Part shown: positions 1 to 64,000 of the stretch, one piece after another
How the letters are laid out: each line of letters starts with the position of its first letter
Position numbering within the stretch: position 1 is the first letter of the stretch
Virus record (IMG/VR): IMGVR_UViG_3300007747_000008
Span: 109,828-173,827 of that record
Direction: 5' to 3' (one strand)
DNA length: 64,000 nt
Source of the DNA: a virus
Taxonomy: Duplodnaviria > Heunggongvirae > Uroviricota > Caudoviricetes
Translations under genes and position numbers: made by a program
Notes under the pieces: generated by a model
What the model was told of the DNA's origin: nothing
Seen by the model: the letters and a program-made list of their open reading frames with translations, nothing else
Databases searched by the model: none

Positions 1-2006
1 TGGTAGATAAAGAAATTTATGATCCTGAAATACTAGATAAGTATTCATTGCAAGAAATTGACGAACTTGGTAAGTACATTAAACATAAGCGTGATGATAA
101 ATTCACCTATGTAGCAATGAAACAATGGGAAGGTAAGTATCTTTGCCGTAATCGTGTAACTAAACAAATCTATGAAACACCACAGATGGCATATATGATG
201 ATTGCCGCCATTGTATTCATGGAATATACTAAAGATGTACGTATGAGTTATGTGAAACGTTTCTATGATGCAATTAGTAACTTTGATATCAGTCTTCCAA
301 CTCCAATCATGGCAGGATTACGCACTAATACGCGTCAATTCAGCTCCTGTGTGGTTCTAAACGTGGGTGATAGCCTTGATAGCATTGGTGCTGCAAACCA
401 CGCTATCCTACGTTATATCTCGCGTAAAGCGGGTCTTGGTATCAACTACGGACGTGTTCGTGCATTGGATTCTGAAATTCGTGGTGGTGACGCAGTACAC
501 ACTGGGTTGATTCCATTCCTTTCTGCAAGTACTAAAACTGTTAAATCATGTTCCCAAGGTGGAGTACGTGGTGGTGCAGCAACAATTCACTTCCCACTAT
601 GGCATTTAGAATTTGAAAACCTTGTAGTACTAAAAAATAACAAAGGTACTGAGTTTAACCGTGTTCGACAAAGTGATTATTGTTTCCAAATCAATAAACT
701 TCTATATGAGCGTTTGACTAAAAGTGGAGTTATTACTTTCTTCTCACCAAGTGATGTTCCCGGTTTATATGATGCATTTTGTGCAGACCAAGTTGAATTT
801 AATCGTTTATACAAAATGTATGAAATGGATCCTAGCATTCGTAAAAAACAAGTCCCAGCCATTGAAGTATTTTCTGCTTTAATGCAACAACGTGCAGAAA
901 CAGGCCGTATCTATATTCAAAATATTGACTTGACCAATGAACACTCACCATTTAACCCGACAGTTGCTCCTATTGAACAAAGTAATCTTTGTCAGGAAAT
1001 TGCATTACCATCAGTTCCATTCGAAGATGTAAACTCAGGCGAAGATGGGCTTATTAGTCTTTGTACTCTAAGTGCTATTAACTGGGGAAACTTCGATAAA
1101 CCAGAAGATATGGAAAATGCATGTGATTTAGCTATTCGTGCATTGGACTCTCTTCTAGACTATCAGGACTACCCAGTAATCCACGCAGAACGTGCAACAC
1201 GGGCTTATCGACCATTAGGTGTGGGAATCATCAACCTAGCATATTTCCTTGCTAAGCGTGGCTTACGCTACGATGATGAGGCATTGGAAACGGTCAACAC
1301 ATGGGCTGAAGCATGGTCATACTACCTAATTAAATCTTCAGTGCAATTGGCAAAAGAAAAAGGTAAATGTGAATGGTTTGATAACCTTAAGTATGCTGAT
1401 GGTATTCTACCGGTTGACACATACAAACGTTCTGTTAACGAACTAGTAAGTTCCGAATTGAAAATGGATTGGAATACACTTCGTGCAGATATTGCAAAAT
1501 ATGGAATTCGAAATGCAACAACAATGGCACTTATGCCAGCAGAAACAAGTGCTCAAATTAGTAATAGTACAAATGGAATCGAACCACCACGCAGTTTAGT
1601 ATCCATTAAAGCATCAAAAGATGGTATTCTAAAACAAGTAGTTCCAGAAGTTGGTAAATTGAAAAACAAATATACTTTACTTTGGGAACAAACCAACAAT
1701 GAAGGTTATATTAAAATCTGTGCAGTACTACAGAAATATATTGACCAGAGCATAAGTGCAAATACCAGTTATAATCCAGAACATTACCCGGATAATAAAT
1801 TATCAATGAAATTGCTACTTAAAGAGCTTCTACTATGCTATAAGTATGGTTTGAAAAATCTTTACTACATGAATACCAACGATGGTAGTGGTGAAATTGA
1901 TGTAGAAGCAATGGAAAAACAACATGAACAAACAACTAGTACTGAAGGTGGTTTTATTTTACCTGATCTACCTGATGAAGATGATTGTGACAGTTGCAAA
2001 ATCTAA
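1..2006 (+). CDS. nrdA: Ribonucleotide reductase class Ia large subunit, 5'-truncated at the window edge
   Basis: The frame is open back to nt 1. The translation aligns with the C-terminal two-thirds of NrdA and ends in a Cys-rich tail (DCDSCKI). Confidence 0.9.
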   Translation, partial: VDKEIYDPEILDKYSLQEIDELGKYIKHKRDDKFTYVAMKQWEGKYLCRNRVTKQIYETPQMAYMMIAAIVFMEYTKDVRMSYVKRFYDAISNFDISLPTPIMAGLRTNTRQFSSCVVLNVGDSLDSIGAANHAILRYISRKAGLGINYGRVRALDSEIRGGDAVHTGLIPFLSASTKTVKSCSQGGVRGGAATIHFPLWHLEFENLVVLKNNKGTEFNRVRQSDYCFQINKLLYERLTKSGVITFFSPSDVPGLYDAFCADQVEFNRLYKMYEMDPSIRKKQVPAIEVFSALMQQRAETGRIYIQNIDLTNEHSPFNPTVAPIEQSNLCQEIALPSVPFEDVNSGEDGLISLCTLSAINWGNFDKPEDMENACDLAIRALDSLLDYQDYPVIHAERATRAYRPLGVGIINLAYFLAKRGLRYDDEALETVNTWAEAWSYYLIKSSVQLAKEKGKCEWFDNLKYADGILPVDTYKRSVNELVSSELKMDWNTLRADIAKYGIRNATTMALMPAETSAQISNSTNGIEPPRSLVSIKASKDGILKQVVPEVGKLKNKYTLLWEQTNNEGYIKICAVLQKYIDQSISANTSYNPEHYPDNKLSMKLLLKELLLCYKYGLKNLYYMNTNDGSGEIDVEAMEKQHEQTTSTEGGFILPDLPDEDDCDSCKI

Positions 2007-2012
2007 ATTATC

Positions 2013-2038
2013 AAATCCCACTTCGGTGGGATTTTACG
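2013..2038 (+). terminator. Stem-loop AAATCCCAC-UUCG-GTGGGATTT in the nrdA-nrdB spacer (terminator or attenuator)
   Basis: A perfect 9-bp stem with a UUCG tetraloop sits directly after the nrdA stop. The following T-run is weak. Confidence 0.45.
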
Positions 2039-2062
2039 TTATACCCATTATAAGGAAATTAA

Positions 2063-2770
2063 ATGTCAGTATTTAAAATAAATGAGAAGTCACACTTAGA
2101 AAAGAATATGTTCTTTGATGAATCAGTAGATATTCAACGTTTCGAATCAGTAAAGTACTCTGCATTAGAAAAACTAACTGAACAACAGAAAAGCTTCTAT
2201 TGGACACCAGAAGAGGTAGATGTAAGCCGGGATAAGATTGACTTCGCCGGACTTAGTGATAACGAGAAGCATATCTTCACCTCTAACCTAAAGCGTCAAA
2301 TTCTACTTGACTCTGTACAGGGTCGTGGTCCTAACTTGATGCTACTACCATATGCATCTCTACCTGAACTAGAAAACTTCATTGAAACATGGGCTTTCTT
2401 TGAAGGTGCAATTCACAGTCGTTCTTACACTCACATCATTCGTAACGTATATGCAAACCCATCAGAAGTATTTGATACTATGTTGGACATTCCAGAAATT
2501 ACTGACTGTGCTGCTGATATTGCAAAGTACTACGATGATTTGGATATCACCGGTACTTACTATAAAATGTTAGGTGTAGGTACGCATACAATCAATGGTG
2601 AAACTGTTGTAGTTGATATGTATGAATTGAAAAAGAAGTTATGGTTATGCTTGAATAGTATTAACATTCTAGAAGGTATTCGATTTTATGTCTCGTTTGC
2701 ATGTAGTTGGGCATACGCCGAGAATAAACTTCTTGAAGGTAATGCAAAAATTATTCGTTTGATTTGCCGT
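2063..2770 (+). CDS. nrdB: Ribonucleotide reductase small subunit NrdB, exon 1
   Basis: Translation matches NrdB up to ...EGNAKIIRLI(C)R. The continuation of the NrdB alignment (DENLHLAATQ...) resumes at 3828. Confidence 0.85.
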
Positions 2771-2879
2771 TAATTTCATGGCGGCTTTGTACAGTAATGT
2801 ACATCGAAAAACCTTATATATCGGTGAACATCTTAGCACATTATGGTGAAGACAATACCGAGATTTACATAAATAATCC

Positions 2880-2887
2880 TATAAATG
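2880..2887 (+). promoter_or_regulatory. TATAAATG late-promoter-like motif upstream of the intron ORF
   Basis: It resembles the T4 late promoter TATAAATA. A second near-match, CATAAATA, lies at 2869. Confidence 0.3.
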
Positions 2888-2917
2888 AGATGAAAATATA
2901 CATTTGAAGGATGATTT

Positions 2918-3652
2918 ATGAAAGATAATATTTTTTACGTATATGTGTGGTATAACCCAATTGACCAACAACCATTTTATGTTGGTAAAGGAAAAGGTAA
3001 CCGTGCATATGCAGTATCTGATGATTCACGAAATAAATATTTTATGAGAAAATATAATAAAATATTAAAAAGTGGTTTATCTCCCTATGTTAAAATAGAA
3101 AAAAACAATCTATGTGAAGAAAAAGCACTAAAATATGAACTTGAATTGATATTAAAATACAAACCGGTGTTCGAAGGTGGTGTTTTAACGAATTTATCAT
3201 ATGGTTCTGGTGGTAAATCAACCATTTCAGAAAGTACCAGACAGAAGTTAGTTCATGGTTCATCGGGTGAAAATAATGGAATGTCAAAATTCACTAAAAA
3301 TGAAATAGAAAAATGTTTTATTTATTTGACCGAAGGTAAAAGTAATTCTGAAATTGAAGAACTAACTCAAGTTCCTTCGCATGTTATATCGGATTTAAAA
3401 TATGGAAAAAAATGGAAAGTTTTGTATGATCAGTATAAAGATTCCATTCCACACATAAAAAATTCAGGTTTAAACAAATATAACTTGTCGTTTGAAGAAA
3501 AATTGAATATAATTGATGCTATCCACAATCGAGGTGATGTAATGTTAAAAGATATTGCAGAACATTATGGATTGAAAACATCAATGGTTATATCTATTAA
3601 TCTTAAAAGACAGTGGAAATCAATCTGGGAATATTATCTATCTAAATCGTAA
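2918..3652 (+). CDS. GIY-YIG homing endonuclease (intron-encoded)
   Basis: The N-terminus reads YVYVWYNPIDQQPFYVGKGKGNRAY, a canonical GIY-X10-YIG with downstream R and E. The ORF lies inside the nrdB intron. Confidence 0.85.
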   Translation: MKDNIFYVYVWYNPIDQQPFYVGKGKGNRAYAVSDDSRNKYFMRKYNKILKSGLSPYVKIEKNNLCEEKALKYELELILKYKPVFEGGVLTNLSYGSGGKSTISESTRQKLVHGSSGENNGMSKFTKNEIEKCFIYLTEGKSNSEIEELTQVPSHVISDLKYGKKWKVLYDQYKDSIPHIKNSGLNKYNLSFEEKLNIIDAIHNRGDVMLKDIAEHYGLKTSMVISINLKRQWKSIWEYYLSKS

Positions 3653-3827
3653 CGACTATCGAAACCACATAGAAATATGGAAGGGAGTAGAGTACACTCA
3701 AGTGAGTGGAAACGTAAGGAATCCAGAAATGGATTATGATATAGTCTGAACTACTATAGAAATATAGTGCAGTACTTCTTGCTGTGGAAGTACGGGAGAA
3801 GCATAACGAACTTTTCTGAACAAATTG

Positions 3828-4244
3828 GATGAAAATTTACATCTAGCAGCAACACAAATGATTCTTCGCTTACTTAAGAAAGAAGATCCAGACTTTGCTA
3901 AAATTGCAGACGAGTGTCATGATGAAGTACAAGAAATGTTCATGGATGCAATTAAGCAGGAAGAAGAGTGGGCAGATTATCTATTCAAAGATGGTTCTAT
4001 CATTGGATTGAATGCACAAATTCTTAAAGATTACATCCGTTGGATTGGTTCTAAGCGTATGGGTGCAGTTGGAGTTAAATGTCCATTTAGTGTTTCTAAA
4101 AATAACCCACTACCTTGGACGGTAGAATGGATTAGTGGAGCGGATGTACAGGTTGCCCCACAAGAAACTGAAATTAGTTCTTATATCATTGGTGGCGTTA
4201 CTAATGATATCAAGTTGGACGATTTCTTTAGTTTTGAATTATAA
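3828..4244 (+). CDS. nrdB: NrdB exon 2 (C-terminal part)
   Basis: DENLHL...WADYLFKDGSIIGLN...VQVAPQE...DDF aligns with the NrdB C-terminus. Confidence 0.85.
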   Translation, partial: DENLHLAATQMILRLLKKEDPDFAKIADECHDEVQEMFMDAIKQEEEWADYLFKDGSIIGLNAQILKDYIRWIGSKRMGAVGVKCPFSVSKNNPLPWTVEWISGADVQVAPQETEISSYIIGGVTNDIKLDDFFSFEL

Positions 4245-4454
4245 TTTATATAGGGACACGTATGTGTCCCTTTTTACATGGAGAATTACGAAATGGATAT
4301 ATTTTCATTTATGCATGGTGTAGAGTACACAATAGTACTAGTGGGTGAAATCCAACTTGTTGGAATTGTGACCGACACATATTCAAATGGGATTGAGATG
4401 CATGACGGAACTCGAATTCCACAAGATAAAATTTTATTTTTTAGGCCGAATGCT

Positions 4455-4483
4455 GGGACAGAAGAGGCTTAATGTGATATAAT
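4455..4483 (+). promoter_or_regulatory. Promoter of the repeated class GGGACA-N17-TGaTATAAT
   Basis: GGGACA at 4455, a 17-bp spacer, and the extended -10 TGTGATATAAT at 4473-4483. Confidence 0.5.
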
Positions 4484-4511
4484 AGAGTTGTTAATAACAA
4501 AGGAGAAAAAA

Positions 4512-4757
4512 ATGGATAAGAACGCACTTAACGAAATGGTAGAAGAAAGTATTGATACCGCAAGTGATACCGCAAGTGATGAAGTTGGATATGACCTAAC
4601 TCCAGAAGACTTGGAACTTTCTAAAAAAATCATTTCCCAGCTATCAGGATATTACGCACGTAAAGATGCGAAGAAGACTGAGTATCGTAAAATCAAAGAA
4701 CGCAACCGTACTGCTAATAAAGCAGCTCGTGCATCACGTCGTCAGAATCGCAAATAA
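4512..4757 (+). CDS. Hypothetical small protein, acidic N-terminus and basic C-terminus
   Basis: ORF with an AAGGAG Shine-Dalgarno 8 nt upstream of the ATG. Confidence 0.5.
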   Translation: MDKNALNEMVEESIDTASDTASDEVGYDLTPEDLELSKKIISQLSGYYARKDAKKTEYRKIKERNRTANKAARASRRQNRK

Positions 4758-4810
4758 TTATTTAAACCCACACAGTGACGTGTGGGTGAAACAAAACATG
4801 GAGAATACAA

Positions 4811-5509
4811 ATGTCAAATGTACAAGCACAAATTGCTCAAGTTGCTGAGTTCATGAAAGTTGGTGGTCAACAAATTAATACAACCCCAACCTTCGTAAGT
4901 TATGGAGTAGCGAAGTTACGCCATAGTCTAATCAACGAAGAAATCACTGGTAAAAATGAATTCCAATACTGCGTAGAACGAGACGATTTAGTTGGTGCGT
5001 TAGATGGTATGTGTGATATCTTATATGTTACTTATGGTGCGGCGTTAGCGTTTGGAACTAAGATTGACAGTACTCGTACTGCTCCTTCTGTTGCTGCTGG
5101 AACACTTGCACCTGCTCACATTACTGAACGCACAGTAAGTTCATTATCTTATGATTTGGGATTATTTCTTAATGGATTCAAGTACGGTCACATGACTCAT
5201 ATTAATGAGTCGCTAACTAAAATCGTACGAACTATTTTTGACTATGCAACTGACATTAAAGTTGATCTAGCAGGTGCATTTAACGAAGTCCATGAATCAA
5301 ATATGAGCAAGTTTAGTCCAACCGAAGAACATGCATGGCTAAGTGCAAAGACCCGTTTCAAAGAAGGTGATGGCAAATACGGTGATGTATATGTTACTAG
5401 TGTTGATGTTGACGGTAAAACGTACTGGATGATCAAACGGAACGAAGATGGAAAAATTCTAAAAAGTTTAAACTTCTTTGAACCTGACCTATCTAAGTTT
5501 GTAAAATAA
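4811..5509 (+). CDS. MazG-like nucleoside triphosphate pyrophosphohydrolase (all-alpha NTP-PPase) with a C-terminal extension
   Basis: EE..E....D.LVGALDGMCDILYV..G.A.A.G..ID pattern typical of the MazG and HisE fold. Confidence 0.45.
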   Translation: MSNVQAQIAQVAEFMKVGGQQINTTPTFVSYGVAKLRHSLINEEITGKNEFQYCVERDDLVGALDGMCDILYVTYGAALAFGTKIDSTRTAPSVAAGTLAPAHITERTVSSLSYDLGLFLNGFKYGHMTHINESLTKIVRTIFDYATDIKVDLAGAFNEVHESNMSKFSPTEEHAWLSAKTRFKEGDGKYGDVYVTSVDVDGKTYWMIKRNEDGKILKSLNFFEPDLSKFVK

Positions 5510-5513
5510 AAAT

Positions 5514-6947
<1,434 letters not shown>

Positions 6948-6985
6948 TTATTATAAACGTATTTAGGTGATTTAGGCATTTTTTC

Positions 6986-7014
6986 GGGACAAACTATTCA
7001 CTTTGTGATATAAT
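6986..7014 (+). promoter_or_regulatory. GGGACA-N17-TGTGATATAAT promoter
   Basis: GGGACA at 6986-6991 and TATAAT at 7009-7014 with a 17-bp spacer. Confidence 0.5.
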
Positions 7015-7043
7015 AAAGAACGTACATAAAACGAGGTTTACAC

Positions 7044-7436
7044 ATGTCAATTATTTTTCATCTAGTTGGGATTTGCTTTTTTGCCGCTCTTGCCGCATCA
7101 GGATTCCTTCTCACTTCTCAAATTATATATTGGGTTCTCATAACAATTATGGGGGTACTAGCGTGGTTCAACTATACCAATGTTACTCGAAATCTTAAAC
7201 GCATCAAAGATGGTAAAAAACTAACACCTGAAATGCAAAAAATGTTACCGTATATAGAAAATGTGGATTTCAATAGTAGGGTTGTTCACCTACTTTTCGC
7301 AAATGGCATTCACGTTGGACTAGTACTTGCACTTATTAATGCACCAGTACTAGCATGTGCCATTACACTATTATTATGGTTGAATGTTGAAAATGTACTT
7401 AAATTCAAGGATCTAATCAAAAAATGTCATCAATGA
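7044..7436 (+). CDS. Small polytopic membrane protein
   Basis: Several hydrophobic helices. Confidence 0.5.
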   Translation: MSIIFHLVGICFFAALAASGFLLTSQIIYWVLITIMGVLAWFNYTNVTRNLKRIKDGKKLTPEMQKMLPYIENVDFNSRVVHLLFANGIHVGLVLALINAPVLACAITLLLWLNVENVLKFKDLIKKCHQ

Positions 7437-7920
7437 TATTAGCAGTTGATAAAAATAACGGCATTGGTATTAATAATACTATACCTTGGCATAGTACTGC
7501 CGATTTCAAACACTTCAAGGAAGAGACTGCCGGTAAGATAATCATTATGGGCTATAACACTTGGAAATCTCTTCCTAAAAAACCACTACCCGGTAGATTG
7601 AATATTGTCTTACTATCAAGAGACTATATTAATCGAGAGGAAGTTGATAAAAACCCTTCAGTACTTTTTCTACCTGAAGAATCAATTTGGCAAATCATTA
7701 GTAATAATCCTGATTGTGTGGTAATTGGTGGTGCTCGTCTTTATAGGACTGCATTACCCTTTGTTGATACCGTAATACTAAGTAAAATTAGTGGTGATTA
7801 CCAATGTGACACACACTTTGATATACACAGTGATTGTAATGTGCATCTTGAACTGGGATTGGTCAAGATGTTGGAAGATGGAACAATAGTAGAATATTGG
7901 AATAATATAAAAGGACTTTA

Positions 7921-7921
<1 letters not shown>
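7424..7921 (+). CDS. frd: Dihydrofolate reductase
   Basis: ILAVDKNNGIG..NTIPWH...FK....GKIIIMGYNTWKSLP.KPLPGR.NIVLS matches FolA motifs. Confidence 0.85.
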
Positions 7922-8351
<430 letters not shown>

Positions 8352-8355
<4 letters not shown>

Positions 8356-9698
8356 GTAACATCACGCTTACGGACAAGCAACAAGAGATATACGACGATT
8401 TTATTGAACGCGTACACAACTGGCCGGGACGTTCTGAATGTGTCTTAGTTGGCTATGCTGGTACAGGAAAAACCACACTAGTGGCAGAGATCGTTGATAG
8501 CCTTTATAAGGGCTACAATATTGCAGTAACATCACCAACACATAAAGCAAACTCAGTAATTCGAAAAATGCTTATGCAAAACGTTGGTCTTTCACCACAA
8601 GATGCACAAGTTAGTACTATTCACTCTTTCTTAGGTTTGAAGTTAGTTTATGAAAAGAGTCGTCAAGTACTAAAACATGATCCCCAATCAAAAAATAGTA
8701 CTTCGATGGTTGATGTACTTATTGTTGATGAATGTTCAATGATTTCTGATGAGATGTATCAGCACATTATTGACCAAATGTATCGTGTGCGTCGAGCAGT
8801 GATTTTTGTAGGTGATTCATGTCAGTTACCACCGGTCGAATCTGAGGGTACAATGGGTGAATCAAAACTAAGCCCAACATTTGATGTAGAAACTAAGTAT
8901 GAACTTACTGAAGTACTACGCCAAGCGTTGGATAACCCAATCATAAGCATTGCAACATCAATTCGTGAATGCATTGGTACTAATGGAGATCCATTAGCAA
9001 TTTTGGATACAACTTATGGTCTAGATACTATCATCCCAATAGACGATGAACAAGTTTTCTTGGACGTGTATAAGGAAATGATTTTAGAACACAAAGGTTC
9101 AGCCAGTAAGATCTTTGACTTCGTTCAGGAAAATAAAATTATTGCTTATACTAATTACCGTGTTAGTTTGTCTAACATTTACATCAGAAGTGAATTATTT
9201 GATAAACATCAAGATGTAGAATTTGTTAAAGGTGAACCTATTGTGTTTGATACGGTAACCGAGAACTGTCCATATATGAATCAGGAAATTATTCAATGTC
9301 CTGAAGTTCGTAAAGAGGCATTCTTAGGTATTGATTGCTGGCAGTTCAAACTTCCTAACGGTAATTATATTTTAGGTGTTGGTCCTGAATCTAAAATGGG
9401 ACTCGATGACTACTTAGATAAGTTGATTAAAAAGATTGAACGTAAGGATATGAACCCTCTTACTAAACGTGCTTACCAATGGCAAGACTATTATATAATC
9501 AAAAATAAGATTAACATCATCAACTATCCATATGCAACAACAGCACATAAATCACAGGGTAGTACTTTTGATAATATTTGGTTCGATACCGATTTCATTG
9601 AACGTATTCGTAATAATGACACAAAGTGTCGAATTATCTATACAGCTATGACGCGTCCACGATATAATGTAATGTTCCGAAAAAATGGAATGTTCTAA
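8352..9698 (+). CDS. dda: Dda-like SF1B DNA helicase (RecD family)
   Basis: Walker A GYAGTGKTT, AVTSPTHKA, STIHSFLG and the DE box VLIVDECSM. Confidence 0.85.
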
Positions 9699-9901
9699 TG
9701 AAAAAAGAAGAAGAATACGAGTACCAACCGCATAAATTTATTTTTTGGAAAACGATTGGTAAACAATATTGTGTACACTGTGGTTTAGTTAACACAACTA
9801 ACGATTTTGCACGCTGGGCCGTGACTAAAGGGTGTATGAATGAATTACACCCATCTTTCCGCAGTGCAAGAAAGAAATACACTAATCGTTTTGATTTTTA
9901 A
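9698..9901 (+). CDS. Small Cys/His-containing protein
   Basis: ORF translationally coupled by a TAATG overlap. Contains CVHCG...C. Confidence 0.4.
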   Translation: MKKEEEYEYQPHKFIFWKTIGKQYCVHCGLVNTTNDFARWAVTKGCMNELHPSFRSARKKYTNRFDF

Positions 9902-9939
9902 AAATAAATAATAAAAAGTGTTCTTTATGGAGAAATAAG

Positions 9940-10482
9940 ATGAACAATTTATTCAAGGCTTTCACAATCAAAGTTCCCGGTCAGGATCTTGATGATAAAC
10001 GTTTTTTCGAGTACTCAGATTTTGATTCCGAAAATATGACCACACCTACTGATGCAGAAGTGTTAGCTAAAGCAATTGCTTATACTCGTATGCAACAGAT
10101 CAAACGCAAGCTATCCGAACTTACTGTACCAATCTATTGTACTGTTGAATTTGATACAGAAGGTACAGCAGCAACTATCCCAACTGATGCAACTATCACC
10201 GTTGGATATATTAGCTACGAGCCATTTGCGAGTACCGTTTCGCCGGTTCCTAAAACGGATGATGAACAAATCACTGCTTCTGAAACTGTAATTAAAGGAA
10301 TCATTGATGCTGCATTGGCATCATCACTAGTTCAAGAAATGGCAGCAGTTCAGAAAATCACCAGTCGCACTATCACTCCACTACTAGCAACCACCACGCT
10401 ACAACGTGACGTGTATATGGATTACATTGATGTGCCAGCATTAACTGGTGTTGTAAGTACTGTTGAATTCGTTAAACTATAA
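9940..10482 (+). CDS. Hypothetical protein
   Basis: ORF with coding-like composition. Confidence 0.5.
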   Translation: MNNLFKAFTIKVPGQDLDDKRFFEYSDFDSENMTTPTDAEVLAKAIAYTRMQQIKRKLSELTVPIYCTVEFDTEGTAATIPTDATITVGYISYEPFASTVSPVPKTDDEQITASETVIKGIIDAALASSLVQEMAAVQKITSRTITPLLATTTLQRDVYMDYIDVPALTGVVSTVEFVKL

Positions 10483-10490
10483 TTTTTTAC

Positions 10491-10697
10491 ATGGAGTCTA
10501 TTGACATGGAACAAAAACCATTCTATGATCGTTTCATTGAAAGCCAAGATGCTTTCACGAAGGTCATTTATGAACTTGAGCAAATGATCGCTCAAGCACC
10601 AAACGCCCGAACCCGCTCACAAGCTGAGCTAGCAAAGAATCAGTTAATTCAGGTTCAACAAATTGCAGAAGTATATCGTAAACATCATACACAATAA
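10491..10697 (+). CDS. Hypothetical small protein
   Basis: ORF. Confidence 0.45.
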   Translation: MESIDMEQKPFYDRFIESQDAFTKVIYELEQMIAQAPNARTRSQAELAKNQLIQVQQIAEVYRKHHTQ

Positions 10698-10701
10698 GGG
10701 G

Positions 10702-10730
10702 TTGACACAACCCTTTAAATGTCATACAAT
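10702..10730 (+). promoter_or_regulatory. Sigma70-type promoter TTGACA-17-TACAAT inside an inverted repeat
   Basis: TTGACA at 10702-10707 and TACAAT at 10725-10730. The -35 lies inside AAGGGGTTG/CAACCCTTT. Confidence 0.5.
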
Positions 10731-10766
10731 GACAGCAACTTAAAACGACTGGAGTCACAAATTAAT

Positions 10767-11273
10767 ATGAAAGAAATCATTGCCAATAAAGAAATCAAAG
10801 CTAAATCCGTCCGTCTAGTAACTGACGCAGGCAGCAATGTGGTGGCAATTAGCGAAGCTCAAAACCGTGCTGACGCTTTAGGACTTGACCTTGTTCAAGT
10901 GAACGCTGGTGACGTACCAGTAGTTAAAATCATTGATTTGAATAAATTCAAATTTGAACAAAAACAAGCTGATAAAGAAGCACAACGTAAGCAACGTCAA
11001 AACATGACTCAAGTAAAAGAGGTTCAATTCTCTTTTAAAACTCAGGAAAACGATTTAAAAGTGAAAGAGAAATCAGCTTCTAAATTCCTTTCCGACGGTA
11101 AACAAGTACGCGTCGTTATGGCAGTTGAAGGTCGCATTGCTGGCAATCAAACATTACTTGAAAAAAATACATCATTCTTGAAACAGTTTGTAGAACGCCT
11201 TGGTGAAGTCGAATTCGTACAGAAAGTTGAAGTACAAGGTAAAAAGGCAACCTGTGTAATCAAGACAAAATAA
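10767..11273 (+). CDS. infC: Translation initiation factor IF-3 homologue
   Basis: Collinear with bacterial IF3, e.g. VRLV...G..LG..S..EA...A...GLDLV.V......PV.KI.D..KF.....K and the C-domain QVKE..F......D...K. GGAG Shine-Dalgarno at 10751. The six-frame ORF starts further upstream at 10719. Confidence 0.85.
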   Translation: MKEIIANKEIKAKSVRLVTDAGSNVVAISEAQNRADALGLDLVQVNAGDVPVVKIIDLNKFKFEQKQADKEAQRKQRQNMTQVKEVQFSFKTQENDLKVKEKSASKFLSDGKQVRVVMAVEGRIAGNQTLLEKNTSFLKQFVERLGEVEFVQKVEVQGKKATCVIKTK

Positions 11274-11283
11274 GGAATTAGAC

Positions 11284-11835
11284 ATGAAACAACTTGAAGT
11301 GCAAGAAGTATTCTCACTAGACTCTTATAGTGTTATTAAAGCAAAATACGGTGAAAGCAACTACTACGTTGCTGGCAAACATGACATTACTCAATATGTC
11401 CAAGCGGTAGCCCGTTCGCAAGAACAACAAACTGTAAATAAAACAGTACTAGAACTTGGCTTGCAGTTGTTTTTCCGTCATAACCCACAACAAGATGTAC
11501 TTAGTGTTCCAAAGTTTGACTTAGTACTACTTGATGATAAAAAAACATCAGCAGAATTTGTAATGGAAATGTGCATGGATCTATTTCACTTCAGTGAAGA
11601 ACGGGCAATCGAAGCCGTTACCGCATTGAATAGCGAAAAACATGCATACACAGTCGGAACATTCAGTGAAGAAATGTGTATTACATACTGTGCGATGTTT
11701 GAGAATGCAAATGCTCAATTATCACAAAACATTGGCTACGATTATGTACCAAGCCCACTAAAGCCGCAAAGTTATGAAGCAGCTTTACAGACACTTGAAA
11801 CATTAATTCGTCGCGATTACCCGAACGATATCTAA
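11284..11835 (+). CDS. Protein with a C-terminal ClpS-like domain (Clp protease adaptor)
   Basis: VPKFDLVLLDDKKTSAEFVMEMCMDLFHFSEERAIEAVTALNSEKHAYTVGTFSEEMCITYCAMFENA aligns with the ClpS core. Confidence 0.65.
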   Translation: MKQLEVQEVFSLDSYSVIKAKYGESNYYVAGKHDITQYVQAVARSQEQQTVNKTVLELGLQLFFRHNPQQDVLSVPKFDLVLLDDKKTSAEFVMEMCMDLFHFSEERAIEAVTALNSEKHAYTVGTFSEEMCITYCAMFENANAQLSQNIGYDYVPSPLKPQSYEAALQTLETLIRRDYPNDI

Positions 11836-11842
11836 ACAAATA

Positions 11843-14005
<2,163 letters not shown>

Positions 14006-14006
<1 letters not shown>

Positions 14007-16618
14007 TGCCAAGTAAATCTAAAGCACAAGCTAGATTCATGGCAGCAGCAGCACATAACCCAGACTTTGCTAAAAAGGCTGGGATTAGTACTGGTGCAGC
14101 TAAAGAATGGAATCAAGCAGATAAAAAACAAGGAACTCTCAAAAAGGGTTCAGATAAACCAGAACATGTAACTGAAGAAGAGATACTTGATGAAGCAAGT
14201 GGTGTTGGTATCTTTCCAGTACCGCCAAGTTCTTTGAAACTAATGCAAAAATATGCTTCTTCTATTGTATTGACTTATGCTTATAAATCATTCCAACAGA
14301 TGCAGAAAAATACAGATGATGATTTAGATCAACTTGTTGCTTCTAAGATTCTGCCGTTCTTAAAACGTTTCCAACAAAAATATGGTGCCCAAGTACTGAA
14401 TGATGCTAGTCTGCGTAAGTATGTGAATCAAAGTATTAAGATGCCAATTGACCATGCTGCCATTATGCGTGAGTTACCTAAGTCTATGCAAAATGAAAAA
14501 GTACAATCTTTTATACAAAAAATGAATGTATTCGTAACGTTTGACACTAATTATTATGACAACAGAGCTGGCGGTCACAAAGAGACAGTAAATGATAATA
14601 CATCTGATATTGTGTTATCATTAAAACCCGAATACTATCAATTCACCACAACAAATGGTACTGACGGAATCCAAAAGACAATGCAAAGTATGGATTACTT
14701 TTTGGGTTCACTTGAACATGAAATGCAACATGCATTCCAACAAATAGTGACTAAAAGACTTAGTTCTGCCAAAGATGCCAACGTAGCGAGAAAAAAAGAT
14801 TATAGTGATATGCAAGATTCTTATCATGCAAGTGGTGTTGAATTTGGTCCACAAACAAAAGATATGATAAACGCTGGAATTTTATGGTTAGATAACCAAA
14901 AAGATAATAACGAATTAAGTGGTAATATTAACCGTGATATTCAAGGTGCAATCAAACATGCATTTGAACGTTTATCTCATGGTCAAGGTAAGGTGTATCA
15001 AGCCTTAAAAAATTATAAAGAAGATGCTAATGCCAAAAAGCATATGGTTTTAATTTACAAAGGACTTGTTAAACATTATCAACAAATGGAAAACGAAGTT
15101 GATTCAGAATTGGATTTAGAACCTAAAGATGTTGATGGTGGCGAGTCTCGTTTATACAATTCTACAACAAAAGGACCAGACCAAGATGCAGATAAAAATG
15201 ATCCGATGGTTCAACTTTATCGTGCTATGGAATCTAAAAACAATTTAAAACCAAGTGACGTTGAGGAAGAACGTATACATGGAAAAAGACCAGATGACTA
15301 CACTAATCCATACAACAACCTTCATTCAATTGTTTATCACCTAGATGATGGTGGAATAGTACGGTTCATGAAACATAATGGTAATATTCTGATTACTGCG
15401 TGGGAGAGTCGTTTTTCAGAAAGTGAACCTATTAATATCGATGTTCCTGTTGATAAAATACAAATTATGTTGGACTATATTACTTGGTTTAAATCATTTA
15501 ACATGACCGACCGTTTTATCAAAGAACTAGCTCACAAGATAGACGGTTCAGAAATGGACATTGAAGAAATTGCTGATGCTTTTGGTGGATGGTACAATAA
15601 TGCTATTAAGAAAATTGGTGCACAACCCGAAGGTAAAAATCTAGATGCTTCACTTGATGAAGGTACGCTTTATATTCGATTCCAAGGGCTTCGTTATCCA
15701 ATATATATGCAAGCTGGATATAGAGATGGGGTTCAAATTGACAATGCAGAATCATACAATACCATAACTGGAATTACCTATCAGGATTTAGAACAAGTAA
15801 TGACTCGTCTATTCGAGATTTATCTAGAAAGTACCGATAGACAATTTAACAGGATATTCAAAAATATGGATAAAAAATTAACACCCGATAGTCTTGAAAA
15901 TATATGGGAATATGTTCAAGAATCATCCAAAAAGCCTGTAGAAGAATCAAGTATGCGTGGTTTTATGGATTTAGTACAGGATGCTGAAATAGCTGATGAT
16001 ATTGATCAAGCTGACAAGAGTACTCAAATTAGTAGAGATACCCAAAATAAAAAATTAGGTAAAACTACCAATTCACTAAATCAACTTGGTGAAGATGAAG
16101 AGTTGAATGAGATGCCACAGCGTTTTGATGCGTTTGCCAACCAAGATCGTGATGAATTTGTTGATAAGTCTGCTGAAATGACAGGTAAGCATAATATGGT
16201 TCCTTTTGCTCAACATGACGGATTTGATGTCATGAGAATTAAAAATGGTTCAGGATTTATTGCATACGATAAACAAGGTAAGCAAGTAGCATTATTAAGT
16301 GGTCATATAAGTAATAATGCGGTCGTTGGTGTACCTAATGTATTCGTAGAAAGTGCTGTTGCAGCAAAAAGCAATGTTAAAGGTGTTGTGTATCAAATGT
16401 ACATGGATATCTTAAATGCTGGATATTCAATACTTAGTGATGGTTTACATAGTGATGATGCAATCAAGTTCTGGACTAGATTGCTAACAAATCATACTGT
16501 ATATGTTGTAGGGGACGGTGAAGTACTAACACGTGCAACTCCAGAGAAAGTACACAAGTATTGGAGTGATGATGAATATAGCCCTAGTGCTGAGTTGAGG
16601 TTACTCTTGACGAAATAA
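14006..16618 (+). CDS. Large protein (870 aa): DUF3008-like N-terminus plus an HExxH domain, paralogue of 12414-14006
   Basis: The N-terminus SKAQARFMAAAAHNPDFAKKAGISTGAAKEW resembles DUF3008. LEHEMQHAFQ and YHASGVEFGPQT follow. TAATG coupling to the upstream gene. Confidence 0.55.
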
Positions 16619-16633
16619 ACACAAGATAAATAA

Positions 16634-16669
16634 TATCGGAGACATCAGTGATGTTTCCGATATTTTTTT
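16634..16669 (+). terminator. Rho-independent terminator
   Basis: ATCGGAGACATC...GATGTTTCCGAT followed by a T7 run. Confidence 0.65.
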
Positions 16670-16696
16670 GAGACAAAGAAACAAAAATGTGATATA
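16668..16696 (+). promoter_or_regulatory. GAGACA-N17-TGTGATATAAT promoter (variant -35)
   Basis: Extended -10 at 16688-16698 with a 17-bp spacer. Confidence 0.5.
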
Positions 16697-16728
16697 ATAC
16701 TATAGCTAAGAAACCAAGAGACAAAGGA

Positions 16729-17613
16729 ATGCAAATGGCAAAAGAAACAAAATCCTCATCCGTGCTTTCTGAACATGACGTTCAGCGACTTAACGATTAT
16801 CAACATGCTCGAATTCGTACTGAAATGTACTTAGGTTCCCGTTCTGTTCATGAACACCAAGTATTGCTATTCGGTGAAGACGGTTACAACGTACAGAACC
16901 TAGAATGGGTTCCAGCGTTAATTACAGCATTCCGAGAAATTGTTGATAACTCCCTAGATGAGTTCAAAAAAGCGGGTACTAAAGACCCATCCTTAAAAAT
17001 CCAGTACAATGAAGATGACCTATCATTTGAAATCAGTGATAATGGTCGTGGTATTCCAATCGACTATGTACCTGAGTTCAACATCAACCTATGTACAATG
17101 GTACTAACTGAAACTAAAACTGGTCGAAACTTTGACGATTCAAAACGTGAGGGTACAATTGGTCAGAATGGTTTAGGTGGTTCTATTACTATGTGCGTGA
17201 GTTCTAAAGCAGAAATCGAAATTCACCGCAGTGGTCGTCCTTATAAAACAGCCGCATCAAATGATGCATATGATGGTATCTACAAGTACAATCAAAAGTT
17301 CAAAGAAGGAACATTACTATTCCCAGAGCTTGACATTCAAGAACCGTCAATTCGTAAAGTACAATCGGACAAAACTGGGACTTCAATTAGTTTTACACTA
17401 AGCCCTGAAGTATTCAAAAATAGAAAACTACCAACTGAGTTAGTATTCAGTATTCTAAAAGAAATTGCGTCAGCTAACCCAACATACAAAATTATCCTTA
17501 ATGGCACTCGTATTGCCACTAAGACAAGCACAGAGAAGACACTCTTTGGTGCTAACAAAATGATGTCACTAAATGTAGAAGAAGATAGTATTGGATTCAA
17601 CAGTACTTTCTGA
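16729..17613 (+). CDS. 39: DNA topoisomerase II large subunit (gene 39 homologue), N-terminal part: GHKL ATPase plus start of the transducer
   Basis: GyrB-like ATPase motifs (EIVDNSLDE, GRGIP, GLGG). The ORF ends at a TGA inside the transducer domain. Confidence 0.8.
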   Translation: MQMAKETKSSSVLSEHDVQRLNDYQHARIRTEMYLGSRSVHEHQVLLFGEDGYNVQNLEWVPALITAFREIVDNSLDEFKKAGTKDPSLKIQYNEDDLSFEISDNGRGIPIDYVPEFNINLCTMVLTETKTGRNFDDSKREGTIGQNGLGGSITMCVSSKAEIEIHRSGRPYKTAASNDAYDGIYKYNQKFKEGTLLFPELDIQEPSIRKVQSDKTGTSISFTLSPEVFKNRKLPTELVFSILKEIASANPTYKIILNGTRIATKTSTEKTLFGANKMMSLNVEEDSIGFNSTF

Positions 17614-17627
17614 ACACAAACTTCCAT

Positions 17628-18680
17628 ATGCAAGGTATTGTTAACAATGCACCAGCATTTGATGGTGGTACACATTTAGAAACATTCAAGAAGTACTTTT
17701 CTCCCGGCGTTAGTGCTGCACTTGAGAAAGAAGCGAAGAAGCGTAAAATGTCGCCTAATCGTGGAGATATTGAAGAAGGATTATTGATTTATAATGTGAC
17801 CACCATGAACGCACCATCGTTCAACTCACAAATCAAATCAAAACTAACTAACGAAAACGTCATTCGACCAGTACAGAAAGCAATGACCTCTGAATTCTTT
17901 GAAGAACTTGTTAAAAAGAATAAAGATTGGGTTGAAGAAATTTTCGAACGTACTGCTGCGAGGACGAATAAAAAAGATGCAGATGAAGATCGCCGTTTAG
18001 CTAAGAAATTACTAAAAGGTAAAGTTGCGAAATTGCTTGACGCAACTGGTACTGATCGTTCACAATGCATATTGCTAATGGCAGAAGGTGACTCAGCAGT
18101 GAGTAACATGTCAGCAGCACGTGATTCCAAAGTTCATGGAATTCTACCATTGCGTGGTAAAATCATGAACGTTAATGGTACTGAAAAAACCAAAGAGCTA
18201 ATGGACAGTGATTCTCTTAAAGATATCATGGCATCGATTAACCTTATTCCCGGCACGAAAGCAATACGTTCTGATTTGAACTATGGTAAGCTTTATATCT
18301 GTGCTGACGAAGATGAGGACGGTAAAAACATTGGTGCTTTAATCGTAAACTTCCTATATAAATTCTGGCCTGAATTATTTGCAGATGAAAATGATCCATT
18401 TGTCTATGTATTCAAAACACCATTCATCATCCTTGAAAAGGGAAAAGAAAGTCGATACTACTATGGCTACAATGTGGATGAGTACAATCCAGAAGAGTGG
18501 AAAGGTTGGAAAGCAACCCGTGCTAAAGGATTAGGTACTCTAGAAAAGAGTAACTTCAGAGATGCACTAACCAATGGTGTTGCAGTGGCAATTATTGATG
18601 ATGGTAGTCTAGGTACAACCCTTGACTTGATCTTTAATAAAGCCCGAGCAGATGACCGCAAAGCTTGGATGGAAGAGTAA
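17628..18680 (+). CDS. 39: DNA topoisomerase II large subunit, C-terminal part: rest of the transducer plus Toprim
   Basis: NNAPAFDGGTHL (GyrB NN..DGGTH), then Toprim motifs EGDSA and DEDEDG. This frame is already open from 17589 and is shifted -1 relative to the upstream ORF. No Shine-Dalgarno precedes the ATG. Confidence 0.8.
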   Translation: MQGIVNNAPAFDGGTHLETFKKYFSPGVSAALEKEAKKRKMSPNRGDIEEGLLIYNVTTMNAPSFNSQIKSKLTNENVIRPVQKAMTSEFFEELVKKNKDWVEEIFERTAARTNKKDADEDRRLAKKLLKGKVAKLLDATGTDRSQCILLMAEGDSAVSNMSAARDSKVHGILPLRGKIMNVNGTEKTKELMDSDSLKDIMASINLIPGTKAIRSDLNYGKLYICADEDEDGKNIGALIVNFLYKFWPELFADENDPFVYVFKTPFIILEKGKESRYYYGYNVDEYNPEEWKGWKATRAKGLGTLEKSNFRDALTNGVAVAIIDDGSLGTTLDLIFNKARADDRKAWMEE

Positions 18681-18733
18681 CAGTACTATAAAGGGGTACA
18701 GGAAGTACCCCAAAATAACAAAGAGGCAAAGGA

Positions 18734-20152
18734 ATGGCTAAATCAACAAAGAAACAAGCAAGTAATGCAATCGAAAATGCAACACTAACTCTATTACAAT
18801 ATCAAAGTTCTGACTATATTAACCAATCATCATTGGAATATTCTATCAGTACTCTTGACCGTGCAATCCCCGGTATTGATGGATTGAAAAGCTCACAGCG
18901 TAAGGCTATTTTTACGCTAAGTAAAATCTCAGGTGAGATTAAAACAGTATCTGCCGCAGGTCGTATGATCAGTGATGGTATATATCTCCACGGTGACGCA
19001 TCAGCATCCGGTACATTGCAGAACCTTGCAAGCCCAGTGGCGAATAACTACCCACTAATAGGAAAGCGTGGTGGCTTTGGTACGCAGGTAAATTCAACTC
19101 CAGCATCTGCACGTTATACCTATGTTAAACGTACTAATATAACAGAAGCTCTAGTACTTCGAGATATGGACATTGTACCAATGCAAGAAAACTATGATGG
19201 TACTACAATGGAGCCAACTCACTTTCTTCCAATAATTCCACTATCACTATTCGGAAATGATAGTATGTCGGTTGGTTATAAAAGTTTGATCCTACCACAC
19301 CGAATTGAAGATGTAATTGATAACTGTTTAGCTGTAATCAACAAAAAGCCACTAAAGAAAATGACGCCATATTGGGTATCCCTAGGTGCAAGTGAAGTTG
19401 TTGGTGAACTCGGTGATAACAAATATGAATTTTATGGTAGGGCTGAAGTAATTGATGCAAGTACTGTTCGAATTCTTGGTTTACCGCCACGTGTTAAAAT
19501 TGATAAATTTATTGAAAAGCTAATTGCAATGTCTGATAGTGGTGATATTAAAGACTACGATAATGACAGTACTGACACCATTGAAATCACCATTAAATTA
19601 CCACGTGGTTTATCTGCAAAATGGACTGAACATGATGTTATCCAGTATTTTGGATTAAGCAGTAAACTAACACAAGCATTAGTAGTACTTGGTGAAAATG
19701 GTCGAGTTAAAGTTTACAATGATACGTCAGAATTGATTCGCGATTTCGTTAATTTCAGGTTCAAATACTATATTAAACGCTATGAGAATCTTCTAGCGAA
19801 AGCTGAAGCTGAAGTACGTTATAAAGCATTGGTTGCTAAATGTTTTGAAAATGAAATGGTTTCTAAAATTAAAGATTTGAAAAACCGACAAGAACTAGTA
19901 AATTTCGTAACTACTTTAAATGATGATGTTCAAGCCACTGACGATAATATTCAAAATATCGTAAACTATGCATCATATCGTTGGACTCAGGAAAATTATG
20001 AGAAAACACTAGAAGAAGTTCAAGTAGCTCTAGGACTAATGGATGATTATCAACATCTACTTGATAACCATGAAGAGATTTGGAAAATTTATGCAAGTGA
20101 ATTAAAAGAACTTCGTAAAATGGATTGTACTCCAAAAACCGAAAAAGAATAA
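18734..20152 (+). CDS. 52: DNA topoisomerase II medium subunit (GyrA-like, gene 52 homologue)
   Basis: IPGIDGLKSSQRKAIF and the GyrA-like cleavage/religation core. Confidence 0.85.
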   Translation: MAKSTKKQASNAIENATLTLLQYQSSDYINQSSLEYSISTLDRAIPGIDGLKSSQRKAIFTLSKISGEIKTVSAAGRMISDGIYLHGDASASGTLQNLASPVANNYPLIGKRGGFGTQVNSTPASARYTYVKRTNITEALVLRDMDIVPMQENYDGTTMEPTHFLPIIPLSLFGNDSMSVGYKSLILPHRIEDVIDNCLAVINKKPLKKMTPYWVSLGASEVVGELGDNKYEFYGRAEVIDASTVRILGLPPRVKIDKFIEKLIAMSDSGDIKDYDNDSTDTIEITIKLPRGLSAKWTEHDVIQYFGLSSKLTQALVVLGENGRVKVYNDTSELIRDFVNFRFKYYIKRYENLLAKAEAEVRYKALVAKCFENEMVSKIKDLKNRQELVNFVTTLNDDVQATDDNIQNIVNYASYRWTQENYEKTLEEVQVALGLMDDYQHLLDNHEEIWKIYASELKELRKMDCTPKTEKE

Positions 20153-20156
20153 TAGT

Positions 20157-20188
20157 TAAAGGATACCTCGTGTATCCTTTATTGTTAT
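20157..20188 (+). terminator. Hairpin AAAGGATAC-CTCGT-GTATCCTTT (weak T-run)
   Basis: 9-bp stem after the gene 52 stop. Confidence 0.4.
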
Positions 20189-20192
20189 AAAT
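20185..20192 (+). promoter_or_regulatory. TATAAATA (T4-type late promoter motif)
   Basis: Exact TATAAATA lies 36 nt upstream of the 795-aa ORF. Confidence 0.4.
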
Positions 20193-20227
20193 ACGGTAGC
20201 TTTTAAACATTTTGGAGAATAAAACAT

Positions 20228-22615
20228 ATGGCAAATCTTGAGCCACGCTGGGACTTGAAAGCTGATACTAATATTATTGCTGAAGGTGATACTACTTACC
20301 TTCGAATTCAATTAAGAAAAAACGATGACGGTACAAGTCTTGAATATAAAATCGATAATGACCAATATTTAAAACTAGTATTTACAATTACTGGTAGTGG
20401 TGAAACATTAGAAGAACGAGACTTTACCCTATTAGTTGGTGAAAGTGAAAGTACACTTGTTGATATCTCCACTGGTAGTACTGGGACTCGTAAAATCTTT
20501 GGTGTTCATAATGTTAAGCTATTAGCAAATAATTTTGTATTAACGTCCAGTACTGATGTACTAGATATTTACTTACTAAAACTACATTGTGTAGATGATG
20601 GTATATGGGATGGCCCTGAACAACTTCATTTTGAATTTAATTCAATGGATATTGTCACTATTACTGATGGGCAAATTTCTAACCAAGAAGCTGCTGGTAT
20701 ATTAGGTAATACCACTTCTGATATATCATATGACACTACTGATGAAATTTGGGTAACACCTAGTGTTATTGCTAGGGGTGAAAAATATACAATAGGTGCA
20801 TTAGGGTATGGGGCTGATAGTCGGTTGTTCGTTGATGCATATGGACAAACTAGACGATACAATCCATCATTGGATGCAACACTATATCCAAATGATACAT
20901 CTAACCGAGTGTTCTTTCCAACATATCAAATTGAACGTATTACACTAAGTTCAATCCCAACTGATCACATAACTGGTCATGGGACAATTATAGTACCATC
21001 AGATTCTACTATTAAAGAGGAATCAGATATTGTCATAATGGATACGTTGGGTAATATGGTAGACACTGGTTTAAAATTCAATGCTAATGGTCAATTATTA
21101 CAAACCATGATTTATGATTCAGAACCGGTTGACGGATATTTCAGAACAAAAATAGTTCCTATAACAACCTTTTATAATTCAGCACAGGATGCATTTTACG
21201 TAGGTAAAAGATTTAAAGCTTATCAGATGTGGATATGTCCTGATAACCACGATTATATTAAAGGTGCAGCACAGCCCGGTCATTTATACCAACTTAAAAA
21301 TAATAACGTGTATCCATATGTAATTAAATCTGTTATTGAAAATAGCGTGGAATATGCAGTATTTGATGAATCAGCATGGGATGATCTTGGTGTATTTGAT
21401 GTTCGCTTAGGGTCAAACATTATTGGAAATGAAAGAACTTTTAGAATTCTAATAAATGCTAGTACTGGTGGTGGTATTGATTTTGAAACTGATGCAAATT
21501 TAGGTCGTATTCATGTCGGGGAGTACTTTGGTCACACAGTATATCCACAAATTAAAGCGTCAGGGACGTTAGTTACGTACAGAATAGTACAAGACTCTTC
21601 ACCCAATGATATAAGAAAATATGGACTAGATTTAACTGCTGATGGTTTCATGGTTGGTACTGCATATGCATTAAGTTCTGATTTCTCAGCGAATGATGAT
21701 ATCAAATTAGAATTTGATGTAATTGCCAATGAAAAAAGTGGTAGTACTGTAACAAAAAGGTTCAATATAACAATCATTCGTGGTTTTGGTCCACATTATC
21801 TAACTGGTAAACTTTGTCCTAGTAAGATATTTGAACGTGATTGGTTTGCATCTATTGCAACTGCAACCTATTACAACAATACCTCATTTTATAGAATGAG
21901 TGATAATCGTTATGGTTTGCAGAAATTACCTAGAATGTTACTTAAAGAGAATTTCGTTTCCCAGTCATATAGTTACACTACCCTAAAAGATATCAAAAAA
22001 GTACTTTCAAATGTTGTTGTGGATCCAGTCAATGGTGCTCCAGTACCCGATGGTCCATTCAGTCTAGTGATGGGTAATTATAAAATCGTATCAGCCCTTG
22101 ACAACCTCGGAAATGTAGTGTATGATTTGCTATATCGTGAATTACATCCATCAGGAACTCAGGTTTCTGTCAGTTTAAATCCCCGAGCATACACTGTCAT
22201 CGACAATGACTTATTCTCCGAAATCTTTGGCTTACGTCAGAATGTATTCAAAGCTGTTGGTGAGGACGTAACTAACCTATATTCAGATCCTGATGATTTG
22301 ATGAATCGAGGGTTGGTTGTTCCTGCAATTGCTGGGTTATCTGATGAGATGACTGATACGGTTCCACGGTTCATGAACCACCCATATGAAGATGATGGTT
22401 TAACGGCAAGATTCATGCCAGTCATTCCTGTAGCGTATTTTAAACCCGGACAAGCTGAGGCATTTTTCACATCCCTTGTGCAATCCAATGAACATAGATC
22501 ATTGGTAAATACTGAGTTCGAGGTACATGGTGTTGAGTTTATGTTCCATACATCAGAATACGATTTGTATGTAGAAGATAAATTTATTATACCATTAGTA
22601 GGAAATACATTATAA
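20228..22615 (+). CDS. Large hypothetical protein (795 aa), possibly structural given the late-type promoter
   Basis: Long ORF with no recognisable catalytic motifs. It is not rIIA-like. Confidence 0.55.
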   Translation: MANLEPRWDLKADTNIIAEGDTTYLRIQLRKNDDGTSLEYKIDNDQYLKLVFTITGSGETLEERDFTLLVGESESTLVDISTGSTGTRKIFGVHNVKLLANNFVLTSSTDVLDIYLLKLHCVDDGIWDGPEQLHFEFNSMDIVTITDGQISNQEAAGILGNTTSDISYDTTDEIWVTPSVIARGEKYTIGALGYGADSRLFVDAYGQTRRYNPSLDATLYPNDTSNRVFFPTYQIERITLSSIPTDHITGHGTIIVPSDSTIKEESDIVIMDTLGNMVDTGLKFNANGQLLQTMIYDSEPVDGYFRTKIVPITTFYNSAQDAFYVGKRFKAYQMWICPDNHDYIKGAAQPGHLYQLKNNNVYPYVIKSVIENSVEYAVFDESAWDDLGVFDVRLGSNIIGNERTFRILINASTGGGIDFETDANLGRIHVGEYFGHTVYPQIKASGTLVTYRIVQDSSPNDIRKYGLDLTADGFMVGTAYALSSDFSANDDIKLEFDVIANEKSGSTVTKRFNITIIRGFGPHYLTGKLCPSKIFERDWFASIATATYYNNTSFYRMSDNRYGLQKLPRMLLKENFVSQSYSYTTLKDIKKVLSNVVVDPVNGAPVPDGPFSLVMGNYKIVSALDNLGNVVYDLLYRELHPSGTQVSVSLNPRAYTVIDNDLFSEIFGLRQNVFKAVGEDVTNLYSDPDDLMNRGLVVPAIAGLSDEMTDTVPRFMNHPYEDDGLTARFMPVIPVAYFKPGQAEAFFTSLVQSNEHRSLVNTEFEVHGVEFMFHTSEYDLYVEDKFIIPLVGNTL

Positions 22616-22625
22616 GGAGATTGTT

Positions 22626-22934
22626 ATGTTTGACCCATTATTCGACACGTCTGGGATGTCAGATCGTGATCTTCAACAAAAGATTTTCGAAGTTAGTGAG
22701 CGTATTACTCGTGCTAGAAGCGGGGGTATATCCGATGATCTAATAGGCCGTATGTATATGGTACTTCAAGCTTGTGATGATGAAGTAATTGCTAGGGCTG
22801 CAACTAAAGAGTATGAACAGGCCGAAGACGCTGACAAATGCGTATTCGATACTGAAGAGTACTTGAAAAGCGAAGAGGATAAAAAGAAGAAAAATGAAAG
22901 TCCAAGGAAACAGATATATAAATCAGGATGGTGA
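22626..22934 (+). CDS. Hypothetical acidic protein
   Basis: ORF. Confidence 0.45.
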   Translation: MFDPLFDTSGMSDRDLQQKIFEVSERITRARSGGISDDLIGRMYMVLQACDDEVIARAATKEYEQAEDADKCVFDTEEYLKSEEDKKKKNESPRKQIYKSGW

Positions 22935-23412
22935 AGTCTTCTGCAACTTAAATGCAGTAGTATACTCCATGAATTGTGGTTCAGATTTACAGTACTTAAA
23001 GTTAATGGAAATGGATGAATCAGAACGTACTAAATTCAATGATAACTGTAAGAAATTTGGATTAGAATATCGAATGCTCGATTATAATATCGAGCACGAT
23101 AAAAATCATGAGTTGTGGAAATACGATCCAGCTTATGATAAAATAAACTTAGAGGAACATTTTCTAGCATTATGTAGTACTGATGAACAACGAAAGAGAG
23201 TACTTGACGAACTAAGTTTATATGAGAATTATAATATGACTAAGCTACTACGTTGTATGATGTGGTTAGTTGATTATCTAGATGAGAATAAAATCTTCTG
23301 GGGTCTTGGTCGTGGTAGCTCAGTCAGCAGCTATTGTTTATATCTTTTAGGACTTCATTTAGTTGATAGCCTAAAATATGAGTTGGATGTAAACGAATTC
23401 TTAAAATGGTAA
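22894..23412 (+). CDS. DnaE (Pol III alpha)-like fragment, a stand-alone 172-aa ORF
   Basis: LLRCMMWLVDYLDENKIFWGLGRGSSVSSYCLYLLGLHLVDSLKYELDVNEFL aligns with the DnaE stretch [52 protein letters not shown]. Confidence 0.55.
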   Translation: MKVQGNRYINQDGEVFCNLNAVVYSMNCGSDLQYLKLMEMDESERTKFNDNCKKFGLEYRMLDYNIEHDKNHELWKYDPAYDKINLEEHFLALCSTDEQRKRVLDELSLYENYNMTKLLRCMMWLVDYLDENKIFWGLGRGSSVSSYCLYLLGLHLVDSLKYELDVNEFLKW

Positions 23413-23444
23413 TTTATAACGTGTTAATACAATAAGGATATTAT

Positions 23445-23822
23445 ATGGCAAAACACACTTCATATCGCGGTCAAACAATTGACATTGAAATGATGAAATT
23501 TCAAAACCAACACGCAAGTGCATTGGGTAACGGACGAATGAATGCTCGTGGTGATAAATTGGGTTCAGGTGGCACAATCGTGAAAACACGTGAAGAACTA
23601 CTTGCTGAACGTGAGAGACAAATGCAACTACCTGATTACATCCCTGAGCACACAAGTCATGCAGTGCAAGTCCAGACTTCATCTGAAGGTTTTGATGATG
23701 CAATGTTTGAACTTCCTGAACAGGAACCGGTTCAAGAGAAAGCTGCACCTGTAAAAGTACAGGAAGAAAGTACTAGCAAAGCTGCACCACGCCGTGTACG
23801 TGCAACCAAAGACGCAGAGTAA
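23445..23822 (+). CDS. Hypothetical protein
   Basis: ORF. Confidence 0.5.
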   Translation: MAKHTSYRGQTIDIEMMKFQNQHASALGNGRMNARGDKLGSGGTIVKTREELLAERERQMQLPDYIPEHTSHAVQVQTSSEGFDDAMFELPEQEPVQEKAAPVKVQEESTSKAAPRRVRATKDAE

Positions 23823-23833
23823 GGATATTATAT

Positions 23834-24157
23834 ATGGAGTCTAATGTCATTACAGCGTGTAAAGGTAAAGTACTAGTTACAAATTTAGACAGCGGTGAAC
23901 AAAAAACCGCTGGTGGTATCGTATTATCAGATGATGATGGTAAGTTACGTGGTATTCATAGTCGCTGGGCTAAAGTATATAGCGTAGGTGAAGATATTAC
24001 TGATATTCAGGTTGGTGAATGGATTTTAGTTGAACACGGTAGATGGTCAAGAACTATCTCATTAGGTGGTATTTCACTAAATCTTGTTGACTACCCAAAA
24101 GGTGTACTATGTGCATCCCCAGAACGTCCTGTCGGTTTTATTGGATTAGGTCGATAA
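23834..24157 (+). CDS. 31: GroES-like co-chaperonin (T4 gp31 analogue)
   Basis: KVLV......QKTAGGIVL.........G.V..VG.......VG...L. Confidence 0.7.
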   Translation: MESNVITACKGKVLVTNLDSGEQKTAGGIVLSDDDGKLRGIHSRWAKVYSVGEDITDIQVGEWILVEHGRWSRTISLGGISLNLVDYPKGVLCASPERPVGFIGLGR

Positions 24158-24162
24158 ATTAG

Positions 24163-24190
24163 ATGCCCGAATATTCGGGCATTATTTTTG
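24163..24190 (+). terminator. Rho-independent terminator
   Basis: ATGCCCGAATATTCGGGCAT palindrome followed by TATTTTTG. Confidence 0.55.
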
Positions 24191-24201
24191 AAGGTATATT
24201 A

Positions 24202-24477
24202 ATGATAAATGCAGATGGTAAAGTTGATTTTAATTTTGTTACATTGGAATCAACAAAAGGTAAGTTTTACCTTGAACATCCACGAAAGAAAAATATAGTA
24301 TATGAAGTAAGTCATGACCAGTTTAGGATTCTATTTGTGAAAATGGCACAAGATAATGCCAAAGGAATAGTATTTGAAAACCGGTCTAACTCGTTTGAGT
24401 ATTTAATGAGTCAATTAGAAATGAACGAAGATCTATTTCAAGCAATGTTATACCCAAATTCAGATTGGACTATTTAG
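24202..24477 (+). CDS. Hypothetical small protein
   Basis: ORF. The start is placed after the terminator hairpin. The six-frame track started it inside the hairpin at 24163. Confidence 0.45.
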   Translation: MINADGKVDFNFVTLESTKGKFYLEHPRKKNIVYEVSHDQFRILFVKMAQDNAKGIVFENRSNSFEYLMSQLEMNEDLFQAMLYPNSDWTI

Positions 24478-24486
24478 GAGTAAGTT

Positions 24487-25443
24487 ATGAGTAATGCACT
24501 ATGGACAGAAAAGTACCGCCCGAAAGATACTGAAAGCTATGTTTTCAAAAACCAAGCGTTCAAAGACAAAATGGAAGAATGGATTGCAACGGGTGATATT
24601 CCACACATTGGATTCTTTGGCCCAGCAGGGACAGGAAAAACATCAGCTATTGGTGTACTAATCAATGGGCTTGAAGCAAATGGTCATATTGATCGATATG
24701 ATGTAATGACACTAAACATGTCAGAGGAAGGTATCGATGCTGTCCGAGCCAAAATTGATGCTGCTGCACGTCTTGCCCCAAATGGTAAGTACAGAATCTT
24801 TGTACTAGAAGAAATGGAACAGATGCACCAAAAAGCACAAGGTTCGCTTAAACGTATTATGGAGGATTATGCAGAGAATGCACGTTTCATCCTTACATCA
24901 AATGAACCACACAAAATCCTAAAACCAATCATTTCACGTGTTCAAACAATCATGATTGAAAAGCATGATCGTGAAGCATTCATGACCCGCGTCATTAATG
25001 TTCTAATTGCTGAAGAAGTAGATTTGAGTACTGAAGAAAGCATTGGACTAGTTGAGAAGTACATCAACGCTACATATCCAGACTTCCGTAAAACATTAAA
25101 CACTTTACAAAGCAGTATCGTTGGTGGTAAACTAGTAAAACTAGAAGACAGCATTGACAGTACAGCTAACTATCGTTCTCTAATCATCGATGCTCTACAA
25201 AATGGCAGCATTCGAGAAATGCGTGAACTCATTGTGCAAAACATTCCAGAAGACGAAATGGATGGGTTCTTTTCGTATCTATCCCAAAATGTCAAAATGT
25301 TCAGTGACGATGAGATTGTACGCATGAAGATTGTCGTTAAAATCCGCGATGCAATGGTTAAGCAAGCGTCAGTATCTGACCGAGAGTTAAACCTTAGTGC
25401 ATTGTTATGTGAAATTGACCTAATTTGCTCAGGAAACATGTAA
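24487..25443 (+). CDS. 44: Sliding-clamp loader large subunit (RFC-like AAA+, gene 44 homologue)
   Basis: WTEKYRPK, Walker A GPAGTGKTS and the SRC-like region. Confidence 0.85.
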   Translation: MSNALWTEKYRPKDTESYVFKNQAFKDKMEEWIATGDIPHIGFFGPAGTGKTSAIGVLINGLEANGHIDRYDVMTLNMSEEGIDAVRAKIDAAARLAPNGKYRIFVLEEMEQMHQKAQGSLKRIMEDYAENARFILTSNEPHKILKPIISRVQTIMIEKHDREAFMTRVINVLIAEEVDLSTEESIGLVEKYINATYPDFRKTLNTLQSSIVGGKLVKLEDSIDSTANYRSLIIDALQNGSIREMRELIVQNIPEDEMDGFFSYLSQNVKMFSDDEIVRMKIVVKIRDAMVKQASVSDRELNLSALLCEIDLICSGNM

Positions 25444-26063
25444 TGCAAAAACAAAAAGCTATTGTGATTGATTGTGACGAAATTATGCTAGACCACTTAG
25501 GTGGTCTTCGTGAATACGTCAAAAAGAAATATGGAATCACTACACCAACCGAATACCCAACCGAATATGGTCTTGAGAAATGGTTAAATATGAACCAAGT
25601 TCAAGTACAAGAAGTACTTAAACAGTTCAATGAACGTTCATATGAATTTGGGCTACTAAAACCTATCAACGGTGCACCTGCATTACTAAATGCATTACGC
25701 CATGCAAATCCAGATGCACATTTTGTAGTACTTACAAAATCAGGTACAGGTGGTCATGGTGAAGTACTACGTAAAGTAAATATTCAAAATGTATTCCCGG
25801 ATATTTTTGATGAAATTCGTATCATTGAAATGTATGAATCTAAACGCGGAGAACTTGCAAAACTTCAGGTAAAATATGATGTTGTTTGTTTAGTCGATGA
25901 CTATATTGAAAACATCGAAACCGCAATTAGTTTGGGGATTCACGGCATTATGCTTTCCCGTCCACATAATCAAGAATACAGTTCACGTAATGATTTTTAT
26001 TTTACGGGCAATTGGGCTGGTATTATTCATAATATTATTATTCATATGCACAAAGGGGAGTAA
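25443..26063 (+). CDS. HAD-superfamily 5'(3')-deoxyribonucleotidase-like phosphatase
   Basis: HAD motif I VIDCDEIMLD (DxD). The ATG overlaps the gp44 stop as TAATG. Confidence 0.6.
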   Translation: MQKQKAIVIDCDEIMLDHLGGLREYVKKKYGITTPTEYPTEYGLEKWLNMNQVQVQEVLKQFNERSYEFGLLKPINGAPALLNALRHANPDAHFVVLTKSGTGGHGEVLRKVNIQNVFPDIFDEIRIIEMYESKRGELAKLQVKYDVVCLVDDYIENIETAISLGIHGIMLSRPHNQEYSSRNDFYFTGNWAGIIHNIIIHMHKGE

Positions 26064-26080
26064 TCCCCTTTTGTTGTTTA
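26051..26080 (+). terminator. Hairpin CAAAGGGGA-GTAAT-CCCCTTTTG plus a T-run
   Basis: The stem brackets the HAD stop codon. Confidence 0.45.
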
Positions 26081-26130
26081 TATATTCAGTAAATAAGAAT
26101 ATAATTATGTAACATAAAGGAACATAAAAC

Positions 26131-26700
26131 ATGGAAGATAATTCAGCAATTCAAAACTTGTATGATCAAGACGGTCTTCTAGATATCCTTTTGGGAGTCG
26201 AGAAGTACTTTGATGATATGGACTTGTATGCTTACAAAAACTGGATTTACGGTGAGTTAGTAGAAGGTCCAATTGTTAGTAAGTACTGGGTAGAAGTAAC
26301 GTTCAAATATGATCACGATACTTTCCCAGATCCAATGGGTACTAAAGTACTTGAGCAACAAGGCACCAAAATTTCTATTAAGAAAGATTTTTTAGATACA
26401 CCTATTGCATATCCACGTAATCGCACAGATATGGAAGCAGTTGGCACACAAGGTGGTTCAGTTTCATTAGCAAAAGATGAACGAATTCCAATCATTCTTT
26501 ATAAGTTTCAGATCCCACGTCGTATTGTTAATCCTGAAAGTTTTGATGAATATAAACTAATGGCAAGTACTTTTAATAAAAGTGCTACAATTGATGACGA
26601 ACAGCCACCAGAAGATGCTAGTATGGAAAACGAACAAGATGTTCAACAAATGGATAGTGAATTTGGTGAACAAGGTTCGAATCCGATGGGAGGTATGTAA
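26131..26700 (+). CDS. Hypothetical protein
   Basis: ORF. Confidence 0.5.
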   Translation: MEDNSAIQNLYDQDGLLDILLGVEKYFDDMDLYAYKNWIYGELVEGPIVSKYWVEVTFKYDHDTFPDPMGTKVLEQQGTKISIKKDFLDTPIAYPRNRTDMEAVGTQGGSVSLAKDERIPIILYKFQIPRRIVNPESFDEYKLMASTFNKSATIDDEQPPEDASMENEQDVQQMDSEFGEQGSNPMGGM

Positions 26701-27380
26701 TGAAGCAGTTAAATGAAAGAGCATTAAGACAGGATATACTAAAAGACTTAATTTACCCAATTGTAAGTGTAGACGAATATACTTCTAAAATTGGTGAAAA
26801 TAATATTGTAGTTGCTTTTCAAGTATTAGATAATTTTGACGCAGCGTATGATTTAAGTTCATTTATCGAGAAATCACCAGTTGGTGTAATCGACACTGAA
26901 GCCAGTGAAACACCCAACGTTGATGGTCGATACATAGTATTCTCAGAATTTGAGAGGACTGGTGAATTTCCAGAAAAATTACTTCTATTGCTAAAAACAA
27001 TTGAAAATATATGTCCTAATCCGGGATGGAAACTACAACTATATGGAATTAACGATCCAATAGATATTGATTTCGACATCATCACACAACATATGGAATT
27101 GGTACAACCTGACACCATTACTGAATTTTTTGACCCAGCCGGTGTATCAGTTGATATTCTCAAAGAAACAATCCGTTTGAATACCTTATATGGTGAATTA
27201 CACTTCCAACTAGGAAGCGGGGTAGTTTCTGAACAATATGTTAAAGGTTTACTTGATATCGAAACATCACTTGACAATACTCGATTGGGTAGTATACTAG
27301 GTGAAGGGTATGATGTGTTGCGTTCTGGACAACAATACATCGTTGGTAACCGAACTGGGCAATATTTCATTCTAAGATAA
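26700..27380 (+). CDS. Hypothetical protein
   Basis: ORF coupled by an ATGA overlap. Confidence 0.5.
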   Translation: MKQLNERALRQDILKDLIYPIVSVDEYTSKIGENNIVVAFQVLDNFDAAYDLSSFIEKSPVGVIDTEASETPNVDGRYIVFSEFERTGEFPEKLLLLLKTIENICPNPGWKLQLYGINDPIDIDFDIITQHMELVQPDTITEFFDPAGVSVDILKETIRLNTLYGELHFQLGSGVVSEQYVKGLLDIETSLDNTRLGSILGEGYDVLRSGQQYIVGNRTGQYFILR

Positions 27381-28177
27381 TGAAAGTACTTAATGATTTA
27401 TTAGCACTTCATGAAGTAACTAAATGCAGTAATCAGAAAAGCGGTCGTAATGGTCTAAGTAAAAGATTGTATGTAAGAACGTATGAGATTAATCGCATAG
27501 GTAGATATTATGATGAAATCACACGTGATGACGTAGGCACTGAGATGATTCTCAAAGCTTACTTAGCACGGAAGATTTATATCAATGAAAAGAACATACG
27601 AAACAAGTTCTTTTTTGAACAAGAAGATTACAACCGAGAAGTTGAATTCACAAAAGGATTATGGAAAATATTCTGTGTAGAAGTGTTTGGTACTTATATG
27701 CCGGAACTACCAGTACCAGTGACATACTCTGAATTGGATAAACTATTCAAGAATGATGTATTGTATTTGGATTTTTCTTTATATAAAACTGTAAAAGAAT
27801 CAGTGATTCACAATCAACTTAAAAATTCAAAACACTTCCAAACTATTAAAGATTTCGATTTGTTTTGTTCCCTTCCGGGTATTCCCGGATGGACTGCACA
27901 GCAACATGGTGCTATGTTAGCTGATGGAAGGGTAGAAGCTCCACAACGTTTGATGCAATGTGCATTATGCATGTTCAAACTTGAATATATAGGATGCTCC
28001 GAACCTTACCAGTACTTTTGGAAAGAACGAGCGAACGCTGCGATGAACAAGGCGTTAGTAATTCTTCAAAAGTCATATATTGTTAAATTTAGAAATGCGA
28101 CTATGTATGATATGCCGATCTTACCAGAAAGATTTGAGCCTGTTAAAACATTCGTATGGAACAAAAAAAGAGCGTAA
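27380..28177 (+). CDS. Hypothetical protein
   Basis: ORF coupled by an ATGA overlap. Confidence 0.5.
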   Translation: MKVLNDLLALHEVTKCSNQKSGRNGLSKRLYVRTYEINRIGRYYDEITRDDVGTEMILKAYLARKIYINEKNIRNKFFFEQEDYNREVEFTKGLWKIFCVEVFGTYMPELPVPVTYSELDKLFKNDVLYLDFSLYKTVKESVIHNQLKNSKHFQTIKDFDLFCSLPGIPGWTAQQHGAMLADGRVEAPQRLMQCALCMFKLEYIGCSEPYQYFWKERANAAMNKALVILQKSYIVKFRNATMYDMPILPERFEPVKTFVWNKKRA

Positions 28178-28202
28178 AATATTTTACGCTCTTTTTGTTT
28201 TT
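28168..28202 (+). terminator. Rho-independent terminator
   Basis: AAAGAGCGTAAAAT/ATTTTACGCTCTTT followed by TTTGTTTTT. Confidence 0.6.
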
Positions 28203-28207
28203 AGGGG

Positions 28208-28236
28208 TTGACACCTCATTATAATCCAGCTATAAT
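28208..28236 (+). promoter_or_regulatory. Sigma70-type promoter TTGACA-17-TATAAT
   Basis: TTGACA at 28208-28213 and TATAAT at 28231-28236. Confidence 0.5.
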
Positions 28237-28267
28237 TATCTCAATTAACAACAAAAGGAAATATACA

Positions 28268-28684
28268 ATGTCAGCAAAAATCGATTTCTTCTTTACACAT
28301 GGTCATTCTTTCACTGCAACCAACGTAGTACCTGATTCAGTGGAAGTTTTTGATCACAACACAATTGTTTACTCCACCAATAGTTTTAAAAATGATGTGT
28401 TAACATCATCTGTGCATAACGTACCAATGCATGATCTAAAATTTGCAGTAGTCACCTATGGTGCCGATACAAACAGAGCAAACACGTCCAATATTATTCA
28501 TGGGTTGGTAACTAAATTTGATATTACCCCGACGTATGAACAGGTTCAAGCAATCCGCACTCTTGAAATTCAGGAAAAAGAAGCTGCCGCCCGTAATGAA
28601 CGCCGTCGTGTTAAAGAAGCTGAAAAATTTGTTAAACGTCGTGCCAAGCGGTCAGCGGAACGCAAAGAATCTTTTACCAAATAA
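28268..28684 (+). CDS. Hypothetical protein with a basic C-terminal tail
   Basis: ORF. The start is chosen downstream of the promoter. Confidence 0.5.
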   Translation: MSAKIDFFFTHGHSFTATNVVPDSVEVFDHNTIVYSTNSFKNDVLTSSVHNVPMHDLKFAVVTYGADTNRANTSNIIHGLVTKFDITPTYEQVQAIRTLEIQEKEAAARNERRRVKEAEKFVKRRAKRSAERKESFTK

Positions 28685-28687
28685 AAG

Positions 28688-28716
28688 TTGACGGTATTTA
28701 CCAGTACTGATATACT
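28688..28716 (+). promoter_or_regulatory. Sigma70-type promoter TTGACG-17-TATACT
   Basis: Followed by a GGGAGCATTCGCTCCC hairpin in the 5'UTR. Confidence 0.45.
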
Positions 28717-28765
28717 ATTTTCATCGGGAGCATTCGCTCCCTTATTAATTTACTAAGGAAATGTA

Positions 28766-29905
28766 ATGAAAGGCAAATACTTTTTTATTGAAAACAGAAA
28801 AGAAATTGAAATTAAAGAATTTGATTACAAGTATGTTCGCAACTCATTTCTGAAAGAATACGACCGCAAGGCAAACCGTCAGTACTGTTACACTGTTATC
28901 GTGGATCGTACATATGATCCAAGCGGTGAACCTGTCTTTGACGTTCGTGTTTTGGACTTGAATGACATTTACTTTGACAATACACGCTTGCGTATGCTAG
29001 GTGTCATGATTGATGAAATTAGTTGGGATAAGAATGTATCACGTTCTATTACTAACATGCCAATGCCTCCATTACAAAAAGAGTACCAAGAGTACTTAGA
29101 AGGTAAAAAGCGTAAAGCTATTGTGGTAGAAGTTGATAATCCAAAACTAATTGAGTTACCACCTGCACCCGAATTAGTACGTGTTCCAGTACTAGAAAAT
29201 GACAATCGCATTAAAAGCGTTGAGATCATGTTTGATGATCATGAGATTAAACCTAATGCAATGGTTGTGTTGGATTGGGTTGACAATTTCCAAATAGCTA
29301 GCTATGAAGCAACTGTTAAAATGCGTAACATGACAGAGATGCAGATTAAAATGGCATCTAACATCGTGACACATAGTGATTACATTCACAGTGTTATGTC
29401 AAATGTAAGCAAAGTACTTGAAGAGATTTTTCCTGTTAATCCGGGGTTCTTAAAGAAAATGTTTGGTTCAACGGACTTTAAAGTTGATAAATCAAACTTA
29501 GATGAAGTTATCTTACGTCTAACCCAAGCTGCACGCGTTGATAATAACCGTTTCTCTGGGATTCAGAAAAGTTTTAATGAAATCAAGAATCTAAGTTTTG
29601 AAATCAAAAATGAACTCGATCAAGGTGTACTTGGTTGTAAGTTTGCAATCGCTACAATTGAAGATTCATTTGAATTCGAACACAGAGAAGAACGCTTGCT
29701 TAAAATGGGTTTAACTGCTAATCTAACTGGCTTGTCAATGATTGATGCTGAGAAGAAATTCGATATCAAAATGGCTAAGTTTGACGAAATTCAAACCGTG
29801 CTATTGCCAATCTTGATTATGCGTATCCAAGATAGCGTAGATTCCAAGTTGGATGATGAGACAGTTCAAATCATTCGCAATATTGTCAAAAAAGATGACA
29901 AATAA
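28766..29905 (+). CDS. Hypothetical protein
   Basis: ORF. Confidence 0.5.
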   Translation: MKGKYFFIENRKEIEIKEFDYKYVRNSFLKEYDRKANRQYCYTVIVDRTYDPSGEPVFDVRVLDLNDIYFDNTRLRMLGVMIDEISWDKNVSRSITNMPMPPLQKEYQEYLEGKKRKAIVVEVDNPKLIELPPAPELVRVPVLENDNRIKSVEIMFDDHEIKPNAMVVLDWVDNFQIASYEATVKMRNMTEMQIKMASNIVTHSDYIHSVMSNVSKVLEEIFPVNPGFLKKMFGSTDFKVDKSNLDEVILRLTQAARVDNNRFSGIQKSFNEIKNLSFEIKNELDQGVLGCKFAIATIEDSFEFEHREERLLKMGLTANLTGLSMIDAEKKFDIKMAKFDEIQTVLLPILIMRIQDSVDSKLDDETVQIIRNIVKKDDK

Positions 29906-29908
29906 AGA

Positions 29909-29936
29909 TTGACACAATCTATAAGTACTGTATAAT
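29909..29936 (+). promoter_or_regulatory. Sigma70-type promoter TTGACA-16-TATAAT
   Basis: TTGACA at 29909-29914 and TATAAT at 29931-29936. Confidence 0.5.
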
Positions 29937-29990
29937 CTATCACATCAAGACGACACAGTACTTAACTATTAACTAAATGAGGATTTAAAC

Positions 29991-31127
29991 ATGTCAGAGA
30001 AAGATATCACTCCAGCAGCTAAGAAAACAACTCGCACTCGTAAAGCTACTACCAAGACTAAAGCAAAAGAGAAAGATGTTGCCATGAATGAAACGTTTGA
30101 GCAGTCTGAAAAACAGCTTCCTTCAATTCGTACTGGACGTGGTGAAGCTCTTGCGTTAACTGTAACCAACATCAATAACTTGGGTATGGATGCGGGTAGT
30201 GGTATTTCAGTACTGAACGACCAAATTCTTAACCGTGTTAAAGTTGCAGATAGTGGTGAATTCGGTCAGAGTGTTAATAGCATTCTTGCGTTGACACGTA
30301 GTGTTAATATTGAAAAGCTTGGTACACCACCAACTGGCGTACTATCCAAGTTGTTTGGCTTTGTGCGTAGTGCTAAGCGTCAAGTAACTGACCAACTTAA
30401 TACAAGTTATGATCAAATCCAAGAGATTGTTAAAACTCTTGATGGTGGTGTAGCTCGTATGCAAGATGAAGAACGTTGGTTGGTACAAGTTTATGATGCA
30501 AATATCGTATACTTGAAAGAATTGAAAACAACATTGATCAATATCGATGAAGTACTTGAGCCACAAGAAGAAATTCTTAACAATATGCGTGGCAGTACTG
30601 AAATTACCGTTGAAACATTTGAAGAACAAAAACTAATTGTTGATGCATTGAGCAAACAGGCTGACAAAGTACGTCGCTTGATTCAATTGTGCCAACTAAT
30701 GGCACCACAGATCATGTCCATGCGTAAGGTTAACTCCAATACTCATGAGAAGTTCCAGACTCTTATTACCACGACTATTCCAGCGTGGAAATCACAGATG
30801 AGCCTTGGTTTGATCAGTGATGCCCAGAAGAAAGATAATGAGCTTTCTGATAACATTGACAACCATACTAACTTGTTACTTTCTCAGAATGCAGAGACTG
30901 TATCTAAGAACATGGTTGACTCAGCTAAATCTAACCAACGTTCGGTGATTGACTTGGATACATTACGTATTGTACAAAACACCATGCTCAAAGGTATCAA
31001 CGATACCATTGCAATTGAGCAAAGTGGTGCAGCAGAACGTGCTAAAGCAAAACTTGAGATGGAAAAAATGGATCAAGAATTGAAACATGCACTACTAGAG
31101 ATTTCAAACAAAACAAACAAAAAGTAA
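29991..31127 (+). CDS. TelA-like protein (toxic-anion resistance, TelA family)
   Basis: Collinear with B. subtilis YceH/TelA: LFGFVRSAKR, DQIQEIVKTL, WLVQVYDANIVYLKEL, TTIPAWKSQ and IDLDTLRIVQ. Confidence 0.75.
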   Translation: MSEKDITPAAKKTTRTRKATTKTKAKEKDVAMNETFEQSEKQLPSIRTGRGEALALTVTNINNLGMDAGSGISVLNDQILNRVKVADSGEFGQSVNSILALTRSVNIEKLGTPPTGVLSKLFGFVRSAKRQVTDQLNTSYDQIQEIVKTLDGGVARMQDEERWLVQVYDANIVYLKELKTTLINIDEVLEPQEEILNNMRGSTEITVETFEEQKLIVDALSKQADKVRRLIQLCQLMAPQIMSMRKVNSNTHEKFQTLITTTIPAWKSQMSLGLISDAQKKDNELSDNIDNHTNLLLSQNAETVSKNMVDSAKSNQRSVIDLDTLRIVQNTMLKGINDTIAIEQSGAAERAKAKLEMEKMDQELKHALLEISNKTNKK

Positions 31128-31145
31128 TTTATTAAAAACAACATA

Positions 31146-31171
31146 AAGGAGTCTTCGGACTCCTTTTTTCA
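31146..31171 (+). terminator. Rho-independent terminator with a UUCG tetraloop
   Basis: AAAGGAGTC-TTCG-GACTCCTTT followed by TTT. Confidence 0.65.
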
Positions 31172-31183
31172 TAGGAGTAATTT

Positions 31184-31369
31184 ATGAGTGCTATTACCGA
31201 AGACCGAATTCGAGAAATAATTAAAGAAGTTGTTCGTGAGGAACTACAAAATTTATCAATTTCAGTTGATTCCAGTACTGAATCAATTGATGGTGAATAT
31301 ATTAAATTTCTAACTGGTGTTTGTTTATCTTTAAAAGACGAAGTTATATCATGTGCAGATGGGTGGTGA
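31184..31369 (+). CDS. Hypothetical small protein
   Basis: ORF. Confidence 0.4.
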   Translation: MSAITEDRIREIIKEVVREELQNLSISVDSSTESIDGEYIKFLTGVCLSLKDEVISCADGW

Positions 31370-31571
31370 ACATATGGGGATCCCATCATACTACAAATAT
31401 GATCCTACCAATAAGAATCGTAGGAAAAAATTAAAAGAACGGGCAAAAAAATTGGTTGATAAAATGGACATGCCCAACAACCAAAAGGTATTTTTAAAAC
31501 AAAGTCTAATGTCTATACTTCAGGAATATGCTGAACTATGGGAAAGTAGACCAACTAAGGAAAACAAATGA
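31353..31571 (+). CDS. Hypothetical small basic protein
   Basis: ORF. Confidence 0.4.
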   Translation: MQMGGEHMGIPSYYKYDPTNKNRRKKLKERAKKLVDKMDMPNNQKVFLKQSLMSILQEYAELWESRPTKENK

Positions 31572-32254
31572 AACAACGATTAGATTCAACGATTGATATA
31601 GAAACTCTAGCCATTCCAGAAACCAGTGGTTATGATATTGTAATTCCAAACTACGCTATTGTTCGAGTACCTGAAACACCTGAAACTTATGAGTTGGAAT
31701 GGATGTATGTACAAATGCCAATCCAGCCACAGTTAGATAAAGGTTTAGCGGTATCAGCTTCGTGTATGTCCTTCTGGTTTGATCGATGTGCAGAATTTCA
31801 ACCAAAAGCACTTGATGAAATGAAGAAATCATTTAAAGGTACAGTTCCTACAATTCGACGTAGTTATTTAAACGGTATCGAATTACCATGTGATGACCCT
31901 TCATTGGAAGTTGAGAAATTCATTAATGGTGATGATAATTTGTATGATGGTAAAATTTGGGGAAATGGGTGCAACTTCGATTGTAGTATTCTCCAAGCCA
32001 ATCATCTCAAGATGTTCAACAACGCTAAAATGTGGCACTACGCAGCCCCACAGAACGCAAGAAGCCTTAAAGACTTGCTAAGTGAAGACGAGCGTGATGA
32101 AATGGATCGCATCGTGGAGGACTATCTAGGGCGGTTTGAGACAACCACCCGTGTAATGCACGGAATGGCAAACCTAGAACTTCATCACCCATTGTATGAT
32201 GCGGCACGTGAAGCATTGCAGGTTTCATATTGCCGGAATATGAAAGCAGGTTGA
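31568..32254 (+). CDS. dexA: DexA-like 3'-5' exonuclease (DEDD family)
   Basis: N-terminal IDIETLA (Exo I motif), with GNGCNFDCSIL and HHPLYDA downstream. Confidence 0.55.
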   Translation: MKQRLDSTIDIETLAIPETSGYDIVIPNYAIVRVPETPETYELEWMYVQMPIQPQLDKGLAVSASCMSFWFDRCAEFQPKALDEMKKSFKGTVPTIRRSYLNGIELPCDDPSLEVEKFINGDDNLYDGKIWGNGCNFDCSILQANHLKMFNNAKMWHYAAPQNARSLKDLLSEDERDEMDRIVEDYLGRFETTTRVMHGMANLELHHPLYDAAREALQVSYCRNMKAG

Positions 32255-32279
32255 CAGATATAATTGGGTGGGGTATAAT
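32251..32279 (+). promoter_or_regulatory. Sigma70-type promoter TTGACA-17-TATAAT overlapping an inverted repeat
   Basis: TTGACA at 32251 and TATAAT at 32274. The inverted repeat is GGGTGGGG/CCTCACCC. Confidence 0.45.
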
Positions 32280-32310
32280 TGTACCTCACCCATATCAAGA
32301 GGCTTAAAAC

Positions 32311-33408
32311 ATGTTGTACTTTGCTATCCTCTTCATACCAGCATTTTTGGTTATGATTGTAATGAAAATTAAGTATGATCACCATATCACCACCAAAGAA
32401 TTAAGTATCCATCTCGCTGCTATCATTATTGGCTCAGCCGTAACACTAGGCATTAACTATTTTTTCATTTATAATAATTTAAAAGATGTTGAAGTACTGA
32501 ATGGCAGTGTTACCGGTAAGTACAAACATACTGAAATTTGTTCTGAATTAAGTTCATGTAAACATTATCACTACGTAGAACATTGTACAACGTCACGTGA
32601 TAGTAAAGGTAATGAAAGCCGTAGCTGTACTTCTGAAAAAGTTTTTGATTATGCAACCGAATATGATTGGTTCGTTCAAACTACAGTAGGTAGGATTGAG
32701 ATCGAACGTGCAAACCGTCGTGGTGATAAAATGCCAGAACGTTACAGGGTAGCGATTATTGGTGAACCAGCATCAGTACCTCATAGTTACTACAACTATT
32801 TGTTTGCTGATGAAAAATCATTATTTGCACCTGAAAACTTCGAGACGAAATATCCAGAAGATTATCGGAAGAGTATTCCTTCTTATCCATTAGTCTATGA
32901 TTATTATCGTACTGACCACGTTATCAATTTGACGTCAGTACCATCTACCGGATATAATGAATATCTGTCAGAGGTTCTAAGTAAGTATGGAAAAGAAAAA
33001 CAGTTAAACATCACAACTGTACTTTACAATGACAATGATCCACAGTTTGTTGATGCGACCATGACCAAATGGCGTGGTGGAAAGAAAAATGATGTTATTA
33101 TGTTCTTCGGTATCGATAGTACTGGCACAGTTACTAAATTTTATAGTACTTCATTCGCTGATGGGATGAAAAATGAAATGCTTCATGCAACGTTACGCAT
33201 TGATGCATTGAATGAAAAAATGTCGATTGACTTGCTCCAAAAACAGGTATATACTACTGTTCAGAAATTTGAAAGATTACCTAATGAAGAATTCAAGTAC
33301 ATGAAATATCGTCTTGAACCTAAATTGGAAATCATCGCGGCGTGTAGTATCTTACTACTAGTACTATCCATCTTTATTGGTATCTATATGAGGAATAACG
33401 ATTTATGA
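32311..33408 (+). CDS. Membrane protein with N- and C-terminal TM helices, a candidate partner of LemA
   Basis: Hydrophobic N- and C-termini. ATGA overlap with the LemA-like gene. Confidence 0.5.
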   Translation: MLYFAILFIPAFLVMIVMKIKYDHHITTKELSIHLAAIIIGSAVTLGINYFFIYNNLKDVEVLNGSVTGKYKHTEICSELSSCKHYHYVEHCTTSRDSKGNESRSCTSEKVFDYATEYDWFVQTTVGRIEIERANRRGDKMPERYRVAIIGEPASVPHSYYNYLFADEKSLFAPENFETKYPEDYRKSIPSYPLVYDYYRTDHVINLTSVPSTGYNEYLSEVLSKYGKEKQLNITTVLYNDNDPQFVDATMTKWRGGKKNDVIMFFGIDSTGTVTKFYSTSFADGMKNEMLHATLRIDALNEKMSIDLLQKQVYTTVQKFERLPNEEFKYMKYRLEPKLEIIAACSILLLVLSIFIGIYMRNNDL

Positions 33409-33965
33409 AAAATGCATTGTTTATGGTGATTGCATTCTTGGTTGTATTTGCACTTGGAGCAATTGGCCTAGTTGGTATGTACAGTGGTACACATGACCAA
33501 GCAGTTGATTTTGAAAGTAATATCAAACGCTTCTATGATGCATCTGAAAACGATTTGAGTACTTACACACTAACAATTAAAGAGAAGACTCAGATCTCTG
33601 ATATGTATGTGAGTGATTTACGTTCAGTTATCGGTGCTTATTTCAACGGGAAACAAGGTGTAACTGAAAAGCAAGTAATGTCTGTAATTCAGCAACATAT
33701 CCCAAACTTGGATAGTAAGATTTATCAAGAACTATTGGCAACAATTGAATCTGGACGTAAGCAGTTTAGTAATACACAAAAAATGAAAATTGACCAATGT
33801 GCTTCATACGATAAGTTTTTGAAAGGTTTTTGGAATAGTAAGGTAATTGACCATACACAATTCCCATCTAAAGATATTGCACACTACTGTGTTGTTATCT
33901 CAGACCAGCAAACTCGCACCGCAATGGAAACGGGTATTCAAGAACCAATTAGTTTGAAAAAGTAA
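33405..33965 (+). CDS. LemA-family membrane protein
   Basis: N-terminal TM helix, and the C-terminal IPNLDSKIYQELLATIESGRKQFSNTQKMKIDQCASYDKF aligns with the LemA core. Confidence 0.55.
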   Translation: MKNALFMVIAFLVVFALGAIGLVGMYSGTHDQAVDFESNIKRFYDASENDLSTYTLTIKEKTQISDMYVSDLRSVIGAYFNGKQGVTEKQVMSVIQQHIPNLDSKIYQELLATIESGRKQFSNTQKMKIDQCASYDKFLKGFWNSKVIDHTQFPSKDIAHYCVVISDQQTRTAMETGIQEPISLKK

Positions 33966-33972
33966 TTTAATA

Positions 33973-34001
33973 CGCGAGTACTTTTAAAGTACTCGCTTTT
34001 T
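33973..34001 (+). terminator. Rho-independent terminator
   Basis: GCGAGTACTTTTAAAGTACTCGC followed by a T6 run. Confidence 0.65.
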
Positions 34002-34015
34002 TATAGGTATTTTAT

Positions 34016-34672
34016 ATGGCAAAATATATGGCAAAATATGGTAATTTCGATACATGGATGAATAATACTTTAGTACTAATTCAAATTATACAAGAATTAG
34101 ACCGGGCATATATTCGTAATATTACTAGCTATACTTCACCTGAGTTTAGTTTCAAATACAATCGAGAAGAGTGTTGCCAAACAACATTCAAATATAATGT
34201 TAAAACCGAAACAAACGTACCCATCGCCACACAATCAATTGGTGTACATCCAGTAGTATCGACTTGGACTAATCCACATTCGGTCGCAGCCGGTAAAATT
34301 GGAAGTAATGCGTTACCATCAGCCATGATGGGTTCGTATATGGTATCATCATCAATTGACCAAATAATTATAAATTGTGATTCATGTTTTAAAATAAACT
34401 ACATAAAATGGGTTCGAAAAAATTCACAATCTACTCAAGGAATAATTAGTACTTCTGAACTATCTAACTTTGAATACCAAGATGGTGGAATGGTTAGAAA
34501 TTCATTTCTATTCTTACCGGATGACAAATTGATGATCGATGGTGTTGTATATAAACCAGATTCACCTGATGCGTTCAATAATGATATTTCTGCAACCGAT
34601 GAAGAACAGTCTGTTAGATTTTTAGATATGTTACATTTTAGGGAAAAATTTAACACAGGACTTATTAACTAA
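34016..34672 (+). CDS. Hypothetical protein
   Basis: ORF. Confidence 0.5.
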   Translation: MAKYMAKYGNFDTWMNNTLVLIQIIQELDRAYIRNITSYTSPEFSFKYNREECCQTTFKYNVKTETNVPIATQSIGVHPVVSTWTNPHSVAAGKIGSNALPSAMMGSYMVSSSIDQIIINCDSCFKINYIKWVRKNSQSTQGIISTSELSNFEYQDGGMVRNSFLFLPDDKLMIDGVVYKPDSPDAFNNDISATDEEQSVRFLDMLHFREKFNTGLIN

Positions 34673-35193
34673 TGAACTACATCAGCAATAGAACTTTATT
34701 AAAAAATGTTGATTTACTAAAAGAATTACAAGAATATATAGAACAAGATTTAGATAAAATCTCAATGTTTGATTATACTGCATTTTCACATTTGGACTCT
34801 GACCAATTTACTATTGATGGGATTAACGTCACAATCGCCCAAAATAAAATTGAGTTGTGTAATTTTTATTCTATTGATTTTTATGATGCATATGACCCGT
34901 ACTATCACGGTCACGGCAGCTATAAAACCACAAAGGGTGAATTTGGACTTTCCATCAATATTTGTAATTCAAATGTAACTTCGATAAAATGTACTTGCAG
35001 ATACAATAATGATCAGTCCAGTGATTTTTTAAAATTATATGTGGGTGAAAAAAAATACTTGATCTCCAACACGTGGGTTGATAGAATAGGTTTTGAAGAA
35101 ATGGTTTTCCAAGAAAGTACAGTTACAGCACCGGAACCATTTGATATAAATTTTATTTCAAATATGTTAACCAAACTACAGGTAACCAACTAA
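34672..35193 (+). CDS. Hypothetical protein
   Basis: ORF with an ATGA overlap. Confidence 0.5.
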   Translation: MNYISNRTLLKNVDLLKELQEYIEQDLDKISMFDYTAFSHLDSDQFTIDGINVTIAQNKIELCNFYSIDFYDAYDPYYHGHGSYKTTKGEFGLSINICNSNVTSIKCTCRYNNDQSSDFLKLYVGEKKYLISNTWVDRIGFEEMVFQESTVTAPEPFDINFISNMLTKLQVTN

Positions 35194-35381
35194 TGCAATA
35201 TATCCTTTTCATTACAGTTCTACATTTTGCTAGTACTAATCAAGATCGTGCATTGAATATTGAAACTATTCAAGTACCAACAACATCGTGTACTGAAACT
35301 GAAAAGGATATACGTGAATACTACAAAAATGAACGGTACTCACGTATAATCAACTCAAAATGTATCCAAGTGGGGAAATAA
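35193..35381 (+). CDS. Hypothetical small protein
   Basis: ORF. Confidence 0.35.
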   Translation: MQYILFITVLHFASTNQDRALNIETIQVPTTSCTETEKDIREYYKNERYSRIINSKCIQVGK

Positions 35382-35382
35382 T

Positions 35383-35760
35383 ATGATCTGGATTACTTTA
35401 ATTACCATCGTTACATTATATGTATTGTACTTCACATTTCGTCTACTATCTGGTATACAAGGTGTTGTACAGAAAACAGAAACAAATTCATCATTTGGGT
35501 TTATTTTTGATTACCCAAAATCAAGTTCAGTTTTAATTCTAGTAATACTGGCTTTGAGTTTATTCCAGTACAAAAATCATATTTACAACATGTATGATTG
35601 TAGTGTACAGAAAACTATTCACAAAGCAGCAAATAGTGAGTACTCATGGTATAATGGAGAGTGCAACTTCCAAGATAAAAATGGAGTATTCATCAATATG
35701 AAGCGTGTACGTGGTCTACCAGAAGGTACAGTAGATACGTCTGACAACGATCATAACTAA
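35383..35760 (+). CDS. Small membrane protein
   Basis: Two hydrophobic segments. Confidence 0.45.
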   Translation: MIWITLITIVTLYVLYFTFRLLSGIQGVVQKTETNSSFGFIFDYPKSSSVLILVILALSLFQYKNHIYNMYDCSVQKTIHKAANSEYSWYNGECNFQDKNGVFINMKRVRGLPEGTVDTSDNDHN

Positions 35761-35769
35761 GGAGATTAT

Positions 35770-36264
35770 ATGTTTGAATGGGATCATAAACAACACTATG
35801 ATCCTACCGAAGACGGTGTAACTCATATTAATACATATAGTAAGGGTAAAACCGAATTGGGGAGGATGCTATCAAATTTTGCATACTCCCCTTTTGTATA
35901 TGCACCATATGGAAAGTTTAATTCAGTTGAAGGATTTTACTATTGGTACTTAACTGGTCAAAAACATGATGACTTGAGAACATTAAGCGGAACATATGCA
36001 AAGGTTCAAGGTAGGAAGTATGAAGTTGATAGGACTGAACATGTTCTATCGGAAGATACAATAGAAATAATGCAAGGTGCAATGATATGCAAGATTGCAC
36101 AGAATAAAAAACTACAAGAAATGTTAATTTCCAGTACTCTTGAATTTACACATTATTATGTGTATTTTGGTAAAGTCATAAATCCATTTGATGGTTATGA
36201 TTGGTTTTCTGATACACTGGAGGATATAAGAACAGCTTTAAAATCTGGGACAGATGACATTTAA
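35770..36264 (+). CDS. NADAR/YbiA-like (DUF1768) protein, putative ADP-ribose N-glycohydrolase
   Basis: LSNFA, YGKFNSVEGFYYWYLTGQ (YbiA: DGKTWPTSEHYFQAQKF) and the helix IMQGAMICKIAQNKKLQEML. Confidence 0.6.
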   Translation: MFEWDHKQHYDPTEDGVTHINTYSKGKTELGRMLSNFAYSPFVYAPYGKFNSVEGFYYWYLTGQKHDDLRTLSGTYAKVQGRKYEVDRTEHVLSEDTIEIMQGAMICKIAQNKKLQEMLISSTLEFTHYYVYFGKVINPFDGYDWFSDTLEDIRTALKSGTDDI

Positions 36265-36275
36265 TGTGATATAAT
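36247..36275 (+). promoter_or_regulatory. GGGACA-N17-TGTGATATAAT promoter driving the ncRNA
   Basis: GGGACA at 36247 and TATAAT at 36270-36275. No ORF is adjacent. Confidence 0.55.
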
Positions 36276-36281
36276 ATTAGA

Positions 36282-36703
36282 ATAATTGTGGATGCGTTAG
36301 CATATGATTTAAACCTAGTCCCTCGAAAAGTAGAGGGTAGATGAGCATGACCACACATGCGAAGTGCAGATGAAACCCGTACGCGGCAATGTGGCACTCT
36401 AAATGGACACGTAAGGCACGTTAAGTCCACTTGATAGACATATGAGGTCACTCACCAAAATGCTAAGGGAGACGCTTAGGCGTCACATACAAGGCTTGTT
36501 CGAATAGGCTTTGTGTGAGTGTAGTAAGACTACGACCGTTGCACATGACCGTGATAGGGAGAAACAGAGCAACCCGCTTCCGTTCCCTGACCATTTTAGT
36601 ACGCTATAGTTGCGTCTAAAATTCAGAGAAATTCACGATTCGAAAATTCCGAGGCTACCAGCGTCAGAACATTAATTCAGTACATTAAGTTGTACTTTTT
36701 TAT
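36282..36703 (+). ncRNA. Structured ncRNA of about 420 nt, family unknown
   Basis: GC content is locally raised. Numerous perfect hairpins are present (CCCTC..GAGGG, GGACACGT..ACGTnnGTCC, CTAAG..CTTAG, GTAGT..ACTAC). The 5' end GATGC..TAGC can pair with the 3' end GCTA..GCGTC. It has its own promoter and terminator and no ORF of 60 aa or more. Confidence 0.55.
36678..36703 (+). terminator. Rho-independent terminator ending the ncRNA
   Basis: AGTACA-TTAAGT-TGTACT followed by TTTTTTATT. Confidence 0.6.
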
Positions 36704-36866
36704 TGTCTTCAGTCCCCCAGTGGGGGATGAAATTGCCTCTCAAACCTCGTCAGTATTAAAAGTACAATAATGAATTGAGTTACGATAATACGAACGGAGT
36801 GAGTATTAAGAGTAACGAGAATTCTTTGGCTATCGAAGATAGACAAATTATAACTTAGGAAACAAT

Positions 36867-37160
36867 ATGATTACAGCAAAAGAATTACATGACAAAGCAA
36901 ATGAGATTGGTGATACATACATACCCGAATCGGTAATTGATTCTATGGCTGATGCCGCAAAAAAAGGATTGTACTCAATTACATTATTAGCAGATGCTGA
37001 TTTTGGAGTTGAGTGCAGAGTGAATTCTGATGCACCACAGCAACATGCTGAGTTCGATAGAATTAAAAAATGTCTAGAATCACATGGATATACAGTTGAA
37101 TTTTTATATCCATACAGTGATAATAGATTCCCTATTGTTGGAGTAATAGTGTCATGGTAA
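36867..37160 (+). CDS. Hypothetical protein
   Basis: ORF. Confidence 0.5.
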   Translation: MITAKELHDKANEIGDTYIPESVIDSMADAAKKGLYSITLLADADFGVECRVNSDAPQQHAEFDRIKKCLESHGYTVEFLYPYSDNRFPIVGVIVSW

Positions 37161-37453
37161 CTGTACAATCATTACTAAACGAACTAAACTCACTATTTTC
37201 GGGTTGGGAAGAATCAGGACACCCATATACGGATGATATACATGTTAGTCATGAACATTTTTCTGTTACGTATTCAGCACGATATAAAGATTACAGATCA
37301 GTGAGTAATGTAATTACATTTGATGAAACCATACTTAAAGGATATAGTGCTGTTTCAGCAACTGAATCAGTACGTGACTTAAAGAAACAGATAAAAGAAC
37401 AATTAGATTTAATTAAATCTATATATGAATCAATGGAAGGTAATTATGATTGA
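37154..37453 (+). CDS. Hypothetical protein
   Basis: ORF. Confidence 0.45.
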   Translation: MVTVQSLLNELNSLFSGWEESGHPYTDDIHVSHEHFSVTYSARYKDYRSVSNVITFDETILKGYSAVSATESVRDLKKQIKEQLDLIKSIYESMEGNYD

Positions 37454-38414
37454 CAAGAAAAATCGTGCAATTGGTGCGTTAGTAGGACTTGCAGTAGGTG
37501 ATGCAGTTGGAACAACTTTAGAATTTAAAGAACGTGATAGTGAAAATATCACAGATATGGTCGGTGGTGGTCCTTTTCAGTTAGAACCGGGGCAGTGGAC
37601 TGATGATACAAGTATGGCATTATGCTTAGGCTATGCATTACTCAAAGGACATGAAATTAATAGTATTGATTGGGCAACTGAACAACTAAGTAATTACCAA
37701 AACTGGTATAAAAATGGATATTGTAGTTCCAATGGCTATTGTTTTGATATCGGTGGTACTACTAGAACTGCAATTCAAAATTTTATTAAATCCGGGTCAT
37801 TAACCAATAATAGCCATTTCTTAGATTCAGGTAATGGTAGCTTGATGCGTCTAGCTCCTATTCCGATTTATTACAATGCTGTTTATGGCGTAGAAAAGTA
37901 CAATACCTTAGTACAAGCAGCGGTTATGAGTAGTATAACAACCCATGCAAGTTCATTGTGTATTCAATCATGTATTGCATTTGCCACATTACTTAATCGA
38001 GCTATTAATGGTATTCAAATTCCAGATGGTGTAGAACCATCATCCAGTACTAAAGGTTCTTTACTTACATTGCCTGAACAAATCTGGGAATTGACCGGTG
38101 TGAATGAGACATTGGTTATTGACATTATGAATGGATCTTATAAAACCAAAACTCGTGACCAGATCAGAAGTTCGGGATATGTGATTGATTCACTAGAAGC
38201 TGCTTTGTGGGCATTCTACAGTACTGACAACTTTAAAGATGCAATCTTATTAGCTGCAAACTTAGGTGATGATGCTGACACTGTAGCTGCAATTACCGGT
38301 CAGCTTGCCGGGGCATATTATGGCCTAGATGGTATCCCTACCGAGTGGGTACAGAAGATTACAAAGAAAGATGATATTTTAAAATTAGCAGAGGACTTGT
38401 ATAATGAAAATTGA
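37446..38414 (+). CDS. ADP-ribosylglycohydrolase (ARH/DraG family)
   Basis: GALVGLAVGDAVGT, GQWTDDTSMAL, GNGSLMRLAP and the C-terminal GDDADTVAAITGQLAGAYYG. Start chosen at the ATG preceded by a GGAAGG Shine-Dalgarno. Confidence 0.8.
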   Translation: MIDKKNRAIGALVGLAVGDAVGTTLEFKERDSENITDMVGGGPFQLEPGQWTDDTSMALCLGYALLKGHEINSIDWATEQLSNYQNWYKNGYCSSNGYCFDIGGTTRTAIQNFIKSGSLTNNSHFLDSGNGSLMRLAPIPIYYNAVYGVEKYNTLVQAAVMSSITTHASSLCIQSCIAFATLLNRAINGIQIPDGVEPSSSTKGSLLTLPEQIWELTGVNETLVIDIMNGSYKTKTRDQIRSSGYVIDSLEAALWAFYSTDNFKDAILLAANLGDDADTVAAITGQLAGAYYGLDGIPTEWVQKITKKDDILKLAEDLYNEN

Positions 38415-38763
38415 GAATGTTATTTCAATGTTAAACTCTATTTCTGATACCACTAGTGGTTCTAATTTGCAATATCGCTTTGAAAAAGAAATATTGAACG
38501 ATGCTGAGTTTTCCATTAACCACATCTTCACTGATAAGAGACAAGCGGATTTTTACTATTCAGTACTTAAAGATATACCCAACAACGAATTAGAACTAAT
38601 AACTAGTACTACTTCGATATCAGAAAAAGTTCCATATGTTGCATATCTTCCAGAAATTACAATTCTTTTCAAGTACGTTATCACCCATAGTGAATTTCGT
38701 TATAATTTAAAATTTAAAAGTACGTTCAATAAAATCAAAGAGGGCTTTACATATGGGAATTAA
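38404..38763 (+). CDS. Hypothetical protein
   Basis: ORF. Confidence 0.45.
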   Translation: MKIENVISMLNSISDTTSGSNLQYRFEKEILNDAEFSINHIFTDKRQADFYYSVLKDIPNNELELITSTTSISEKVPYVAYLPEITILFKYVITHSEFRYNLKFKSTFNKIKEGFTYGN

Positions 38764-39109
38764 TATGTCATACTGTAGGTTTATGAATACCTCACAGGCG
38801 ATGCAAGAAATCATTGATAAAATGTATGAAGAAGATTTCGACCCAGCAAAACTTGCACCACATGAAAAACAAGCATATGATGCTCTTTATGATCAATGTG
38901 AAACTATTAAAAGTCGTCTTGATGAGCTTGAATACAGTGAATGGGATGATGATGAAGAAAATCACTACGATCCTGAATACGGTGACCAGAAGATTTGTGA
39001 ATGCGGTCATGAGTACTATCGACATTTCGATTCATATGACGACATGAGAGATGTAGGGTGCAAGTACTGTAACTGTAATAACTTCAAAAAAAGACTTGAC
39101 GAGGAATAA
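38753..39109 (+). CDS. Acidic protein with a C-terminal Cys/His cluster (putative Zn-binding)
   Basis: CECGHEYYRH...CKYCNC. Confidence 0.45.
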   Translation: MGINMSYCRFMNTSQAMQEIIDKMYEEDFDPAKLAPHEKQAYDALYDQCETIKSRLDELEYSEWDDDEENHYDPEYGDQKICECGHEYYRHFDSYDDMRDVGCKYCNCNNFKKRLDEE

Positions 39110-39154
39110 CAAAACTGTTATTCTTTGGGGACAAATTAATTCGAGGATTTAGAC

Positions 39155-39622
39155 ATGAAATATTTTATGGTAAATGAGACAGACGCGAGTGGTGTTGGAA
39201 GTCTGGATTTCACTTATTATGCTCTTTCGGACGAAAGCGATATCCAAGATGCTAAAGATATCTACACTGAGGAAAATCCTTGGGTAAACTATCAAGAATG
39301 TAGTCGCATGAAAGCGTTGGAGATTGATGAAAGTACTTATAATGCTGGTGTAGCTTTTAATCGCTATATTGAAGTTAATATTGAAGCTTTCAATCGTAGC
39401 AGTACTCCTTCTACCGCCCCACGATACAATGGATACTTACCAGAATTTGAAAACATGTTCCCGATTCGTAAGTGGGCAGAAATGTTTGCACGTCCTAACA
39501 AATTGGTACGTGTTGGGTATCCTAAATTACATAATGTATACAGAATGGATGACAAGCGTAATCTACATTTTGTATATCACTACTGTAGTGATTATGATTA
39601 TAGAGATTTACGTAAAGAATGA
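39155..39622 (+). CDS. Hypothetical protein
   Basis: ORF. Confidence 0.5.
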   Translation: MKYFMVNETDASGVGSLDFTYYALSDESDIQDAKDIYTEENPWVNYQECSRMKALEIDESTYNAGVAFNRYIEVNIEAFNRSSTPSTAPRYNGYLPEFENMFPIRKWAEMFARPNKLVRVGYPKLHNVYRMDDKRNLHFVYHYCSDYDYRDLRKE

Positions 39623-39825
39623 AAAACACAGAAAACCTTTATACTGAAAAAACATACTGCAATAATTGTAATGTAGTATATCAGGTGCAGACAACTGTAT
39701 GTGAAAAATGTGGTTGTACTTTTAACTACAATCATTTTTGGGTTGATGATCGACACATAGAACTACAACGTTTCAGGGCTGCAAGATCAATGCACCAATA
39801 CAATTTAAAAATGGGAAACATATAA
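39619..39825 (+). CDS. Small zinc-ribbon protein
   Basis: CNNCN...CEKCGC. Confidence 0.4.
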   Translation: MKNTENLYTEKTYCNNCNVVYQVQTTVCEKCGCTFNYNHFWVDDRHIELQRFRAARSMHQYNLKMGNI

Positions 39826-40226
39826 TGAGCATTAGTGAAAAAATTAAAAGTATTGATTTTTTGAAAAATCGTAAAGTAATTGACCAGACTGATCATTCAG
39901 GTATTGGTATGATTGGTTTTAAACATAATGAAAAAGACGTGTATAGTTCAATCATTTTTTCTGAAAAAAGTACAAACGGTGTAGTTCCAGCTATAGTAAT
40001 GATTTCATCTTTGGGTGCCTTACTTAAGCTAGACACTGGTGAAAATCAAATTACTATTTCCATCTCATCTGCTGGTGAAAGGGAAGGATTTTTTGAAACC
40101 TTCCCTAGTTCATTAGATGAAGGTGAATTCTTTCAAAACTCGTTAATTCACGATTTCCGTCATATTACTTATGAGCACATTGTTGCCCTACGTGATGTAT
40201 TGAAATTGAATGATGCCCAAGACTAA
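39825..40226 (+). CDS. Member of the multi-copy E-x-FFQ-x-S C-terminal-motif family
   Basis: The C-terminus carries EGEFFQNSLIHDF... Confidence 0.5.
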   Translation: MSISEKIKSIDFLKNRKVIDQTDHSGIGMIGFKHNEKDVYSSIIFSEKSTNGVVPAIVMISSLGALLKLDTGENQITISISSAGEREGFFETFPSSLDEGEFFQNSLIHDFRHITYEHIVALRDVLKLNDAQD

Positions 40227-40674
40227 AAATATCAAGCAGCAGTTAAAATATATCATAAAACAGGGATACACCGACGATGGTTGTATTGATTTGTACAATA
40301 GGTTAAAATCATATACCGAATACTTCAATTATAACACATCGTCAGAAACAATATTCCATCTTCCAGATCGTTCAATGAATATGACAATATCATGGAATGG
40401 AACATCATCTAACATTACTGCATTCATTGGAAGAATTAATAAGGAATGTAGAATAATATCATTTGAATATGATAATACAATTGTTATTGGAAAGGCAAAT
40501 TCAAAAGAAAACTTAAAAATTTATAATTGTGATAGTTCACCAACATATGATGATTTACGAAATATAAACATAGATGAAGAAATCTATCAGTACTTAATCG
40601 TATTTCGTATATTGGTAACTCCGATGATTGATCATATTTTAAAACAACACATAACAAAGTTGGGACAAAACTGA
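40210..40674 (+). CDS. Hypothetical protein
   Basis: ORF. Confidence 0.45.
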   Translation: MMPKTKNIKQQLKYIIKQGYTDDGCIDLYNRLKSYTEYFNYNTSSETIFHLPDRSMNMTISWNGTSSNITAFIGRINKECRIISFEYDNTIVIGKANSKENLKIYNCDSSPTYDDLRNINIDEEIYQYLIVFRILVTPMIDHILKQHITKLGQN

Positions 40675-40690
40675 GTTTATGTGATATAAT
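40662..40690 (+). promoter_or_regulatory. GGGACA-N17-TGTGATATAAT promoter upstream of a tRNA
   Basis: GGGACA at 40662 and TATAAT at 40685-40690. The tRNA begins 9 nt later. Confidence 0.55.
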
Positions 40691-40698
40691 ATAATAAC

Positions 40699-40789
40699 GG
40701 TAGGTTGGCTGAGTCGGCCTATAGCATCTGCCTACTAAGCAGAAGATGGAGAAATCCGTCCGTGGGTTCGAATCCCACACCTACCTCCA
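40699..40789 (+). tRNA. Type II (long variable arm) tRNA, Ser-like, with an apparent anticodon ACT
   Basis: Acceptor GGTAGGT/ACCTACC, a 3-bp D-stem, anticodon stem TCTGC/GCAGA with loop CTACTAA, a long variable arm, T-arm GTGGG-TTCGAAT-CCCAC, and an encoded CCA. Confidence 0.6.
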
Positions 40790-40806
40790 ACCAAAAGGAT
40801 CTAATA

Positions 40807-42069
40807 ATGGGAAGTTTTAACGCATCATGTGCAGTAAGTAAGTGTAGCATTAATCCCGGCGATCGAGTAAAATTAATCCCTATTGTAAGTCGAACATCTA
40901 TTCATCCAGATTTTGACAGCACTATGCATTTGGGTTTTGGGTGCTATACATACGATTATTTTCAATTCTTGGGATATCCTATGGATGCAACATATGCAGA
41001 TTATGGAAATTTTGAGATTGTTGAGAATGATGTTTCCGAATACAATCTAAGTATTATCAAGAAAAATTACACACAATCCATTCCACCAGAAGATGAAGAC
41101 GTTTCCTCGTATGACCGTAATGGTTATAATACAACAGCTAATGATCTTAATTGGGAAGTTATTGGTAATATGATTCATTTCGGCTCACTATTTTTAGATA
41201 GCTCTAAAGATATGACTAAGCGTAAATTTTTGGGATATTTCCCAGTGCATGAATCAGTCTATAACTTATTCATGGAATGCACCCCTGCGATGTATTTTGA
41301 CGAATCATACACAAATGTTCCATTTGTGAAGTATCTAAAAAAACAAATGGAAAAATATATTGGTGTACCAGATGAATTTGAAGCTGATATTACCAAATAC
41401 ATGGACCTTTATTCCAGTAAAATTGGGACTGTTAACAAATCTGGTGTTGTTGTTACGCCCGAAGACATATATGATCGTGCAGTAGCTATGGCTGAATATC
41501 GCCAAGAAAGCAACGACGAACGAAAAGATTACTCATATTCCAATAGTTCTAACGTCAAAAAAATATGTAAATTCCGTGAATTGGAATTGAAAAAAGAAAT
41601 TGATGAAGAATTTCTTCGTAGTGTCGTTTCACTTGATGCTGAATTATCATTCTTGATTATGGGGTTGTCAGCCTACAATATTCCAATTCTACCACCAATG
41701 ACTGCTGGACAAGAGTATGATAAAACTGACCACGCCGCTTTTCTAATCCGAATGGGTCAGGAAATGATGAACTTGCAAAAAACTGATAATAAAGAAAATT
41801 ACGATGAAGATGAATTAGTACTTAAACCTGTAATTAAAAATTATTTTGAAGTTTCCATGTCAGGATTAGTTACTGGTGCAAAAAATGACTGGAAACCTGA
41901 ACGCGGTAAAGAAAATCTAGTATTGATTGAAAAGTTTATTGCTGAGTACCCAGAAGGTGTATACCTAACAATGGATGAATTACAAAAGAGTGGTTATATT
42001 TCTATTCTTTCTGGTGTTGAATCAACTATGCTTGATTTTCTTTTCATTAATGATACAGTTAAGGAATAA
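40807..42069 (+). CDS. Hypothetical protein (420 aa)
   Basis: ORF. The six-frame start at 40705 lies inside the tRNA, so the ATG at 40807 is used. Confidence 0.55.
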   Translation: MGSFNASCAVSKCSINPGDRVKLIPIVSRTSIHPDFDSTMHLGFGCYTYDYFQFLGYPMDATYADYGNFEIVENDVSEYNLSIIKKNYTQSIPPEDEDVSSYDRNGYNTTANDLNWEVIGNMIHFGSLFLDSSKDMTKRKFLGYFPVHESVYNLFMECTPAMYFDESYTNVPFVKYLKKQMEKYIGVPDEFEADITKYMDLYSSKIGTVNKSGVVVTPEDIYDRAVAMAEYRQESNDERKDYSYSNSSNVKKICKFRELELKKEIDEEFLRSVVSLDAELSFLIMGLSAYNIPILPPMTAGQEYDKTDHAAFLIRMGQEMMNLQKTDNKENYDEDELVLKPVIKNYFEVSMSGLVTGAKNDWKPERGKENLVLIEKFIAEYPEGVYLTMDELQKSGYISILSGVESTMLDFLFINDTVKE

Positions 42070-42071
42070 TT

Positions 42072-42437
42072 ATGACTGTAGCAGAAATGATAGCAGTACT
42101 CAACGGTATGCCCCAAGATTGGGAAGTAGTTATTCCAGTACAAACAACATTTGAATCTATTGGGTGTACACCTTCAAGTCCAATTTCATCAGTCGTTGCA
42201 GGATTTGATTGGGATAATGGCTATGTACACTTGAATAGCAATGATAATATTATTAGGTTCAGTGATGAGCAAATGGTCGAATTTAATCTTATGCTAAATA
42301 CTGCACGTAAAACTCGCAGAGCAGCATGGGATACCTTAAAGGCTCGTGGATTGACTTACGATGAAATGTTAAAAGAAGATACGGAGAAAAATGTTCACGC
42401 ATTATTTCGTGCAACTAAAAGGAAAAATGATGATTAA
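42072..42437 (+). CDS. Hypothetical protein
   Basis: ORF. Confidence 0.5.
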   Translation: MTVAEMIAVLNGMPQDWEVVIPVQTTFESIGCTPSSPISSVVAGFDWDNGYVHLNSNDNIIRFSDEQMVEFNLMLNTARKTRRAAWDTLKARGLTYDEMLKEDTEKNVHALFRATKRKNDD

Positions 42438-42975
42438 AGATATTCAACAACTAATTACACAAATTACTGATTTTCTATCTGACAAAGATGGTTTCGGTAC
42501 TGAAGTATCCGAGAACGGTTGTGTTGTAAAAGTGACAAACGCTGACAGTACTGAAATCCAGTACGATGGTTATGAGTTACTTTTGTACACTCTAAGTACT
42601 CGCAAGTTGGGTCATGATATTGATCTTAATATCCATGAAACAGAAAATGGTAAAGTATTTGCTATTAACACTGAAGCTTCATTGGAACTACGTGATTACA
42701 TGACACAGATCAATACTGATTTGGCTACTAAAGACCACGGTGATGATGTACTAAGTGTTGTGGTGTGTGATCAGACTAGTGAAAAGCCACATCCATATTG
42801 TGTTTTAACTTTATTCAAAAATGGTAATTGGTTGCGTCAGGATTTGACTATGGCTGAGATCTTATATGCTGCAACGCACGAATTGGTCATTGAGAAAGAA
42901 GAAAATGCATACGTGTACACAAAACTTCGTGTACTAGCTAAACAAGTGATTGACGAAATTCAAGAAATTAAATAA
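42427..42975 (+). CDS. Hypothetical protein
   Basis: ORF with an AAAGGAAAA Shine-Dalgarno before ATGATG. Confidence 0.5.
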   Translation: MMIKDIQQLITQITDFLSDKDGFGTEVSENGCVVKVTNADSTEIQYDGYELLLYTLSTRKLGHDIDLNIHETENGKVFAINTEASLELRDYMTQINTDLATKDHGDDVLSVVVCDQTSEKPHPYCVLTLFKNGNWLRQDLTMAEILYAATHELVIEKEENAYVYTKLRVLAKQVIDEIQEIK

Positions 42976-42980
42976 TTCTT

Positions 42981-43009
42981 GGGACAAATCACTGATTATG
43001 TGATATAAT
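42981..43009 (+). promoter_or_regulatory. GGGACA-N17-TGTGATATAAT promoter upstream of tRNA-Thr
   Basis: GGGACA at 42981 and TATAAT at 43004-43009. Confidence 0.55.
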
Positions 43010-43050
43010 ATAAGTATGACAGGACAAACATTTTTTATTCCTGTCATAAT

Positions 43051-43124
43051 GCTGACGTGGCTCAATTGGTACAGCACCTCACTTGTAATGAGGCATTTTG
43101 TGGGTTCAAGTCCTACCGTTAGCA
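43051..43124 (+). tRNA. tRNA-Thr (anticodon TGT)
   Basis: Acceptor GCTGACG/CGTTAGC, anticodon arm CCTCA-CTTGTAA-TGAGG, T-loop TTCAAGT. Confidence 0.8.
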
Positions 43125-43249
43125 CCGATTAGTTTTATCCCTTTGCTGTTTAAATTTCTCCATTTTCTTTAAACAGTGTTTTTCCTATAAATTGTTATTG
43201 ACTTTCGCCCGTACATGTTGTAAAATATGAACGGGCATTCTTTTGGAGA

Positions 43250-43441
43250 TTGAATATGTCAAACATCGTTAAAAAGTGGTTAGTTGGTTTTGTACTTGTA
43301 GTATACGTGTTATTCGTGTTATTAAACGCGGTTCCGGGAATGATATCTGCACCAGATACTATTCTAAACTTATTTGGTTTCGCTATTCTAGTGTTTAGCA
43401 TTCCATCAATCTATGTAATTATTAAAAGGGTATACAAATAA
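43250..43441 (+). CDS. Small membrane protein
   Basis: Two hydrophobic helices. Confidence 0.4.
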   Translation: MNMSNIVKKWLVGFVLVVYVLFVLLNAVPGMISAPDTILNLFGFAILVFSIPSIYVIIKRVYK

Positions 43442-43442
43442 A

Positions 43443-44282
43443 ATGATGAAGAAAATTCTACTAGCAGTTGGTATTGTACTTGGTTCTCTAGCACTATCAG
43501 GTTGTGACCGCGTTGAACCGGGCTATGTTGGTATTAAAGTTAACAAGCTAGGTGATGACAAGGGTGTTGGTGAAGTCGTCGGTGTAGGTCGTGTATGGAC
43601 TGGTATTAACACTGATTTGTATGTGTTCCCAATGTTCAAACAAATGAAGTCATATGACGAAGCATTTACATTCCAAATGCGTGATGGTACTACCATCGGT
43701 CATAAGATTGGTGTCTCATACAAAGTTGACCCAACTAAAGTAACTACCGTATTCCAGACCTACCGTAAGGGTGTTGATGATATCACTGATACTGATTTGC
43801 GTCAGAAAATTAGTGACTCACTAAACCGCCTTGCAAGTAAAATGAATACCGACGAGTTTATTGATGGTGGTAAATCCACACTACTTGATGAAGCACTACG
43901 TGATTTACAAAGTGAAATGAATCCAATTGGTATTCAAATTATTAGTCTATCATGGATGGGTAAACCAGAGTACCCAACCAGTGTAATTGAATCAATCAAT
44001 GCTAAAGTAACTGCTAATCAAAAAACACTACAACGTCTTCAAGAAGTTGAACAGCGTAAAGCAGAAGCAAACATGGCTCGTGAACAAGCAAACGGTGAAG
44101 CAGACGCTAAACTACGTCTAGCAGAAGCAGAAGCACAAAGTATTGTCAAGCGTGGTGAAGCACTACGTGCTAATCCTGAAGTACTACAGCTTGAAGCTAT
44201 CAACCGTTGGAATGGGGTACTACCACAGTACATGGCAAGTGGTTCACAAACACCACTAGTTACTATCCCTGCTGGTAAGTAA
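43443..44282 (+). CDS. SPFH/band-7 (prohibitin/HflK-like) domain lipoprotein
   Basis: Signal peptide with lipobox LSGC. SPFH-like core followed by an Ala/Glu-rich coiled-coil tail (AEAEAQ...). Confidence 0.65.
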   Translation: MMKKILLAVGIVLGSLALSGCDRVEPGYVGIKVNKLGDDKGVGEVVGVGRVWTGINTDLYVFPMFKQMKSYDEAFTFQMRDGTTIGHKIGVSYKVDPTKVTTVFQTYRKGVDDITDTDLRQKISDSLNRLASKMNTDEFIDGGKSTLLDEALRDLQSEMNPIGIQIISLSWMGKPEYPTSVIESINAKVTANQKTLQRLQEVEQRKAEANMAREQANGEADAKLRLAEAEAQSIVKRGEALRANPEVLQLEAINRWNGVLPQYMASGSQTPLVTIPAGK

Positions 44283-44297
44283 TATCCATAGATCTAA

Positions 44298-44326
44298 GCT
44301 CCCTCAGTCGAGGGGGCTTTTCTTTT
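44298..44326 (+). terminator. Rho-independent terminator
   Basis: GCTCCCTC-AGTC-GAGGGGGC followed by TTTTCTTTT. Confidence 0.55.
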
Positions 44327-44349
44327 AAGTTTAGTTTGAGGATATACAA

Positions 44350-44751
44350 ATGCTTAACTTTGAAATGTTTCTGAATGTATTGAAGACTAATCCTACTACA
44401 ATTGATAATTATTCCCCATCAGTTACTATATTTTCTGTTGGAATTAACACCTTTATTAAAATGTGGGATTCTGGTAAACTTGTAATAGAACTTCCAAATT
44501 CAGCAGATGTTCAGCGTTATACATTAACTTATGACCCGTGTATGGACTGGATGATTTACGATGAAATTAAAATGGTAGTCCATTACGATGGTTCTTGCTA
44601 TTCAAAACATAATAGGACATACTTTAAAAAACTTAGTATCAAAAAACCTGATTACTTATCAGAGAAATCATTATTGGAATTTACTACTTTATATGAGATT
44701 ATCGCTTTAGATCTCAAAATGGCAAACTATGGAAACGAAAACCAAATATAA
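44350..44751 (+). CDS. Hypothetical protein
   Basis: ORF. Confidence 0.45.
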   Translation: MLNFEMFLNVLKTNPTTIDNYSPSVTIFSVGINTFIKMWDSGKLVIELPNSADVQRYTLTYDPCMDWMIYDEIKMVVHYDGSCYSKHNRTYFKKLSIKKPDYLSEKSLLEFTTLYEIIALDLKMANYGNENQI

Positions 44752-45163
44752 AAAATACACAGAGCAGCTATACCAATATAGTTCAACTCTCATAGCCGAA
44801 GTTTCATGTACCAGAAAAACATTTAAATCAATATATGAAACCGGAAACAAAATAATTTATGAAGACGAACACCAAAGAACTGTAGAATTGAGTACTTGTG
44901 AAATGGTTCTTAAACATGATAATGTATCGATTTATTATAGAGACAATATAATTCAATTTTGTGCAAATAAAATATCGTATATACATGACGTGATCTATAT
45001 TCCAAATAATCAAGATTTTTCTTTTTTCTCAATCGGTTCTGAAGGTGAGTTGTTTCAATTAAGTACAATAATCGATATTAAACTAATCAAGTTTGAAGAT
45101 GTTGTTAAATTGAATAATATAAAAGAGTATTTTGAATATAGATTTTTAGAAAATAACACTTGA
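44729..45163 (+). CDS. Member of the E-x-FFQ-x-S family
   Basis: GSEGELFQLSTIIDIK. Confidence 0.45.
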   Translation: METKTKYKKYTEQLYQYSSTLIAEVSCTRKTFKSIYETGNKIIYEDEHQRTVELSTCEMVLKHDNVSIYYRDNIIQFCANKISYIHDVIYIPNNQDFSFFSIGSEGELFQLSTIIDIKLIKFEDVVKLNNIKEYFEYRFLENNT

Positions 45164-45214
45164 TTTTATTCATACGTTGTACTATAATGTAAAAAAACAC
45201 AAAGGAATTTTAAT

Positions 45215-45649
45215 ATGAGTGTAAAGAATGTAATTGCTCAATTTAGTAAAATAGACAAATCAGTTTGGAAATTATTTCGCAGTAAGACTTCAAGATCAAT
45301 TTGGTTTGACAGCGATACTCGCTGTAAAGTAAACATTGACTTCATCGAAGAATACTGTATTCGTTTTTACATGTTTCCAGAATTACAAGATGTAGAGGGT
45401 TATAACTATCGTATTTTCATGAGCGACGATTTAATTACCGTTTCTATATATACTGCAAATCCAACAGTGGACTCTACCAGTACTGATTATGACATTCCAT
45501 TATATAATGTACTTACTGAGGAATCATTCTTTCAAGAAAGCTTGATTTCAAATTTTGGTGATATTGATTTTGAAGATTTGAAAGTATTGAGTTCCTTGCG
45601 TGAACAATTTATTGAATTATACAGTGAGAACATTATTAATGCCAATTAG
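45215..45649 (+). CDS. Member of the E-x-FFQ-x-S family
   Basis: EESFFQESLISNFGDIDFEDLKVL. Confidence 0.5.
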   Translation: MSVKNVIAQFSKIDKSVWKLFRSKTSRSIWFDSDTRCKVNIDFIEEYCIRFYMFPELQDVEGYNYRIFMSDDLITVSIYTANPTVDSTSTDYDIPLYNVLTEESFFQESLISNFGDIDFEDLKVLSSLREQFIELYSENIINAN

Positions 45650-46169
45650 AAGAATTCCAGATACTGCATCAGAATTATTAAAGAATATTTCTTTTGAAAC
45701 TATGTCAAGAACTACAAATAGTTCTGGTATCTATTATTATCGTGATCCAATTTATGATAGTTTGCGGATCATTTTTAATACTAAAGCTAAATCAATCACA
45801 TTCAAGCGTGAGTTGAGCATCACTGGTGGTAAACGCAATGAAGCATTGATTTACGATTTTGATAATATGACATTAACAAAAACATTCCAAGAACCATCAT
45901 TTCACCTTGACTCGATGAAGTTTATGGAGTATCCTTTTTGTTCAGAAGAAGAACAGCATTTTATGGAAAGTACAATACAAAATAATTACTTCCCTTCGTA
46001 CCAAGACTTTGTTAAAATGGAAACTCTTAAAACCCAATTTATGAAGGATGTTTACTCGTGGATATCAGAAACAAGACAGAAGAAGAAGGAACGCAGACTC
46101 GCACAGTTGGACAGCTTTCGCCAGAAAGGACTTCATTGGACATCAAAGGCAAAGCGTATATCCTCCTAA
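45639..46169 (+). CDS. Hypothetical protein
   Basis: ORF. Confidence 0.45.
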   Translation: MPIRRIPDTASELLKNISFETMSRTTNSSGIYYYRDPIYDSLRIIFNTKAKSITFKRELSITGGKRNEALIYDFDNMTLTKTFQEPSFHLDSMKFMEYPFCSEEEQHFMESTIQNNYFPSYQDFVKMETLKTQFMKDVYSWISETRQKKKERRLAQLDSFRQKGLHWTSKAKRISS

Positions 46170-46498
46170 GAAAGGATTTAAATATGCCTGAAGGTAAGCT
46201 AGCTGTTCAGGTAGGCCACGCGATGGATCAGGTATGGATGTACAAACAGAGTTGTACTGAACAGCAAGAAGAAGAATTTAATTTATGGTATAACTCGGGA
46301 CGTCGGAAAATCCTCTTGCGGTTGAATGATGAATCTGATATGATTAAGATCAAGTCCAAACTACAAGCTGAAGGTGCTGTTGTATTTGATATTTTTGATA
46401 ATGGTATCAATTTCTTTGACGGCTTAACTTATACTGGTCTGGTGGTATTTCCATCAGTAACTGAAATCAAAGCATTAAAACGTGTGAGGGTATATTAA
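46136..46498 (+). CDS. PTH2-family peptidyl-tRNA hydrolase-like protein
   Basis: AYILLRKDLNMPEGKLAVQVGHA matches the PTH2 signature (..VVR.DL.M.KGK.AAQ.SHA). Start placed at the TTG at 46136 preceded by AAAGGA. An alternative GTG start at 46058 overlaps the upstream gene by about 110 nt. Confidence 0.55.
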   Translation: MDIKGKAYILLRKDLNMPEGKLAVQVGHAMDQVWMYKQSCTEQQEEEFNLWYNSGRRKILLRLNDESDMIKIKSKLQAEGAVVFDIFDNGINFFDGLTYTGLVVFPSVTEIKALKRVRVY

Positions 46499-46875
46499 TG
46501 AGACTTGAACGCTGTGGTGGATTCTTTTTATGGGTATTAATTATTGTATGGATTTTGGGCAATACTGCACATTATATGATTACTGTTAAAGAACCCAATA
46601 AAGAATTAATCAAACAAGCAGAACGTGAAAATCGTTCATTTGAACCACAACATAATAATAGTGGTATGTATGCTGATGTACTAAGTAAGATCAAAAGTTG
46701 TGATCTTAATGTTGACGAAGCTACTCGTGATAAATTCTATAGCTGCCCGACTGGTGAAAAAATTACACAAATTAACTGGACTCGTGAACAAGGTAAACGC
46801 AAAGGCGTAGTAACTCGCTATTACGATGCTAAAGGTGACTTACGTTTGATCTATGGTCATCCAGATGACAAATAG
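46498..46875 (+). CDS. Membrane-anchored protein
   Basis: N-terminal hydrophobic helix. Confidence 0.45.
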   Translation: MRLERCGGFFLWVLIIVWILGNTAHYMITVKEPNKELIKQAERENRSFEPQHNNSGMYADVLSKIKSCDLNVDEATRDKFYSCPTGEKITQINWTREQGKRKGVVTRYYDAKGDLRLIYGHPDDK

Positions 46876-46884
46876 GATACAATA

Positions 46885-47163
46885 ATGTTTAAAATAATTT
46901 ACAGCAATAGTAAAAATATTGCAGGGGTTATCCCCTTACCAGCCCAAGTTATGGTTAAAACTACCCAAGGGTATAAAGAACTAGATTTGTACCAACGTAC
47001 CAGTACTGGTCATGTGTACGCCAAGAATGGTTCATACTACATCTCTCTTATGAGAACCGGGCTTACCGGTAATTCAAAAATTACATGGGTAGAGCTTGAC
47101 GGAATTGAAGAAATATACGATACTAGCTATCTTAAATATGAGTTCAAAAACGCAGAGGAATAA
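46885..47163 (+). CDS. Hypothetical small protein
   Basis: ORF. Confidence 0.4.
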   Translation: MFKIIYSNSKNIAGVIPLPAQVMVKTTQGYKELDLYQRTSTGHVYAKNGSYYISLMRTGLTGNSKITWVELDGIEEIYDTSYLKYEFKNAEE

Positions 47164-47166
47164 ATT

Positions 47167-47418
47167 TTGGCAAACGTTGTTCGTGGTCGTAAAATGCAAA
47201 ATGTTGATGAAATCCGCCACCTGAAGGGTTATCGGTTTATTTTCCAACAATTGTGTGCTGGTGTTCATATGACTGTAGTAACTGAAACTCTTCAGGAACC
47301 TGAAATAGTATTCGGTACTTATGCTAAAGTATTCAATATTTACATGCGTCGTGGACAACTTGATCTAATAACTATTGCCGAAGCTCCTGATGATCTAGAG
47401 AACTATTTCTTCTTATGA
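47167..47418 (+). CDS. Hypothetical small protein
   Basis: ORF. Confidence 0.4.
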   Translation: MANVVRGRKMQNVDEIRHLKGYRFIFQQLCAGVHMTVVTETLQEPEIVFGTYAKVFNIYMRRGQLDLITIAEAPDDLENYFFL

Positions 47419-47543
47419 AAATTACAAAAAGTACTAAATCATATTTTAGTGATTTGATATTAGAAGATTTACAGTTGATTAGACAGATTTTTAACAAGTA
47501 CCATCGCAAGGTGAGGTATGGAAAATGAAAGAACCCCTAGATC

Positions 47544-47849
47544 GTGATGATGATTATCTTGATGAACGCTATGGAGATGAAGATGCGTGATATTTCTAAG
47601 ATTTTGAGCAGTATCTGTGAGAACCTACCTGATGGTGATTTGACTATCACTGATGCAGAGTACTATGCATGGAAAGAGCGTTTTGACGATCTCAAAGAAC
47701 ATGAAAAGGTGTTTGAGATTGTAGGATCACTATCCCAGTACTTGACCAGTGGTTGCAGAGCATCAGCATCAATTTTTGCATCAGCACTTACATGTACTGC
47801 ACGTTGGTGCAACGAAAAAGATAATGAAGACTTTCTAAACAATATGTAG
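47544..47849 (+). CDS. Hypothetical small protein
   Basis: ORF. Confidence 0.4.
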   Translation: MMMIILMNAMEMKMRDISKILSSICENLPDGDLTITDAEYYAWKERFDDLKEHEKVFEIVGSLSQYLTSGCRASASIFASALTCTARWCNEKDNEDFLNNM

Positions 47850-47856
47850 GAAAACT

Positions 47857-48315
47857 ATGAAAATACTAACACTACTAGAAGTTGTTCAAAAATCAAACGA
47901 ATATTTGGATTCAAATCCTATTGGAAAACGCGGAACAAAAGTTGTTGAAGTAATAGATAGGATCATCAATCCTTCTGGTAATGGGTATAATAATTTACTA
48001 GAAACATTCATTTATGACCGGTTTGTTCAAATAAAAATATATGATAATGATAATCTTATTGAATATCAATTGATAATGCGACCGTGGGATAATGCTTTCC
48101 AACTTAACACTTGGTTTGATGGAAAAAAACCTGAGTGCAAGTATGCACATGAGTCAGTTGGAATGAAATTTACAATTGACGAATCTGAGTTCTTCATGGA
48201 AAGTACTGTAACCGATATGAAAGATATTACTCTATCTGACATTAGGTCAGTAAAAGCACTTATGGATCGTTTTTATAAACATTTTAATGTAACCCCCGTG
48301 GATTGTGAGGTATAG
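47857..48315 (+). CDS. Member of the E-x-FFQ-x-S family (divergent)
   Basis: ESEFFMESTVTDMKDITLSDIRSV. Confidence 0.45.
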   Translation: MKILTLLEVVQKSNEYLDSNPIGKRGTKVVEVIDRIINPSGNGYNNLLETFIYDRFVQIKIYDNDNLIEYQLIMRPWDNAFQLNTWFDGKKPECKYAHESVGMKFTIDESEFFMESTVTDMKDITLSDIRSVKALMDRFYKHFNVTPVDCEV

Positions 48316-48712
48316 TTTTATGGAACCTTCTGAGTGGTTTAAGAAAGCAATGGAACATATTGACAAAATGGATCCACGCGAACTTCATAAGGGTATCTTT
48401 GGATACTACCCTGAAGAATATGAAGAATATATTAATAACAAAAAGTATGAATCGGAAATCCAATACTTTATTGATATTATGAATACGCGTTCCTGTTCGG
48501 AAATTGAATTATATTGTGATGATTCTATAAAAAATCCAAGTAAATTCTTTCTTTCTTACGTACGTGAACATGGTAAAGAAGGAACCGACCCATCATTTTG
48601 GAATGGTTGGGGTGCTGATTACTTAGATTTACCTGAATATAATTTTCGGTACTTATGGATAAACGGACAAGGCACTGTACACTATTTTCAACATATTGGA
48701 GTAACATCATGA
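48305..48712 (+). CDS. Hypothetical protein
   Basis: ORF. Confidence 0.45.
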   Translation: MRYSFMEPSEWFKKAMEHIDKMDPRELHKGIFGYYPEEYEEYINNKKYESEIQYFIDIMNTRSCSEIELYCDDSIKNPSKFFLSYVREHGKEGTDPSFWNGWGADYLDLPEYNFRYLWINGQGTVHYFQHIGVTS

Positions 48713-49071
48713 AAAAACATGAACAACATATCCATGATTACGTTGAGCATAAGATGAGAAAACTTTTGAATGGAAGAACAATTCACGAAATTAAAAGTGA
48801 AAGTGTAGCTATTGAAAAACGCAGATCTGATGCTTTTTTTGCTACACAGCCTAATGAGGGTGAGCGTGTATACTTCAGAAGTATTAATGCCAGTACTGGT
48901 AAAGTCTTTACTGGATACGGAACTGTTACACGTGTGCGGTTAAAAGAGGCAACAATTCAATACGCATTGTATGAAATTGAATCTGATAGTAATGGTACAT
49001 TTGAAGCTTATATGAATCACCCAGATGAAAACAAACAAGGAGAGTTCATTCGTCATGTCAACGCAAAATAG
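48709..49071 (+). CDS. Hypothetical protein
   Basis: ORF with an ATGA overlap. Confidence 0.45.
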   Translation: MKKHEQHIHDYVEHKMRKLLNGRTIHEIKSESVAIEKRRSDAFFATQPNEGERVYFRSINASTGKVFTGYGTVTRVRLKEATIQYALYEIESDSNGTFEAYMNHPDENKQGEFIRHVNAK

Positions 49072-49229
49072 ATTCTTCGTTGGGATCAACACATTAACAA
49101 ACGATATTATTCCCGATACAATGTTTAAGCATTCATCTGATACGATAGATGCAATGAAAAATCTATATGGTGATAGTTGGGATACCACAAAGACTTATTT
49201 GTCTATAGCAGAATGTGAGGTAGTATTGA

Positions 49230-49562
49230 ATGACGAAAGTAAAAATTAAAGGTACTTTAACTGATGTTCGGGTAGTTGATGTTGAATTATTCCCATCTGA
49301 TTTGGTTAGAAATGCACTTCCACATATGACAATTGTGGATATAGAAACAGTATTAAAAAACTTACTAGAAGCAAAATTCAGAGAAAATGATCCTAGCATT
49401 CCAAAAAATGCCACAATTGATTGGCACTGGCAACGTTGGGAGAAATATTCATTCACTGATTATCATAAAAACGATGACATTTATGACACCGTGCGTGATT
49501 TCAATGAAGAAGAAAAACAGTTCGTGATTTCAATGAATGCACTATTTCAAGTCTTCAAATAA
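49230..49562 (+). CDS. Hypothetical protein
   Basis: ORF. Confidence 0.45.
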   Translation: MTKVKIKGTLTDVRVVDVELFPSDLVRNALPHMTIVDIETVLKNLLEAKFRENDPSIPKNATIDWHWQRWEKYSFTDYHKNDDIYDTVRDFNEEEKQFVISMNALFQVFK

Positions 49563-49563
49563 A

Positions 49564-49587
49564 AACGCCACTTGATGGCGTTTATTT
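49564..49587 (+). terminator. Rho-independent terminator
   Basis: AACGCCA-CTTG-ATGGCGTT followed by TATTT. Confidence 0.5.
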
Positions 49588-49616
49588 GGGACAAAGTACT
49601 GAAAATATGATATAAT
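49588..49616 (+). promoter_or_regulatory. GGGACA-N17-TATGATATAAT promoter upstream of tRNA-Arg
   Basis: GGGACA at 49588 and TATAAT at 49611-49616. Confidence 0.5.
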
Positions 49617-49623
49617 AAAATAT

Positions 49624-49700
<77 letters not shown>

Positions 49701-49714
49701 ATTAAGGAAATGTT

Positions 49715-50188
49715 ATGAGTAACACAACTCCATTAAAACAGATTGCACAATTTTACGAGTACAAAGATCAGATTGTTGCTGAAATGGTGCAGCAAGCTCG
49801 AGTACAGTCCCAAAATAAATTAAGAGCATATACTAAAATTAGACCAAGAAAACCCAACTTATTATATTTCGGTTATAATGAAGGTCATAATAGATCGTAC
49901 TCAATTGAGTTGGAATACAAAAACATATTAATGTTATTTTATCACCAAACGAGTAAAGATGATACTAACGAAGTTGAATACTGCTTCGCTAGTGAGTGGA
50001 ATGAAGATGAAATAATGGCAGCGACCGATTCAGTACTAATATCCAAAGAACAAGATGAAGCTAGTTTATTCCAATTATCAGTGGTATCAGATATTGGGTT
50101 TTTAACATCAGAAATTCACAATGCGTTAATTGACTTCATTACCGTCATTGATAATGAAGTCACTAATAAAATTGAAAATATATCATGA
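49715..50188 (+). CDS. Member of the E-x-FFQ-x-S family
   Basis: EASLFQLSVVSDIGFLTSEIHNAL. Confidence 0.5.
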   Translation: MSNTTPLKQIAQFYEYKDQIVAEMVQQARVQSQNKLRAYTKIRPRKPNLLYFGYNEGHNRSYSIELEYKNILMLFYHQTSKDDTNEVEYCFASEWNEDEIMAATDSVLISKEQDEASLFQLSVVSDIGFLTSEIHNALIDFITVIDNEVTNKIENIS

Positions 50189-50807
50189 GACATGCAAATT
50201 GATCCAACGAAATAGAGTACTCAAGAATATAAAAACATTGGGTCGAGAGTTGGCTAATGAACATTATGGAAATGAAGCTGCATTTAATGCATTTGCTTAT
50301 TCTGGAATAACATATTTTAGTGAATGTGCATTCTTTGACGCAAAGAGTTTATTTACAATTAAACTAGACAACACAACTTATATTAATTTAAATAAAATTA
50401 TATTTGTAGATCCAGAAGACGGAATGGAGTTAGATAGTTATAATTATCGAAACATTTCTGAAGAAGAATATTTCCAACTAAGTACTATATACGATTTTGG
50501 TGATATGGAATATAGAGATATTAAATTTATATCTAACATTATAGATGAATTAACCCTGTACTCAAAAGAATCACTAAAACTTATTCAGCAAGCTGCCAAT
50601 GAACTTTCAAAACAAATGTCTAGGCAATTTGCTGAAGATATGACGAAAGAAATTGATCGCGGGATTATAACGCATCTGATTAATATGGCACCCACTGTAT
50701 CTAAACCTTCCAAGAAAACACGAACCCCTCCTTACAAACCACATACAGCAACAATGCCATATGGTTATGGGGTGGAAAGTTGGAAAATTAAAAAACATAA
50801 AAAATAA
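50154..50807 (+). CDS. Member of the E-x-FFQ-x-S family (longer, 218 aa)
   Basis: EEEYFQLSTIYDFGDMEYRDIKF. The start is uncertain and could be 50130. Confidence 0.5.
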   Translation: MKSLIKLKIYHETCKLIQRNRVLKNIKTLGRELANEHYGNEAAFNAFAYSGITYFSECAFFDAKSLFTIKLDNTTYINLNKIIFVDPEDGMELDSYNYRNISEEEYFQLSTIYDFGDMEYRDIKFISNIIDELTLYSKESLKLIQQAANELSKQMSRQFAEDMTKEIDRGIITHLINMAPTVSKPSKKTRTPPYKPHTATMPYGYGVESWKIKKHKK

Positions 50808-50827
50808 TATACTAATGGAACTATAAA

Positions 50828-51220
50828 ATGAAATATCAAATTGAAATTCACTATCAAACTGGCAATACGTTTGGTTCACATGATGAAGAACGAATTATCG
50901 ATGATGTTGTGTTTGAAGATCTTGAAAGTGCAAAAGAAGCTTTACAAATTATAAAGAAACATCATGAAATGACTCAAGCATCATCTGGATATCTTTCTCA
51001 GGAAGAACGTGCAATTAGACTACAGGAAATTTCAATGCAGCCGTGGGCAGTGAAATCCAAGTTCGGTGGTGATTACGATTATTCATTTAAGGTTCGTACA
51101 TCCAAAGATAGCCAGCAGTGGGTAGAAGTTTATGCATTCTGGAAAGGATATTTTGAACGTTTACATGAAGCAAAAATTATTGATGCGGACAGTGATGAAT
51201 TATCTGTAAGTTTCCGTTGA
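50828..51220 (+). CDS. Hypothetical protein
   Basis: ORF. Confidence 0.45.
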   Translation: MKYQIEIHYQTGNTFGSHDEERIIDDVVFEDLESAKEALQIIKKHHEMTQASSGYLSQEERAIRLQEISMQPWAVKSKFGGDYDYSFKVRTSKDSQQWVEVYAFWKGYFERLHEAKIIDADSDELSVSFR

Positions 51221-51245
51221 TCTGAACAAAATTCTATTGTATAAT

Positions 51246-51273
51246 AGCCTCCTTAACCGGGGGCTTTTTTTAT
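51246..51273 (+). terminator. Rho-independent terminator
   Basis: AGCCTCC-TTAACC-GGGGGCT followed by a T7 run. Confidence 0.6.
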
Positions 51274-51282
51274 TGGAAAATT

Positions 51283-51702
51283 ATGAATACTATTTTAACA
51301 TATCTTAGAACACTAAATCATCCTAACATTGTAAATCGTGCAATCGTTAATAAAACTAAATTAGTATCCCATCAGTCATATAGAAATAATACATTAATGT
51401 ATGTATTGTCTGATGGCTGCATATCTTGTCTAATGACGTTTAAAGATGGAACCAGAAGCTATGGATTTGATCTGTATGAACATACATATGATTTCACTCG
51501 GGGTGAAGCACACAATCCATATAACTTGTATCGTAAAAACCCCCCACTAAAATCAGTTGTGGTTATCTTTGATTTGGAGTATACTAATATTGAAGAAACG
51601 TTATTTCAACAATCACTAGTACACGATCTTGGTCAGTTCGGTATTAAAGAAGCCGAAATGCTAGTACGTTTACGCAATACCTATTTTGGAGAAAAAAGTT
51701 GA
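51283..51702 (+). CDS. Member of the E-x-FFQ-x-S family
   Basis: EETLFQQSLVHDLGQFGIKEAEML. Confidence 0.5.
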   Translation: MNTILTYLRTLNHPNIVNRAIVNKTKLVSHQSYRNNTLMYVLSDGCISCLMTFKDGTRSYGFDLYEHTYDFTRGEAHNPYNLYRKNPPLKSVVVIFDLEYTNIEETLFQQSLVHDLGQFGIKEAEMLVRLRNTYFGEKS

Positions 51703-51807
51703 ACGTGAGAAAAAATAGTGCTACAATATCACCAGAAACAAAAGCACGGTTACTTGAAATGTTAAACCCCAAGAGTAACGTACATTTCCTTAAGACAAAG
51801 GTATAAA

Positions 51808-52152
51808 ATGAAACAGTACGCAATTGTCCATAAATCTAATCTCATGCCAATCGCTTTTTACTGCACTGCTGAAGTTGCCATGCAGCGTATGATGTTCATC
51901 ACTGATAGTAACGCCTTTGGTGTATTCGAAGTTGATGTTGAAATTCATTCAGTACTGACAAATGAAAACAGCCCAGTGAAACATCGTATTGGTCGCATCT
52001 GCACACTGAACAACTGTTTGTTATCCGTACATTTAGAAATGAGTACTGCATACCAATATCATGATGCAATTAAATCTGGTCTTTTCCAAATTTGTGATGT
52101 AGAATATTTCTTCGGTAAAGAAATTAAACGTCCTAAAAAAGAAGAGGAATAA
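51808..52152 (+). CDS. Hypothetical protein
   Basis: ORF. Confidence 0.45.
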   Translation: MKQYAIVHKSNLMPIAFYCTAEVAMQRMMFITDSNAFGVFEVDVEIHSVLTNENSPVKHRIGRICTLNNCLLSVHLEMSTAYQYHDAIKSGLFQICDVEYFFGKEIKRPKKEEE

Positions 52153-52154
52153 TA

Positions 52155-52400
52155 ATGAAATACTACGAAGAATCATGTTCATCGTTCGCTATGGTAAATG
52201 GTGAAAAAATTCCTGTACAGCGTGGTATGAAGTATGTTACGATCAATATGAATTCCACAGTTCAAGGGTGGTTTGAAGAACCTTACTTGTGGGATGGATA
52301 TTGGCACGCTAAAGATTATCAACCATTGGGGATCCGGTTGGGTTATGTAGAATTGGACGATGGTGATGAATGGACATACACGTTTGAGGTACAGAACTAA
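52155..52400 (+). CDS. Hypothetical small protein
   Basis: ORF. Confidence 0.4.
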   Translation: MKYYEESCSSFAMVNGEKIPVQRGMKYVTINMNSTVQGWFEEPYLWDGYWHAKDYQPLGIRLGYVELDDGDEWTYTFEVQN

Positions 52401-52594
52401 TGAAAATTGAATCGACTTTTAATCATCCGGGTGGTGTATCTCATGTATCAAATGATACACGTTTAGTTGGTTTTCGTGTTTCAGTCACTGAAATCGAAAA
52501 GAACCACGAATCATTTAACGTCGCTAATCCAGCAATTGTCACTGAACTTGCAATTGCCCATCTTGTTTCTTTAGGATATGAGGTTACCAAATGA
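52400..52594 (+). CDS. Hypothetical small protein
   Basis: ORF with an ATGA overlap. Confidence 0.35.
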   Translation: MKIESTFNHPGGVSHVSNDTRLVGFRVSVTEIEKNHESFNVANPAIVTELAIAHLVSLGYEVTK

Positions 52595-52800
52595 GTACTA
52601 AAATTCTGTACGTGATCACGTTCAAGAAAAACGGCGGTGCCACCAAACAGTATCAAATCCCAGCAACTTCAGAAATGAATGCGGTTGCTCGTCTTGGTCA
52701 GATTCATGGTGATGATCGTGGATATCGTGAAGATCTTGATCTTGAAATTATCAGTGTGACTAGTAGTTCTAGTGGGAAAAAATATGCCGCAGATGTATAA
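52591..52800 (+). CDS. Hypothetical small protein
   Basis: ORF. Confidence 0.35.
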   Translation: MSTKILYVITFKKNGGATKQYQIPATSEMNAVARLGQIHGDDRGYREDLDLEIISVTSSSSGKKYAADV

Positions 52801-52826
52801 AATACAAAAAAAAATAGGAAAATAAC

Positions 52827-52991
52827 ATGAAAAACAACGATTTAAAATTTGATGTAACATTAACAGTTGACGAGATTAAAGAAATTGCCAATGCCCTTGG
52901 TATTGCAACGTCTGAATCTTTATTACTAGACGAAGATCTAAGTTATAAATTAATGCTCAAATTAATTGAAATTGTTCCAGAAATCGATTGA
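52827..52991 (+). CDS. Small acidic protein (54 aa), paralogue of 54734-54883
   Basis: Shared motif LT.DEI.E..NAL..A..ES. Confidence 0.35.
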   Translation: MKNNDLKFDVTLTVDEIKEIANALGIATSESLLLDEDLSYKLMLKLIEIVPEID

Positions 52992-53016
52992 CGTACCTGT
53001 GGGTATCTTCTATAAT
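52988..53016 (+). promoter_or_regulatory. Sigma70-type promoter TTGACG-17-TATAAT with an inverted repeat across the -10
   Basis: TTGACG at 52988 and TATAAT at 53011. The inverted repeat is GTGGGTAT/ATACCCAC. Confidence 0.45.
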
Positions 53017-53047
53017 ACCCACATCAACCACACTTTAAGGAACCAAA

Positions 53048-53500
53048 ATGAAATCTAAAATACAAATGCAAGTTGCGAAACATATGATTGCTGTTTGGAT
53101 CGACGTGAATTCTAAAAAAGAATCTCTTACTGATGCATATGATACTATTGACCGTTGCTGGCCTCAGTTGGCACGTCGTGAACTGCGTACATGGGCTAAA
53201 GCACTGCATAAGAACCCAGAACGCTATGAGTTCACTGGTTATGCGTTTGCCCAGACTGAATTGAAAGATCATTTTGATGAACAGGAAATTATCGGTATTG
53301 ATGCAGTACTTGATTCATTGCCTACAGTAAACCAAACAAACTACAACGATGTTGTACGTAGTATCATTCATCATAAATGGGTGTATGGTATGGATACGTT
53401 CACATCGGTTGAGCATGGTATTGCTAGTTATTTCAATAATCGTACCGAACCACGTTTTAACCGTAAGTATCGCCCAGCAAAGCCAGTACTCAAACCATGA
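53048..53500 (+). CDS. Hypothetical protein
   Basis: ORF. Its N-terminus MKSKIQM is shared with the ORF at 54948. Confidence 0.45.
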   Translation: MKSKIQMQVAKHMIAVWIDVNSKKESLTDAYDTIDRCWPQLARRELRTWAKALHKNPERYEFTGYAFAQTELKDHFDEQEIIGIDAVLDSLPTVNQTNYNDVVRSIIHHKWVYGMDTFTSVEHGIASYFNNRTEPRFNRKYRPAKPVLKP

Positions 53501-53727
53501 TTACACGTAACCAAACCAATGCTGATGCAGATATTTTGAAACAGGTTCATCTTGAACTCAATGTTGATGGTGACTGGCAGAATCGCCATAAACAGGAAAT
53601 CCACTTGTATCCAAATTATGATCAATGGGTCCGTTTCAAAATCCCACAACTGGGATTTACATTATCAGTCGATGATGCCCGGAATCTGCACGCATTACTC
53701 ACTGAAGCGTTAAAAGAGGTGAAATAA
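53497..53727 (+). CDS. Hypothetical small protein
   Basis: ORF. Confidence 0.4.
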   Translation: MITRNQTNADADILKQVHLELNVDGDWQNRHKQEIHLYPNYDQWVRFKIPQLGFTLSVDDARNLHALLTEALKEVK

Positions 53728-53794
53728 TGCTTGACGAACACCCTGACTTATAATATTATAGCTCTCAGACAACGAGAGCTTCTTAAGGAAAATA

Positions 53795-54193
53795 ATGAAT
53801 ACGTTAACGATTGAACAAGTGAACGAAAACAATGTAGTTGCTAAACAGTGCTTAACTGAAATCAATACCTTCCTTAAAGGTGTTGCTGATGAAAAGTCTA
53901 AACGCAACGAACAATTCAAAACTGATTCAGTTGGTATTAAAGTACTTAAATGTGTAGGTACTGTTCTTAACTCAGAAAGAACTCTTAAAGAATCAATGGT
54001 AGTAATGGCGTTGCAGGATTTGAAAATGCGTCTTGAGTTATATTTCAAGTACCATTACAGTACTTGCGGTATGTTTTCATCGTACTACAGTCCTGAAATC
54101 TCAATTCGGCAAGTAAGCCAAGGTGTTATCTTTACTGATATCTACACTACTATCATTAAACAAGTCCCACATCCAGCAAATAAGGTTATGTAA
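53795..54193 (+). CDS. Hypothetical protein
   Basis: ORF. Confidence 0.45.
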   Translation: MNTLTIEQVNENNVVAKQCLTEINTFLKGVADEKSKRNEQFKTDSVGIKVLKCVGTVLNSERTLKESMVVMALQDLKMRLELYFKYHYSTCGMFSSYYSPEISIRQVSQGVIFTDIYTTIIKQVPHPANKVM

Positions 54194-54381
54194 TGAAACG
54201 TTATGATCCATGCATGAAAACTGAAGACTATACATATGAACGTTATGCCGGTATGGAAGAGTGCAGCTATGGCTCATGGGTTCGTTACGAATCACATAAG
54301 CAAACTGTTATCGATTTAAACAAAGCCCAAGACCGGATCATCGAACTAAAAGCCCAAATTGAAAAATTGGAGAACAAATAA
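54193..54381 (+). CDS. Hypothetical small protein
   Basis: ORF. Confidence 0.35.
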   Translation: MKRYDPCMKTEDYTYERYAGMEECSYGSWVRYESHKQTVIDLNKAQDRIIELKAQIEKLENK

Positions 54382-54383
54382 TA

Positions 54384-54712
54384 TGTCTTTGGTCGGCACA
54401 GAGAACCGCCGCTATGTGTATGTTATTGTGCGTGATGATCTCGAAATTCAAAATAAAGTTGTACAAGTTGCCCATGCAGCGTATGATAGTGCTCAGAAAT
54501 TTAAAAATCATGCCGACCGTACTAGTATCATTGTACTGTCTCCGGGAAATAAAAGTTTTAATGAGGTTTACAATTATTTAAATTCTGTTAAAATTGATTA
54601 CATCACGTATACTGAACAAAGTCTAGGTCTAGGTAAAACTGCAATTGCTACTGAAGCAATTACTGAAGAACAACGTTATCACATGAAGAAATTTAGTCTA
54701 GCTAAATTCTAA
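54384..54712 (+). CDS. PTH2-family peptidyl-tRNA hydrolase-like protein (second copy)
   Basis: YVYVIVRDDLEIQNKVVQVAHAAYD carries the PTH2 signature. Confidence 0.55.
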
Positions 54713-54733
54713 CCAAATTCAGAGGAACTTATA

Positions 54734-54883
54734 ATGGTAAAAATCAATAACGTATTTCTCACTAAAGACGAGATTGAAGAAGTTCTAAATGCACTTAATC
54801 TCGCCATCCGTGAGTCTCAAGAAATCGATGAAGTAGTAAACCTTGAGCTACATGCGAAATTATCTAAACTTTTCGAAGAATAA
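54734..54883 (+). CDS. Small acidic protein (49 aa), paralogue of 52827-52991
   Basis: ORF with an AGAGGAA Shine-Dalgarno. Confidence 0.35.
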   Translation: MVKINNVFLTKDEIEEVLNALNLAIRESQEIDEVVNLELHAKLSKLFEE

Positions 54884-54886
54884 GTG

Positions 54887-54915
54887 TTGACAGGGGATGA
54901 ACAATCCCCTATAAT
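54887..54915 (+). promoter_or_regulatory. Sigma70-type promoter TTGACA-17-TATAAT with an inverted repeat in the spacer
   Basis: TTGACA at 54887 and TATAAT at 54910. GGGGAT/ATCCCC lies between the -35 and the -10. Confidence 0.5.
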
Positions 54916-54947
54916 AACTCCATCGACAACTGATTAAGGAAATAAAA

Positions 54948-55103
54948 ATGAAATCTAAAATTCAAATGTCAATCAAAATCGATCCTAAAACTCAAAAAGC
55001 TGTAAACCCTGAAAGCATTGGAAAAGATGACTGGAAGCGTGGAGTATTGGCTATCGTAGTTATCGTAGTACTTGCTGTTGTTGTTAAATATTTTGGAAAC
55101 TAA
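54948..55103 (+). CDS. Small membrane protein (51 aa)
   Basis: N-terminal MKSKIQM and a C-terminal TM helix. Confidence 0.35.
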   Translation: MKSKIQMSIKIDPKTQKAVNPESIGKDDWKRGVLAIVVIVVLAVVVKYFGN

Positions 55104-55104
55104 T

Positions 55105-55320
55105 ATGACTGAATTGTATCGTATTTTTCCAACAATTGTACTTTCGGGTTATTCATCAGCGTCGTTTGATGTATTGTTTTTAACAGCACAAAAAATCCTT
55201 GACAGTAATGCAGGTTGTAATGTAAAATACGAATTCAATGGATATTTGATTGAAGTTAATAACAATACTATAAACACTGCATGGGACAAATATCTTAAAA
55301 AAGAATTTAACCCAGTATAA
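55105..55320 (+). CDS. Hypothetical small protein
   Basis: ORF. Confidence 0.4.
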   Translation: MTELYRIFPTIVLSGYSSASFDVLFLTAQKILDSNAGCNVKYEFNGYLIEVNNNTINTAWDKYLKKEFNPV

Positions 55321-55326
55321 ATTATT

Positions 55327-55451
55327 GCATAGGTGGCGGAAGCGGGAGACGCCTCTGGACTAGGCCAGTAGTACTGTAATGGTGATTTCAGTACTGATAC
55401 CGAAACCGGAGTAACACGAAACTGTAGGTTCGAGTCCTACCCTATGCACCA
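55327..55451 (+). ncRNA. Non-canonical tRNA-like RNA (125 nt) lacking a recognisable anticodon arm
   Basis: It has a perfect acceptor GCATAGG/CCTATGC with an A discriminator and CCA, a D-arm-like GCG..CGC, and a T-arm GTAGG-TTCGAGT-CCTAC. A roughly 70-nt insert carries the palindromes CAGTAGTACTG and TCAGTACTGA, and no 5-bp/7-nt anticodon hairpin could be found. Confidence 0.5.
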
Positions 55452-55465
55452 TATTAAGGAATATT

Positions 55466-55573
55466 ATGAGTACTGAAGAACAAGAATGTGAAGTCTGTGA
55501 CGGGGAAGGATGGACAGTTGAAGCATGTGGTGATATAATCGATTGTACAGCTTGTCAACACTCTAAGGAATAA
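55466..55573 (+). CDS. Small CxxC...CxxC protein (35 aa)
   Basis: CEVCDGEGW....C..C. Paralogue of the next ORF. Confidence 0.35.
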   Translation: MSTEEQECEVCDGEGWTVEACGDIIDCTACQHSKE

Positions 55574-55574
55574 T

Positions 55575-55754
55575 ATGAAATCTATCTTTGATCTATTCAG
55601 AACTAAAACCAAAGAAGTCGAACACACTCATGTACCAGATGAAACCACATCTACCGACACATGTAAGTACTGTGATGGTAATGGTTGGGTTTACGCAGGG
55701 GAAGGTGTAATCGAGGATTGTCATCCATGCAAACGTTCAGGTCGTGCTAAATGA
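55575..55754 (+). CDS. Small CxxC...CxxC protein (59 aa), paralogue of 55466-55573
   Basis: CKYCDGNGW.....C.PC. Confidence 0.35.
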   Translation: MKSIFDLFRTKTKEVEHTHVPDETTSTDTCKYCDGNGWVYAGEGVIEDCHPCKRSGRAK

Positions 55755-56152
55755 AAAAGAATAAGTTAATTGAAATTCTTAATGCAATTGAGGGTAATCC
55801 CGAGATTGTATTGTGGAATGGATATGCGGAAGATTACATGCATATCGATCCCACTCCAGTCCCACTAATGTTGGTAAAAGAAACTCTCCAGTTCACTGAG
55901 ACTTCACTGAGAAACGAATGGTGTTACAACCATAAAACTTTTGATATCCCACCTGAAGTTGAGAAAATGCTAAAACACAACGCCGCACAACTTCACAAAA
56001 AACGGTCGTGGGATTTCCCTAACCAATTCGTTCCAGAAGAAGATTATGAGAATTGGTATGGCAAACGCCGCAAAACTGTGGTAGCATTGAATCCTAAATT
56101 GCGTGGGAAGGTATCATTGGGTATTTCACGTGCAAGTGATGTAAATTACTAA
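55751..56152 (+). CDS. Hypothetical protein
   Basis: ORF. Confidence 0.45.
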   Translation: MKKNKLIEILNAIEGNPEIVLWNGYAEDYMHIDPTPVPLMLVKETLQFTETSLRNEWCYNHKTFDIPPEVEKMLKHNAAQLHKKRSWDFPNQFVPEEDYENWYGKRRKTVVALNPKLRGKVSLGISRASDVNY

Positions 56153-56161
56153 GGAAAACAA

Positions 56162-56575
56162 ATGAATCAAGTACTGGTAAATTGGTTGGAAAATATCAAG
56201 AAGTATCCACCATCTGAAATTTTCTTCGAGAAGTACGGCAAAGAGGCAAAGGCTGAAAAACGCATTCAGGAGGTCTGTGAAGACCTTTACCGTTTCAACT
56301 ACCCAGACAACCAGATTAACTATTTGAGTGAGCTACAGCAGGCGTATCGCGATTTTGAGGTACTTGTACACTTGGGGCTGGGTGGTATTAAACCTGAGTA
56401 CATCCTTAAAACAAAAAATGCTCTAGTTGATAAGGTTAAAGCTGCGATCACCGCCTATGAAGCTATGTGTAAGAAAGACCAGCTTCTACAAGCTAACTAC
56501 CAACCTTGGAAAGTTAAATTCCAAGAAATTCAATCAATCTTGTATGATATGACTAAGGATTTTGTAAATGTCTAA
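56162..56575 (+). CDS. Hypothetical protein
   Basis: ORF. Confidence 0.45.
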   Translation: MNQVLVNWLENIKKYPPSEIFFEKYGKEAKAEKRIQEVCEDLYRFNYPDNQINYLSELQQAYRDFEVLVHLGLGGIKPEYILKTKNALVDKVKAAITAYEAMCKKDQLLQANYQPWKVKFQEIQSILYDMTKDFVNV

Positions 56576-57119
56576 ATTATTTGTACCCGGAACCACCATC
56601 CCAAAAGGTTATGCTCTATCTATTACTACATGGGAAAATGATGGTGATGAATATGATACGAACACAGTCACCGGACTAACCAAAGAACAAGTGAATGAAT
56701 ATCTTTTAGTACTAGGCTGGTTCGCTCACTGTGCTGATGATTTAGCAGGGGAAGATTTAAATTGTTCAGATTTTCTTGAACGGTTGTTCGAACAATACAA
56801 ATCTGGAAAACTATCTCTTGAATTCATTAGTACATTCACTAATTCTGAATTTCCTGCAATCGACTGTAGCGATGTAGAACAAGAAATCTGGGCAGAATTG
56901 CTACATAGTAGTAACGATGATGATGTATATGATCGTTTGCATGATATTCTTGGTCGTTCTGAATATTATGATGAGTCTTATATGCGTGTGGTATGTAAGG
57001 TTAAAGTACATCATTTCGAAGAAGAGTTCGTTATTCCAAACACCCCACCACCTATCTCGGAATTTAATGGAGATTGGTCACAGCGTAATGATTACGATGG
57101 GTGGACATTCGATAAGTAA
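56568..57119 (+). CDS. Hypothetical acidic protein
   Basis: ORF. Confidence 0.45.
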   Translation: MSKLFVPGTTIPKGYALSITTWENDGDEYDTNTVTGLTKEQVNEYLLVLGWFAHCADDLAGEDLNCSDFLERLFEQYKSGKLSLEFISTFTNSEFPAIDCSDVEQEIWAELLHSSNDDDVYDRLHDILGRSEYYDESYMRVVCKVKVHHFEEEFVIPNTPPPISEFNGDWSQRNDYDGWTFDK

Positions 57120-57134
57120 TTTAAAGGAGTACTC

Positions 57135-57839
57135 ATGAAGTGGTTTAAAGATAATTTACACATTATTGTGAGTACTCTATTAGTACTATCATTATTAACG
57201 ATTATTATTAATAGCATCTATGCTGGATATAAGCAGCATATGACTATGGGGACAAAATCTATGTACGGTTTAATGTATGTTTCACCTGAAGGTGAAAAAG
57301 AATATGTGTCTAATACCAGTTACGGATCTACAACTGAACACATTGAAGATATTGCAGTACTTACTCAAGAAAAAACTGCGTTCAACGCTGCCAAAAAATT
57401 ATTAAAAGGTGGGTGGTTGGATGAAGTAGGCGGCGAGGTATACGTAGTCGAAGTACTCACGGTTGTGCATAATGCACAAATTGTTGAGAAGCCTAAACCA
57501 AAAAAAGGTTATTGTATTAGCTTTGACCGAGTTGACCGCAATGGGGTAACCGAAACTGTATACTACAGTGGTCCTATTGAATCAAAATATTCCAGATACT
57601 TTCGTCATAATGAATTCACCACAAGTATAACTGCCAGTACTGCATTTAAAACTGAAAAGAAAGCTGCTGCTACGTGGAACAGTATTCTTGAGGGAATGCG
57701 TAGAGATGAAAAATCTGATGATGAACAACTTGCTCGCCAGAAACGCATTTTGAGTCCCGAGCACCCAACACATGCTGCATTTAATGATCATATGGAACAA
57801 GTTGTGAGAATTTTGAATTATGCAAACATTTGTAAATAA
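57135..57839 (+). CDS. Membrane-anchored protein
   Basis: N-terminal TM helix. Confidence 0.45.
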   Translation: MKWFKDNLHIIVSTLLVLSLLTIIINSIYAGYKQHMTMGTKSMYGLMYVSPEGEKEYVSNTSYGSTTEHIEDIAVLTQEKTAFNAAKKLLKGGWLDEVGGEVYVVEVLTVVHNAQIVEKPKPKKGYCISFDRVDRNGVTETVYYSGPIESKYSRYFRHNEFTTSITASTAFKTEKKAAATWNSILEGMRRDEKSDDEQLARQKRILSPEHPTHAAFNDHMEQVVRILNYANICK

Positions 57840-58038
57840 TTTGATTTATTTTATTGTTGGTATTACAATGCTAGTACTAATGTTAGCTGTTGGTCTTATT
57901 CCAATGCTCGTCGTTGCGTATTACAATTTACCTGAATTCGAGTTTTTAGCACGAATCATGGGTTGCATTATTTCAATTCCTATGTTACGATTGTCTTTCA
58001 CTGTATGTGACAAAACATTTAACTATTTAGAAGGGTAA
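57820..58038 (+). CDS. Small polytopic membrane protein
   Basis: Two TM helices. Confidence 0.4.
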   Translation: MQTFVNNLIYFIVGITMLVLMLAVGLIPMLVVAYYNLPEFEFLARIMGCIISIPMLRLSFTVCDKTFNYLEG

Positions 58039-58046
58039 TATAAACC

Positions 58047-58832
58047 ATGCTATCCAAATTAATCATAAAGATGTTTCAACATGATTTAATTAATACGTCT
58101 AGAGATGAAAAAAGAGCTATCAATAACGTCATCGACGACAATAAATGGATGGTAGCATACCCTGCATGTAATGATGGGGTTGATGTCCCGAACCAAGTAC
58201 TTCTTGTGTTCACCAATGTAACACCGGTATTCATTGAACCCGGATATGAAAATTTGGTTGCTGATTTAACAAGTGATTATGACAATATATATTGGCAGGA
58301 TTACACCTCCATTGCTCCACATATGATGGGTACTTACTGGATTAAAACATCCGAACTTACTAAGGCTGTTGTTGAACCATTGCCATGTAAAATGATGGAT
58401 GATTTACCTGTTATCTCTCATACTGCTAACACTTATCTAACTGAAGCAGTACTTGGATACATGGGTACTGATGATTATGTAATTGAAGCTATTATTGAAA
58501 GTTATCTATCTGGACTTTCAAGTACTGAACTTAGTATTAGTGATGTTTTTGTTGATGTTGATAAAGAAGCAATACCATATGGAATAATAAGTAGTGTGAT
58601 CCGTTATAATGGTGAAGTCATTGGCTATCTAAAACGTAGCGGGCGTGAGATGATAAACACCAATTATTACACCCAAGACATGAGAAAATTTCAAGATGCA
58701 TTGAAAGATATAATTGACAAATGTCAGTGTTATGATAAAATGTCTTTCAAGGGAGTAATACAGATTGGTGATGAAGATGCTGATATCTACTTGCCAGTAC
58801 CGGGATATACCGACAAAATCTATGGGGACTAA
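58047..58832 (+). CDS. Hypothetical protein
   Basis: ORF. Confidence 0.45.
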   Translation: MLSKLIIKMFQHDLINTSRDEKRAINNVIDDNKWMVAYPACNDGVDVPNQVLLVFTNVTPVFIEPGYENLVADLTSDYDNIYWQDYTSIAPHMMGTYWIKTSELTKAVVEPLPCKMMDDLPVISHTANTYLTEAVLGYMGTDDYVIEAIIESYLSGLSSTELSISDVFVDVDKEAIPYGIISSVIRYNGEVIGYLKRSGREMINTNYYTQDMRKFQDALKDIIDKCQCYDKMSFKGVIQIGDEDADIYLPVPGYTDKIYGD

Positions 58833-58833
58833 T

Positions 58834-59094
58834 ATGAGTAAGATTTTATTAATTACATTTTATGATGAGAATGGCGATAAGCAGATTCGTGCCTTCGTTG
58901 GTAATGAGTTCTCACCTGATCCAACATACGTACAGGGTATCATTGAAAAAACACTTGACAGCAGCCAGTACGGTGAGGTATTATTTGTTCATCAGCAAGA
59001 TGAACCACAACCTGATTATGAAGCTGAAGTACTACGCGTTTTAAGACGCAATGGTTACGAAGAATATAACGCTAGACAAATCGCGTTACCGTGA
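58834..59094 (+). CDS. Hypothetical small protein
   Basis: ORF. Confidence 0.4.
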   Translation: MSKILLITFYDENGDKQIRAFVGNEFSPDPTYVQGIIEKTLDSSQYGEVLFVHQQDEPQPDYEAEVLRVLRRNGYEEYNARQIALP

Positions 59095-59100
59095 TATAAT
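59073..59100 (+). promoter_or_regulatory. TAGACA-N16-GTGATATAAT promoter variant
   Basis: Extended -10 TGaTATAAT at 59092-59100. Confidence 0.4.
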
Positions 59101-59124
59101 AACTTTCTCACACATGGAGATAAC

Positions 59125-59262
59125 ATGACTAAAATTCTTATTATTCTGGCAGTCCTAGGACTACTTATCAGTACTGGTAATAATGCCTTTGCAATCTGGT
59201 TCGCAATGGGCGTAGCGGTTGATTACATTTTTAGTAGTGGAAATAAAAAATATAAAAAATGA
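59125..59262 (+). CDS. Small membrane protein (45 aa)
   Basis: Hydrophobic core and a KKYKK tail. Confidence 0.35.
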   Translation: MTKILIILAVLGLLISTGNNAFAIWFAMGVAVDYIFSSGNKKYKK

Positions 59263-59348
59263 GTGTAGCCTCGGGCGATTCAGTAAACTGGCAGTATATA
59301 ACTGAGGACAGAATTTATTCTGATGTGGTTCGAATCCACGAACGCTCT
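59261..59348 (+). ncRNA. Non-canonical tRNA-like element (about 88 nt)
   Basis: T-arm TGTGG-TTCGAAT-CCACG and acceptor GAGTGTA/AACGCTC (6 of 7 bp). The interior holds two short hairpins, CAGT-ATATA-ACTG and CAGAA-TTTA-TTCTG, instead of an anticodon arm. Confidence 0.4.
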
Positions 59349-59368
59349 CAAAAAAATCACAAATTATC

Positions 59369-59397
59369 GGGACAGAACGAAAAACTTGTGATATAAT
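59369..59397 (+). promoter_or_regulatory. GGGACA-N17-TGTGATATAAT promoter
   Basis: GGGACA at 59369 and TATAAT at 59392-59397. Confidence 0.5.
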
Positions 59398-59480
59398 AAA
59401 CACATCGACGGATGTTAAAACGTAAACACGGTTCTCACAGATGAGAACATTCTATAAAGTAAAATAAGGGTTTTACCAAT

Positions 59481-59699
59481 ATGCTTAAAAATACTAACAC
59501 TGAAAACACCATCGCTGATATCTCTGACTTTGATCGCACTGTGAACTACATTAAGTTCCAGCTTTCACAAGCAGAGGAAATGCTAGACCAGCATTCAGGG
59601 GCTGATGTGAAGAAGATTACTTTTGTACATCTTCTTGAGTGGAAGAATGAGCTAAAAAGCGAGCTACACGATCTAACTCGCAAAAATAAACGCAAGTAA
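59481..59699 (+). CDS. Hypothetical small protein
   Basis: ORF. Confidence 0.4.
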   Translation: MLKNTNTENTIADISDFDRTVNYIKFQLSQAEEMLDQHSGADVKKITFVHLLEWKNELKSELHDLTRKNKRK

Positions 59700-59706
59700 T
59701 ATCTTA

Positions 59707-59735
59707 GCCGTCACTTCGGTGACGGCATTTTAATT
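59707..59735 (+). terminator. Rho-independent terminator with a UUCG tetraloop
   Basis: GCCGTCAC-TTCG-GTGACGGC followed by ATTTTAATT. Confidence 0.6.
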
Positions 59736-59754
59736 AAATGCTAAAGGATACTAT

Positions 59755-59997
59755 ATGATTACTGAAGAAGTACTTAAAAGTACATACCAGCGTATTCAAG
59801 ACTTAAAGAAATTCCGTTCCGAAACATGGGACAAATGGCATGTACTTAACGACAAAGACCAGCGTACCCAACCCGAAGCTAAAGAACATAAACGTTTATT
59901 TTCGGTTATTGATCGCCTGAACTATGAAATTCGTGCTAACGAAATCTATTTCAGAGAACTGTCGAAAGACTTTATCAAACAAATTGTGGGAGGTTAA
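59755..59997 (+). CDS. Hypothetical small protein
   Basis: ORF. Confidence 0.4.
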   Translation: MITEEVLKSTYQRIQDLKKFRSETWDKWHVLNDKDQRTQPEAKEHKRLFSVIDRLNYEIRANEIYFRELSKDFIKQIVGG

Positions 59998-60010
59998 TGT
60001 GGAATTATTC

Positions 60011-60472
60011 ATGATTGGTTGTTTAGTACTGATTGGTCTATTCGGTTTGATGTTGATTGTTTCAACCGTATGCATGGGAAGTAATGTATTCATTTCCCTA
60101 CAGGTACTAATGGGTTCATTGAAGTATAGTAAAGAAGTTGATGATAAGATCCAGCTTGAACTTGGTAAGATTGATGCTGGTATGTGTGATGTGTCTGTTG
60201 ACGAACATACAATCGGTTTATATGTTAAAACTGATAAAGATGTCGATTTCAGATATCGTACACCTTATATGGAAATTTGGGTTGAAAATAAGTTTTATTC
60301 CTACGGTAACATTTACCGCATGAATGGGCAAAGTTCTTATGACTTTAAGTCAAAACGCCCTTCAATTGCAGTGATTAAACAACTCTTAGAACTACAACGC
60401 AGTAAAGGTGAAAGTACTAAGAAAATCAAAAAGAAAGATAAAAAACAAGAAAAAACTGTAATTTTGGAATAA
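60011..60472 (+). CDS. Membrane-anchored protein
   Basis: N-terminal TM helix. The start is placed at the internal ATG of the six-frame ORF. Confidence 0.45.
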   Translation: MIGCLVLIGLFGLMLIVSTVCMGSNVFISLQVLMGSLKYSKEVDDKIQLELGKIDAGMCDVSVDEHTIGLYVKTDKDVDFRYRTPYMEIWVENKFYSYGNIYRMNGQSSYDFKSKRPSIAVIKQLLELQRSKGESTKKIKKKDKKQEKTVILE

Positions 60473-60516
60473 CAAATGGGGCATATTATTGCCCAATTTT
60501 TTTAAGTGAGAAATAC

Positions 60517-61020
60517 ATGACTAATCAAGAATATATGGATGTTTTAAAAAACCATCACACCGATGATGTTAGAATAAAAACTCGTTATAATGAAAATAGT
60601 GAGATGGATATTATATACTCTGTTTCTACTAATGCTTTTTATAATAAAAATTTACATGAAGTTCCATATGTAATGAAAGCTCATTCAATTATTGAAATTC
60701 GTGATGGTAAGTTATACATGCCCGTTCCTAATATAATGGATAGAATTATTGAAGGTAAATTAACGGCAAGTGAATATTGTAATATAATAAAAGGCAATGC
60801 AGCATTAATTAAAATTGATGGTAATATGTTACCAAATCAATTCTCAGCAGATTTATTATATATTCCATACTACGATGATGAAGCTAAATCTTTTCAATGC
60901 GAGACGATGGGTGAGATTATTTTGTATAAATCACATAAGCAATACGTGGATGCCATCATGAAGACTGCCCATGAACAGTTCAATCAGGCTGCTGAAAAAA
61001 ATCTTGGGACAAACATTTAG
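60517..61020 (+). CDS. Hypothetical protein
   Basis: ORF. Confidence 0.45.
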   Translation: MTNQEYMDVLKNHHTDDVRIKTRYNENSEMDIIYSVSTNAFYNKNLHEVPYVMKAHSIIEIRDGKLYMPVPNIMDRIIEGKLTASEYCNIIKGNAALIKIDGNMLPNQFSADLLYIPYYDDEAKSFQCETMGEIILYKSHKQYVDAIMKTAHEQFNQAAEKNLGTNI

Positions 61021-61034
61021 AAATGTGATATAAT
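61006..61034 (+). promoter_or_regulatory. GGGACA-N17-TGTGATATAAT promoter
   Basis: GGGACA at 61006 and TATAAT at 61029-61034. Confidence 0.55.
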
Positions 61035-61045
61035 AAATCCATAAA

Positions 61046-61354
61046 ATGGAGAACTACAATATGGAATATTTAAACGAAGATAATTTTAAAGACCTTGATA
61101 CATTTATCACTTCGTGTGAAGATAAACAAGCAGCGATTGGTGATGTTAATGTGGTAATAGCAGCAATTGATGCGGCTGAGGTAATCCCAATTAACCATCG
61201 TGTGGTTTTAGCTGGAAACTTAAAATTTGACGATGAAGAAACGATTGAGTACTATGAAGCAGTCATTGCTCAGGGGGTAGAACTTAGCGATCATGAGACA
61301 TTTATGTACACTAAGCTACTCAATGAACAGGGGATTGTGAGTCCAAAAGAATAA
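61046..61354 (+). CDS. Hypothetical acidic protein
   Basis: ORF. Confidence 0.45.
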   Translation: MENYNMEYLNEDNFKDLDTFITSCEDKQAAIGDVNVVIAAIDAAEVIPINHRVVLAGNLKFDDEETIEYYEAVIAQGVELSDHETFMYTKLLNEQGIVSPKE

Positions 61355-61362
61355 AAATTCTT

Positions 61363-61391
61363 GGGACAAATCATTGAAAATGTGATATAAT
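61363..61391 (+). promoter_or_regulatory. GGGACA-N17-TGTGATATAAT promoter upstream of the leader and tRNA-Ser
   Basis: GGGACA at 61363 and TATAAT at 61386-61391. Confidence 0.55.
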
Positions 61392-61397
61392 ATAATT

Positions 61398-61583
61398 ACC
61401 GAAAGGTAATATAAAAACGCTGGCGAAGTGGATTCATAACAGCAAACATATAAAATCTTATGAATTTTATATCTTAGGATATATAACGCAGTGACACGCT
61501 GCGGATAATTTAAAAGTGTATGCATAGGTGAAAGATGTGTTGTACGCGGCCTATGTAGCATACATAATGAATCCAGTATTAGG
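61398..61583 (+). ncRNA. Structured leader or small RNA of about 190 nt between the promoter and tRNA-Ser
   Basis: No ORF. Hairpins TTACC-GAAA-GGTAA, ATAAAAT..ATTTTAT and CGCAG-TGACACG-CTGCG. Confidence 0.3.
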
Positions 61584-61676
61584 TAGATTGGCAGAGTCTG
61601 GCTTATTGCACCAATCTTGAAAATTGGCAGCCGTTAATAGCGGCTCGTGAGTTCAAATCTCACATCTACCTCCAAA
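61584..61676 (+). tRNA. tRNA-Ser (anticodon TGA), type II
   Basis: Acceptor GGTAGAT/ATCTACC, anticodon arm CCAAT-CTTGAAA-ATTGG, a long variable arm, T-loop TTCAAAT, and an encoded CCA. Confidence 0.8.
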
Positions 61677-61730
61677 AGAATCTTTCAGCAACTAACCTCA
61701 TCTGATTATATGAAAAAAAGGATTCTTGTT

Positions 61731-62111
61731 ATGGAGTTCGAAAGTTTTGGTAAAAAGTTAAAAAATGAAATTGATGCATTGCTAGCCGGGGAACAATCCA
61801 AGGCAACATGGTCTGATCACGGAGTTCGCCCTGCCATTATATGCAAATGGAAGATCAATGATAACATTATCGACGGTATAACTTATGCTTTTACTATATG
61901 TATTCCAATTGAACAGAAAATAATAACTTTAATATCAGAAAAATATGGCTCATATGAAGAAGAAGAGGATAAGTACACAATAGTTGACGTACCATATCCA
62001 GAAAGCGAAGAACACTACTTTCAATTAAGTACAGTTGAAGATTTGGGTTTTGATTATGAATTTTACAAATACATAATAGATGCTTTTGGTAAATTAAAAT
62101 TAAGGAAATAG
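61731..62111 (+). CDS. Member of the E-x-FFQ-x-S family
   Basis: EEHYFQLSTVEDLGFDYEFYKYI. The six-frame start at 61647 lies inside the tRNA, so the ATG with an AAGGA Shine-Dalgarno is used. Confidence 0.5.
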   Translation: MEFESFGKKLKNEIDALLAGEQSKATWSDHGVRPAIICKWKINDNIIDGITYAFTICIPIEQKIITLISEKYGSYEEEEDKYTIVDVPYPESEEHYFQLSTVEDLGFDYEFYKYIIDAFGKLKLRK

Positions 62112-62112
62112 C

Positions 62113-62361
62113 ATGAACAATAGATTAGAACAAATTACTGCGTATGCACAGGGTATTATTGATGCAACTCAAGATCTCCCTGAGCAGTACGCACAAAAGA
62201 TTGAAGAACTCATTGCTACCGTAGTATCAGTTGCAGCAATGGCTGATGGAGTCCATACACAAACCCTCAAGGCGAGTGATCTTGTTGATGGTCGTAACGA
62301 TATTGGTAATGGTATTATTGCTTATAAAGAAGGCAATGAAATCCGGCTAGCACGAGACTGA
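62113..62361 (+). CDS. Hypothetical small protein
   Basis: ORF. Confidence 0.4.
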   Translation: MNNRLEQITAYAQGIIDATQDLPEQYAQKIEELIATVVSVAAMADGVHTQTLKASDLVDGRNDIGNGIIAYKEGNEIRLARD

Positions 62362-62500
62362 GTAATACACTGGTTAAGCTCATAGGCATTCATAAAACGG
62401 GAATAAGGGTTAATAGTACCGAATGCAATCGAGTAACCCCGCAAGACCCAAAGGTGTATTACTCCCCTTTAATTTAGCACTTAATCAAGTGAGGAATAAC

Positions 62501-62758
62501 ATGTCAGTACATAAAGAATTACTCGAGAAACTTGAAGAAGTACTTGAATTGGTTAAACCTTTACCACAAGGTTACCAGTACAAAGTACGGGAATTGTGCT
62601 CTTGTATTGAAACAGTAGTTTCTATGTATGATGATGTACAGAAAGGTATTATTCCTGAAGTACTGATCAAAATGCGTGAAGAAAATACAGAAGTTATTGA
62701 ACCAGTACCGGTAAAAACCGAGAAAACTAAACTATCATTAGGTGATATTAACCTATAA
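62501..62758 (+). CDS. Hypothetical small protein
   Basis: ORF. Start chosen at the ATG preceded by a GAGGA Shine-Dalgarno. Confidence 0.4.
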   Translation: MSVHKELLEKLEEVLELVKPLPQGYQYKVRELCSCIETVVSMYDDVQKGIIPEVLIKMREENTEVIEPVPVKTEKTKLSLGDINL

Positions 62759-62899
62759 TGAATAACAAAATTTGGAATCTAACAGCAATTAAAACTTCTT
62801 ATGCGAAAATAAAATAGATTCTAGTATGAAATCCAACAGCAACTATAAACTTTTTCTGAATAAAAAAACAAAATGGATTTCAGTTTCGATTAACATGTT

Positions 62900-63340
62900 G
62901 TTGAAAGCCTAGGGGACTTTCCCCGAACCAATACACTCTGTTCGAGTCAGGGGTCATGAAAATGATTAAGGAATAGTATTATGGCAATGGAAATGGTGGT
63001 TCGATTCCACCCGCAACACCAACCAATTTGCTGATAAATGATGGCAATTTTAGAAAGTCTCATGAGCTAACAGGCGACGGCTAGTGAATGTATTATTATA
63101 ATACAAGCATGAATCACTTTCTTTAAAAGCTGGGGCGTTGGGTACAGGTTGATCACTGTACTTGGGGGTTCGAATCCTTCTATCAGTACCAAACAATGTG
63201 TGATCATAGTTTAAAGGTAAAATATTTCTACACGCGTAGAGTTAGTGGTTAAATTCCACCATCCACAATGGCGTATCGCCGTGGAGATAGTTTAATGCAA
63301 AATACTACCCTACTGAAAAGCCCACGGTTCGATTCCGTGC
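62900..63340 (+). other. Cluster of degenerate tRNA-like segments (T-arm motifs without complete cloverleaves)
   Basis: At least five GGTTCGAnTCC-type T-arm motifs lie in 440 nt with no ORF: CTCTG-TTCGAGT-CAGGG (62937), GGTGG-TTCGATT-CCACC (62996), GGGGG-TTCGAAT-CC (63163), GTGG-TTAAATT-CCAC (63245) and CACGG-TTCGATT-CCGTG (63313). Acceptor and anticodon stems could not be completed by eye. Confidence 0.35.
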
Positions 63341-63365
63341 TCACACACCTATTTCGAGAAATATT

Positions 63366-63743
63366 ATGCAAGATGATTTATTAAGGATAATTCATTCTCT
63401 TTATGAATTTAAAAGTTTGAATTTGAGTACAGTTCTTGTATTCGATGAAGTACGAGCGTCCGAAACACATTGGTGCAGGATTAGAACCACAATGGATCCT
63501 AATATTGGAATTATTGAGCCGTACATAAGATATGAAGTTGGTACATTTGGTAACGCTTACTCATTAAAAATTTTTAGTAATACAATACGTTACAAAACAC
63601 CTACTAAATTTTCTACTTATACCTTCGATAAAATTACAGTACCAGAAGATTTACAAATTGAGTTATTAAAAGGTAAATGTACTAAATCTGATGTAGAACT
63701 TATACAATTTATAATCAAACTGGCATACGATCCTAAACTATGA
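63366..63743 (+). CDS. Hypothetical protein
   Basis: ORF. Confidence 0.45.
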   Translation: MQDDLLRIIHSLYEFKSLNLSTVLVFDEVRASETHWCRIRTTMDPNIGIIEPYIRYEVGTFGNAYSLKIFSNTIRYKTPTKFSTYTFDKITVPEDLQIELLKGKCTKSDVELIQFIIKLAYDPKL

Positions 63744-64000
63744 AAAATAATGATAAACTTCACAAAGAAATTCAAAGAATTAAAGATGTAGTACTACAAG
63801 GTGAATTCTCTAATGAACCTTTAATTTTTATATATGTTCAAACATATGATGAAGATGATGATTACCAAGAAATCGTTGATACCGACCAGTACATGAAAGA
63901 ATACTGTTCAACCCTAAATGGGCAAGTGAATATTTTTGCAGGAGACTTCCGTTTCCGATATAATCCACTTGATGAATCAGTTACTGTGTATCCTATTTTT
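63740..64000 (+). CDS. Hypothetical protein, 3'-truncated at the window edge
   Basis: ORF (MKNNDKLHKEIQRIKDV...) still open at the end of the window. ATGA overlap with the upstream gene. Confidence 0.4.
   Translation, partial: MKNNDKLHKEIQRIKDVVLQGEFSNEPLIFIYVQTYDEDDDYQEIVDTDQYMKEYCSTLNGQVNIFAGDFRFRYNPLDESVTVYPIF

What the first reader, a model, noticed from the sequence alone, without database searches (positions are those of the whole stretch)
10702..11273. Phage-encoded full-length translation initiation factor IF-3 with its own sigma70-type promoter
The 169-aa product is collinear with bacterial IF3 over both the N-domain (VRLV..G..LG..S..EA...A...GLDLV.V......PV.KI.D..KF) and the C-domain (QVKE.QF......D...K......FL..G..V.V). 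A TTGACA-17-TACAAT promoter embedded in an inverted repeat lies just upstream. Phage-borne IF3 is unusual. It could bias start-codon and initiation fidelity toward phage mRNAs, many of which here use TTG/GTG starts and ATGA/TAATG couplings. It could alternatively replace host IF3 targeted during infection.
Basis: partly seen in the sequence, partly recalled or inferred. Interest (0 to 1): 0.6.

Follow-up and report, generated by a model that had tools for sequence, protein, structure and literature searches.

The report
Jumbo-phage copy of initiation factor IF3

Summary
Confirmed. Window 10767-11273 (+) encodes a 168-aa (not 169) two-domain IF3: Pfam IF3_N and IF3_C, NCBIfam infC equivalog 112 bits against a cutoff of 60, and an AlphaFold model that matches ribosome-bound bacterial IF3. 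All universally conserved IF3 residues are kept, and dN/dS against the nearest ortholog is 0.06. The TTGACA-17-TACAAT promoter at 10702-10730 is real in sequence. A promoter-like site sits at the same place in five of the seven other lineages read; it is predicted, not measured.

The window is a RaK2-like jumbo phage, about 78% nucleotide identity to Salmonella phage Munch and Klebsiella phage fENko-Kae01. IF3 is a core gene of this group. It and its two neighbours each hit 72 records with matching genus counts. It is already in PHROG 9787 and in papers from 2017, 2020 and 2021. The fENko-Kae01 ortholog was detected by mass spectrometry.

Additions here: unlike bacterial infC, the gene starts with ATG. 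It appears to form an early two-gene unit with a ClpS-like adaptor. That unit ends at a conserved hairpin carrying a late-promoter motif and the next gene's ribosome-binding site.

Most likely it acts as IF3 on host 30S subunits. Interest is low to moderate.

The parts
10695..10717 (+). Hairpin TAAGGGGTTG-ACA-CAACCCTTTA, directly after the stop of the upstream 68-aa gene. It contains the -35 hexamer. It may act as a weak terminator for the upstream gene.
   Evidence: the repeat finder I1: 10-nt arms, 90% complementary. RNAfold -11.6 kcal/mol; an equivalent 10-bp hairpin is predicted in Munch at -9.8.
10702..10730 (+). Predicted sigma70-type promoter: TTGACA (10702-10707), 17-nt spacer, TACAAT (10725-10730). 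The expected transcription start is near 10737.
   Evidence: 11 of 12 consensus matches. The pattern occurs 4 times against 0.25 expected, all on the + strand. Similar sites at the same position: TTGACA-17-TATAAT in Munch and fENko-Kae01, TTGACA-17-TATATT in Hallingskeid, TTTACT-17-TATAAT in RaK2, TTGACT-16-TACAAT in GAP32. No transcript data.
10751..10754 (+). Shine-Dalgarno GGAG, 12 nt before the ATG.
   Evidence: Read from the sequence. CTGGAGT is also present in Munch, fENko-Kae01 and Hallingskeid, and (T)GGAG in RaK2, 121Q, GAP32 and XaC1.
10767..11273 (+). IF3 homolog coding sequence: 168 aa plus TAA, ATG start.
   Evidence: dN/dS 0.058 against Munch and 0.075 against RaK2. AlphaFold pLDDT 81.8. 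Foldseek top hits are full-length bacterial IF3.
10785..10982 (+). IF3 N-terminal domain (aa 7-72).
   Evidence: Pfam IF3_N covers residues 7-72, profile positions 2-70 of 70. Model against 1tif: TM 0.80. The equivalents of E. coli R25 and R66 are kept as R16 and K54.
10938..11003 (+). Lys/Gln-rich helical linker (aa 58-79), two residues longer than in E. coli, Thermus and Geobacillus IF3.
   Evidence: The model shows helix 58-79. Alignment.
11007..11267 (+). IF3 C-terminal domain (aa 81-167), the ribosome-binding domain.
   Evidence: Pfam IF3_C covers residues 81-167, profile positions 1-85 of 86. Strand-helix-strand-helix-strand-strand order in the model. TM 0.80 against 1tig. The equivalents of E. 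coli K94, E95, D106, K110, F117, G121, G132, R133 and G167 are kept.
11284..11835 (+). ClpS-like adaptor gene (183 aa; ClpS domain at aa 76-143 behind a 75-aa N-terminal extension). It starts 10 nt after IF3 and is probably co-transcribed with it.
   Evidence: Pfam ClpS 6.4e-08. PHROG 15940. PDB ClpS match. Hits 72 phage records with the same genus counts as IF3's RaK2-like hits.
11840..11893 (+). Conserved long hairpin followed by seven T, ending the IF3/ClpS-like unit. The loop carries GATAAATACTC (late-promoter motif). The 3' arm carries the GGAG ribosome-binding site of the next gene (KTSC domain, ATG at 11894).
   Evidence: RNAfold -17 to -26 kcal/mol across window, Munch, Hallingskeid, RaK2, 121Q, GAP32 and XaC1. 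Arms and loop motif are invariant in the four-phage alignment. One compensatory pair, in 121Q. The ATAAATA late motif was described for phage CBB.

Best explanation
The gene encodes a working IF3. The phage probably transcribes it early with host RNA polymerase from a sigma70-type promoter, together with the adjacent ClpS-like adaptor gene.

The protein most likely binds the host 30S subunit the way bacterial IF3 does. The C-domain would sit on the platform and the N-domain would contact the elbow of the initiator tRNA. This would raise or maintain IF3 activity in the infected cell: keeping 30S subunits free, speeding formation of initiation complexes, and enforcing AUG plus Shine-Dalgarno initiation. 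That is the kind of start site nearly all genes of this phage have.

The phage gene starts with ATG, not the AUU that E. coli infC uses for autoregulation. It should therefore escape that negative feedback. Extra IF3 activity would then be expected to repress translation of the host's own infC, so the phage factor would progressively take over.

Shown here: homology, fold, residue conservation, purifying selection, the promoter sequence and its conservation, and synteny. Shown elsewhere: the ortholog's protein is made. Inferred: 30S binding, early timing, escape from autoregulation, and any benefit to the phage.
For: - **Family and fold.** IF3_N plus IF3_C and the infC equivalog at 112 bits against a cutoff of 60. 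The model has the canonical topology and matches 30S-bound IF3 (5lmn_X, 5lms_X, TM 0.64-0.67) and the separate domains (1tif, 1tig, TM 0.80).
- **Conserved residues.** Every position conserved in at least 80% of about 130 diverse IF3 sequences is retained in the 39-member phage clade. These include the tRNA-contact residues R25 and K/R66, and K110, R133 and G167 in the C-domain.
- **Selection.** dN/dS is 0.06-0.075 although synonymous sites are near saturation.
- **Core gene.** IF3 and two clade-restricted neighbours each hit 72 records with matching genus counts.
- **Expression.** The fENko-Kae01 ortholog was detected by LC-MS/MS.
- **Promoter.** The motif is enriched in the window and a similar site is found at the same position in five of seven other lineages read.
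- **ATG start.** ATG is annotated in all RaK2-like orthologs read, and Munch has an in-frame TAA two codons upstream.
- **Phage start codons.** They are about 96% ATG, so a high-fidelity IF3 would not penalise phage genes.
- **Genomic setting.** The gene lies among replication and nucleotide-metabolism genes.
Against: - No experiment on any phage IF3 was found in the searchable literature. Ribosome binding and activity are inferred.
- The phage clade has its own changes that could alter function. These are a 2-residue deletion in the N-domain hairpin that holds E. coli Q33, C65V, Y70L, K79Q, loss of the conserved Glu after the Gly-Arg motif (E. coli E134), and a linker 2 residues longer.
- The promoter is predicted only. 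The overall count of promoter-like sites in 7000-15000 is no higher than in shuffles.
- In phage CBB the region that contains the IF3 gene was reported to carry a divergent promoter type rather than the classic early type.
Confidence: 0.7

Rival explanations
1. An IF3 with altered specificity. It would occupy the IF3 site on 30S but with changed start-site or tRNA proofreading. Initiation would then be biased toward phage mRNAs instead of simply being supplemented.
For: Substitutions fixed in the phage clade lie at or near functional regions. These are the N-domain hairpin deletion at the Q33 contact, Y70L, E134 variable, and a linker 2 residues longer. The protein is only 35% identical to E. 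coli IF3.
Against: The proposed beneficiaries do not exist. Phage genes are about 96% ATG with ordinary Shine-Dalgarno sequences. All universally conserved IF3 residues are kept. Some of the differences fall within natural bacterial variation: E. coli R99 is Ser in Geobacillus and R129 is Met in Thermus.
Confidence: 0.12
2. A replacement cassette. The co-transcribed ClpS-like adaptor would redirect host Clp proteolysis against host factors, possibly host IF3, and the phage IF3 would substitute for what is lost.
For: IF3 and the ClpS-like gene are adjacent, 10 nt apart here. They hit 72 RaK2-like records each with matching genus counts. They are adjacent in every RaK2-like locus read and in Xanthomonas phage XaC1, and near-adjacent in Vibrio phage 2.275.O. 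In Atu_ph07 and Phosso, IF3 sits next to a gene annotated as a Clp ATPase.
Against: There is no evidence that host IF3 is degraded during infection. In the alignment to E. coli ClpS, Asp36 is Lys and His66 is Asn. From memory, the N-degron pocket lies in this region, so canonical substrate recognition is doubtful. The adjacency may simply reflect common descent of these phages.
Confidence: 0.1
3. A factor for ribosome rescue or reactivation. It would mainly split idle or hibernating 70S/100S ribosomes in slow-growing hosts so the phage can translate. This is close to the suggestion of Iyer et al. 2021.
For: Iyer et al. propose that IF3 and the neighbouring KTSC-domain protein act in ribosome rescue or in supporting phage translation. 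Related phages also carry peptidyl-tRNA hydrolase and a hibernation-factor homolog. Anti-association is a core IF3 activity (established knowledge).
Against: The KTSC gene appears to be separated from IF3 by a terminator-like hairpin with a late-promoter motif. That argues against co-regulation. There are no data on infection of stationary-phase cells.
Confidence: 0.06
4. A decaying or functionless captured host gene.
For: None found.
Against: dN/dS is 0.06. The ORF is intact in all orthologs read. It appears to be a core gene across the clade. The ortholog's protein was detected. There is no DNA similarity to any of 5,426 E. coli genomes.
Confidence: 0.01

Closest known systems
Phage IF3 of RaK2-like jumbo phages (PHROG 9787; for example Munch AZU98288.1, fENko-Kae01 WNV47451.1, RaK2 YP_007007308.1, 121Q gp47, GAP32_313, CBB_318)
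   Same: An ortholog of the same length (166-169 aa), in the same syntenic slot: Dda helicase, small ORFs, IF3, ClpS-like, KTSC domain, virion protein. It shares the ATG start, the upstream sigma70-like promoter and the downstream hairpin. Identity is 86.5% over the aligned region to Munch, about 58% to RaK2 and about 54% to 121Q.
   Different: A new sequence. The best match anywhere is 90% (unnamed metagenome proteins), and the surrounding DNA is only about 78% identical to the nearest deposited genomes. The -10 element is TACAAT where Munch has TATAAT.
Bacterial IF3 (infC; TIGR00168; structures 5LMN, 8JSG, 1TIF, 1TIG)
   Same: The same two-domain architecture with a helical Lys-rich linker, the same fold, and all universally conserved residues.
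   Different: - Only 35% identical to E. coli IF3.
- ATG start, where E. coli infC has the autoregulatory AUU (established knowledge).
- Not in a thrS-infC-rpmI-rplT context.
- Lacks the E. coli N-terminal tail.
- 2-residue deletion in the N-domain hairpin and a linker 2 residues longer.
IF3 genes of other jumbo or huge phages (Vibrio phage 2.275.O, Agrobacterium phage Atu_ph07, Sinorhizobium phage Phosso, metagenomic huge phages of Al-Shayeb et al. 2020)
   Same: Full-length IF3 in phages larger than 300 kb. The Vibrio phage keeps the helicase, IF3, ClpS-like, KTSC order.
   Different: Identity is 34-39%. The Vibrio phage has a ribosomal protein S21 gene inserted after IF3. Atu_ph07 and Phosso have a gene annotated as a Clp ATPase next to IF3 and no ClpS-like gene in the stretches read. 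Annotated starts are TTG (Vibrio) and GTG (Atu_ph07).

Membership tests
Translation initiation factor IF3 (infC, TIGR00168 / Pfam IF3_N + IF3_C) | Sequence match to the full-length equivalog model above its curated cutoff | tested here: met
   TIGR00168 at 112.2 bits against a cutoff of 60, covering residues 5-164. IF3_N at 66.4 against 26.9 and IF3_C at 52.1 against 34.8.
Translation initiation factor IF3 (infC, TIGR00168 / Pfam IF3_N + IF3_C) | Two globular domains (alpha/beta N-domain; beta-alpha-beta-alpha-beta-beta C-domain) joined by a long helical, Lys-rich linker | tested here: met
   The AlphaFold model (pLDDT 81.8) has strands 14-18, 23-27, 41-46 and 52-56 with helix 28-38. Linker helix 58-79 follows. 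The C-domain has strand 83-89, helix 94-109, strand 113-119, helix 128-143 and strands 148-157 and 160-167. Foldseek top hits are IF3 chains; 1tif and 1tig give TM 0.80.
Translation initiation factor IF3 (infC, TIGR00168 / Pfam IF3_N + IF3_C) | Retention of the universally conserved residues, including the initiator-tRNA contacts (E. coli R25, R/K66) and C-domain basic residues | tested here: met
   N16, I19, V24, R25, A42, A46, D52, L53, P63, K66, D69, K72, K94, E95, D106, K110, F117, G121, G132, R133 and G167 are all kept in the window protein and the phage clade. Y75 is Phe in the window and Tyr in the clade consensus. The roles of R25 and R66 come from PMC9723500.
Translation initiation factor IF3 (infC, TIGR00168 / Pfam IF3_N + IF3_C) | Binds the 30S subunit, blocks subunit association and proofreads the start codon and initiator tRNA | not testable with these tools
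   Needs biochemistry or genetics. No published test of any phage IF3 was found.
Bacterial infC gene organisation (a feature of the cellular gene, not of the protein family) | Non-canonical AUU-type start codon giving IF3 autoregulation, in a thrS-infC-rpmI-rplT context | tested here: not met
   The start is ATG, and Munch has an in-frame TAA two codons upstream. The neighbours are a Dda helicase and ClpS-like and KTSC genes, not thrS, rpmI or rplT.
RaK2-like jumbo-phage IF3 (PHROG 9787) | Full-length match to the phage family profile and the same syntenic position | tested here: met
   PHROG 9787 at 1.2e-59, residues 1-168 against profile positions 1-167 of 168. The same gene order is seen in Munch, fENko-Kae01, Hallingskeid, RaK2, 121Q, GAP32 and XaC1.

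The most novel reading that the evidence does not exclude
IF3 and the ClpS-like adaptor form one early host-takeover cassette. The ATG-initiated phage IF3 would be immune to IF3 autoregulation. It would drive down host infC translation through the host's own AUU feedback and replace host IF3. The ClpS-like partner would reprogramme Clp proteolysis of host translation or other factors. A phage would then swap a core initiation factor rather than merely supplement it.
Probability: 0.12. Interest if true: 0.6.

Novelty: already known. Interest (0 to 1): 0.25.

Why it matters
Phage-encoded translation factors bear on how far large phages remodel the host ribosome. IF3 is the factor that sets start-site fidelity, so a phage copy could in principle reprogramme initiation.

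For this window, though, the gene is just the local ortholog of a core gene that is already annotated and discussed for RaK2-like phages. What remains open is the function, which I could not find tested anywhere.

This analysis sharpens that question in three ways:
- The phage copy keeps every universal IF3 residue.
- It lacks the AUU autoregulatory start.
- It appears to be inherited, and probably transcribed, together with a ClpS-like adaptor.

Tried and rejected
1. **AUU start, as in E. coli infC.** The window has an in-frame ATT at 10761, only 6 nt after GGAG. I rejected it because Munch and fENko-Kae01 have an in-frame TAA at the corresponding place, and all orthologs are annotated from the ATG.
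2. **184-aa form starting at ATG 10719.** Rejected. That ATG lies inside the promoter spacer, the extension is not conserved, and tblastn and PHROG similarity begin at or after the ATG at 10767.
3. **IF3 packaged in the virion**, suggested by the 'identified with LC-MS/MS' note. Rejected as evidence for packaging. The fENko-Kae01 sample was an ultrafiltered lysate in which 220 proteins were found, including DNA polymerase and other non-structural proteins. It shows expression only.
4. **Recent capture from the host.** Rejected. Identity to E. coli IF3 is 35%, there is no DNA match in 5,426 E. coli genomes, and the nearest relatives are other phage or metagenome proteins.
5. **The palindrome around the -10 element as an operator.** I did not find it in Munch. 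It is probably chance.
6. **A second 11-of-12 promoter-like site at 10501-10529.** It overlaps the start of the upstream small gene. I did not pursue it.
7. **Rfam scan of the whole window.** Only tRNAs were found.
8. **A phylogeny placing phage IF3 among bacterial phyla.** Not attempted.

Full report
**What is there**

The region holds an ORF on the + strand that ends at 11273. The longest form starts at 10719. The conserved start is the ATG at 10767, preceded by GGAG at 10751-10754.

PHROG 9787 aligns end to end from this start. Orthologs in Salmonella phage Munch and Klebsiella phage fENko-Kae01 are annotated from the same ATG. Munch carries an in-frame TAA two codons upstream.

**Is it IF3?**

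Yes.
- Pfam finds IF3_N (residues 7-72, 2.6e-18) and IF3_C (residues 81-167, 6.2e-14), both above their gathering scores.
- The NCBIfam equivalog model TIGR00168 (infC) scores 112 bits against a cutoff of 60.
- Solved IF3 chains from Thermus, E. coli and Geobacillus match over essentially the full length.
- An AlphaFold model built on 39 clade members has mean pLDDT 81.8. It shows a four-stranded N-domain with one helix, a long linker helix (58-79), and a strand-helix-strand-helix-strand-strand C-domain.
- Its best Foldseek hits in the PDB are 30S-bound full-length IF3 (5lmn_X and 5lms_X, TM 0.64-0.67). The isolated domains 1tif and 1tig both give TM 0.80.

I aligned the 39 phage-clade proteins with about 130 diverse IF3 sequences from the representative search and three structure-derived bacterial sequences. 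Every position conserved in at least 80% of the general set is kept in the phage clade.

The kept positions include E. coli R25 and K/R66. Those residues contact the initiator-tRNA elbow and affect start-codon fidelity (PMC9723500). They also include K94, E95, D106, K110, F117, G121, G132, R133 and G167 in the C-domain.

**Is it a live gene?**

Against Munch and fENko-Kae01, pS is 0.63 and pN is 0.076, so dN/dS is about 0.06. Against RaK2 it is 0.075.

The paper shows that sample was a concentrated lysate in which 220 phage proteins were detected, including non-structural ones. This demonstrates expression, not virion packaging.

**What phage, and how common is the gene?**

The 2.6 kb around the gene is about 78% identical to Salmonella phages 7t3, SE_PL, Munch and PHA46 and to Klebsiella phage fENko-Kae01. 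All are jumbo phages of 337-360 kb.

A tblastn search with the protein hits 92 of 50,697 phage records, and most of the listed hits are annotated as IF3. The two clade-restricted neighbours, the 180-aa protein and the ClpS-like protein, each hit 72 records. Their genus counts are Escherichia 34, Klebsiella 10, Salmonella 8, Erwinia 8, Yersinia 4, and 2 each for Serratia, Xanthomonas, Cronobacter and Pectobacterium. These match IF3's counts for every genus that its summary lists. I did not compare the record lists one by one. IF3 therefore looks like a core, vertically inherited gene of the RaK2-like group.

The remaining IF3 hits fall into two kinds:
- Other very large phages: Vibrio phage 2.275.O, Atu_ph07, Phosso and a 636-kb metagenomic phage.
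- Some records that are really bacterial DNA. 'Acinetobacter phage MD-2021a' shows thrS, infC and rpmI in order.

**Origin**

Identity to E. coli IF3 is 35% over 127 aligned residues. There is no DNA match in 5,426 complete E. coli genomes.

I searched 1.84 billion cluster representatives. The closest sequences outside the clade's own cluster are 38-45% identical. Most are unnamed metagenome proteins, several on contigs of 330-620 kb. Vibrio phage 2.275.O is among them. No close cellular donor is visible.

**Already described**

- The RaK2 and GAP32 records annotate the gene.
- The CBB paper (2017) lists IF-3 homologs in GAP32, 121Q, PBECO4 and RaK2.
- Al-Shayeb et al. 2020 list IF1 and IF3 among huge-phage translation genes.
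- Iyer et al. 2021 mention IF3 together with the KTSC-domain protein of Munch, which is the ortholog of window 11894-12433.
- The Sharanji paper (2025) says the function in phages cannot be stated.

I found no experimental study of any phage IF3. The library searched is limited to open-access papers.

**The promoter**

The overall count of promoter-like sites in 7000-15000 is no better than in shuffles. However, the strict pattern TTGACA-N17-TANAAT occurs four times in the window, all on the coding strand, against 0.25 expected.

A similar site lies at the same place in other lineages, although synonymous sites are near saturation between them:

| Phage | Upstream site |
|---|---|
| Munch, fENko-Kae01 | TTGACA-17-TATAAT |
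| Hallingskeid | TTGACA-17-TATATT |
| RaK2 | TTTACT-17-TATAAT |
| GAP32 | TTGACT-16-TACAAT |
| 121Q | no good two-hexamer match; only a TATAAT was seen |
| XaC1 | none in its 30-nt gap |

The -35 element lies in a hairpin that directly follows the upstream gene's stop. A similar hairpin is predicted in Munch. The small palindrome around the -10 element was not found in Munch. The promoter is predicted, not measured.

**The transcription unit**

The ClpS-like gene (11284-11835) starts 10 nt after IF3. The 58 nt between it and the next gene form a long hairpin:
- The 5' arm is AACTCCAAGGT.
- The 3' arm is AACCTTGGAGT. It is followed by seven T and then the ATG of the KTSC-domain gene at 11894.
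- The 3' arm contains that gene's GGAG ribosome-binding site.
- The loop contains GATAAATACTC.

The arms and the loop motif are invariant in the window, Munch, Hallingskeid and RaK2. They are also present in 121Q, GAP32 and XaC1, with one compensatory pair in 121Q.

ATAAATA is the late-promoter motif proposed for this phage group. It resembles the T4 late promoter TATAAATA. The only other ATAAATAC in the window (7 expected) is a perfect TATAAATA. It sits after a terminator-like hairpin and 33 nt before the ATG of a 795-aa gene.

My reading is an inference. It rests on the arrangement known for T4 gene e, which I cite from memory. IF3 plus the ClpS-like gene would be an early two-gene unit. Its transcripts would either stop at the hairpin or, if they read through, carry the next gene's ribosome-binding site masked. 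Late transcripts starting inside the hairpin would be translatable.

**Start codons**

This does not hold.
- In the syntenic 50 kb of fENko-Kae01, 74 of 77 annotated CDS start with ATG and 3 with GTG.
- All 33 annotated CDS in the local neighbourhoods of four RaK2-like phages start with ATG.
- My own heuristic calls in the window give 104 of 111 ATG with an ATG-favouring score.
- With no codon preference they give 96 of 115 ATG. Only 3 of the non-ATG candidates have a Shine-Dalgarno core of at least 4 nt.

ATGA and TAATG-type overlaps do occur: 18 of about 100 adjacent pairs. From general knowledge, that is ordinary for phage genomes.

**Mechanism**

The best-supported view is that this is a functional IF3 acting on host 30S subunits. 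From established IF3 biology:
- IF3 keeps subunits apart.
- It accelerates formation of the initiation complex.
- It rejects non-AUG starts, leaderless starts and non-initiator tRNA.
- E. coli infC limits its own translation through an AUU start.

An ATG-initiated phage copy would not be subject to that feedback. It would be expected to repress host infC. This fits a phage whose genes are almost all AUG plus Shine-Dalgarno.

The phage clade also has its own fixed differences. These are a 2-residue deletion in the N-domain hairpin around E. coli Q33, C65V, Y70L, K79Q, a variable residue at E134, and a linker 2 residues longer. Altered specificity therefore cannot be excluded.

The constant pairing with a ClpS-like adaptor keeps a 'degrade and replace' model alive as a minority possibility. 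So does the pairing with a gene annotated as a Clp ATPase in Atu_ph07 and Phosso. However, in the alignment to E. coli ClpS, Asp36 is Lys and His66 is Asn. Nothing shows that host IF3 is a target.

**Verdict**

The thing itself is an expected core gene of a known phage group and is already annotated and discussed in the literature. Interest is low to moderate. It rests on the unanswered functional question, not on this instance.

Noticed in passing
window 11840-11893: A conserved long hairpin plus seven T lies between the ClpS-like and KTSC genes. The loop holds a late-promoter-like GATAAATACTC. The 3' arm holds the next gene's GGAG ribosome-binding site. The arms are sequence-invariant across phages whose flanking proteins are only 40-60% identical. 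It resembles the T4 gene e type of early/late translational switch (cited from memory).
   Followed up: partly
window 11284-11835: A ClpS-like protein with a 75-aa N-terminal extension appears to be inherited together with IF3. Each hits 72 RaK2-like records with matching genus counts. In the alignment to E. coli ClpS, Asp36 is Lys and His66 is Asn, so canonical N-degron binding is doubtful.
   Followed up: partly
L005:3485-3730 (Vibrio phage 2.275.O): In this distant jumbo phage the same helicase, IF3, ClpS-like, KTSC module has a ribosomal protein S21 (RpsU) gene inserted directly after IF3. IF3 there is annotated with a TTG start.
   Followed up: no
L006:1643-3465 (Atu_ph07) and L008:1631-3477 (Phosso): In two Rhizobiaceae jumbo phages, IF3 lies directly downstream of a gene annotated as a Clp protease ATP-binding subunit (about 420 aa), near topoisomerase II. 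The Atu_ph07 IF3 is annotated with a GTG start.
   Followed up: no
window 28208-28236, 32251-32279, 54887-54915: Three further perfect TTGACA-N17-TATAAT sites, all on the + strand. With the IF3 site that makes 4 against 0.25 expected. They are likely host-polymerase promoters of this phage.
   Followed up: no
window 20160-20227: A terminator-like hairpin (AAAGGATAC...GTATCCTTT) is followed by a perfect T4-type late promoter, TATAAATA. It sits 33 nt upstream of the ATG (20228) of a 795-aa gene. The fENko-Kae01 gene at the corresponding position was detected by mass spectrometry.
   Followed up: partly
window 11894-12433: A KTSC-domain protein (Pfam 2.3e-13), ortholog of Munch AZU98290.1. Iyer et al. 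2021 mention it alongside IF3 as possibly translation-related. Here it appears to be separated from IF3 by the hairpin and late-promoter element.
   Followed up: partly
L010 (CAKLQH020000014.1, 'Acinetobacter phage MD-2021a'): This record in the phage collection shows thrS, infC and rpmI together with fadD and entS. It looks like a bacterial chromosome contig. Several short 'phage' IF3 hits of 2-7 kb may be similar, so the figure of 92 phage records with IF3 is an overcount.
   Followed up: partly
window 61582-61674: ARAGORN calls a fourth tRNA, Ser(tga), here. The Rfam gathering-threshold scan did not report it. The other three tRNAs (40699, 43051, 49624) are found by both tools.
   Followed up: no
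window 10758-10769: An in-frame ATT at 10761 lies at ideal spacing (6 nt) from GGAG, just before the ATG. It recalls the AUU start of E. coli infC but is not conserved in Munch or fENko-Kae01.
   Followed up: yes

Follow-up and report, generated by a model that had tools for sequence, protein, structure and literature searches.

The segment from 36282 to approximately 36847 (+ strand) of the 64-kb window, i.e. the whole stretch of DNA analysed, probably constitutes a gene of its own, whose product is a large non-coding RNA with a compact fold; the RNA belongs to a family outside Rfam and is proposed to act in trans. In our reading it represents a new class among the ornate RNAs that work in trans, with ROOL and GOLLD as its nearest neighbours in niche. 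The original prediction of a promoter-driven, GC-rich, structured RNA of unknown family is thus upheld by the missing Rfam match and by covariation, and a new class of phage non-coding RNA is the probable outcome.

The fold was evaluated on an unambiguous alignment of 32 sequences (MAFFT/nhmmer), and comprises 139 base pairs in 24 helices (Table 1). Canonical pairs make up 92.4%, as compared with 36–42% when the partners are slid, and compensatory changes are found in 88 pairs versus 31–41 with slid partners, i.e. the covariation that the original prediction expected of a genuine RNA is present in related phages. The covariation score is 0.383 against ~0.06, none of 500 shuffles reached the observed structure values, and three pseudoknots covary. 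G-U combinations occupy 357 cells of the alignment and A-C combinations 70; as G-U lies far above A-C, the + strand is identified as the RNA. The MFE z-scores of the two strands are nearly equal (-3.8 for + and -4.0 for -) and consequently do not discriminate between them.

Table 1. Features of the RNA locus; positions are those of the window.
Feature	Position	Strand	Description
Promoter	36247–36275	+	-35-like GGGACA 36247–36252; extended -10 TGTGATATAAT 36265–36275
Core RNA	36282–36701	+	~420 nt; conservation and covariation; short isoform if hairpin + U6 terminates
Pseudoknot A	36287–36355	+	UGUGG (36287–36291) with CCACA (36351–36355); helices 1, 2, 4; encloses hairpins P1 (36292–36303) and P2 (36320–36337)
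Short helix G-C-A/U-G-C	36345–36360	+	Crosses pseudoknot A; helix 5, 100% paired
P3 (AGUGC/GCACU)	36363–36398	+	Encloses P4 (CCG-UACG-CGG, 36377–36386); helices 6, 7
Pseudoknot 2	36389–36441	+	AUG (36389–36391) with CAU (36439–36441); helix 8
P5 hairpin	36404–36429	+	Helix 9; compensatory changes in 7/7 pairs
P6 hairpin (UGAG/CUCA)	36443–36454	+	Helix 10
Junction domain	36462–36542	+	Closed by putative P7 (GCUAAGGG/CCGUUGC, almost invariant); holds P8 (36471–36484), P9 (36486–36517), P10 (36520–36534); helices 11–13, 15
Pseudoknot 1	36499–36644	+	P9 loop UUCGAA (36499–36504) with UUCGAA (36639–36644); helix 14
P11 domain (CGUGA/UCACG)	36550–36637	+	Encloses P12 (36557–36581; pairing putative) and P13 (36583–36630); helices 16–18
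P14 hairpin (CCGAGG/CGUCAG)	36648–36668	+	Helix 19, 91.5% paired; carries motif M1
M1, CUACCAGCGUCAG	36655–36667	+	Within P14; concerted evolution with M2
Terminator-like hairpin	36679–36701	+	AGUACA-UUAAGU-UGUACU, then U6; helix 20, covaries
P15 hairpin (UUCAGUCCCC/GGGGGAUGAA)	36708–36731	+	Pairing putative; helix 21, 93.6% paired; one-sided changes only
M2, CAAACCUCGUCAG	36741–36753	+	Direct repeat of M1
3′ tail, long isoform	36772–36847	+	P16 and P17; helices 22–24
P16	36772–36776/36820–36824 and 36779–36783/36812–36816	+	Inner stem: compensatory changes in 5/5 pairs
P17	36825–36834/36838–36847	+	Compensatory changes in 8/9 pairs

The pseudoknots are retained through extensive sequence change. 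Pseudoknot A occurs in homologs as CUGAUUGA/UCAAUCAG, ACAACGG/CCGUUGU, CUGAAAGG/CCUUUCAG or UACCG/CGGUA; pseudoknot 2 is 100% paired, one of its pairs being GC 20 times and AU 12 times; and pseudoknot 1 (99.5% paired) appears in paralogs as UUGUAU/AUACAA or UCAUAU/AUAUGA. Likewise, column pair 94–107 in helix 5 is AU 11, CG 11 and UA 10 times, and AU, GC, CG and UG are all seen at column pair 436–460 of the P11 domain. The junctions and loops hardly vary in sequence, as the 15-nt loop of P12, AAACAGAGCAACCCG (36562–36576), exemplifies, and the P5 loop region has a largely conserved UAAGGCA-type motif, while the peripheral hairpins are free to vary in length; P4 is the site of a 20–50 nt insertion in other family members, and P14 reads GACAG/CUUC in RaK2. 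P7 does not covary and is therefore a predicted pairing; the core helices P7, P12 and P15 are invariant, so that their pairing is putative.

Several hairpins had been picked out from the sequence of the window. Those formed by CCCTC/GAGGG (36320–36337), GGAC../..GTCC (36404–36429) and GTAG/CTAC (36520–36534) covary in homologs, and the TCCCC../..GGGGA hairpin (36708–36731) is conserved with no pair changed on both sides. However, the CTAAG-N7-CTTAG hairpin is specific to the window; homologs pair GCUAAGGG with CCGUUGC, and the local hairpin is GACGC/GCGUC. Nor does the 5′ GATGC segment close on the 3′ end as proposed, since it instead belongs to a covarying local hairpin, AUGC-GUUA-GCAU (36292–36303), which together with the 5′ pseudoknot replaces such a closure. 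A pairing of the 5′ GAUGAG or CUNGAUAGA with CUCGUCAG, proposed by RNAalifold, was unsupported: GUUGAG variants, CCCGUC in 121Q and CUUC in RaK2 are uncompensated.

The RNA had been predicted to end at an intrinsic terminator after about 420 nt, which does not hold in that simple form. The hairpin covaries and is followed by U6–7 in 31 of the 32 sequences. However, it was not called by the terminator scan because the stem has fewer than three G-C pairs (only two in the window), and it is absent from EJP2, 121Q_c and the d-type paralogs, the last of which still keep M1, P15 and M2. As some paralogs lack the hairpin, and conserved, covarying structure (P16, P17) runs to ~36847, it probably does not represent the functional 3′ boundary; in a divergent island clade other hairpins take the place of the P16/P17 region. 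The weak hairpin and U6 would give rise to a short form of ~420 nt and a read-through form of ~566 nt, the latter being the complete functional unit under this model. The hairpin is flanked by the direct-repeat motifs CUAYCAKCGUCAR and AAAYCUCGUCAR, spaced ~87 bp apart, which change in concert: in ~45 homologs matching positions carry either C/C or U/U, and likewise G/G or A/A, and in RaK2 CGUC has become CUUC in both M1 and M2. A single homolog, L268, departs from the G/G-or-A/A pattern with a G/A mismatch, and a search of the alignment found no third column covarying with M1 and M2. These joint changes in sequence tie the post-terminator module to the core. The CGUCAR motifs could bind one common partner, or pair by turns with the CCGAYG strand of P14.

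The predicted promoter, GGGACA-17-TATAAT with an upstream TG, was recovered by the promoter scan at a score of 10/12. It has the form of a sigma-70 promoter with an extended -10 (TGnTATAAT, and a -35-like element at 17 bp), its activity being predicted, and we infer that transcription would start near 36282. In the window the + strand has nine exact copies of TGTGATATAAT; with one mismatch allowed, the two strands together yield 14 matches, compared with 5.3 ± 2.5 in shuffles. The same extended -10 stands upstream of the tRNA genes of the window, the promoter being of the phage stable-RNA type, and TGnTATAAT was present upstream of every homolog whose upstream sequence was examined. In the alignment the promoters of the GAP32 and CBB homologs contain a TGAAACG -35-type box, which the CBB paper, treating promoters only, ties to DNA-synthesis genes.

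The GC content of the locus is indeed raised, 0.47 against a background of ~0.30–0.33. The description of the gap as free of ORFs is correct for the + strand, where no ORF of at least 70 aa lies within 36265–36866, and no ORF is kept in strand or position across the 32 homologs; however, a 91-aa minus-strand ORF (36176–36451) overlaps the ORF-poor gap. In several deposited genomes this stretch is annotated with short hypothetical proteins, on one strand or the other. The placement between two ADP-ribose genes, which the original prediction had singled out, can be retained only partly: the ARH assignment is solid (E = 5.6e-70) and the context of this a-type copy is conserved, but two small ORFs (36867–37160 and 37154–37453) separate the RNA from ARH, the upstream gene can be assigned to NADAR only weakly (Pfam E = 0.016, 15.9 bits versus a cutoff of 35.1), and the other paralogs and the island copies lack this context.

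Blastn and nhmmer found no further copy of the RNA inside the window. Elsewhere the sequence is conserved in 70–71 jumbo-phage records, and as non-coding DNA in 62–71 phage records of the genera Asteriusvirus, Mimasvirus, Eneladusvirus and Alcyoneusvirus, and ~50 distinct homologs were gathered; most of the pattern matches in genome contigs, and many of those in viral and metagenome sequences, were chance matches and were discarded by nhmmer. Jumbo phages resembling RaK2, 121Q and GAP32 carry 2–4 old, diverged paralogs per genome, up to four of them on one contig. Across genera the a-type copy keeps its synteny, the weakly NADAR-like gene lying on its upstream side and ARH on its downstream side, which leaves room for a local, cis-linked role of that paralog. 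Conversely, b-type copies, including copy b of 121Q, have opposite-strand genes on both sides. An intact copy resides in a defence island of E. coli LR-29-1, where only the RNA segment matches phage DNA and the phage-type promoter is kept, and another sits after a serine recombinase in a Citrobacter-type integrative element. These b-type, E. coli island and Citrobacter-type copies identify the RNA as a stand-alone gene. No protein family is common to the differing contexts, and no plasmid copies were found. The non-coding RNAs of PA5oct, known from RNA-seq, are not homologous to this RNA, and no description of it was encountered in the literature searched.

We propose that the RNA acts in trans by means of its three-dimensional fold, be it as scaffold of an RNP, as decoy, by self-assembly or as ribozyme, and would be neither the leader of a neighbouring gene nor a simple antisense RNA. 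Its spread to lytic phages, to an element of temperate type and to a defence island suggests an accessory role where phages, hosts and mobile elements come into conflict, the non-phage contexts being two only. The RNA is phage-borne and large with multiple pseudoknots, which places it in the niche of ROOL and GOLLD but does not imply homology. ROOL (RF03087), of ~600 nt, is encoded by phages or prophages, has many helices and multiple pseudoknots, is sometimes found near tRNA genes, and has no known protein partner or function (PMC12286853). The present RNA is likewise a large, multi-helix, pseudoknotted phage RNA, and its a-copy shares the promoter class of the tRNA genes. However, the hosts of ROOL are mainly Bacillota and relatives, whereas here the carriers are jumbo phages of the Enterobacteria type with 2–4 paralogs per genome, most of them not near tRNAs; a tRNA of the same promoter class lies 3.8 kb downstream of the RNA in the window, but only 2 of the 20 other loci scanned had one, and tRNA adjacency was not found as a general rule. 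GOLLD (RF01998) is similar in being large, ornate and phage-borne, with a conserved core, a variable periphery and an unknown function, but at ~800 nt it exceeds the 420–570 nt found here and differs in architecture, and no tRNA is embedded in the present RNA. OLE (RF01071), of ~600 nt, is a chromosomal RNA of extremophilic Bacillota, where its dedicated protein partners, OapA–C, are encoded in its neighbourhood. Our RNA resembles it in being highly conserved and multi-helix, and may share its mode of action, that of a trans-acting RNP, but a conserved neighbouring protein was not found here. A bolder version of this reading, which we consider possible but doubtful, is that of a new functional RNA class with its own activity, either catalytic (a ribozyme at twin sites between CGUCA and R) or self-assembling as an RNA-only assembly like ROOL and GOLLD, serving as a weapon or shield in phage–host and phage–phage conflict; it would account for the sharing of the bare RNA gene by jumbo phages that are lytic, an element of temperate type and a defence island of bacteria.

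An unlikely alternative is a cis-acting leader or attenuator, in which a sensor domain sets the choice between stopping at the hairpin and U6 and reading through to the small ORFs and ARH, with M1 and M2 as the switch. The near-universal U-tract, the conservation beyond the hairpin and the prospect of M1 and M2 alternating on one CCGAYG strand are all in keeping with such a device, as is the synteny of the a-type copy with same-strand small ORFs and ARH in at least 16 loci. However, a leader or riboswitch would occupy the 5′ UTR of a co-oriented gene in all members, and b-type copies are flanked by opposite-strand genes while unrelated genes adjoin the island and Citrobacter-type copies. The paralogs devoid of the hairpin and the tRNA-type promoter argue against it as well, and we know of no attenuator that approaches ~400 nt with three pseudoknots.

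Self-processing by a new ribozyme is slightly less likely still. Here M1 and M2 would be twin cleavage/ligation sites, cut between CGUCA and R and served by one active site or guide, with the ~86-nt segment between them excised or matured. The two motifs co-evolve at several positions, and do so in lineages independent of each other, which is the behaviour expected of two substrates with a common recogniser, and the almost invariant junctions and 15-nt loop are reminiscent of a catalytic core. Conversely, no Rfam ribozyme family matches, the third covarying column is missing, the two motifs disagree in L268, and protein binding or alternative pairing accounts for the same data.

We regard as improbable a replication-origin transcript or DNA-level element, i.e. 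a structured pre-primer RNA as at ColE1 RNA II or T4 oriF/oriG, in which an AT-rich stretch is the unwinding element, M1 and M2 are protein-binding sites, and islands hijack the phage replication machinery. The locus resembles ColE1 RNA II and the T4 origin transcripts in being promoter-driven, structured, ~550 nt long, of no service to a neighbouring ORF, and present in several copies per phage genome. The copies are dispersed and oriented independently of their neighbours, some reside in integrative elements, and both the DNA-synthesis-type box of GAP32 and CBB and the concerted direct repeats ~87 bp apart would fit. However, what is selected is the pairing of the RNA, three pseudoknots and strand-specific G-U pairs included, which is far more elaborate than known primer RNAs, and the origin transcripts lack comparable tertiary covariation. 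The locus shows no switch of GC skew, the copies have no initiator gene as a regular neighbour, and no R-loop or origin evidence was found at the RNA locus.

A diverged or permuted version of a known large RNA (RNase P RNA, tmRNA, a group I or II intron, ROOL, GOLLD or OLE) is very unlikely, despite the ROOL/GOLLD-like niche (PMC12286853). The Rfam scan proposed earlier (Rfam 15, cmscan) left the entire window without a match at the gathering threshold, and 36100–36950 without one at E ≤ 10 under permissive filters; this includes the RNaseP_bact_a/b, archaeal and nuclear models as well as those of ROOL, GOLLD and OLE, and nothing relevant was obtained from the E. coli island region. Bacterial RNase P RNA (M1 RNA, RF00010) is comparable in size, in being pseudoknotted and in its invariant purine-rich junctions, and shares a few look-alike strings of 10–15 nt. 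By eye, CGACCGUUGCA..AACAGAGCAACCCGC resembles CGACCAGUGCAACAGAGAGCAAACCGCC of E. coli M1 RNA, and UAGAUGAG..CAGAUGAAACCCG resembles UAGAUGAAUGA..ACAGAACCCGG. The helices holding these strings are not equivalent to those of M1 RNA: the J11/12 look-alike AACAGAGCAACCCG is the loop of hairpin P12, and both the long-range P4 helix of CR-I with CR-V and the J11/12 module in a P10–P12 cruciform are lacking, ACCCG pairing locally in P4 (columns 125–128/181–184). A profile of the 32 homologs searched with nhmmer (--max) against E. coli rnpB gave nothing at E ≤ 1000, and the suggested resemblance to RNase P thus fails on covariance models, profile and helix context alike. The exclusion of tmRNA stands, as ARAGORN gives four tRNAs and no tmRNA in the window and Rfam nothing, and so does that of group I introns; neither group I nor group II has an Rfam match, the element has a promoter on its upstream side, and instead of exons it is flanked by separate genes that vary by locus.

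Finally, small genes hidden in the gap with incidental hairpins, as the annotated hypothetical proteins might intimate, have a negligible probability, given that the strand and position of these ORFs change from genome to genome, that most gap runs in the core of the alignment have lengths not divisible by three (668 and 78 versus 33), and that chance is excluded by the covariation statistics.

To our knowledge, very few large bacterial or phage RNAs reach ribozyme-level complexity (RNase P, group I/II introns, tmRNA, OLE, GOLLD, ROOL, HEARO and raiA), and each of them opened new biology. Another consequence is a correction of annotation, as spurious hypothetical proteins are called across this locus in many deposited genomes. 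The trans-acting RNA proposed here is unusually tractable, in that it offers natural sets of paralogs, natural variants without the terminator hairpin and an intact copy in E. coli chromosomal islands. The cultured carriers are jumbo phages of E. coli, Salmonella, Klebsiella, Erwinia and Yersinia, among them 121Q, PBECO4, GAP32, CBB, RaK2 and Munch. In combination, the cultured phages, the natural variants and the E. coli island copy make genetics, RNA-seq, pull-downs and cryo-EM directly feasible.

The element lies in an RaK2/121Q-like jumbo phage, whose nearest records, the Salmonella phages Munch and 7t3, share ~85% identity over the RNA locus by blastn. Approximately 600 bp separate a 164-aa ORF (35770-36264) from a 97-aa ORF (36867-37160); this gap had been described as free of ORFs of at least 60 aa on either strand, which held for the plus strand at a threshold of at least 70 aa. 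The GC content is 0.47 vs ~0.30-0.33 in the flanks. The exact 11-mer TGTGATATAAT of the promoter occurs nine times on the plus strand of the window (4473, 7004, 16688, 36265, 40680, 42999, 59387, 61024 and 61381), with copies directly 5′ of tRNA-Ser (40699), tRNA-Thr (43051) and tRNA-Ser (61582); tRNA-Arg (49624) is preceded by a copy with one mismatch. Thus, the RNA element and the stable-RNA genes of the phage appear to use the same promoter class, and the position of several copies just 5′ of tRNA genes suggests that this class is dedicated to stable RNAs or to early transcription. The tRNA-Ser gene at 40699-40789, also annotated as tRNA-Ser in Munch, was assigned the anticodon ACT (A34) by ARAGORN, which is unusual among bacteria and phages. 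No second copy of the RNA was found in the 64-kb window. Four other plus-strand gaps of 430-840 bp without ORFs of at least 70 aa (55321-55750, GC 0.43, with a promoter close to consensus at 55529; 52401-53047; 62759-63365; 6208-7043) may represent further ncRNAs.

The non-coding stretch was matched by blastn in 62-71 phage records, with hosts in Escherichia, Salmonella, Klebsiella, Erwinia, Yersinia, Cronobacter, Serratia, Pectobacterium and Xanthomonas, and phage genera including Asteriusvirus, Mimasvirus, Eneladusvirus and Alcyoneusvirus. Single-sequence folding gave a z-score of ~ -4 on both strands alike, which taken alone is weak evidence. Approximately 50 distinct homologs were assembled by scanning IMG/VR, GTDB genomes and metagenomes for patterns and filtering the matches with an nhmmer profile, and a fold comprising 139 base pairs over 24 helices was tested on a 32-sequence alignment (A3) against slid controls, with all 3′ partners displaced by 1-3 columns. 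Canonical pairing in A3 amounted to 92.4% vs 36-42% in the slid controls, 88 pairs were changed on both sides (31-41 when slid), compensated cells numbered 572 vs 57-85, and the covariation score was 0.383 vs ~0.06; none of 500 column shuffles equalled any observed structure statistic. G-U/U-G cells exceeded A-C/C-A cells (357 vs 70), and the RNA is thus the plus strand. In combination, the promoter match, the GC content and the covariation and conservation in related phages bear out the original prediction of a promoter-driven, GC-rich ncRNA of unrecognised family; the reading was largely right, with boundaries and proposed resemblances corrected.

Coordinates of the promoter, the structural elements of the RNA (window positions) and the E. 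coli island copy
Feature	Position	Strand	Detail
Promoter, sigma-70-type, extended -10	36247-36275	+	GGGACA-17-TGTGATATAAT, match 10/12
Pseudoknot A	36287-36291 / 36351-36355	+	UGUGG/CCACA; spans 3-bp helix (G36345-C36360)
P1 hairpin	36292-36303	+	inside pseudoknot A
P2 hairpin	36320-36337	+	inside pseudoknot A
P3	36363-36398	+	contains P4
Pseudoknot 2	36389-36391 / 36439-36441	+	AUG/CAU
P5	36404-36429	+	
P6	36443-36454	+	
Pseudoknot 1	36499-36504 / 36639-36644	+	P9 loop UUCGAA/UUCGAA
P11	36550-36554/36633-36637	+	closes domain with P12, P13
P14 with motif M1	M1 36655-36667	+	
Hairpin plus U6	36679-36701	+	
P15	36708-36731	+	
Motif M2	36741-36753	+	
P16, P17 hairpins	to 36847	+	covary
E. coli island RNA copy	L259 6655-7305 = NZ_AP027515.1 ~3,478,900-3,479,560		

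Pseudoknot A appears in homologs as CUGAUUGA/UCAAUCAG, ACAACGG/CCGUUGU and CUGAAAGG/CCUUUCAG, and pseudoknot 1 in paralogs as UUGUAU/AUACAA and UCAUAU/AUAUGA. P4, a minimal CCG-UACG-CGG hairpin in the window, carries 20-50 nt insertions in other members, and the 15-nt P12 loop, AAACAGAGCAACCCG, is essentially invariant. P7 (GCUAAGGG/CCGUUGC), whose pairing we infer since it is almost invariant, would close the junction of P8, P9 and P10. In A3 (e.g. L007, which is 121Q_a, and L046), a module ending ..CCGUCYAAAAUUYRGAGAA is inserted in P8 (b- and c-type paralogs, island copies), in P13 (a-type paralogs) or in both (121Q_a), which indicates duplication or shuffling of modules inside the RNA.

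The element had been proposed to end at an intrinsic terminator. As a sequence feature this terminator is real: its stem covaries and is followed by U6-7 in 31 of the 32 sequences; however, the hairpin is weak (2 G-C pairs), is uncalled by a terminator scan, and is missing in EJP2, 121Q copy c and the entire d-type paralog group, where M1, P15 and M2 are kept. The conserved unit extends beyond the hairpin. The flanking direct repeats M1 (CUA-Y-CAK-CGUCA-R) and M2 (AAA-Y-CU-CGUCA-R) have changed in concert across independent lineages, and M1/M2 pairs in ~45 distinct homologs have Y as C/C or U/U and R as G/G or A/A, with no third column sharing either partition. In RaK2 the motifs are CUACGAGCUUCAAG and AAACGCCUUCAAG, with CGUC changed to CUUC and YC to CG in both, and the 5′ strand of P14 is changed from GAYG to GACAG. 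One homolog, L268, is an exception with R = G/A, yet the base preceding CGUC became A in both motifs. M1 and M2 lack mutual complementarity; they may pair in alternation with one CCGAYG strand, both be bound by a single protein or RNA, or serve as twin processing sites. On any of these readings, the module 3′ of the hairpin is part of the functional unit.

Phage 121Q has three RNA copies (~192.8, ~247.8 and ~326.6 kb), four occur on one IMG/VR contig, and at least three in the phages most closely related to the window. At a-type loci gene order is conserved, with the weakly NADAR-like 164-aa protein encoded 5′ and small ORFs and the ADP-ribose-processing gene ARH 3′. This upstream protein, kept at 15 such loci, has a NADAR likeness under the Pfam cutoff (E=0.016), a likewise weak T4 gp30.3 match and no sequence relative in the PDB. 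A cis attenuator is nevertheless unlikely, as b-type copies have opposite-strand neighbours at every locus compared (121Q copy b, on the plus strand, lies between the minus-strand genes for endonuclease VII and gene 595), and no protein cluster is common to the different genomic contexts. From these arrangements, the RNA element is read as a stand-alone gene, not a leader.

An intact homolog (454 bits), identical in both, is present in two E. coli chromosomes, LR-29-1 (NZ_AP027515.1) and EEC_W5, on a ~10-kb island between ffs and ybaA with an integrase interrupted by IS3. The island holds the PADLOC candidate defence genes PDC-M45 (DuOB, DUF488) and PDC-S16 and an adjoining mSLOG-DUF4326 gene; its only phage-like DNA is the RNA segment, which is ~80% identical to the b-paralog of Eneladusvirus and retains a TGTGATATAAT promoter. 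Just 5′ of this RNA gene, in a ~2-kb gap nearly without annotated CDS, a GC-richer non-coding stretch (L259 6000-6300) may be another structured RNA. A divergent clade, found in Citrobacter amalonaticus P55 (L131 3510-4218), in the collected sequences L215, L232, L173, L242 and L158 and in metagenomes, lies at one edge of an AT-rich integrative element, directly 3′ of a large serine recombinase. This element encodes a CI-like repressor, has a conserved downstream ORF of 165 aa and could be a prophage or satellite. No plasmid copies were found. The RNA gene is thus a self-contained unit that mobile elements exchange with one another.

A self-processing ribozyme is somewhat less probable than a cis attenuator, and an origin or primer transcript less so again. 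A diverged member of a known RNA family is very improbable; cmscan, suggested as a check, gave zero matches at the gathering threshold across all 4,227 families of Rfam 15 and nothing relevant at E ≤ 10. The suspected resemblance to RNase P RNA was rejected in view of the absence of covariance-model and nhmmer (rnpB) matches, the look-alike strings lying in non-equivalent contexts (P12 loop; local hairpin P4). No tmRNA was detected in the window, and the genomic context is without intron features. The closest analogues, by niche and not homology, are ROOL and GOLLD, large pseudoknotted RNAs that occur in phages and prophages, form RNA-only cages and have no known function (PMC12286853); tRNA adjacency is not general for the present loci. 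No description of this RNA was found in literature searches. Coding or chance is negligible, since the longest ORFs among homologs are inconsistent in strand and position and gap runs in the alignment core are mostly non-multiples of three, excluding coding, and slid controls and shuffles fall short of the observed pairing. Short hypothetical proteins annotated on either strand across homologous loci in the GenBank records of Hallingskeid, fHe-Yen9-04, 121Q, 7t3 and PHA46 are probably spurious gene calls.

The analysis establishes the promoter consensus, the fold and strand of the RNA, its paralogy, its independence from the genes around it and its horizontal spread. The RNA would act in trans via its tertiary structure, would occur as short and long isoforms, and would have an accessory function where phages, hosts and mobile elements are in conflict. 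As a class of large structured RNA it is well supported and apparently undescribed, and it occurs in phages that are accessible to experiment.

Follow-up and report, generated by a model that had tools for sequence, protein, structure and literature searches.

A NADAR-fold gene and a predicted DraG/Tri1-type ADP-ribosylglycohydrolase gene flank a conserved structured RNA in a jumbo phage

We analysed a 64-kb stretch of phage DNA (the window), in which a NADAR-like gene, a structured non-coding RNA, and an ADP-ribosylglycohydrolase (ARH) gene follow one another on the + strand (Table 1). The two protein genes, which are about one kilobase apart, occupy the positions given for them in a preliminary description of this DNA; its statement that they are separated only by the RNA needs correction, because two small ORFs also sit between them. 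The NADAR-like gene is the final member of an upstream gene string, and the promoter sequence TGTGATATAAT, directly 3' of its stop codon, starts the RNA. The phage belongs to a clade that includes Munch, fENko-Kae01, and the Asteriusvirus and Eneladusvirus phages.

Table 1. Features of the locus, in window coordinates
Feature	Position	Strand	Remarks
NADAR-fold gene (164 aa)	35770..36264	+	phage (His-type) variant without the Glu+7 lysine
Extended -10 promoter TGTGATATAAT for the non-coding RNA	36265..36275	+	
Structured non-coding RNA, conserved, ~420 nt	36283..36702	+	conservation without coding, fold, covariation
Terminator-like hairpin and T-run ending the RNA	36679..36701	+	AGTAC...GTACT, then TTTTTT
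Conserved leader upstream of the ARH gene string	36703..36866	+	hairpins 36714-36726 and 36828-36844
Small ORF (97 aa), orf97	36867..37160	+	piece of strain-specific insertion; phrog_35148, E=1.9e-10, function unknown
Small ORF (99 aa)	37154..37453	+	same insertion as orf97
Predicted DraG/Tri1-type ADP-ribosylglycohydrolase, ARH (322 aa)	37446..38414	+	Pfam PF03747, Tri1 (6dre), phrog_6572

The ARH protein matches Pfam family ADP_ribosyl_GH (PF03747) over the entire profile (1-287 of 287; E=5.6e-70; 236.7 bits, cutoff 26.2) and matches the ADP-ribosylglycohydrolase family phrog_6572 (E=1.9e-79); its closest solved relative is Serratia Tri1 (6dre; E=1.5e-76, 260 bits, aligned residues 6-319). 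All motifs on which the preliminary description had based its ARH/DraG-family call are present, namely GLAVGDAVG (14-22), GQWTDDTS (49-56), GNGSLMRLAP (129-138), and GDDADTVAAITGQLAGAYYG (274-293), and the call is upheld. By the DraG/ARH motif definition (DraG E28, D60, D97; D-x-x-D-T; PMC8120803), the protein has both the E-D-D set and the C-terminal D-x-x-D-T metal site, with catalytic and metal-binding residues at E26 (TLEF), D53/D54 (WTDDT), D101 (CFDIGG), and D275/D278/T279 (GDDADT), and with the same alignment in Tri1. The gene start, which has a GGAAGG ribosome-binding site, overlaps the stop codon of the preceding ORF, and bacterial homologues at E<1e-30 number more than 8,000, at ~50% identity. 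We conclude that the gene is predicted to encode a textbook DraG/Tri1-type ADP-ribosylglycohydrolase.

The family call for the NADAR-like protein also holds, at very different strength. PF03747 passed the Pfam check suggested previously, and PF08719 (NADAR, DUF1768) scored below threshold (E=0.016; 15.9 bits, cutoff 35.1). Weak PF08719 matches were obtained with just 8 of 53 homologues (best, 4.9e-4) and weak PF08010 matches with 10 of 53 family members, and a phmmer search of the PDB with the single sequence returned spurious HslU matches only (E=1.7). The assignment depended instead on the family profile and the fold: the profile matches PDB entries 8bau (E=2.9e-4) and YbiA (E=0.016), hhalign comparison with T4 AdfN gives a probability of 94.6%, and the protein has the YbiA/NADAR alpha+beta fold. 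The results support membership of the ADP-ribose-hydrolase superfamily by fold for this protein, and by sequence for ARH. Among the NADAR/YbiA hallmarks described previously, fold and family assignment stand; the match to the YbiA motif is loose, and the key lysine is absent from it.

Alignments of the NADAR-like protein show both retained and altered active-site positions. E54 aligns with the YbiA glutamate and with T4 E36, and corresponds to the ribose-positioning glutamate of E. coli C7 NADAR (E88) and PnNADAR (E43). E54, K78, K108, and H128 are invariant in two sets of diverse family sequences (n=53 and n=68), and W145 is also strictly invariant, in a family whose sequences are only ~30% identical. 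The basic residues K78 and R82 are kept, and H128 appears to lie where other NADARs carry a second acidic residue (Glu/Asp), a position at which phage NADARs have His (PMC11543638, PMC11825919). The diphosphate-binding lysine seven residues after the glutamate (Glu+7; K95, K50, and K43 in C7, PnNADAR, and T4) is L61 in the window protein according to three independent alignments, and this position is hydrophobic or variable across the family, no conserved basic residue filling it among 121 aligned members. Counterparts of PnNADAR W89 and R93 were not obvious either. R32, which is nearly invariant and directly precedes the LSNF motif, could provide the charge lost with the missing lysine. The family is further marked by additional conserved residues at the N terminus (DG-THIN-YS...LGR) and by an HYY motif. 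In other NADARs, C7 K95 is required for efficient guanine-ADPr hydrolysis (PMC11543638), partial rescue remains with T4 AdfN K43A (PMC11825919), and all NADARs tested to date, T4 gp30.3 included, hydrolyse guanine-ADPr on DNA and RNA (PMC11125620, PMC11833690).

The promoter of the RNA is recurrent. Its -10 core and conserved T-G are invariant in 7 of 7 aligned copies, six of which are TGTGATATAAT exactly or with one or two base differences, the window copy being exact. Nine exact copies of the 11-mer lie on the + strand within the window, several of them closely upstream of tRNA genes; 14 matches occur at no more than one mismatch, a number reached in 0 of 100 shuffles. The RNA itself shows 72-86% identity to its counterparts in Munch, fENko, EJP2, BF, and CBB, in which it stays non-coding; its folding z-score is -3.3, its consensus fold has compensatory changes in 32 of 114 pairs, and it occurs at unrelated loci, with 3-5 copies in each genome (62 phage records). 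A search of the whole window with Rfam at gathering thresholds detected tRNAs only, leaving the RNA unmatched. Two candidate identities were rejected: a fluoride riboswitch, which was a chance match (E=8.2; Rfam, E<=10, 36100-37000), and a hammerhead core at GAUGAG...CGAA (36340-36364), in which the first two core bases misfit and for which no ribozyme family scored. The terminator hairpin, too AT-rich for a consensus terminator scanner, has a stem that covaries in BF, CBB, and the second EJP2 copy. The leader that follows is kept in all seven copies, and its second hairpin covaries (CTATC/GATAG, CAATC/GATTG, CATTC/GAATG). The presence of a recurrent promoter and a covarying terminator between the protein genes argues for separate transcription units, that is, that the NADAR-like gene and ARH would not be one transcriptional unit. 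No TGTGATATAAT promoter was found between the RNA and ARH, and ARH could therefore be a read-through product of a weak terminator.

Comparison with a 99.7%-identical contig (L016) reveals an inserted block of 555 nt (36896-37450), which, with a 326-nt extra segment, flanks ARH in the window. We conclude that the two small ORFs arrived as an insertion in the ARH gene, at its 5' end. The first, orf97, is missing from Munch, fENko, and L016, and takes over sequence that in L016 forms the ARH start and first nine codons; the second, for which Pfam and PHROGs gave no family match, overlaps orf97 at its start and ARH at its stop. The insertion and extra segment, together with the occurrence of the NADAR-like gene in 568 phage records vs. 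ARH in just 32, point to an accessory character of the locus.

Within the ~350-kb phage clade the NADAR-like gene is core, and ARH is present in part of the clade only. The NADAR-like family comprises ~2,200 clusters at 50% identity, in phages that include Ackermannviridae and many jumbo phages. Fusions in 68 long representatives involve DUF4326 (25/68), YAcAr SLOG (20/68; ~28/68 for YAcAr/DprA-type SLOG), and Macro (2/68), and a DUF488 fusion was also found; within 6 kb of the gene, SLOG occurs in 16 and Macro in 6 of 80 viral neighbourhoods, and Erwinia phage AH06 encodes a Macro protein two genes away from it. The synteny that the preliminary description suggested checking recurs in related ~350-kb phages: the order NADAR-like gene, RNA, ARH is found in Munch, fENko-Kae01, 7t3, SE_PL, PHA46, EJP2, BF, and 8 IMG/VR contigs, across what is, between the window and BF, genus-level divergence (~55% amino-acid identity for each protein), and ARH lies no more than ~500 nt downstream of an RNA copy in 13 of 13 distinct ARH-bearing jumbo-phage genomes. 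The linkage is, however, limited to one clade. In a set of 80 diverse IMG/VR viral loci, 8 have ARH no more than 6 kb from the NADAR-like gene, and each of these comes from the ~350-kb clade; the linked loci all encode NADAR-like proteins at least 53% identical to the window protein, ARH is present in 0 of 67 more distant loci, and no linkage was seen beyond the single lineage. Neighbourhoods of distant homologues likewise contained no ARH. As a separate observation, these neighbourhoods included a TerC/TerD/TelA context, a DUF4326 fusion, and a faint ART-PolyVal match 5 kb off.

Searches for ADP-ribosyltransferases and defence genes in the window were negative. No ART, Macro, Sir2, or Nudix domain was detected in the 95 ORFs of 70 aa or longer on the + strand; T4 Alt had no phmmer match among all six-frame ORFs; and no cognate ADP-ribosyltransferase adjoins the hydrolases within the 64 kb in the manner of DraT-DraG, Tre1-Tri1, or DarT1-NADAR. 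PADLOC returned no match for the NADAR-like protein, ARH, the two small ORFs, or the two large paralogues at 12.4-16.6 kb. These 'giant HExxH paralogues', put forward previously as possible injected effectors, have no Pfam match and no ART, and match only virion structural protein PHROGs (E=1e-153 and 6e-157); we reject them as injected ARTs.

The reading that we tentatively prefer is that the locus, part of a variable, accessory region in the genome of a jumbo myophage (~350 kb), carries two independent 'eraser' genes that form neither an operon nor an obligate pair. The NADAR-like protein would be a stand-alone phage-type NADAR-fold N-glycosidase that most likely cuts an ADP-ribosyl (or related ribosyl) N-glycosidic bond, its substrate being either a nucleic-acid base (as for T4 AdfN) or a soluble ADP-ribose derivative. 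ARH would be a metal-dependent enzyme that takes mono-ADP-ribose off arginine side chains; lacking both the Tri1 toxin-occluding extension and a nearby transferase, it may serve as an 'orphan immunity' enzyme that undoes ADP-ribosylation by a host or competitor transferase. Both gene products probably erase ADP-ribose marks. The folds, family assignments, residue conservation, gene order, and distribution are directly established; we infer the substrates, the anti-defence role, and which promoter drives ARH, and consider the anti-defence role plausible and the case for coupling of the two genes weak. The preliminary proposal that DarT-like defences are countered gains from the precedent of T4 gp30.3/AdfN, which beats DarTG1, but DarT1 specificity is doubtful, since the mutationally important lysine (K95 in C7, K43 in AdfN) is leucine here and is unconserved family-wide.

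The NADAR-like gene, the RNA, and ARH could alternatively work as one unit, removing the marks left by a single ADP-ribosylating defence or, in concert, complementary marks on nucleic acid and protein. The recurrent gene order, the consistent proximity of ARH to an RNA copy, and the possibility of read-through expression fit such a unit, and order conserved across genus-level divergence may reflect some functional coupling beyond synteny. We nevertheless consider it unlikely. The absence of linkage in all 67 loci outside the clade indicates that the linkage goes back to one ancestral arrangement, and the entire neighbourhood is syntenic, so that adjacency by itself carries little information. 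The components also occur apart: the NADAR-like gene is present without ARH in PBECO4, K64-1, CBB, and GAP32 (in PBECO4 and K64-1 also without the RNA), the RNA is present without ARH in CBB, GAP32, and Yersinia fHe-Yen9, RNA copies are scattered over unrelated loci, and BF and CBB have a 594-aa ORF between the NADAR-like gene and the RNA. With promoter and terminator between the genes and linkage confined to one clade, the earlier suggestion that the three elements form one system is not sustained. Very unlikely, in our estimate, is the further idea that His-type NADARs without the lysine form an enzyme class of their own, with a substrate other than ADPr-guanine, and that in this clade the enzyme cooperates with the conserved +1A-initiated RNA and the Tri1-like hydrolase, for example in a cycle writing and erasing ADP-ribose-linked NAD-capped-RNA ('RNAylation'-type) marks, or in removing, on the two fronts of nucleic acid and protein, ADP-ribosylation by an undescribed host defence.

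Other alternatives concern what is erased. It is conceivable, if somewhat unlikely, that the NADAR-like protein degrades NAD+/ADP-ribose-derived molecules (immune signals, toxic by-products) in a SLOG/Macro/DUF4326 network, rather than acting on ADP-ribosylated DNA, with ARH as an unrelated neighbour. The fusions and neighbourhoods of the family are in line with this, and loss of the lysine that binds diphosphate and adenine, with W89/R93 equivalents not evident, suggests a remodelled ligand site; against it are the activity of all tested NADARs on guanine-ADPr, the retention of E54, H128, K78, and R82, and the stand-alone nature of the window protein, which has no SLOG, Macro, or DUF4326 partner nearby. 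Because the conserved lysine is lost, and because C7 lysine mutants lose efficient activity, the protein might instead be catalytically dead or binding-only (an ADP-ribose or toxin binder); we regard this as highly improbable, given five strictly invariant residues at ~30% identity, typical of a working active site, the partial function of AdfN K43A, and the possible replacement of the lost charge by R32. Finally, both hydrolases might reverse Alt/Mod-type marks of the phage itself on host proteins over time, a tuning role raised in the preliminary description. T4 NADAR gene 30.3 lies ~3 kb from alt, and Iyer et al. describe early expression of T4-like NADARs together with ARTs (PMC9503650), but the window contains no detectable ART, its Alt search is blank, and its large paralogues are virion-structural, making this role quite unlikely, although a transferase could be encoded elsewhere in the phage genome.

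At present the annotation is sound and the hypothesis built on it reasonable but generic; the locus does not amount to a new system. Recent work established phage NADARs as an enzymatic counter-defence vs. DarTG1, the tested versions all being lysine-bearing. The lysine-less family is far more widespread in large phages than the tested type, and bears on two possibilities: that NADAR counter-defence reaches Ackermannviridae and jumbo phages in their hundreds, or that this branch acts on a different ADP-ribose derivative. Phage Tri1-like hydrolases are rare (32 phage records). Our literature searches found no study of them, nothing specific on phage ARH as an anti-defence factor or on the handling of the two genes in the fENko-Kae01 paper, and no biochemistry of ARH, the NADAR-like protein, or any close homologue. 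If the 'orphan immunity' role is true, some hosts would fight these phages by arginine ADP-ribosylation of proteins.

Known systems provide points of comparison. Jumbo-phage NAD+/ADP-ribose networks have been surveyed by Iyer, Burroughs, Anantharaman, and Aravind (PMC9503650, PMC7824862); their survey reports NADAR fused to SLOG, Macro, and DUF4326, which matches the family of the window protein, and in the portions consulted does not describe the NADAR-RNA-ARH arrangement or the lysine loss. The canonical NADARs YbiA (2b3w), P. nicotianae NADAR (8bau), and G. lovleyi DarG1 (8bat) (PMC11543638) are 18-19% identical to the window protein, which differs from them in missing K50/K95, in unclear W89/R93 equivalents, in an apparent His for E125/D171, and in having no DarT1 neighbour. 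A nearer counterpart is T4 gp30.3/AdfN (PF08010), an orphan DarG1-like protein that strips ADP-ribose from phage DNA guanine and defeats DarTG1 (PMC11825919, PMC11125620), NADAR rescue from DarTG1 being known only for the T4, Bas32, and Bas60 NADARs (PMC11825919). Both it and the window protein are small, stand-alone, and phage-borne, share the NADAR fold and LSNF motif, lack the DarG1 N-terminal extension, have an aligned catalytic glutamate (E36/E54), and appear to share His for Glu/Asp; AdfN, however, has K43 at Glu+7, where the window protein has an unconserved leucine, and the window protein's family has the extra N-terminal residues and HYY and is often fused to DUF4326 or SLOG. For ARH the counterpart is Serratia proteamaculans Tri1 (6dre), a DraG-like immunity protein that reverses Tre1 arginine ADP-ribosylation of FtsZ (PMC8120803). 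Unlike Tri1, ARH is phage-encoded, has no Tre1-like toxin gene nearby (64-kb window), and begins at the equivalent of Tri1 residue ~65-70 (the 6dre alignment opens at Tri1 residue 70 and ARH residue 6), and so is without the N-terminal extension with which Tri1 blocks the active site of Tre1; its E-D-D catalytic set and metal-binding motifs are identical to those of Tri1.

The ORF at 37446-38414 is unambiguously an ADP-ribosylglycohydrolase (ARH). The protein matches the whole Pfam ADP_ribosyl_GH profile (E=5.6e-70, 236.7 bits, cutoff 26.2) and the PHROGs family 'ADP-ribosylglycohydrolase' (E=1.9e-79), and its top solved relative is the Serratia immunity protein Tri1 (6dre, E=1.5e-76), followed by Thermus ARH, Listeria Lmo0067 and DraG. 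It carries the E-D-D set (E26, D53/D54, D101) that is the defining feature of DraG and Tri1 (PMC8120803), together with a C-terminal GDDADT metal site. The results establish the ARH/DraG identification made in the preliminary description, and its coordinates for this gene and for the NADAR-like gene upstream are likewise upheld, the ARH start being backed by a GGAAGG just 5' of the ATG and by overlap of the ATG with the stop of the preceding ORF. The bacterial family of this protein is very large (more than 8,000 proteins with E<1e-30, ~50% identity). Among phages ARH is rare, with 32 records, comprising 13 distinct genomes (14 records) of a clade of ~350-kb jumbo myophages that includes Munch, fENko-Kae01, EJP2 and BF, a few T4-like Cronobacter/Citrobacter phages, Bacillus phage G, and some Streptomyces phages.

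Features of the region from the NADAR-like gene to ARH, in window coordinates
Feature	Position	Strand	Remarks
NADAR-like ORF	35770-36264	+	164 aa
Putative extended -10 promoter, TGTGATATAAT	36265 onward	+	directly after NADAR-like stop codon; motif recurrence
Block without plausible ORF	36265-36866	+	602 nt
Terminator hairpin and T-run	36679-36701	+	covaries between copies
Leader	36703-36866	+	after terminator; conserved
Small ORF	36867-37160	+	97 aa; overlaps 99-aa ORF
Small ORF	37154-37453	+	99 aa; overlaps 97-aa ORF
ARH ORF	37446-38414	+	start 37446 likely

For the NADAR-like ORF, sequence alone gives a weak assignment: the match to Pfam NADAR has E=0.016 and 15.9 bits, under the cutoff of 35.1, and a PDB search with the single sequence yielded no real match. 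We collected 68 homologues and aligned 53 of these. The family profile matches P. nicotianae NADAR (PnNADAR; 8bau, E=2.9e-4) and YbiA (E=0.016); hhalign gives probabilities of 94.6% against the phage NADAR T4 gp30.3 (AdfN) and 84.7% against YbiA; AlphaFold2, given the alignment, yields a confident model (pLDDT 92.2); and Foldseek against viral models ranks family members first, then proteins named NADAR. Because of these results we regard the NADAR fold as solid; the earlier NADAR call stands as to fold and falls below the cutoff as to the Pfam profile. Because relatives' records, including those of Munch and fENko, already name ARH as an ADP-ribosylglycohydrolase in GenBank, we conclude that both genes are new members of known families, correctly annotated.

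The key NADAR positions are E88, K95 and D171 in E. coli C7 NADAR, equivalent to E43, K50 and E125 in PnNADAR; in T4 AdfN the key residues are E36 and K43, and in phage NADARs His replaces the second acidic residue (PMC11543638, PMC11825919, PMC12945103). In the NADAR-like protein, E54 aligns with the key Glu and is invariant in family alignments, H128 is invariant or nearly so and lies in the equivalent strand at most one alignment column from the T4 His, and K78 and R82 match the pyrophosphate-shielding K75 and R79 of PnNADAR. The Glu+7 position is L61, not Lys, in a column without a conserved basic residue family-wide. The Glu+7 lysine touches diphosphate and adenine, and its mutation impairs guanine-ADPr hydrolysis (PMC11543638); partial rescue persists in T4 AdfN K43A (PMC11825919). 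Since L61 replaces this lysine, although AdfN K43A still partly rescues, we class the family as a phage-type variant with the NADAR fold rather than as a confirmed guanine-ADPr hydrolase.

Every gene around the two ORFs lies on the + strand, and the preliminary description had placed a structured RNA alone between them; the two small ORFs also intervene. The consensus fold of this conserved ~420-nt RNA, from seven sequences, has compensatory changes in 32 of 114 pairs, and the RNA has no Rfam match. Exact copies of the 11-mer TGTGATATAAT are found at nine + strand positions of the window (4473, 7004, 16688, 36265, 40680, 42999, 59387, 61024, 61381), often just 5' of tRNA genes (three cases) or of intergenic gene starts; with up to one mismatch allowed there are 14 matches, a count reached by 0 of 100 shuffles. 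Its -10 core is the same in 7/7 aligned copies, as is an A located seven bases 3' of the core. By this recurrence, TGTGATATAAT looks like the standard extended -10 promoter of the phage. With this promoter and a covarying terminator, the RNA looks like a unit initiated and terminated independently, in agreement, at the sequence level, with the independent transcription previously proposed. Such a unit would break the NADAR-like gene and ARH into separate transcription units. No copy of TGTGATATAAT lies between terminator and ARH, and ARH may be expressed via read-through or an unrecognised promoter in the leader, which may itself be a regulatory or processing element. Two hairpins lie in the leader: one is GC-rich, CCCCC-AGT-GGGGG (36714-36726), and the other, GGCTATC-GAA-GATAGAC (36828-36844), covaries and immediately precedes the gene that opens the ARH string. 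The RNA with promoter and terminator (36265-36702, +) is found in 62 jumbo-phage records, each genome having 3-5 copies, and one copy in EJP2 adjoins a homing-endonuclease-like gene after gp46.

Comparison with a metagenomic contig (L016) shows gene turnover on both sides of ARH. Up to position 36895 the contig and the window share 99.7% identity; the contig lacks 36896-37450, so that its ARH opens with MITAKELHDKKNRA. The 555-nt block inserted in the window, within the 5' end of the ARH gene, comprises most of the 97-aa ORF and the whole 99-aa ORF, captured the old ARH ribosome-binding site and first nine codons, and has the new ARH start, ATGATTGACAAGAAA, at its right-hand end. The contig is also missing 38413-38738, a segment that makes up most of the 119-aa ORF next to the 3' end of ARH. 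This turnover fits an accessory-gene hotspot.

The window derives from a ~350-kb jumbo myophage; 35590-36870 has ~84% identity with Klebsiella phage fENko-Kae01 and Salmonella phages Munch, 7t3, SE_PL and PHA46, and the window elsewhere encodes ribonucleotide reductase, Dda-like helicase, topoisomerase II, clamp loader, TelA, four tRNAs and similar functions. Its + strand ORF set (2063-63740) also includes homologues of factors for translation and proteostasis, namely IF3 (with its N and its C domain), the peptidyl-tRNA hydrolase PTH2, ClpS and Cpn10, as well as genes for DHFR, RNase H, a 5'-nucleotidase and a PRA-PH-like pyrophosphohydrolase. The genes for TelA (toxic-anion resistance) and an Rv2179c-like 3'-5' exoribonuclease (29991-32251, +) precede the NADAR-like gene by a few kb, and in L010, a distant relative, this gene directly follows a TerC, TerD, TerD, TelA cluster. 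The 454-aa ORF that a mechanical ORF listing starts at a TTG (40705-42069) overlaps tRNA-Ser (40699-40789); its true start is probably downstream, near 40807.

The order of NADAR-like gene, RNA and ARH is kept within the clade: in Munch and fENko, ~620 nt of non-coding sequence separate the NADAR-like gene from ARH; in EJP2 a single small ORF precedes ARH; in BF a 594-aa ORF sits between NADAR-like gene and non-coding block, and ARH follows the block directly. By coordinate comparison, 13/13 ARH-bearing clade genomes have ARH no more than ~500 nt downstream from that element. We searched 6 kb on each side at 80 IMG/VR loci with a NADAR-like protein. ARH was found at eight, all on contigs of ~350-370 kb whose NADAR-like protein is at least 53% identical to that of the window, SLOG at 16 and Macro at 6; the non-coding element was found at 11/13 clade loci and nowhere else among the 80. 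The synteny that the preliminary description suggested checking holds inside the clade but fails beyond it, where 0/67 more distant loci have ARH within 6 kb. The elements also occur apart, CBB and GAP32 keeping the non-coding block and lacking ARH, and PBECO4 and K64-1 having the NADAR-like gene only; genuine coupling of the three elements, for which the conserved order speaks, is accordingly unlikely. Since the linkage is confined to the clade and the surrounding region is syntenic as a whole across it, we conclude that the linkage reflects one ancestral arrangement and is weak evidence of functional coupling.

According to the most economical reading, which we favour tentatively, the two proteins are independent eraser enzymes. 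That both hydrolases instead tune phage-encoded transferases is very unlikely: none of the 95 + strand ORFs with 70 aa or more in the 64-kb window matches an ADP-ribosyltransferase (ART), Macro, Nudix, Sir2 or SLOG, and window searches with PADLOC models and a T4 Alt query gave no match. Large HExxH paralogues (12414-14006 and 14006-16618, +), once suggested as injected ART effectors, have no Pfam match and hit virion-structural PHROGs only (phrog_18596, E=1e-153; phrog_22033, E=6e-157). Least probable is that the NADAR-like protein is an inactive binder. Action of this protein on soluble ADP-ribose derivatives is a lesser but real possibility that bears on its wider family. A tblastn search recovers members from 568 phage records, among them numerous Ackermannviridae, Vibrio and jumbo phages; the labels they carry vary between 'hypothetical', 'NADAR domain-containing protein', 'DUF1768' and 'N-glycosidase'. 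In PHROGs the family falls in phrog_652, function listed as unknown. An exhaustive profile search (E<=0.001) gave 2,200 NADAR-like clusters at 50% identity, many proteins having 230-613 aa, and domains in long proteins include DUF4326 (25/68), YAcAr SLOG (20/68), DUF488 (9/68), DprA-type (8/68) and Macro (2/68). Erwinia phage AH06 (1679-3355) provides a different ADP-ribose-processing neighbourhood for the same family: a Macro gene, a small ORF, and then, two genes from the Macro protein, a NADAR-like/YAcAr-SLOG fusion annotated 'DNA processing protein A'. Iyer et al. describe these partners as belonging to the NAD+/ADP-ribose network (PMC9503650, PMC7824862). By context, these fusions and neighbours independently support an ADP-ribose-related role, and they also lend support to the alternative of a soluble derivative, instead of modified DNA, as substrate.

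With two independent erasers, the NADAR-like protein would be a phage-type NADAR, and ARH would be a Tri1-like arginine de-ADP-ribosylase without toxin-binding extension or partner toxin, serving as an 'orphan immunity' enzyme. Two subjects merit further work: the NADAR branch that lacks the lysine and, as a matter of its own, the multi-copy RNA, so far unclassified. Compared with T4 AdfN, which has K43 at Glu+7, the NADAR-like protein has L61. The N-terminal extension of Tri1 plugs its toxin (PMC8120803); the alignment with ARH begins at Tri1 residue 70, and the phage enzyme therefore lacks this extension. The 'orphan immunity' logic proposed for ARH resembles that of AdfN, an orphan antitoxin (PMC11825919).

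Follow-up and report, generated by a model that had tools for sequence, protein, structure and literature searches.

The phage DNA analysed here, a window of 64,000 nucleotides from a RaK2/Munch-like jumbo myovirus, raises the question of why small proteins with highly divergent N-terminal parts should share a short motif towards their C-termini. A sequence-only reading of the window had described eight or more such proteins as paralogues. All eight open reading frames that it listed are present on the plus strand at the positions given, and encode the peptides quoted; a ninth, 45639-46169, had been missed. The nine genes encode divergent versions of a single small protein that is acidic in most copies (Table 1), with products of approximately 125–220 residues and pI values of 4.3–5.4 in six of the nine (family median 4.8), the other three not being acidic. 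The motif was said to lie 20–60 residues from the C-terminus, which holds for seven members (31–41 residues) and fails for 45639-46169 (70 residues) and 50154-50807 (112 residues). The latter carries an extension of about 90 residues after the motif, ending in a basic tail, and its ATG at 50154 is backed by a 217-residue homologue (P0008). The C-terminal tail of 45639-46169 (peptide EEEQHFMESTIQ) is also basic, and a 176-residue gene is called at its position in a metagenome locus (L002). A protein identical to 45215-45649 occurs in metagenomes (P0004).

Table 1. Family members and nearby promoter-like sites in the window (coordinates are window positions).
Feature	Coordinates	Strand	Length; pI	Motif or position	Leave-one-out E	hhalign	Other matches	Munch orthologue (identity)
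Member 1	39825..40226	+	133 aa; 5.1	DEGEFFQNSLIHDF; FFQ core from nt 40128	2.5e-10	98.1%		CPT_Munch_377 (37.5%)
Member 2	44729..45163	+	144 aa; 5.4	SEGELFQLSTIIDI	1.7e-9	96.4%		CPT_Munch_387 (63%)
Member 3	45215..45649	+	144 aa; 4.3	TEESFFQESLISNFGDIDFED	4.8e-12	98.8%		
Member 4	45639..46169	+	176 aa from ATG at 45639; 9.3	SEEEQHFMESTIQ	0.004-0.009 (weak)	99.0%	enriched profile E 1e-21; phrog_22160 E 1.4e-25	
Member 5	47857..48315	+	152 aa; 4.9	DESEFFMESTVTDM	6e-8	98.7%	phrog_30111 E 1.4e-27	CPT_Munch_395 (39%)
Member 6	49715..50188	+	157 aa; 4.7	DEASLFQLSVVSDIGF	2e-4	97.7%	richer profile E 1.4e-20	CPT_Munch_401 (31%)
Member 7	50154..50807	+	217 aa; 8.6	SEEEYFQLSTIYDFGDMEYRD	7e-10	97.7%		CPT_Munch_403
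Member 8	51283..51702	+	139 aa; 7.8	IEETLFQQSLVHDLGQFG	2.9e-4	97.4%	richer profile E 2e-16	CPT_Munch_405 (37%)
Member 9	61731..62111	+	126 aa; 4.7	SEEHYFQLSTVEDLGFDYE	1.1e-6	97.6%	phrog_34619 E 7e-11	
Putative promoter	36247..36275	+		nearest upstream of gene run with member 1				
Putative promoter	42981..43009	+		upstream of tRNA-Thr; nearest upstream of members 2-5				
Putative promoter	49588..49616	+		directly upstream of tRNA-Arg, members 6-7				
Putative promoter	61363..61391	+		upstream of tRNA-Ser(TGA), member 9				

In the six-frame translation, the pattern [FYLH]F[QM].S[LTVI][IV] matched nine real plus-strand reading frames and two spurious minus-strand sites interrupted by stop codons; these non-coding matches could be taken to favour chance recurrence of the motif in unrelated AT-rich reading frames. 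We give that idea a negligible chance of being right, as it is refuted by profiles, by hhalign, by orthologues in other phages and by database clusters bearing the same extended signature. In leave-one-out HMM searches each held-out member ranked directly after the eight training members, with E-values of 5e-12 to 9e-3 against 0.01–0.45 for the best non-member. A richer profile gave 7e-25 to 4e-14 for the nine and 2e-3 for the next reading frame, whilst hhalign assigned the members probabilities of 96–99% and the next reading frame 20%. Pairwise BLASTP within the 229-ORF set gave best E-values of 1.6e-5, 5.9e-5 and 0.004. When 1.84 billion proteins were searched exhaustively with a profile built from the window sequences, 96 clusters were retrieved at E≤1e-3. 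The motif belongs to a longer signature, [ST]EEE[FY]FQxS[TL][VI]xDFGD[LI][TS][FY]ED, with a looser ending DFGD..[TS]xED, and a loosened pattern was matched by 93 of 99 retrieved proteins. The shared-motif family proposed from the sequence is thus borne out.

This family has expanded within a single lineage and is restricted to RaK2-like jumbo myoviruses, whose genomes are approximately 350 kb long. A profile made from the window alone detected nine reading frames in the syntenic region of Salmonella phage Munch (E 1.6e-12 to 1.5e-5). RaK2 carries 20 or more copies, CBB carries six within a 30-kb stretch, and metagenome contigs hold arrays of 8–10 copies per 10–13 kb. Tblastn and a strict DNA pattern for the motif matched almost exclusively RaK2-like phages and viral contigs of approximately 346–366 kb, the exceptions being an 86-kb Klebsiella phage record, with the same match as that of RaK2, and a 114-kb faecal phage record with a weak match (E 4). 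Among 185,579 species genomes the motif pattern matched four times, in no case in a true member, bacterial genomes yielded no true member, and searches of Pfam, NCBIfam and PDB sequences gave no match. Hypothetical proteins of RaK2, K64-1, Munch, GAP32, CBB, Serratia BF and Yersinia fHe-Yen9 are the same proteins, and the window members match these and PHROGs entries with E-values down to 1e-27. PHROGs splits the family over many groups, all lacking an assigned function (phrog_23322, 24941, 22160, 30111, 23719, 34619, 36582, 24321, 13866, 27549, 30746 and others). Genome papers enter the members as hypothetical, and the literature searched holds no description of them as one superfamily, nor of their signature or fold.

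What, then, does the conserved motif do? The sequence-only reading took it, with a following short amphipathic helix, for a constant interaction module joined to variable specificity domains, such that all paralogues would dock on one shared partner, from host or phage, through their C-termini and differ in unrelated N-terminal domains. Two features lend this proposal some appeal: conservation is packed into about 25 residues near the C-terminus, and a role in structure alone would not strictly require E102, Q107, S109 and D113 to be as conserved as they are. The AlphaFold2 model of 45215-45649 (pLDDT 93.8, pTM 0.87) argues otherwise. It is one compact domain with an N-terminal helix (residues 3–12), seven β-strands with short connections and two C-terminal helices (102–111 and 119–143). 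In this model the signature runs from the first C-terminal helix through the following turn into the beginning of the last helix, and pLDDT is 96–98 across the motif helix. The most divergent member, 39825-40226, is predicted to keep all seven strands in the same α-β7-α-α order (pLDDT 72), and for proteins of RaK2, GAP32 and a Yersinia phage the BFVD models superpose with TM values of 0.7–0.8. Profile matches cover positions 1–145 in many retrieved proteins, and by this measure the family is homologous over its whole length, N-terminal part included. As the motif is a penultimate helix and turn within one domain, it would be part of the structural core rather than a separate module, and we consider the docking proposal improbable. 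A helix does follow the motif, as had been claimed, but it is long rather than short.

The pattern of conservation is consistent with such a core. E102, F106, Q107, S109 and D113 are nearly invariant, whilst positions 104, 108 and 112 vary. The conserved motif residues read as helix N-caps (T-E-E-E and T-x-E-D) and a buried hydrophobic stripe (F105, F106, S109, T/L110, V/I111), which is why the motif looks like core structure, and in the strands conserved hydrophobic positions alternate with variable polar ones. The assignment of residues as buried or exposed follows the periodicity of the helices and the alternation along the strands rather than model coordinates. The near-invariant polar residues E102, Q107, S109 and D113, grouped on one helix, could nevertheless indicate a site of catalysis or ligand binding and not be purely structural. 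The family might then be small-molecule binders or enzymes with a helix-grip or START-type pocket formed by the sheet together with the long helix at the C-terminus, the paralogues differing in ligand and, for example, sequestering different signalling nucleotides. Weak Foldseek matches to START, CoxG and StARkin domains (5ys0, 2ns9, 3cnw, 5z8o; E 0.24–0.4) point the same way. These matches are weaker than those to p32, however; the helix-grip order is β-α-α-β6-α, unlike the α-β7-α-α of the family; and sequence searches turned up neither an enzyme family nor a sponge family. We regard a pocket of this kind as doubtful.

The family is predicted to have the layout of the eukaryotic protein p32 (gC1qR, C1QBP, MAM33; Pfam MAM33; PDB 1p32, 3qv0, 1yqf, 3jv1), its structural elements following one another in the same order. 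The two superpose poorly (TM 0.30–0.35, E≥0.019), and sequence and profile comparisons detect no similarity. Furthermore, p32 belongs to the mitochondria of eukaryotes, is present as one copy and assembles into a ring of three subunits, whereas the family is found only in phages, at nine to at least 20 copies per genome.

Resemblance to a protease site suggests another role for E-x-x-[FY]-F-Q-x-S, namely as a processing or capsid-targeting signal of proteins packaged in the virion and ejected. The TEV site is ENLYFQ/S, to which the motif is superficially similar, and the diversifying internal proteins of T4 offer a precedent. Those proteins, and small diversifying accessory or anti-defence proteins, are likewise small, lie in variable regions and evolve faster than core genes. 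We disfavour this reading as highly improbable: the motif lies inside a confidently predicted helix of the fold, one extra residue separates Q from S, and such a signal would sit close to the C-terminus, whereas the capsid-targeting signal of T4 internal proteins is N-terminal and the window family lacks one there. The virion proteins of RaK2 detected by mass spectrometry also fall in two other gene clusters (PMC3622015), so that, in contrast to the T4 internal proteins, its family members are not among them; RaK2 ORF184-228 are annotated solely as 'hypothetical'.

The explanation that we favour as a whole, tentatively and at somewhat less than an even chance, is that these are single-domain paralogues that each bind a different target. 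Our best guess is that they are non-virion intracellular binders. The signature would be the structural spine of the fold, with two helix-capping boxes and a hydrophobic stripe packing on the sheet, whose other face, with the loops, would be polar, exposed and highly variable and may serve in target recognition. The proteins would be made in the infected cell and be absent from the virion, a status drawn from the RaK2 proteomics rather than from the window phage. Each paralogue might engage its own macromolecule of the host or the phage, probably a protein that is basic or binds nucleic acids, a prediction made because p32/MAM33 is acidic, has many ligands and shares the order of elements. The likely purpose would be host takeover or counter-defence. 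Such a role for a putative binder family is plausible; the CBB members sit in a region suspected by its authors of encoding early, host-takeover genes (PMC5259590), although, unlike anti-defence proteins proper, no member has a known anti-defence activity.

The same p32-like layout allows a different role, in which the proteins would be chaperones acting on translation or RNA, with ribosomal proteins, tRNA-processing factors or RNA as their ligands. Proteins of the p32 family contribute to mitoribosome biogenesis and to translation (PMC5630164, PMC8924301), and the structural matches include p32-like chains from mitoribosomes (7pkq, 9hny). A role of this kind would account for the company that family genes keep, namely phage tRNA genes and a gene for the peptidyl-tRNA hydrolase PTH2: in the window, RaK2 and CBB they lie interspersed with tRNA genes, the PTH2 gene comes after member 4, and two window members directly follow a tRNA downstream of a shared promoter-like site. 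However, proximity to tRNAs may mean nothing because the whole region is crowded with small unrelated reading frames, and many copies in RaK2 and in the metagenome arrays do not adjoin tRNAs. A set of 20 or more divergent copies is more in keeping with numerous targets than with a single housekeeping task, and the p32 link is itself weak. We consider this role unlikely.

Rapid diversification had been proposed, and the family does diverge faster than its neighbours: its median identity to Munch orthologues is 37%, that of the genes around it 57% (Mann-Whitney p=0.0014). The expansion itself is old and not of recent date: eight window members have an orthologue at the corresponding place in Munch, the ninth, 61731-62111, lying beyond the Munch stretch compared, and by this comparison the paralogues are older than the split between the window phage and Munch. 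Other jumbo phages show similar expansions, since paralogues make up about 10% of RaK2 proteins (PMC3622015) and Bacillus phage G has about 35 zinc-ribbon copies (PMC7824862), in each case as many diverged copies, partly in tandem, in accessory regions of one lineage. The window family is of another fold and family, and searches revealed in it neither a DNA-binding domain nor any other known one.

As first described, its genes are dispersed through this accessory part of the jumbo phage genome; some of them stand in tandem. Promoter-like sites of the form GGGACA-N14-TGnTATAAT occur 11 times in the window, all on the plus strand, where 0.08 would be expected by chance. A terminator-like hairpin (44296-44319) stands between the site at 42981..43009 and members 2-5, and another (51246-51265) follows the unit of tRNA-Arg and members 6-7. 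Member 2 opens a three-gene tandem array, member 6 starts 15 nt past tRNA-Arg, and member 9 lies 57 nt past tRNA-Ser(TGA).

The family of small proteins in the window is real, well supported and larger than was first supposed. The sequence-only reading had listed eight ORFs sharing a C-terminal E-x-(F/Y/L)FQ-x-S-(L/T)-(I/V)-x-D motif, all of which are present with the peptides it quoted, and its count of eight or more resolves to exactly nine, the additional ORF, 45639-46169, being found by motif regular expression, HMM and hhalign. Matches to the motif core comprise nine plus-strand ORFs and only two minus-strand sites, both full of stop codons. The all-vs-all BLASTP comparison proposed at that stage links several members pairwise (E 1.6e-5 to 0.004), and in leave-one-out profile searches each held-out member ranked ninth, just after the eight training sequences and above every other ORF (roughly 220 in number), with E-values from 5e-12 to 9e-3. 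Since the members had been chosen by eye for the motif, evidence free of such selection was sought. A profile built from the window alone finds nine ORFs in the syntenic locus of Salmonella phage Munch (E 1.6e-12 to 1.5e-5). The suggested database search, carried out with exhaustive HMMER against 1.84 billion cluster representatives, returned 96 proteins at E≤1e-3, all of 81–233 aa and nearly all carrying the extended signature [ST]EEE[FY]FQxS[TL][VI]xDFGD[LI][TS][FY]ED. The enriched profile gives E-values between 7e-25 and 4e-14 for the nine, against 2e-3 for the next-best ORF, and hhalign assigns them probabilities of 96–99%, against 20% for the next ORF. Chance recurrence of the motif is thus ruled out by leave-one-out HMMs, hhalign and external databases. 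Further ORFs considered as degenerate members (34672-35193, 37154-37453, 38753-39109, 40210-40674, 44350-44751, 60517-61020 and 63366-63743) were rejected, their HMM E-values being no better than 2e-3 and their hhalign probabilities 20% or less.

The window is AT-rich (GC about 0.32–0.38) and carries nearly all of its long ORFs on the plus strand. It opens with genes for ribonucleotide reductase, a Dda/PIF1-type helicase, a topoisomerase II subunit and a TelA-like protein, followed by a long block of small ORFs with four scattered tRNA genes, which also encodes an ADP-ribosylglycohydrolase, an SPFH/Band-7 protein and a PTH2 peptidyl-tRNA hydrolase. In the phage collection, Munch (350 kb) alone gives an extended nucleotide match, which covers 11% of positions 39000–52000 at 79% identity, and the gene order is colinear both with Munch and with ORF158-229 of phage RaK2; the phage is therefore related to the jumbo myoviruses of the RaK2/Munch group. 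Member 45215-45649 has an identical counterpart in JGI, Logan and ENA assemblies, the longest listed contig being 174 kb, and the location retrieved for that counterpart is a 5.4-kb ENA metagenome contig. Two adjoining large genes (12414-14006 and 14006-16618) are paralogues of one another, and neither has a Pfam match. The Munch orthologue of the SPFH/Band-7 gene, CPT_Munch_385 (positions 8248-9087 of the Munch stretch L001; 80% identity), is annotated as 'peptidyl-tRNA hydrolase', apparently in error, the true PTH2 gene being the counterpart of Munch 390.

Features of the window (coordinates are window positions)
Feature	Position	Strand	Basis or remark
Family member	39825-40226	+	motif; most divergent member
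Family member	44729-45163	+	motif; adjoins next
Family member	45215-45649	+	motif; adjoins next
Family member	45639-46169	+	ninth member; pI 9.3
Family member	47857-48315	+	motif
Family member	49715-50188	+	motif; adjoins next
Family member	50154-50807	+	motif; pI 8.6
Family member	51283-51702	+	motif
Family member	61731-62111	+	motif
Promoter-like element, 29 nt	4455	+	pattern match
Promoter-like element, 29 nt	6986	+	pattern match
Promoter-like element, 29 nt	16670	+	pattern match
Promoter-like element, 29 nt	36247	+	pattern match
Promoter-like element, 29 nt	40662	+	pattern match
Promoter-like element, 29 nt	42981	+	pattern match
Promoter-like element, 29 nt	49588	+	pattern match
Promoter-like element, 29 nt	55511	+	pattern match
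Promoter-like element, 29 nt	59369	+	pattern match
Promoter-like element, 29 nt	61006	+	pattern match
Promoter-like element, 29 nt	61363	+	pattern match
tRNA-Ser	40699-40789		ARAGORN; anticodon ACT
tRNA-Thr	43051		
tRNA-Arg	49624		
tRNA-Ser	61582		
Large paralogue, 530 aa	12414-14006		BLASTP E 7e-12 to next, over ~270 aa
Large paralogue, 870 aa	14006-16618		
TelA-like protein	29991-31127		E 7.7e-44; RaK2 counterpart ORF172, noted as similar to toxic anion resistance protein
ADP-ribosylglycohydrolase	37425-38414		Pfam E 5.6e-70; Munch counterpart CPT_Munch_372
SPFH/Band-7 protein	43443-44282		Pfam E 1.3e-27; lipoprotein-like N-terminus
PTH2	46058/46184-46498		

The family is confined to one viral lineage and conserved there, as judged from tblastn, IMG/VR, species genomes and the Munch orthologues. 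With one member as query, tblastn matches RaK2-like jumbo phages of Klebsiella, Salmonella, Escherichia, Erwinia, Serratia, Yersinia, Pectobacterium and Xanthomonas, with two exceptions: an 86-kb Klebsiella phage record, whose match equals that of RaK2 in span, identity and E-value, and a faecal phage record of 114 kb, which is matched weakly (E 4). Family loci were also sought with a strict degenerate DNA pattern encoding TEEE[FY]FQxST. The 11 sites in IMG/VR all lie within contigs of 346–366 kb, and in metagenomes the pattern marks AT-rich contigs with 8–10 family ORFs per 10–13 kb; the arrays of L035 (OEQX01000020.1), L030 and L021 are far denser than that of the window. Some members of these metagenome arrays are longer (about 160–190 aa) and low-scoring, which suggests further diverged subfamilies. 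Across 185,579 species-representative genomes the same pattern gave four sites and no true member, three of the sites having no family ORF and the fourth falling in a GC-rich ORF that matches by chance. A candidate bacterial homologue in a Vulgatibacter MAG (L017) proved to be a GC-rich low-complexity ORF (E 0.0075), a chance product of pattern selection. Several supported homologous copies per genome, partly in tandem, are found in the window, in RaK2 and in the metagenome contigs. RaK2 has at least 20 members: a 40-kb stretch holds 13, located at 162–183 kb, a further three lie at 200–224 kb, and a separate locus has four. CBB has six in 30 kb. About 10% of RaK2 proteins have been described as paralogues, the only such remark in the RaK2 paper (PMC3622015).

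All window members but 61731-62111, eight in total, can be paired with a positional orthologue in Munch; the exception lies beyond the stretch of Munch that was compared. The expansion is therefore older than the split of these phages. Identity between family orthologues is 26–63% with a median of 37%, whereas the corresponding median for 33 neighbours is 57% (p=0.0014, one-sided Mann-Whitney test), in keeping with the rapid diversification originally proposed. The family diverges faster than its neighbours, yet its duplications do not form a recent burst. Orthologues are usually more alike in the 27-residue motif region than in the remainder of the protein.

The structure prediction that the sequence-only reading recommended for the C-terminal module was run with AlphaFold2 on the whole of member 45215-45649, using a 95-sequence family alignment, and gave a confident model (pLDDT 93.8, pTM 0.87) comprising a helix (3–12), seven β-strands with short connections, a second helix (102–111) and a long final helix (119–143). 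The same order of elements is predicted, at lower confidence (pLDDT 72), for the most divergent member. In this arrangement the motif forms the penultimate helix, a turn and the beginning of the last helix, all within one domain. This counts against the docking model with which the family was introduced, of a constant C-terminal interaction module joined to variable specificity domains, which we now disfavour. The alignment-column statistics are consistent with a structural role for the motif. T/S101 and the three glutamates after it (E102, E103 and E104) look like an N-capping box of the helix, D113-F-G-D makes up the turn and [TS]118-x-E-D a second capping box, while F105, F106, S109, T/L110 and V/I111 would be expected to form a stripe packing on the sheet; the variable motif columns are 104, 108 and 112. 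Along the strands, conserved hydrophobic positions take turns with variable polar ones, such that the helices would cover one face of the sheet and leave a variable face exposed, these assignments of burial and exposure being drawn from periodicity rather than from model coordinates. The near-invariance of E102, Q107, S109 and D113 means that these residues may form a functional site, and a ligand-binding or enzymatic pocket is a rival reading of the family.

In the fold searches, matches in BFVD are confined to uncharacterised proteins of RaK2, GAP32 and Yersinia, Serratia and Erwinia jumbo phages, with TM-scores of up to 0.8. Against solved structures Foldseek found nothing at E≤0.001, and the top of its ranking is held by 1yqf (E 0.019, probability 0.72), followed by 1p32, 3qv0, 6szw and 3jv1; the p32/MAM33 family recurs in both fold-match lists. 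The element order of p32/MAM33 is also that predicted for the phage proteins. Superposition on the family model gives TM-scores of only 0.30–0.35, however, and Pfam scans of all nine members contain no MAM33 match, so that membership of the p32 family is not established. On the basis of the models we treat p32/MAM33 as the closest known architecture. Proteins of that family form a homotrimeric doughnut with an asymmetric acidic surface; the acidity is partly shared by the phage family, whose models are of single chains. We consider it improbable that RaK2-like jumbo phages hold the first expansion of a true p32/MAM33 fold in the viral and prokaryotic world, with the conserved helix pair as oligomerisation interface and 10–20 or more paralogues in mixed acidic rings, whose binding or mimicry of nucleic acid would serve to capture host proteins of translation, RNA or defence. 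Were it so, this would explain a putative co-transcription of family genes with phage tRNAs. If the p32 similarity does reflect common ancestry or mechanism, a eukaryotic mitochondrial fold would extend to phages.

The reading that we prefer is that these would be intracellular binder proteins. The conserved helix-and-sheet core would carry a hypervariable exposed sheet face, and each paralogue may have a target of its own, probably a basic macromolecule, in takeover or counter-defence. The CBB members sit in a tRNA-rich region that its authors suspected to be early and devoted to host takeover (PMC5259590). A rival reading, of a role tied to translation or RNA, is suggested both by the neighbourhood of tRNA and PTH2 genes and by the biology of p32. 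That the family might instead consist of packaged internal proteins is disfavoured by the structure model and by proteomics of RaK2, in which the 54 virion proteins identified by mass spectrometry map to two other gene clusters and include no family member (PMC3622015); RaK2 ORF184-228 carry no structural annotation. Neither virion presence, judged indirectly from the RaK2 data, nor the N-terminal targeting or cleavage signal of T4 IP-type proteins was found, the conserved element of the family lying instead near the C-terminus, inside the predicted fold. A TEV-like cleavage site (E-x-x-Y-x-Q↓G/S) was also considered and rejected, as all members have one extra residue between Q and S; cleavage or capsid targeting is further disfavoured because the motif stretch is helical (pLDDT 96–98) and probably buried, and because the RaK2 members were not among the virion proteins detected.

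Members are recorded as 'hypothetical' in genome records and papers, and Pfam, NCBIfam and PHROGs offer no functional label. Pfam scans of all nine gave only sub-threshold matches to unrelated families (E≥0.16), a search of NCBIfam returned nothing, hmmsearch of the family profile against all PDB sequences gave nothing at E≤10, and a Pfam scan for fused domains in the longer database members yielded only sub-threshold noise; PHROGs divides the family among many groups of unknown function. Literature searches for this family or for a MAM33-like phage protein found nothing specific. Paralogue expansion in jumbo phages is known in general, but this superfamily, its fold and its size are without description in the literature searched. 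We would describe it as an unnamed, jumbo-phage-specific family with a sharp signature and a confidently predicted single domain whose layout resembles that of p32. Phages of the RaK2 group spend a notable share of their genes on it, and a single superfamily with so sharp a signature offers a simple annotation route for hundreds of orphan genes. The fold model indicates which face is likely to bear specificity, and a large portion of jumbo-phage dark matter becomes tractable as a dozen homologous small proteins that can be screened for partners, toxicity and counter-defence.

Six of the nine members are acidic (pI 4.3–5.4), the family median pI being 4.8. Two members, 45639-46169 and 50154-50807 (pI 9.3 and 8.6), have C-terminal tails rich in lysine and arginine. 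The tail of the former (ending ...KRISS) is also present in the database homologues P0048 and P0077, a hint that some members form a subfamily with an extra basic extension that might bind nucleic acid or membranes.

The family genes of the window lie 3′ of a promoter-like element, GGGACA-N14-TGnTATAAT, with an extended -10 and an unusual -35, which occurs 11 times, always on the plus strand, where 0.08 occurrences would be expected by chance. Its -35 is unlike the divergent TGAAACG reported for CBB and GAP32. The tRNA genes Ser 40699, Thr 43051 and Arg 49624 each have a site immediately in front of them, tRNA-Ser 61582 has one at a distance of about 190 nt on its upstream side, and a tRNA directly precedes two family genes. 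Minus-strand ORFs 36176-36451, 42934-43125 and 61316-61561 have a 24-aa stretch in common (58% identity). Since all three overlap repeated DNA of the promoter and tRNA leader, the likeliest explanation is a misread non-coding repeat rather than genes. A serine tRNA with an unmodified A34, as the anticodon of the first tRNA-Ser would imply, would be unusual. The ORF listed at 40705 begins inside that tRNA gene, and its real start is probably the ATG near 40810.
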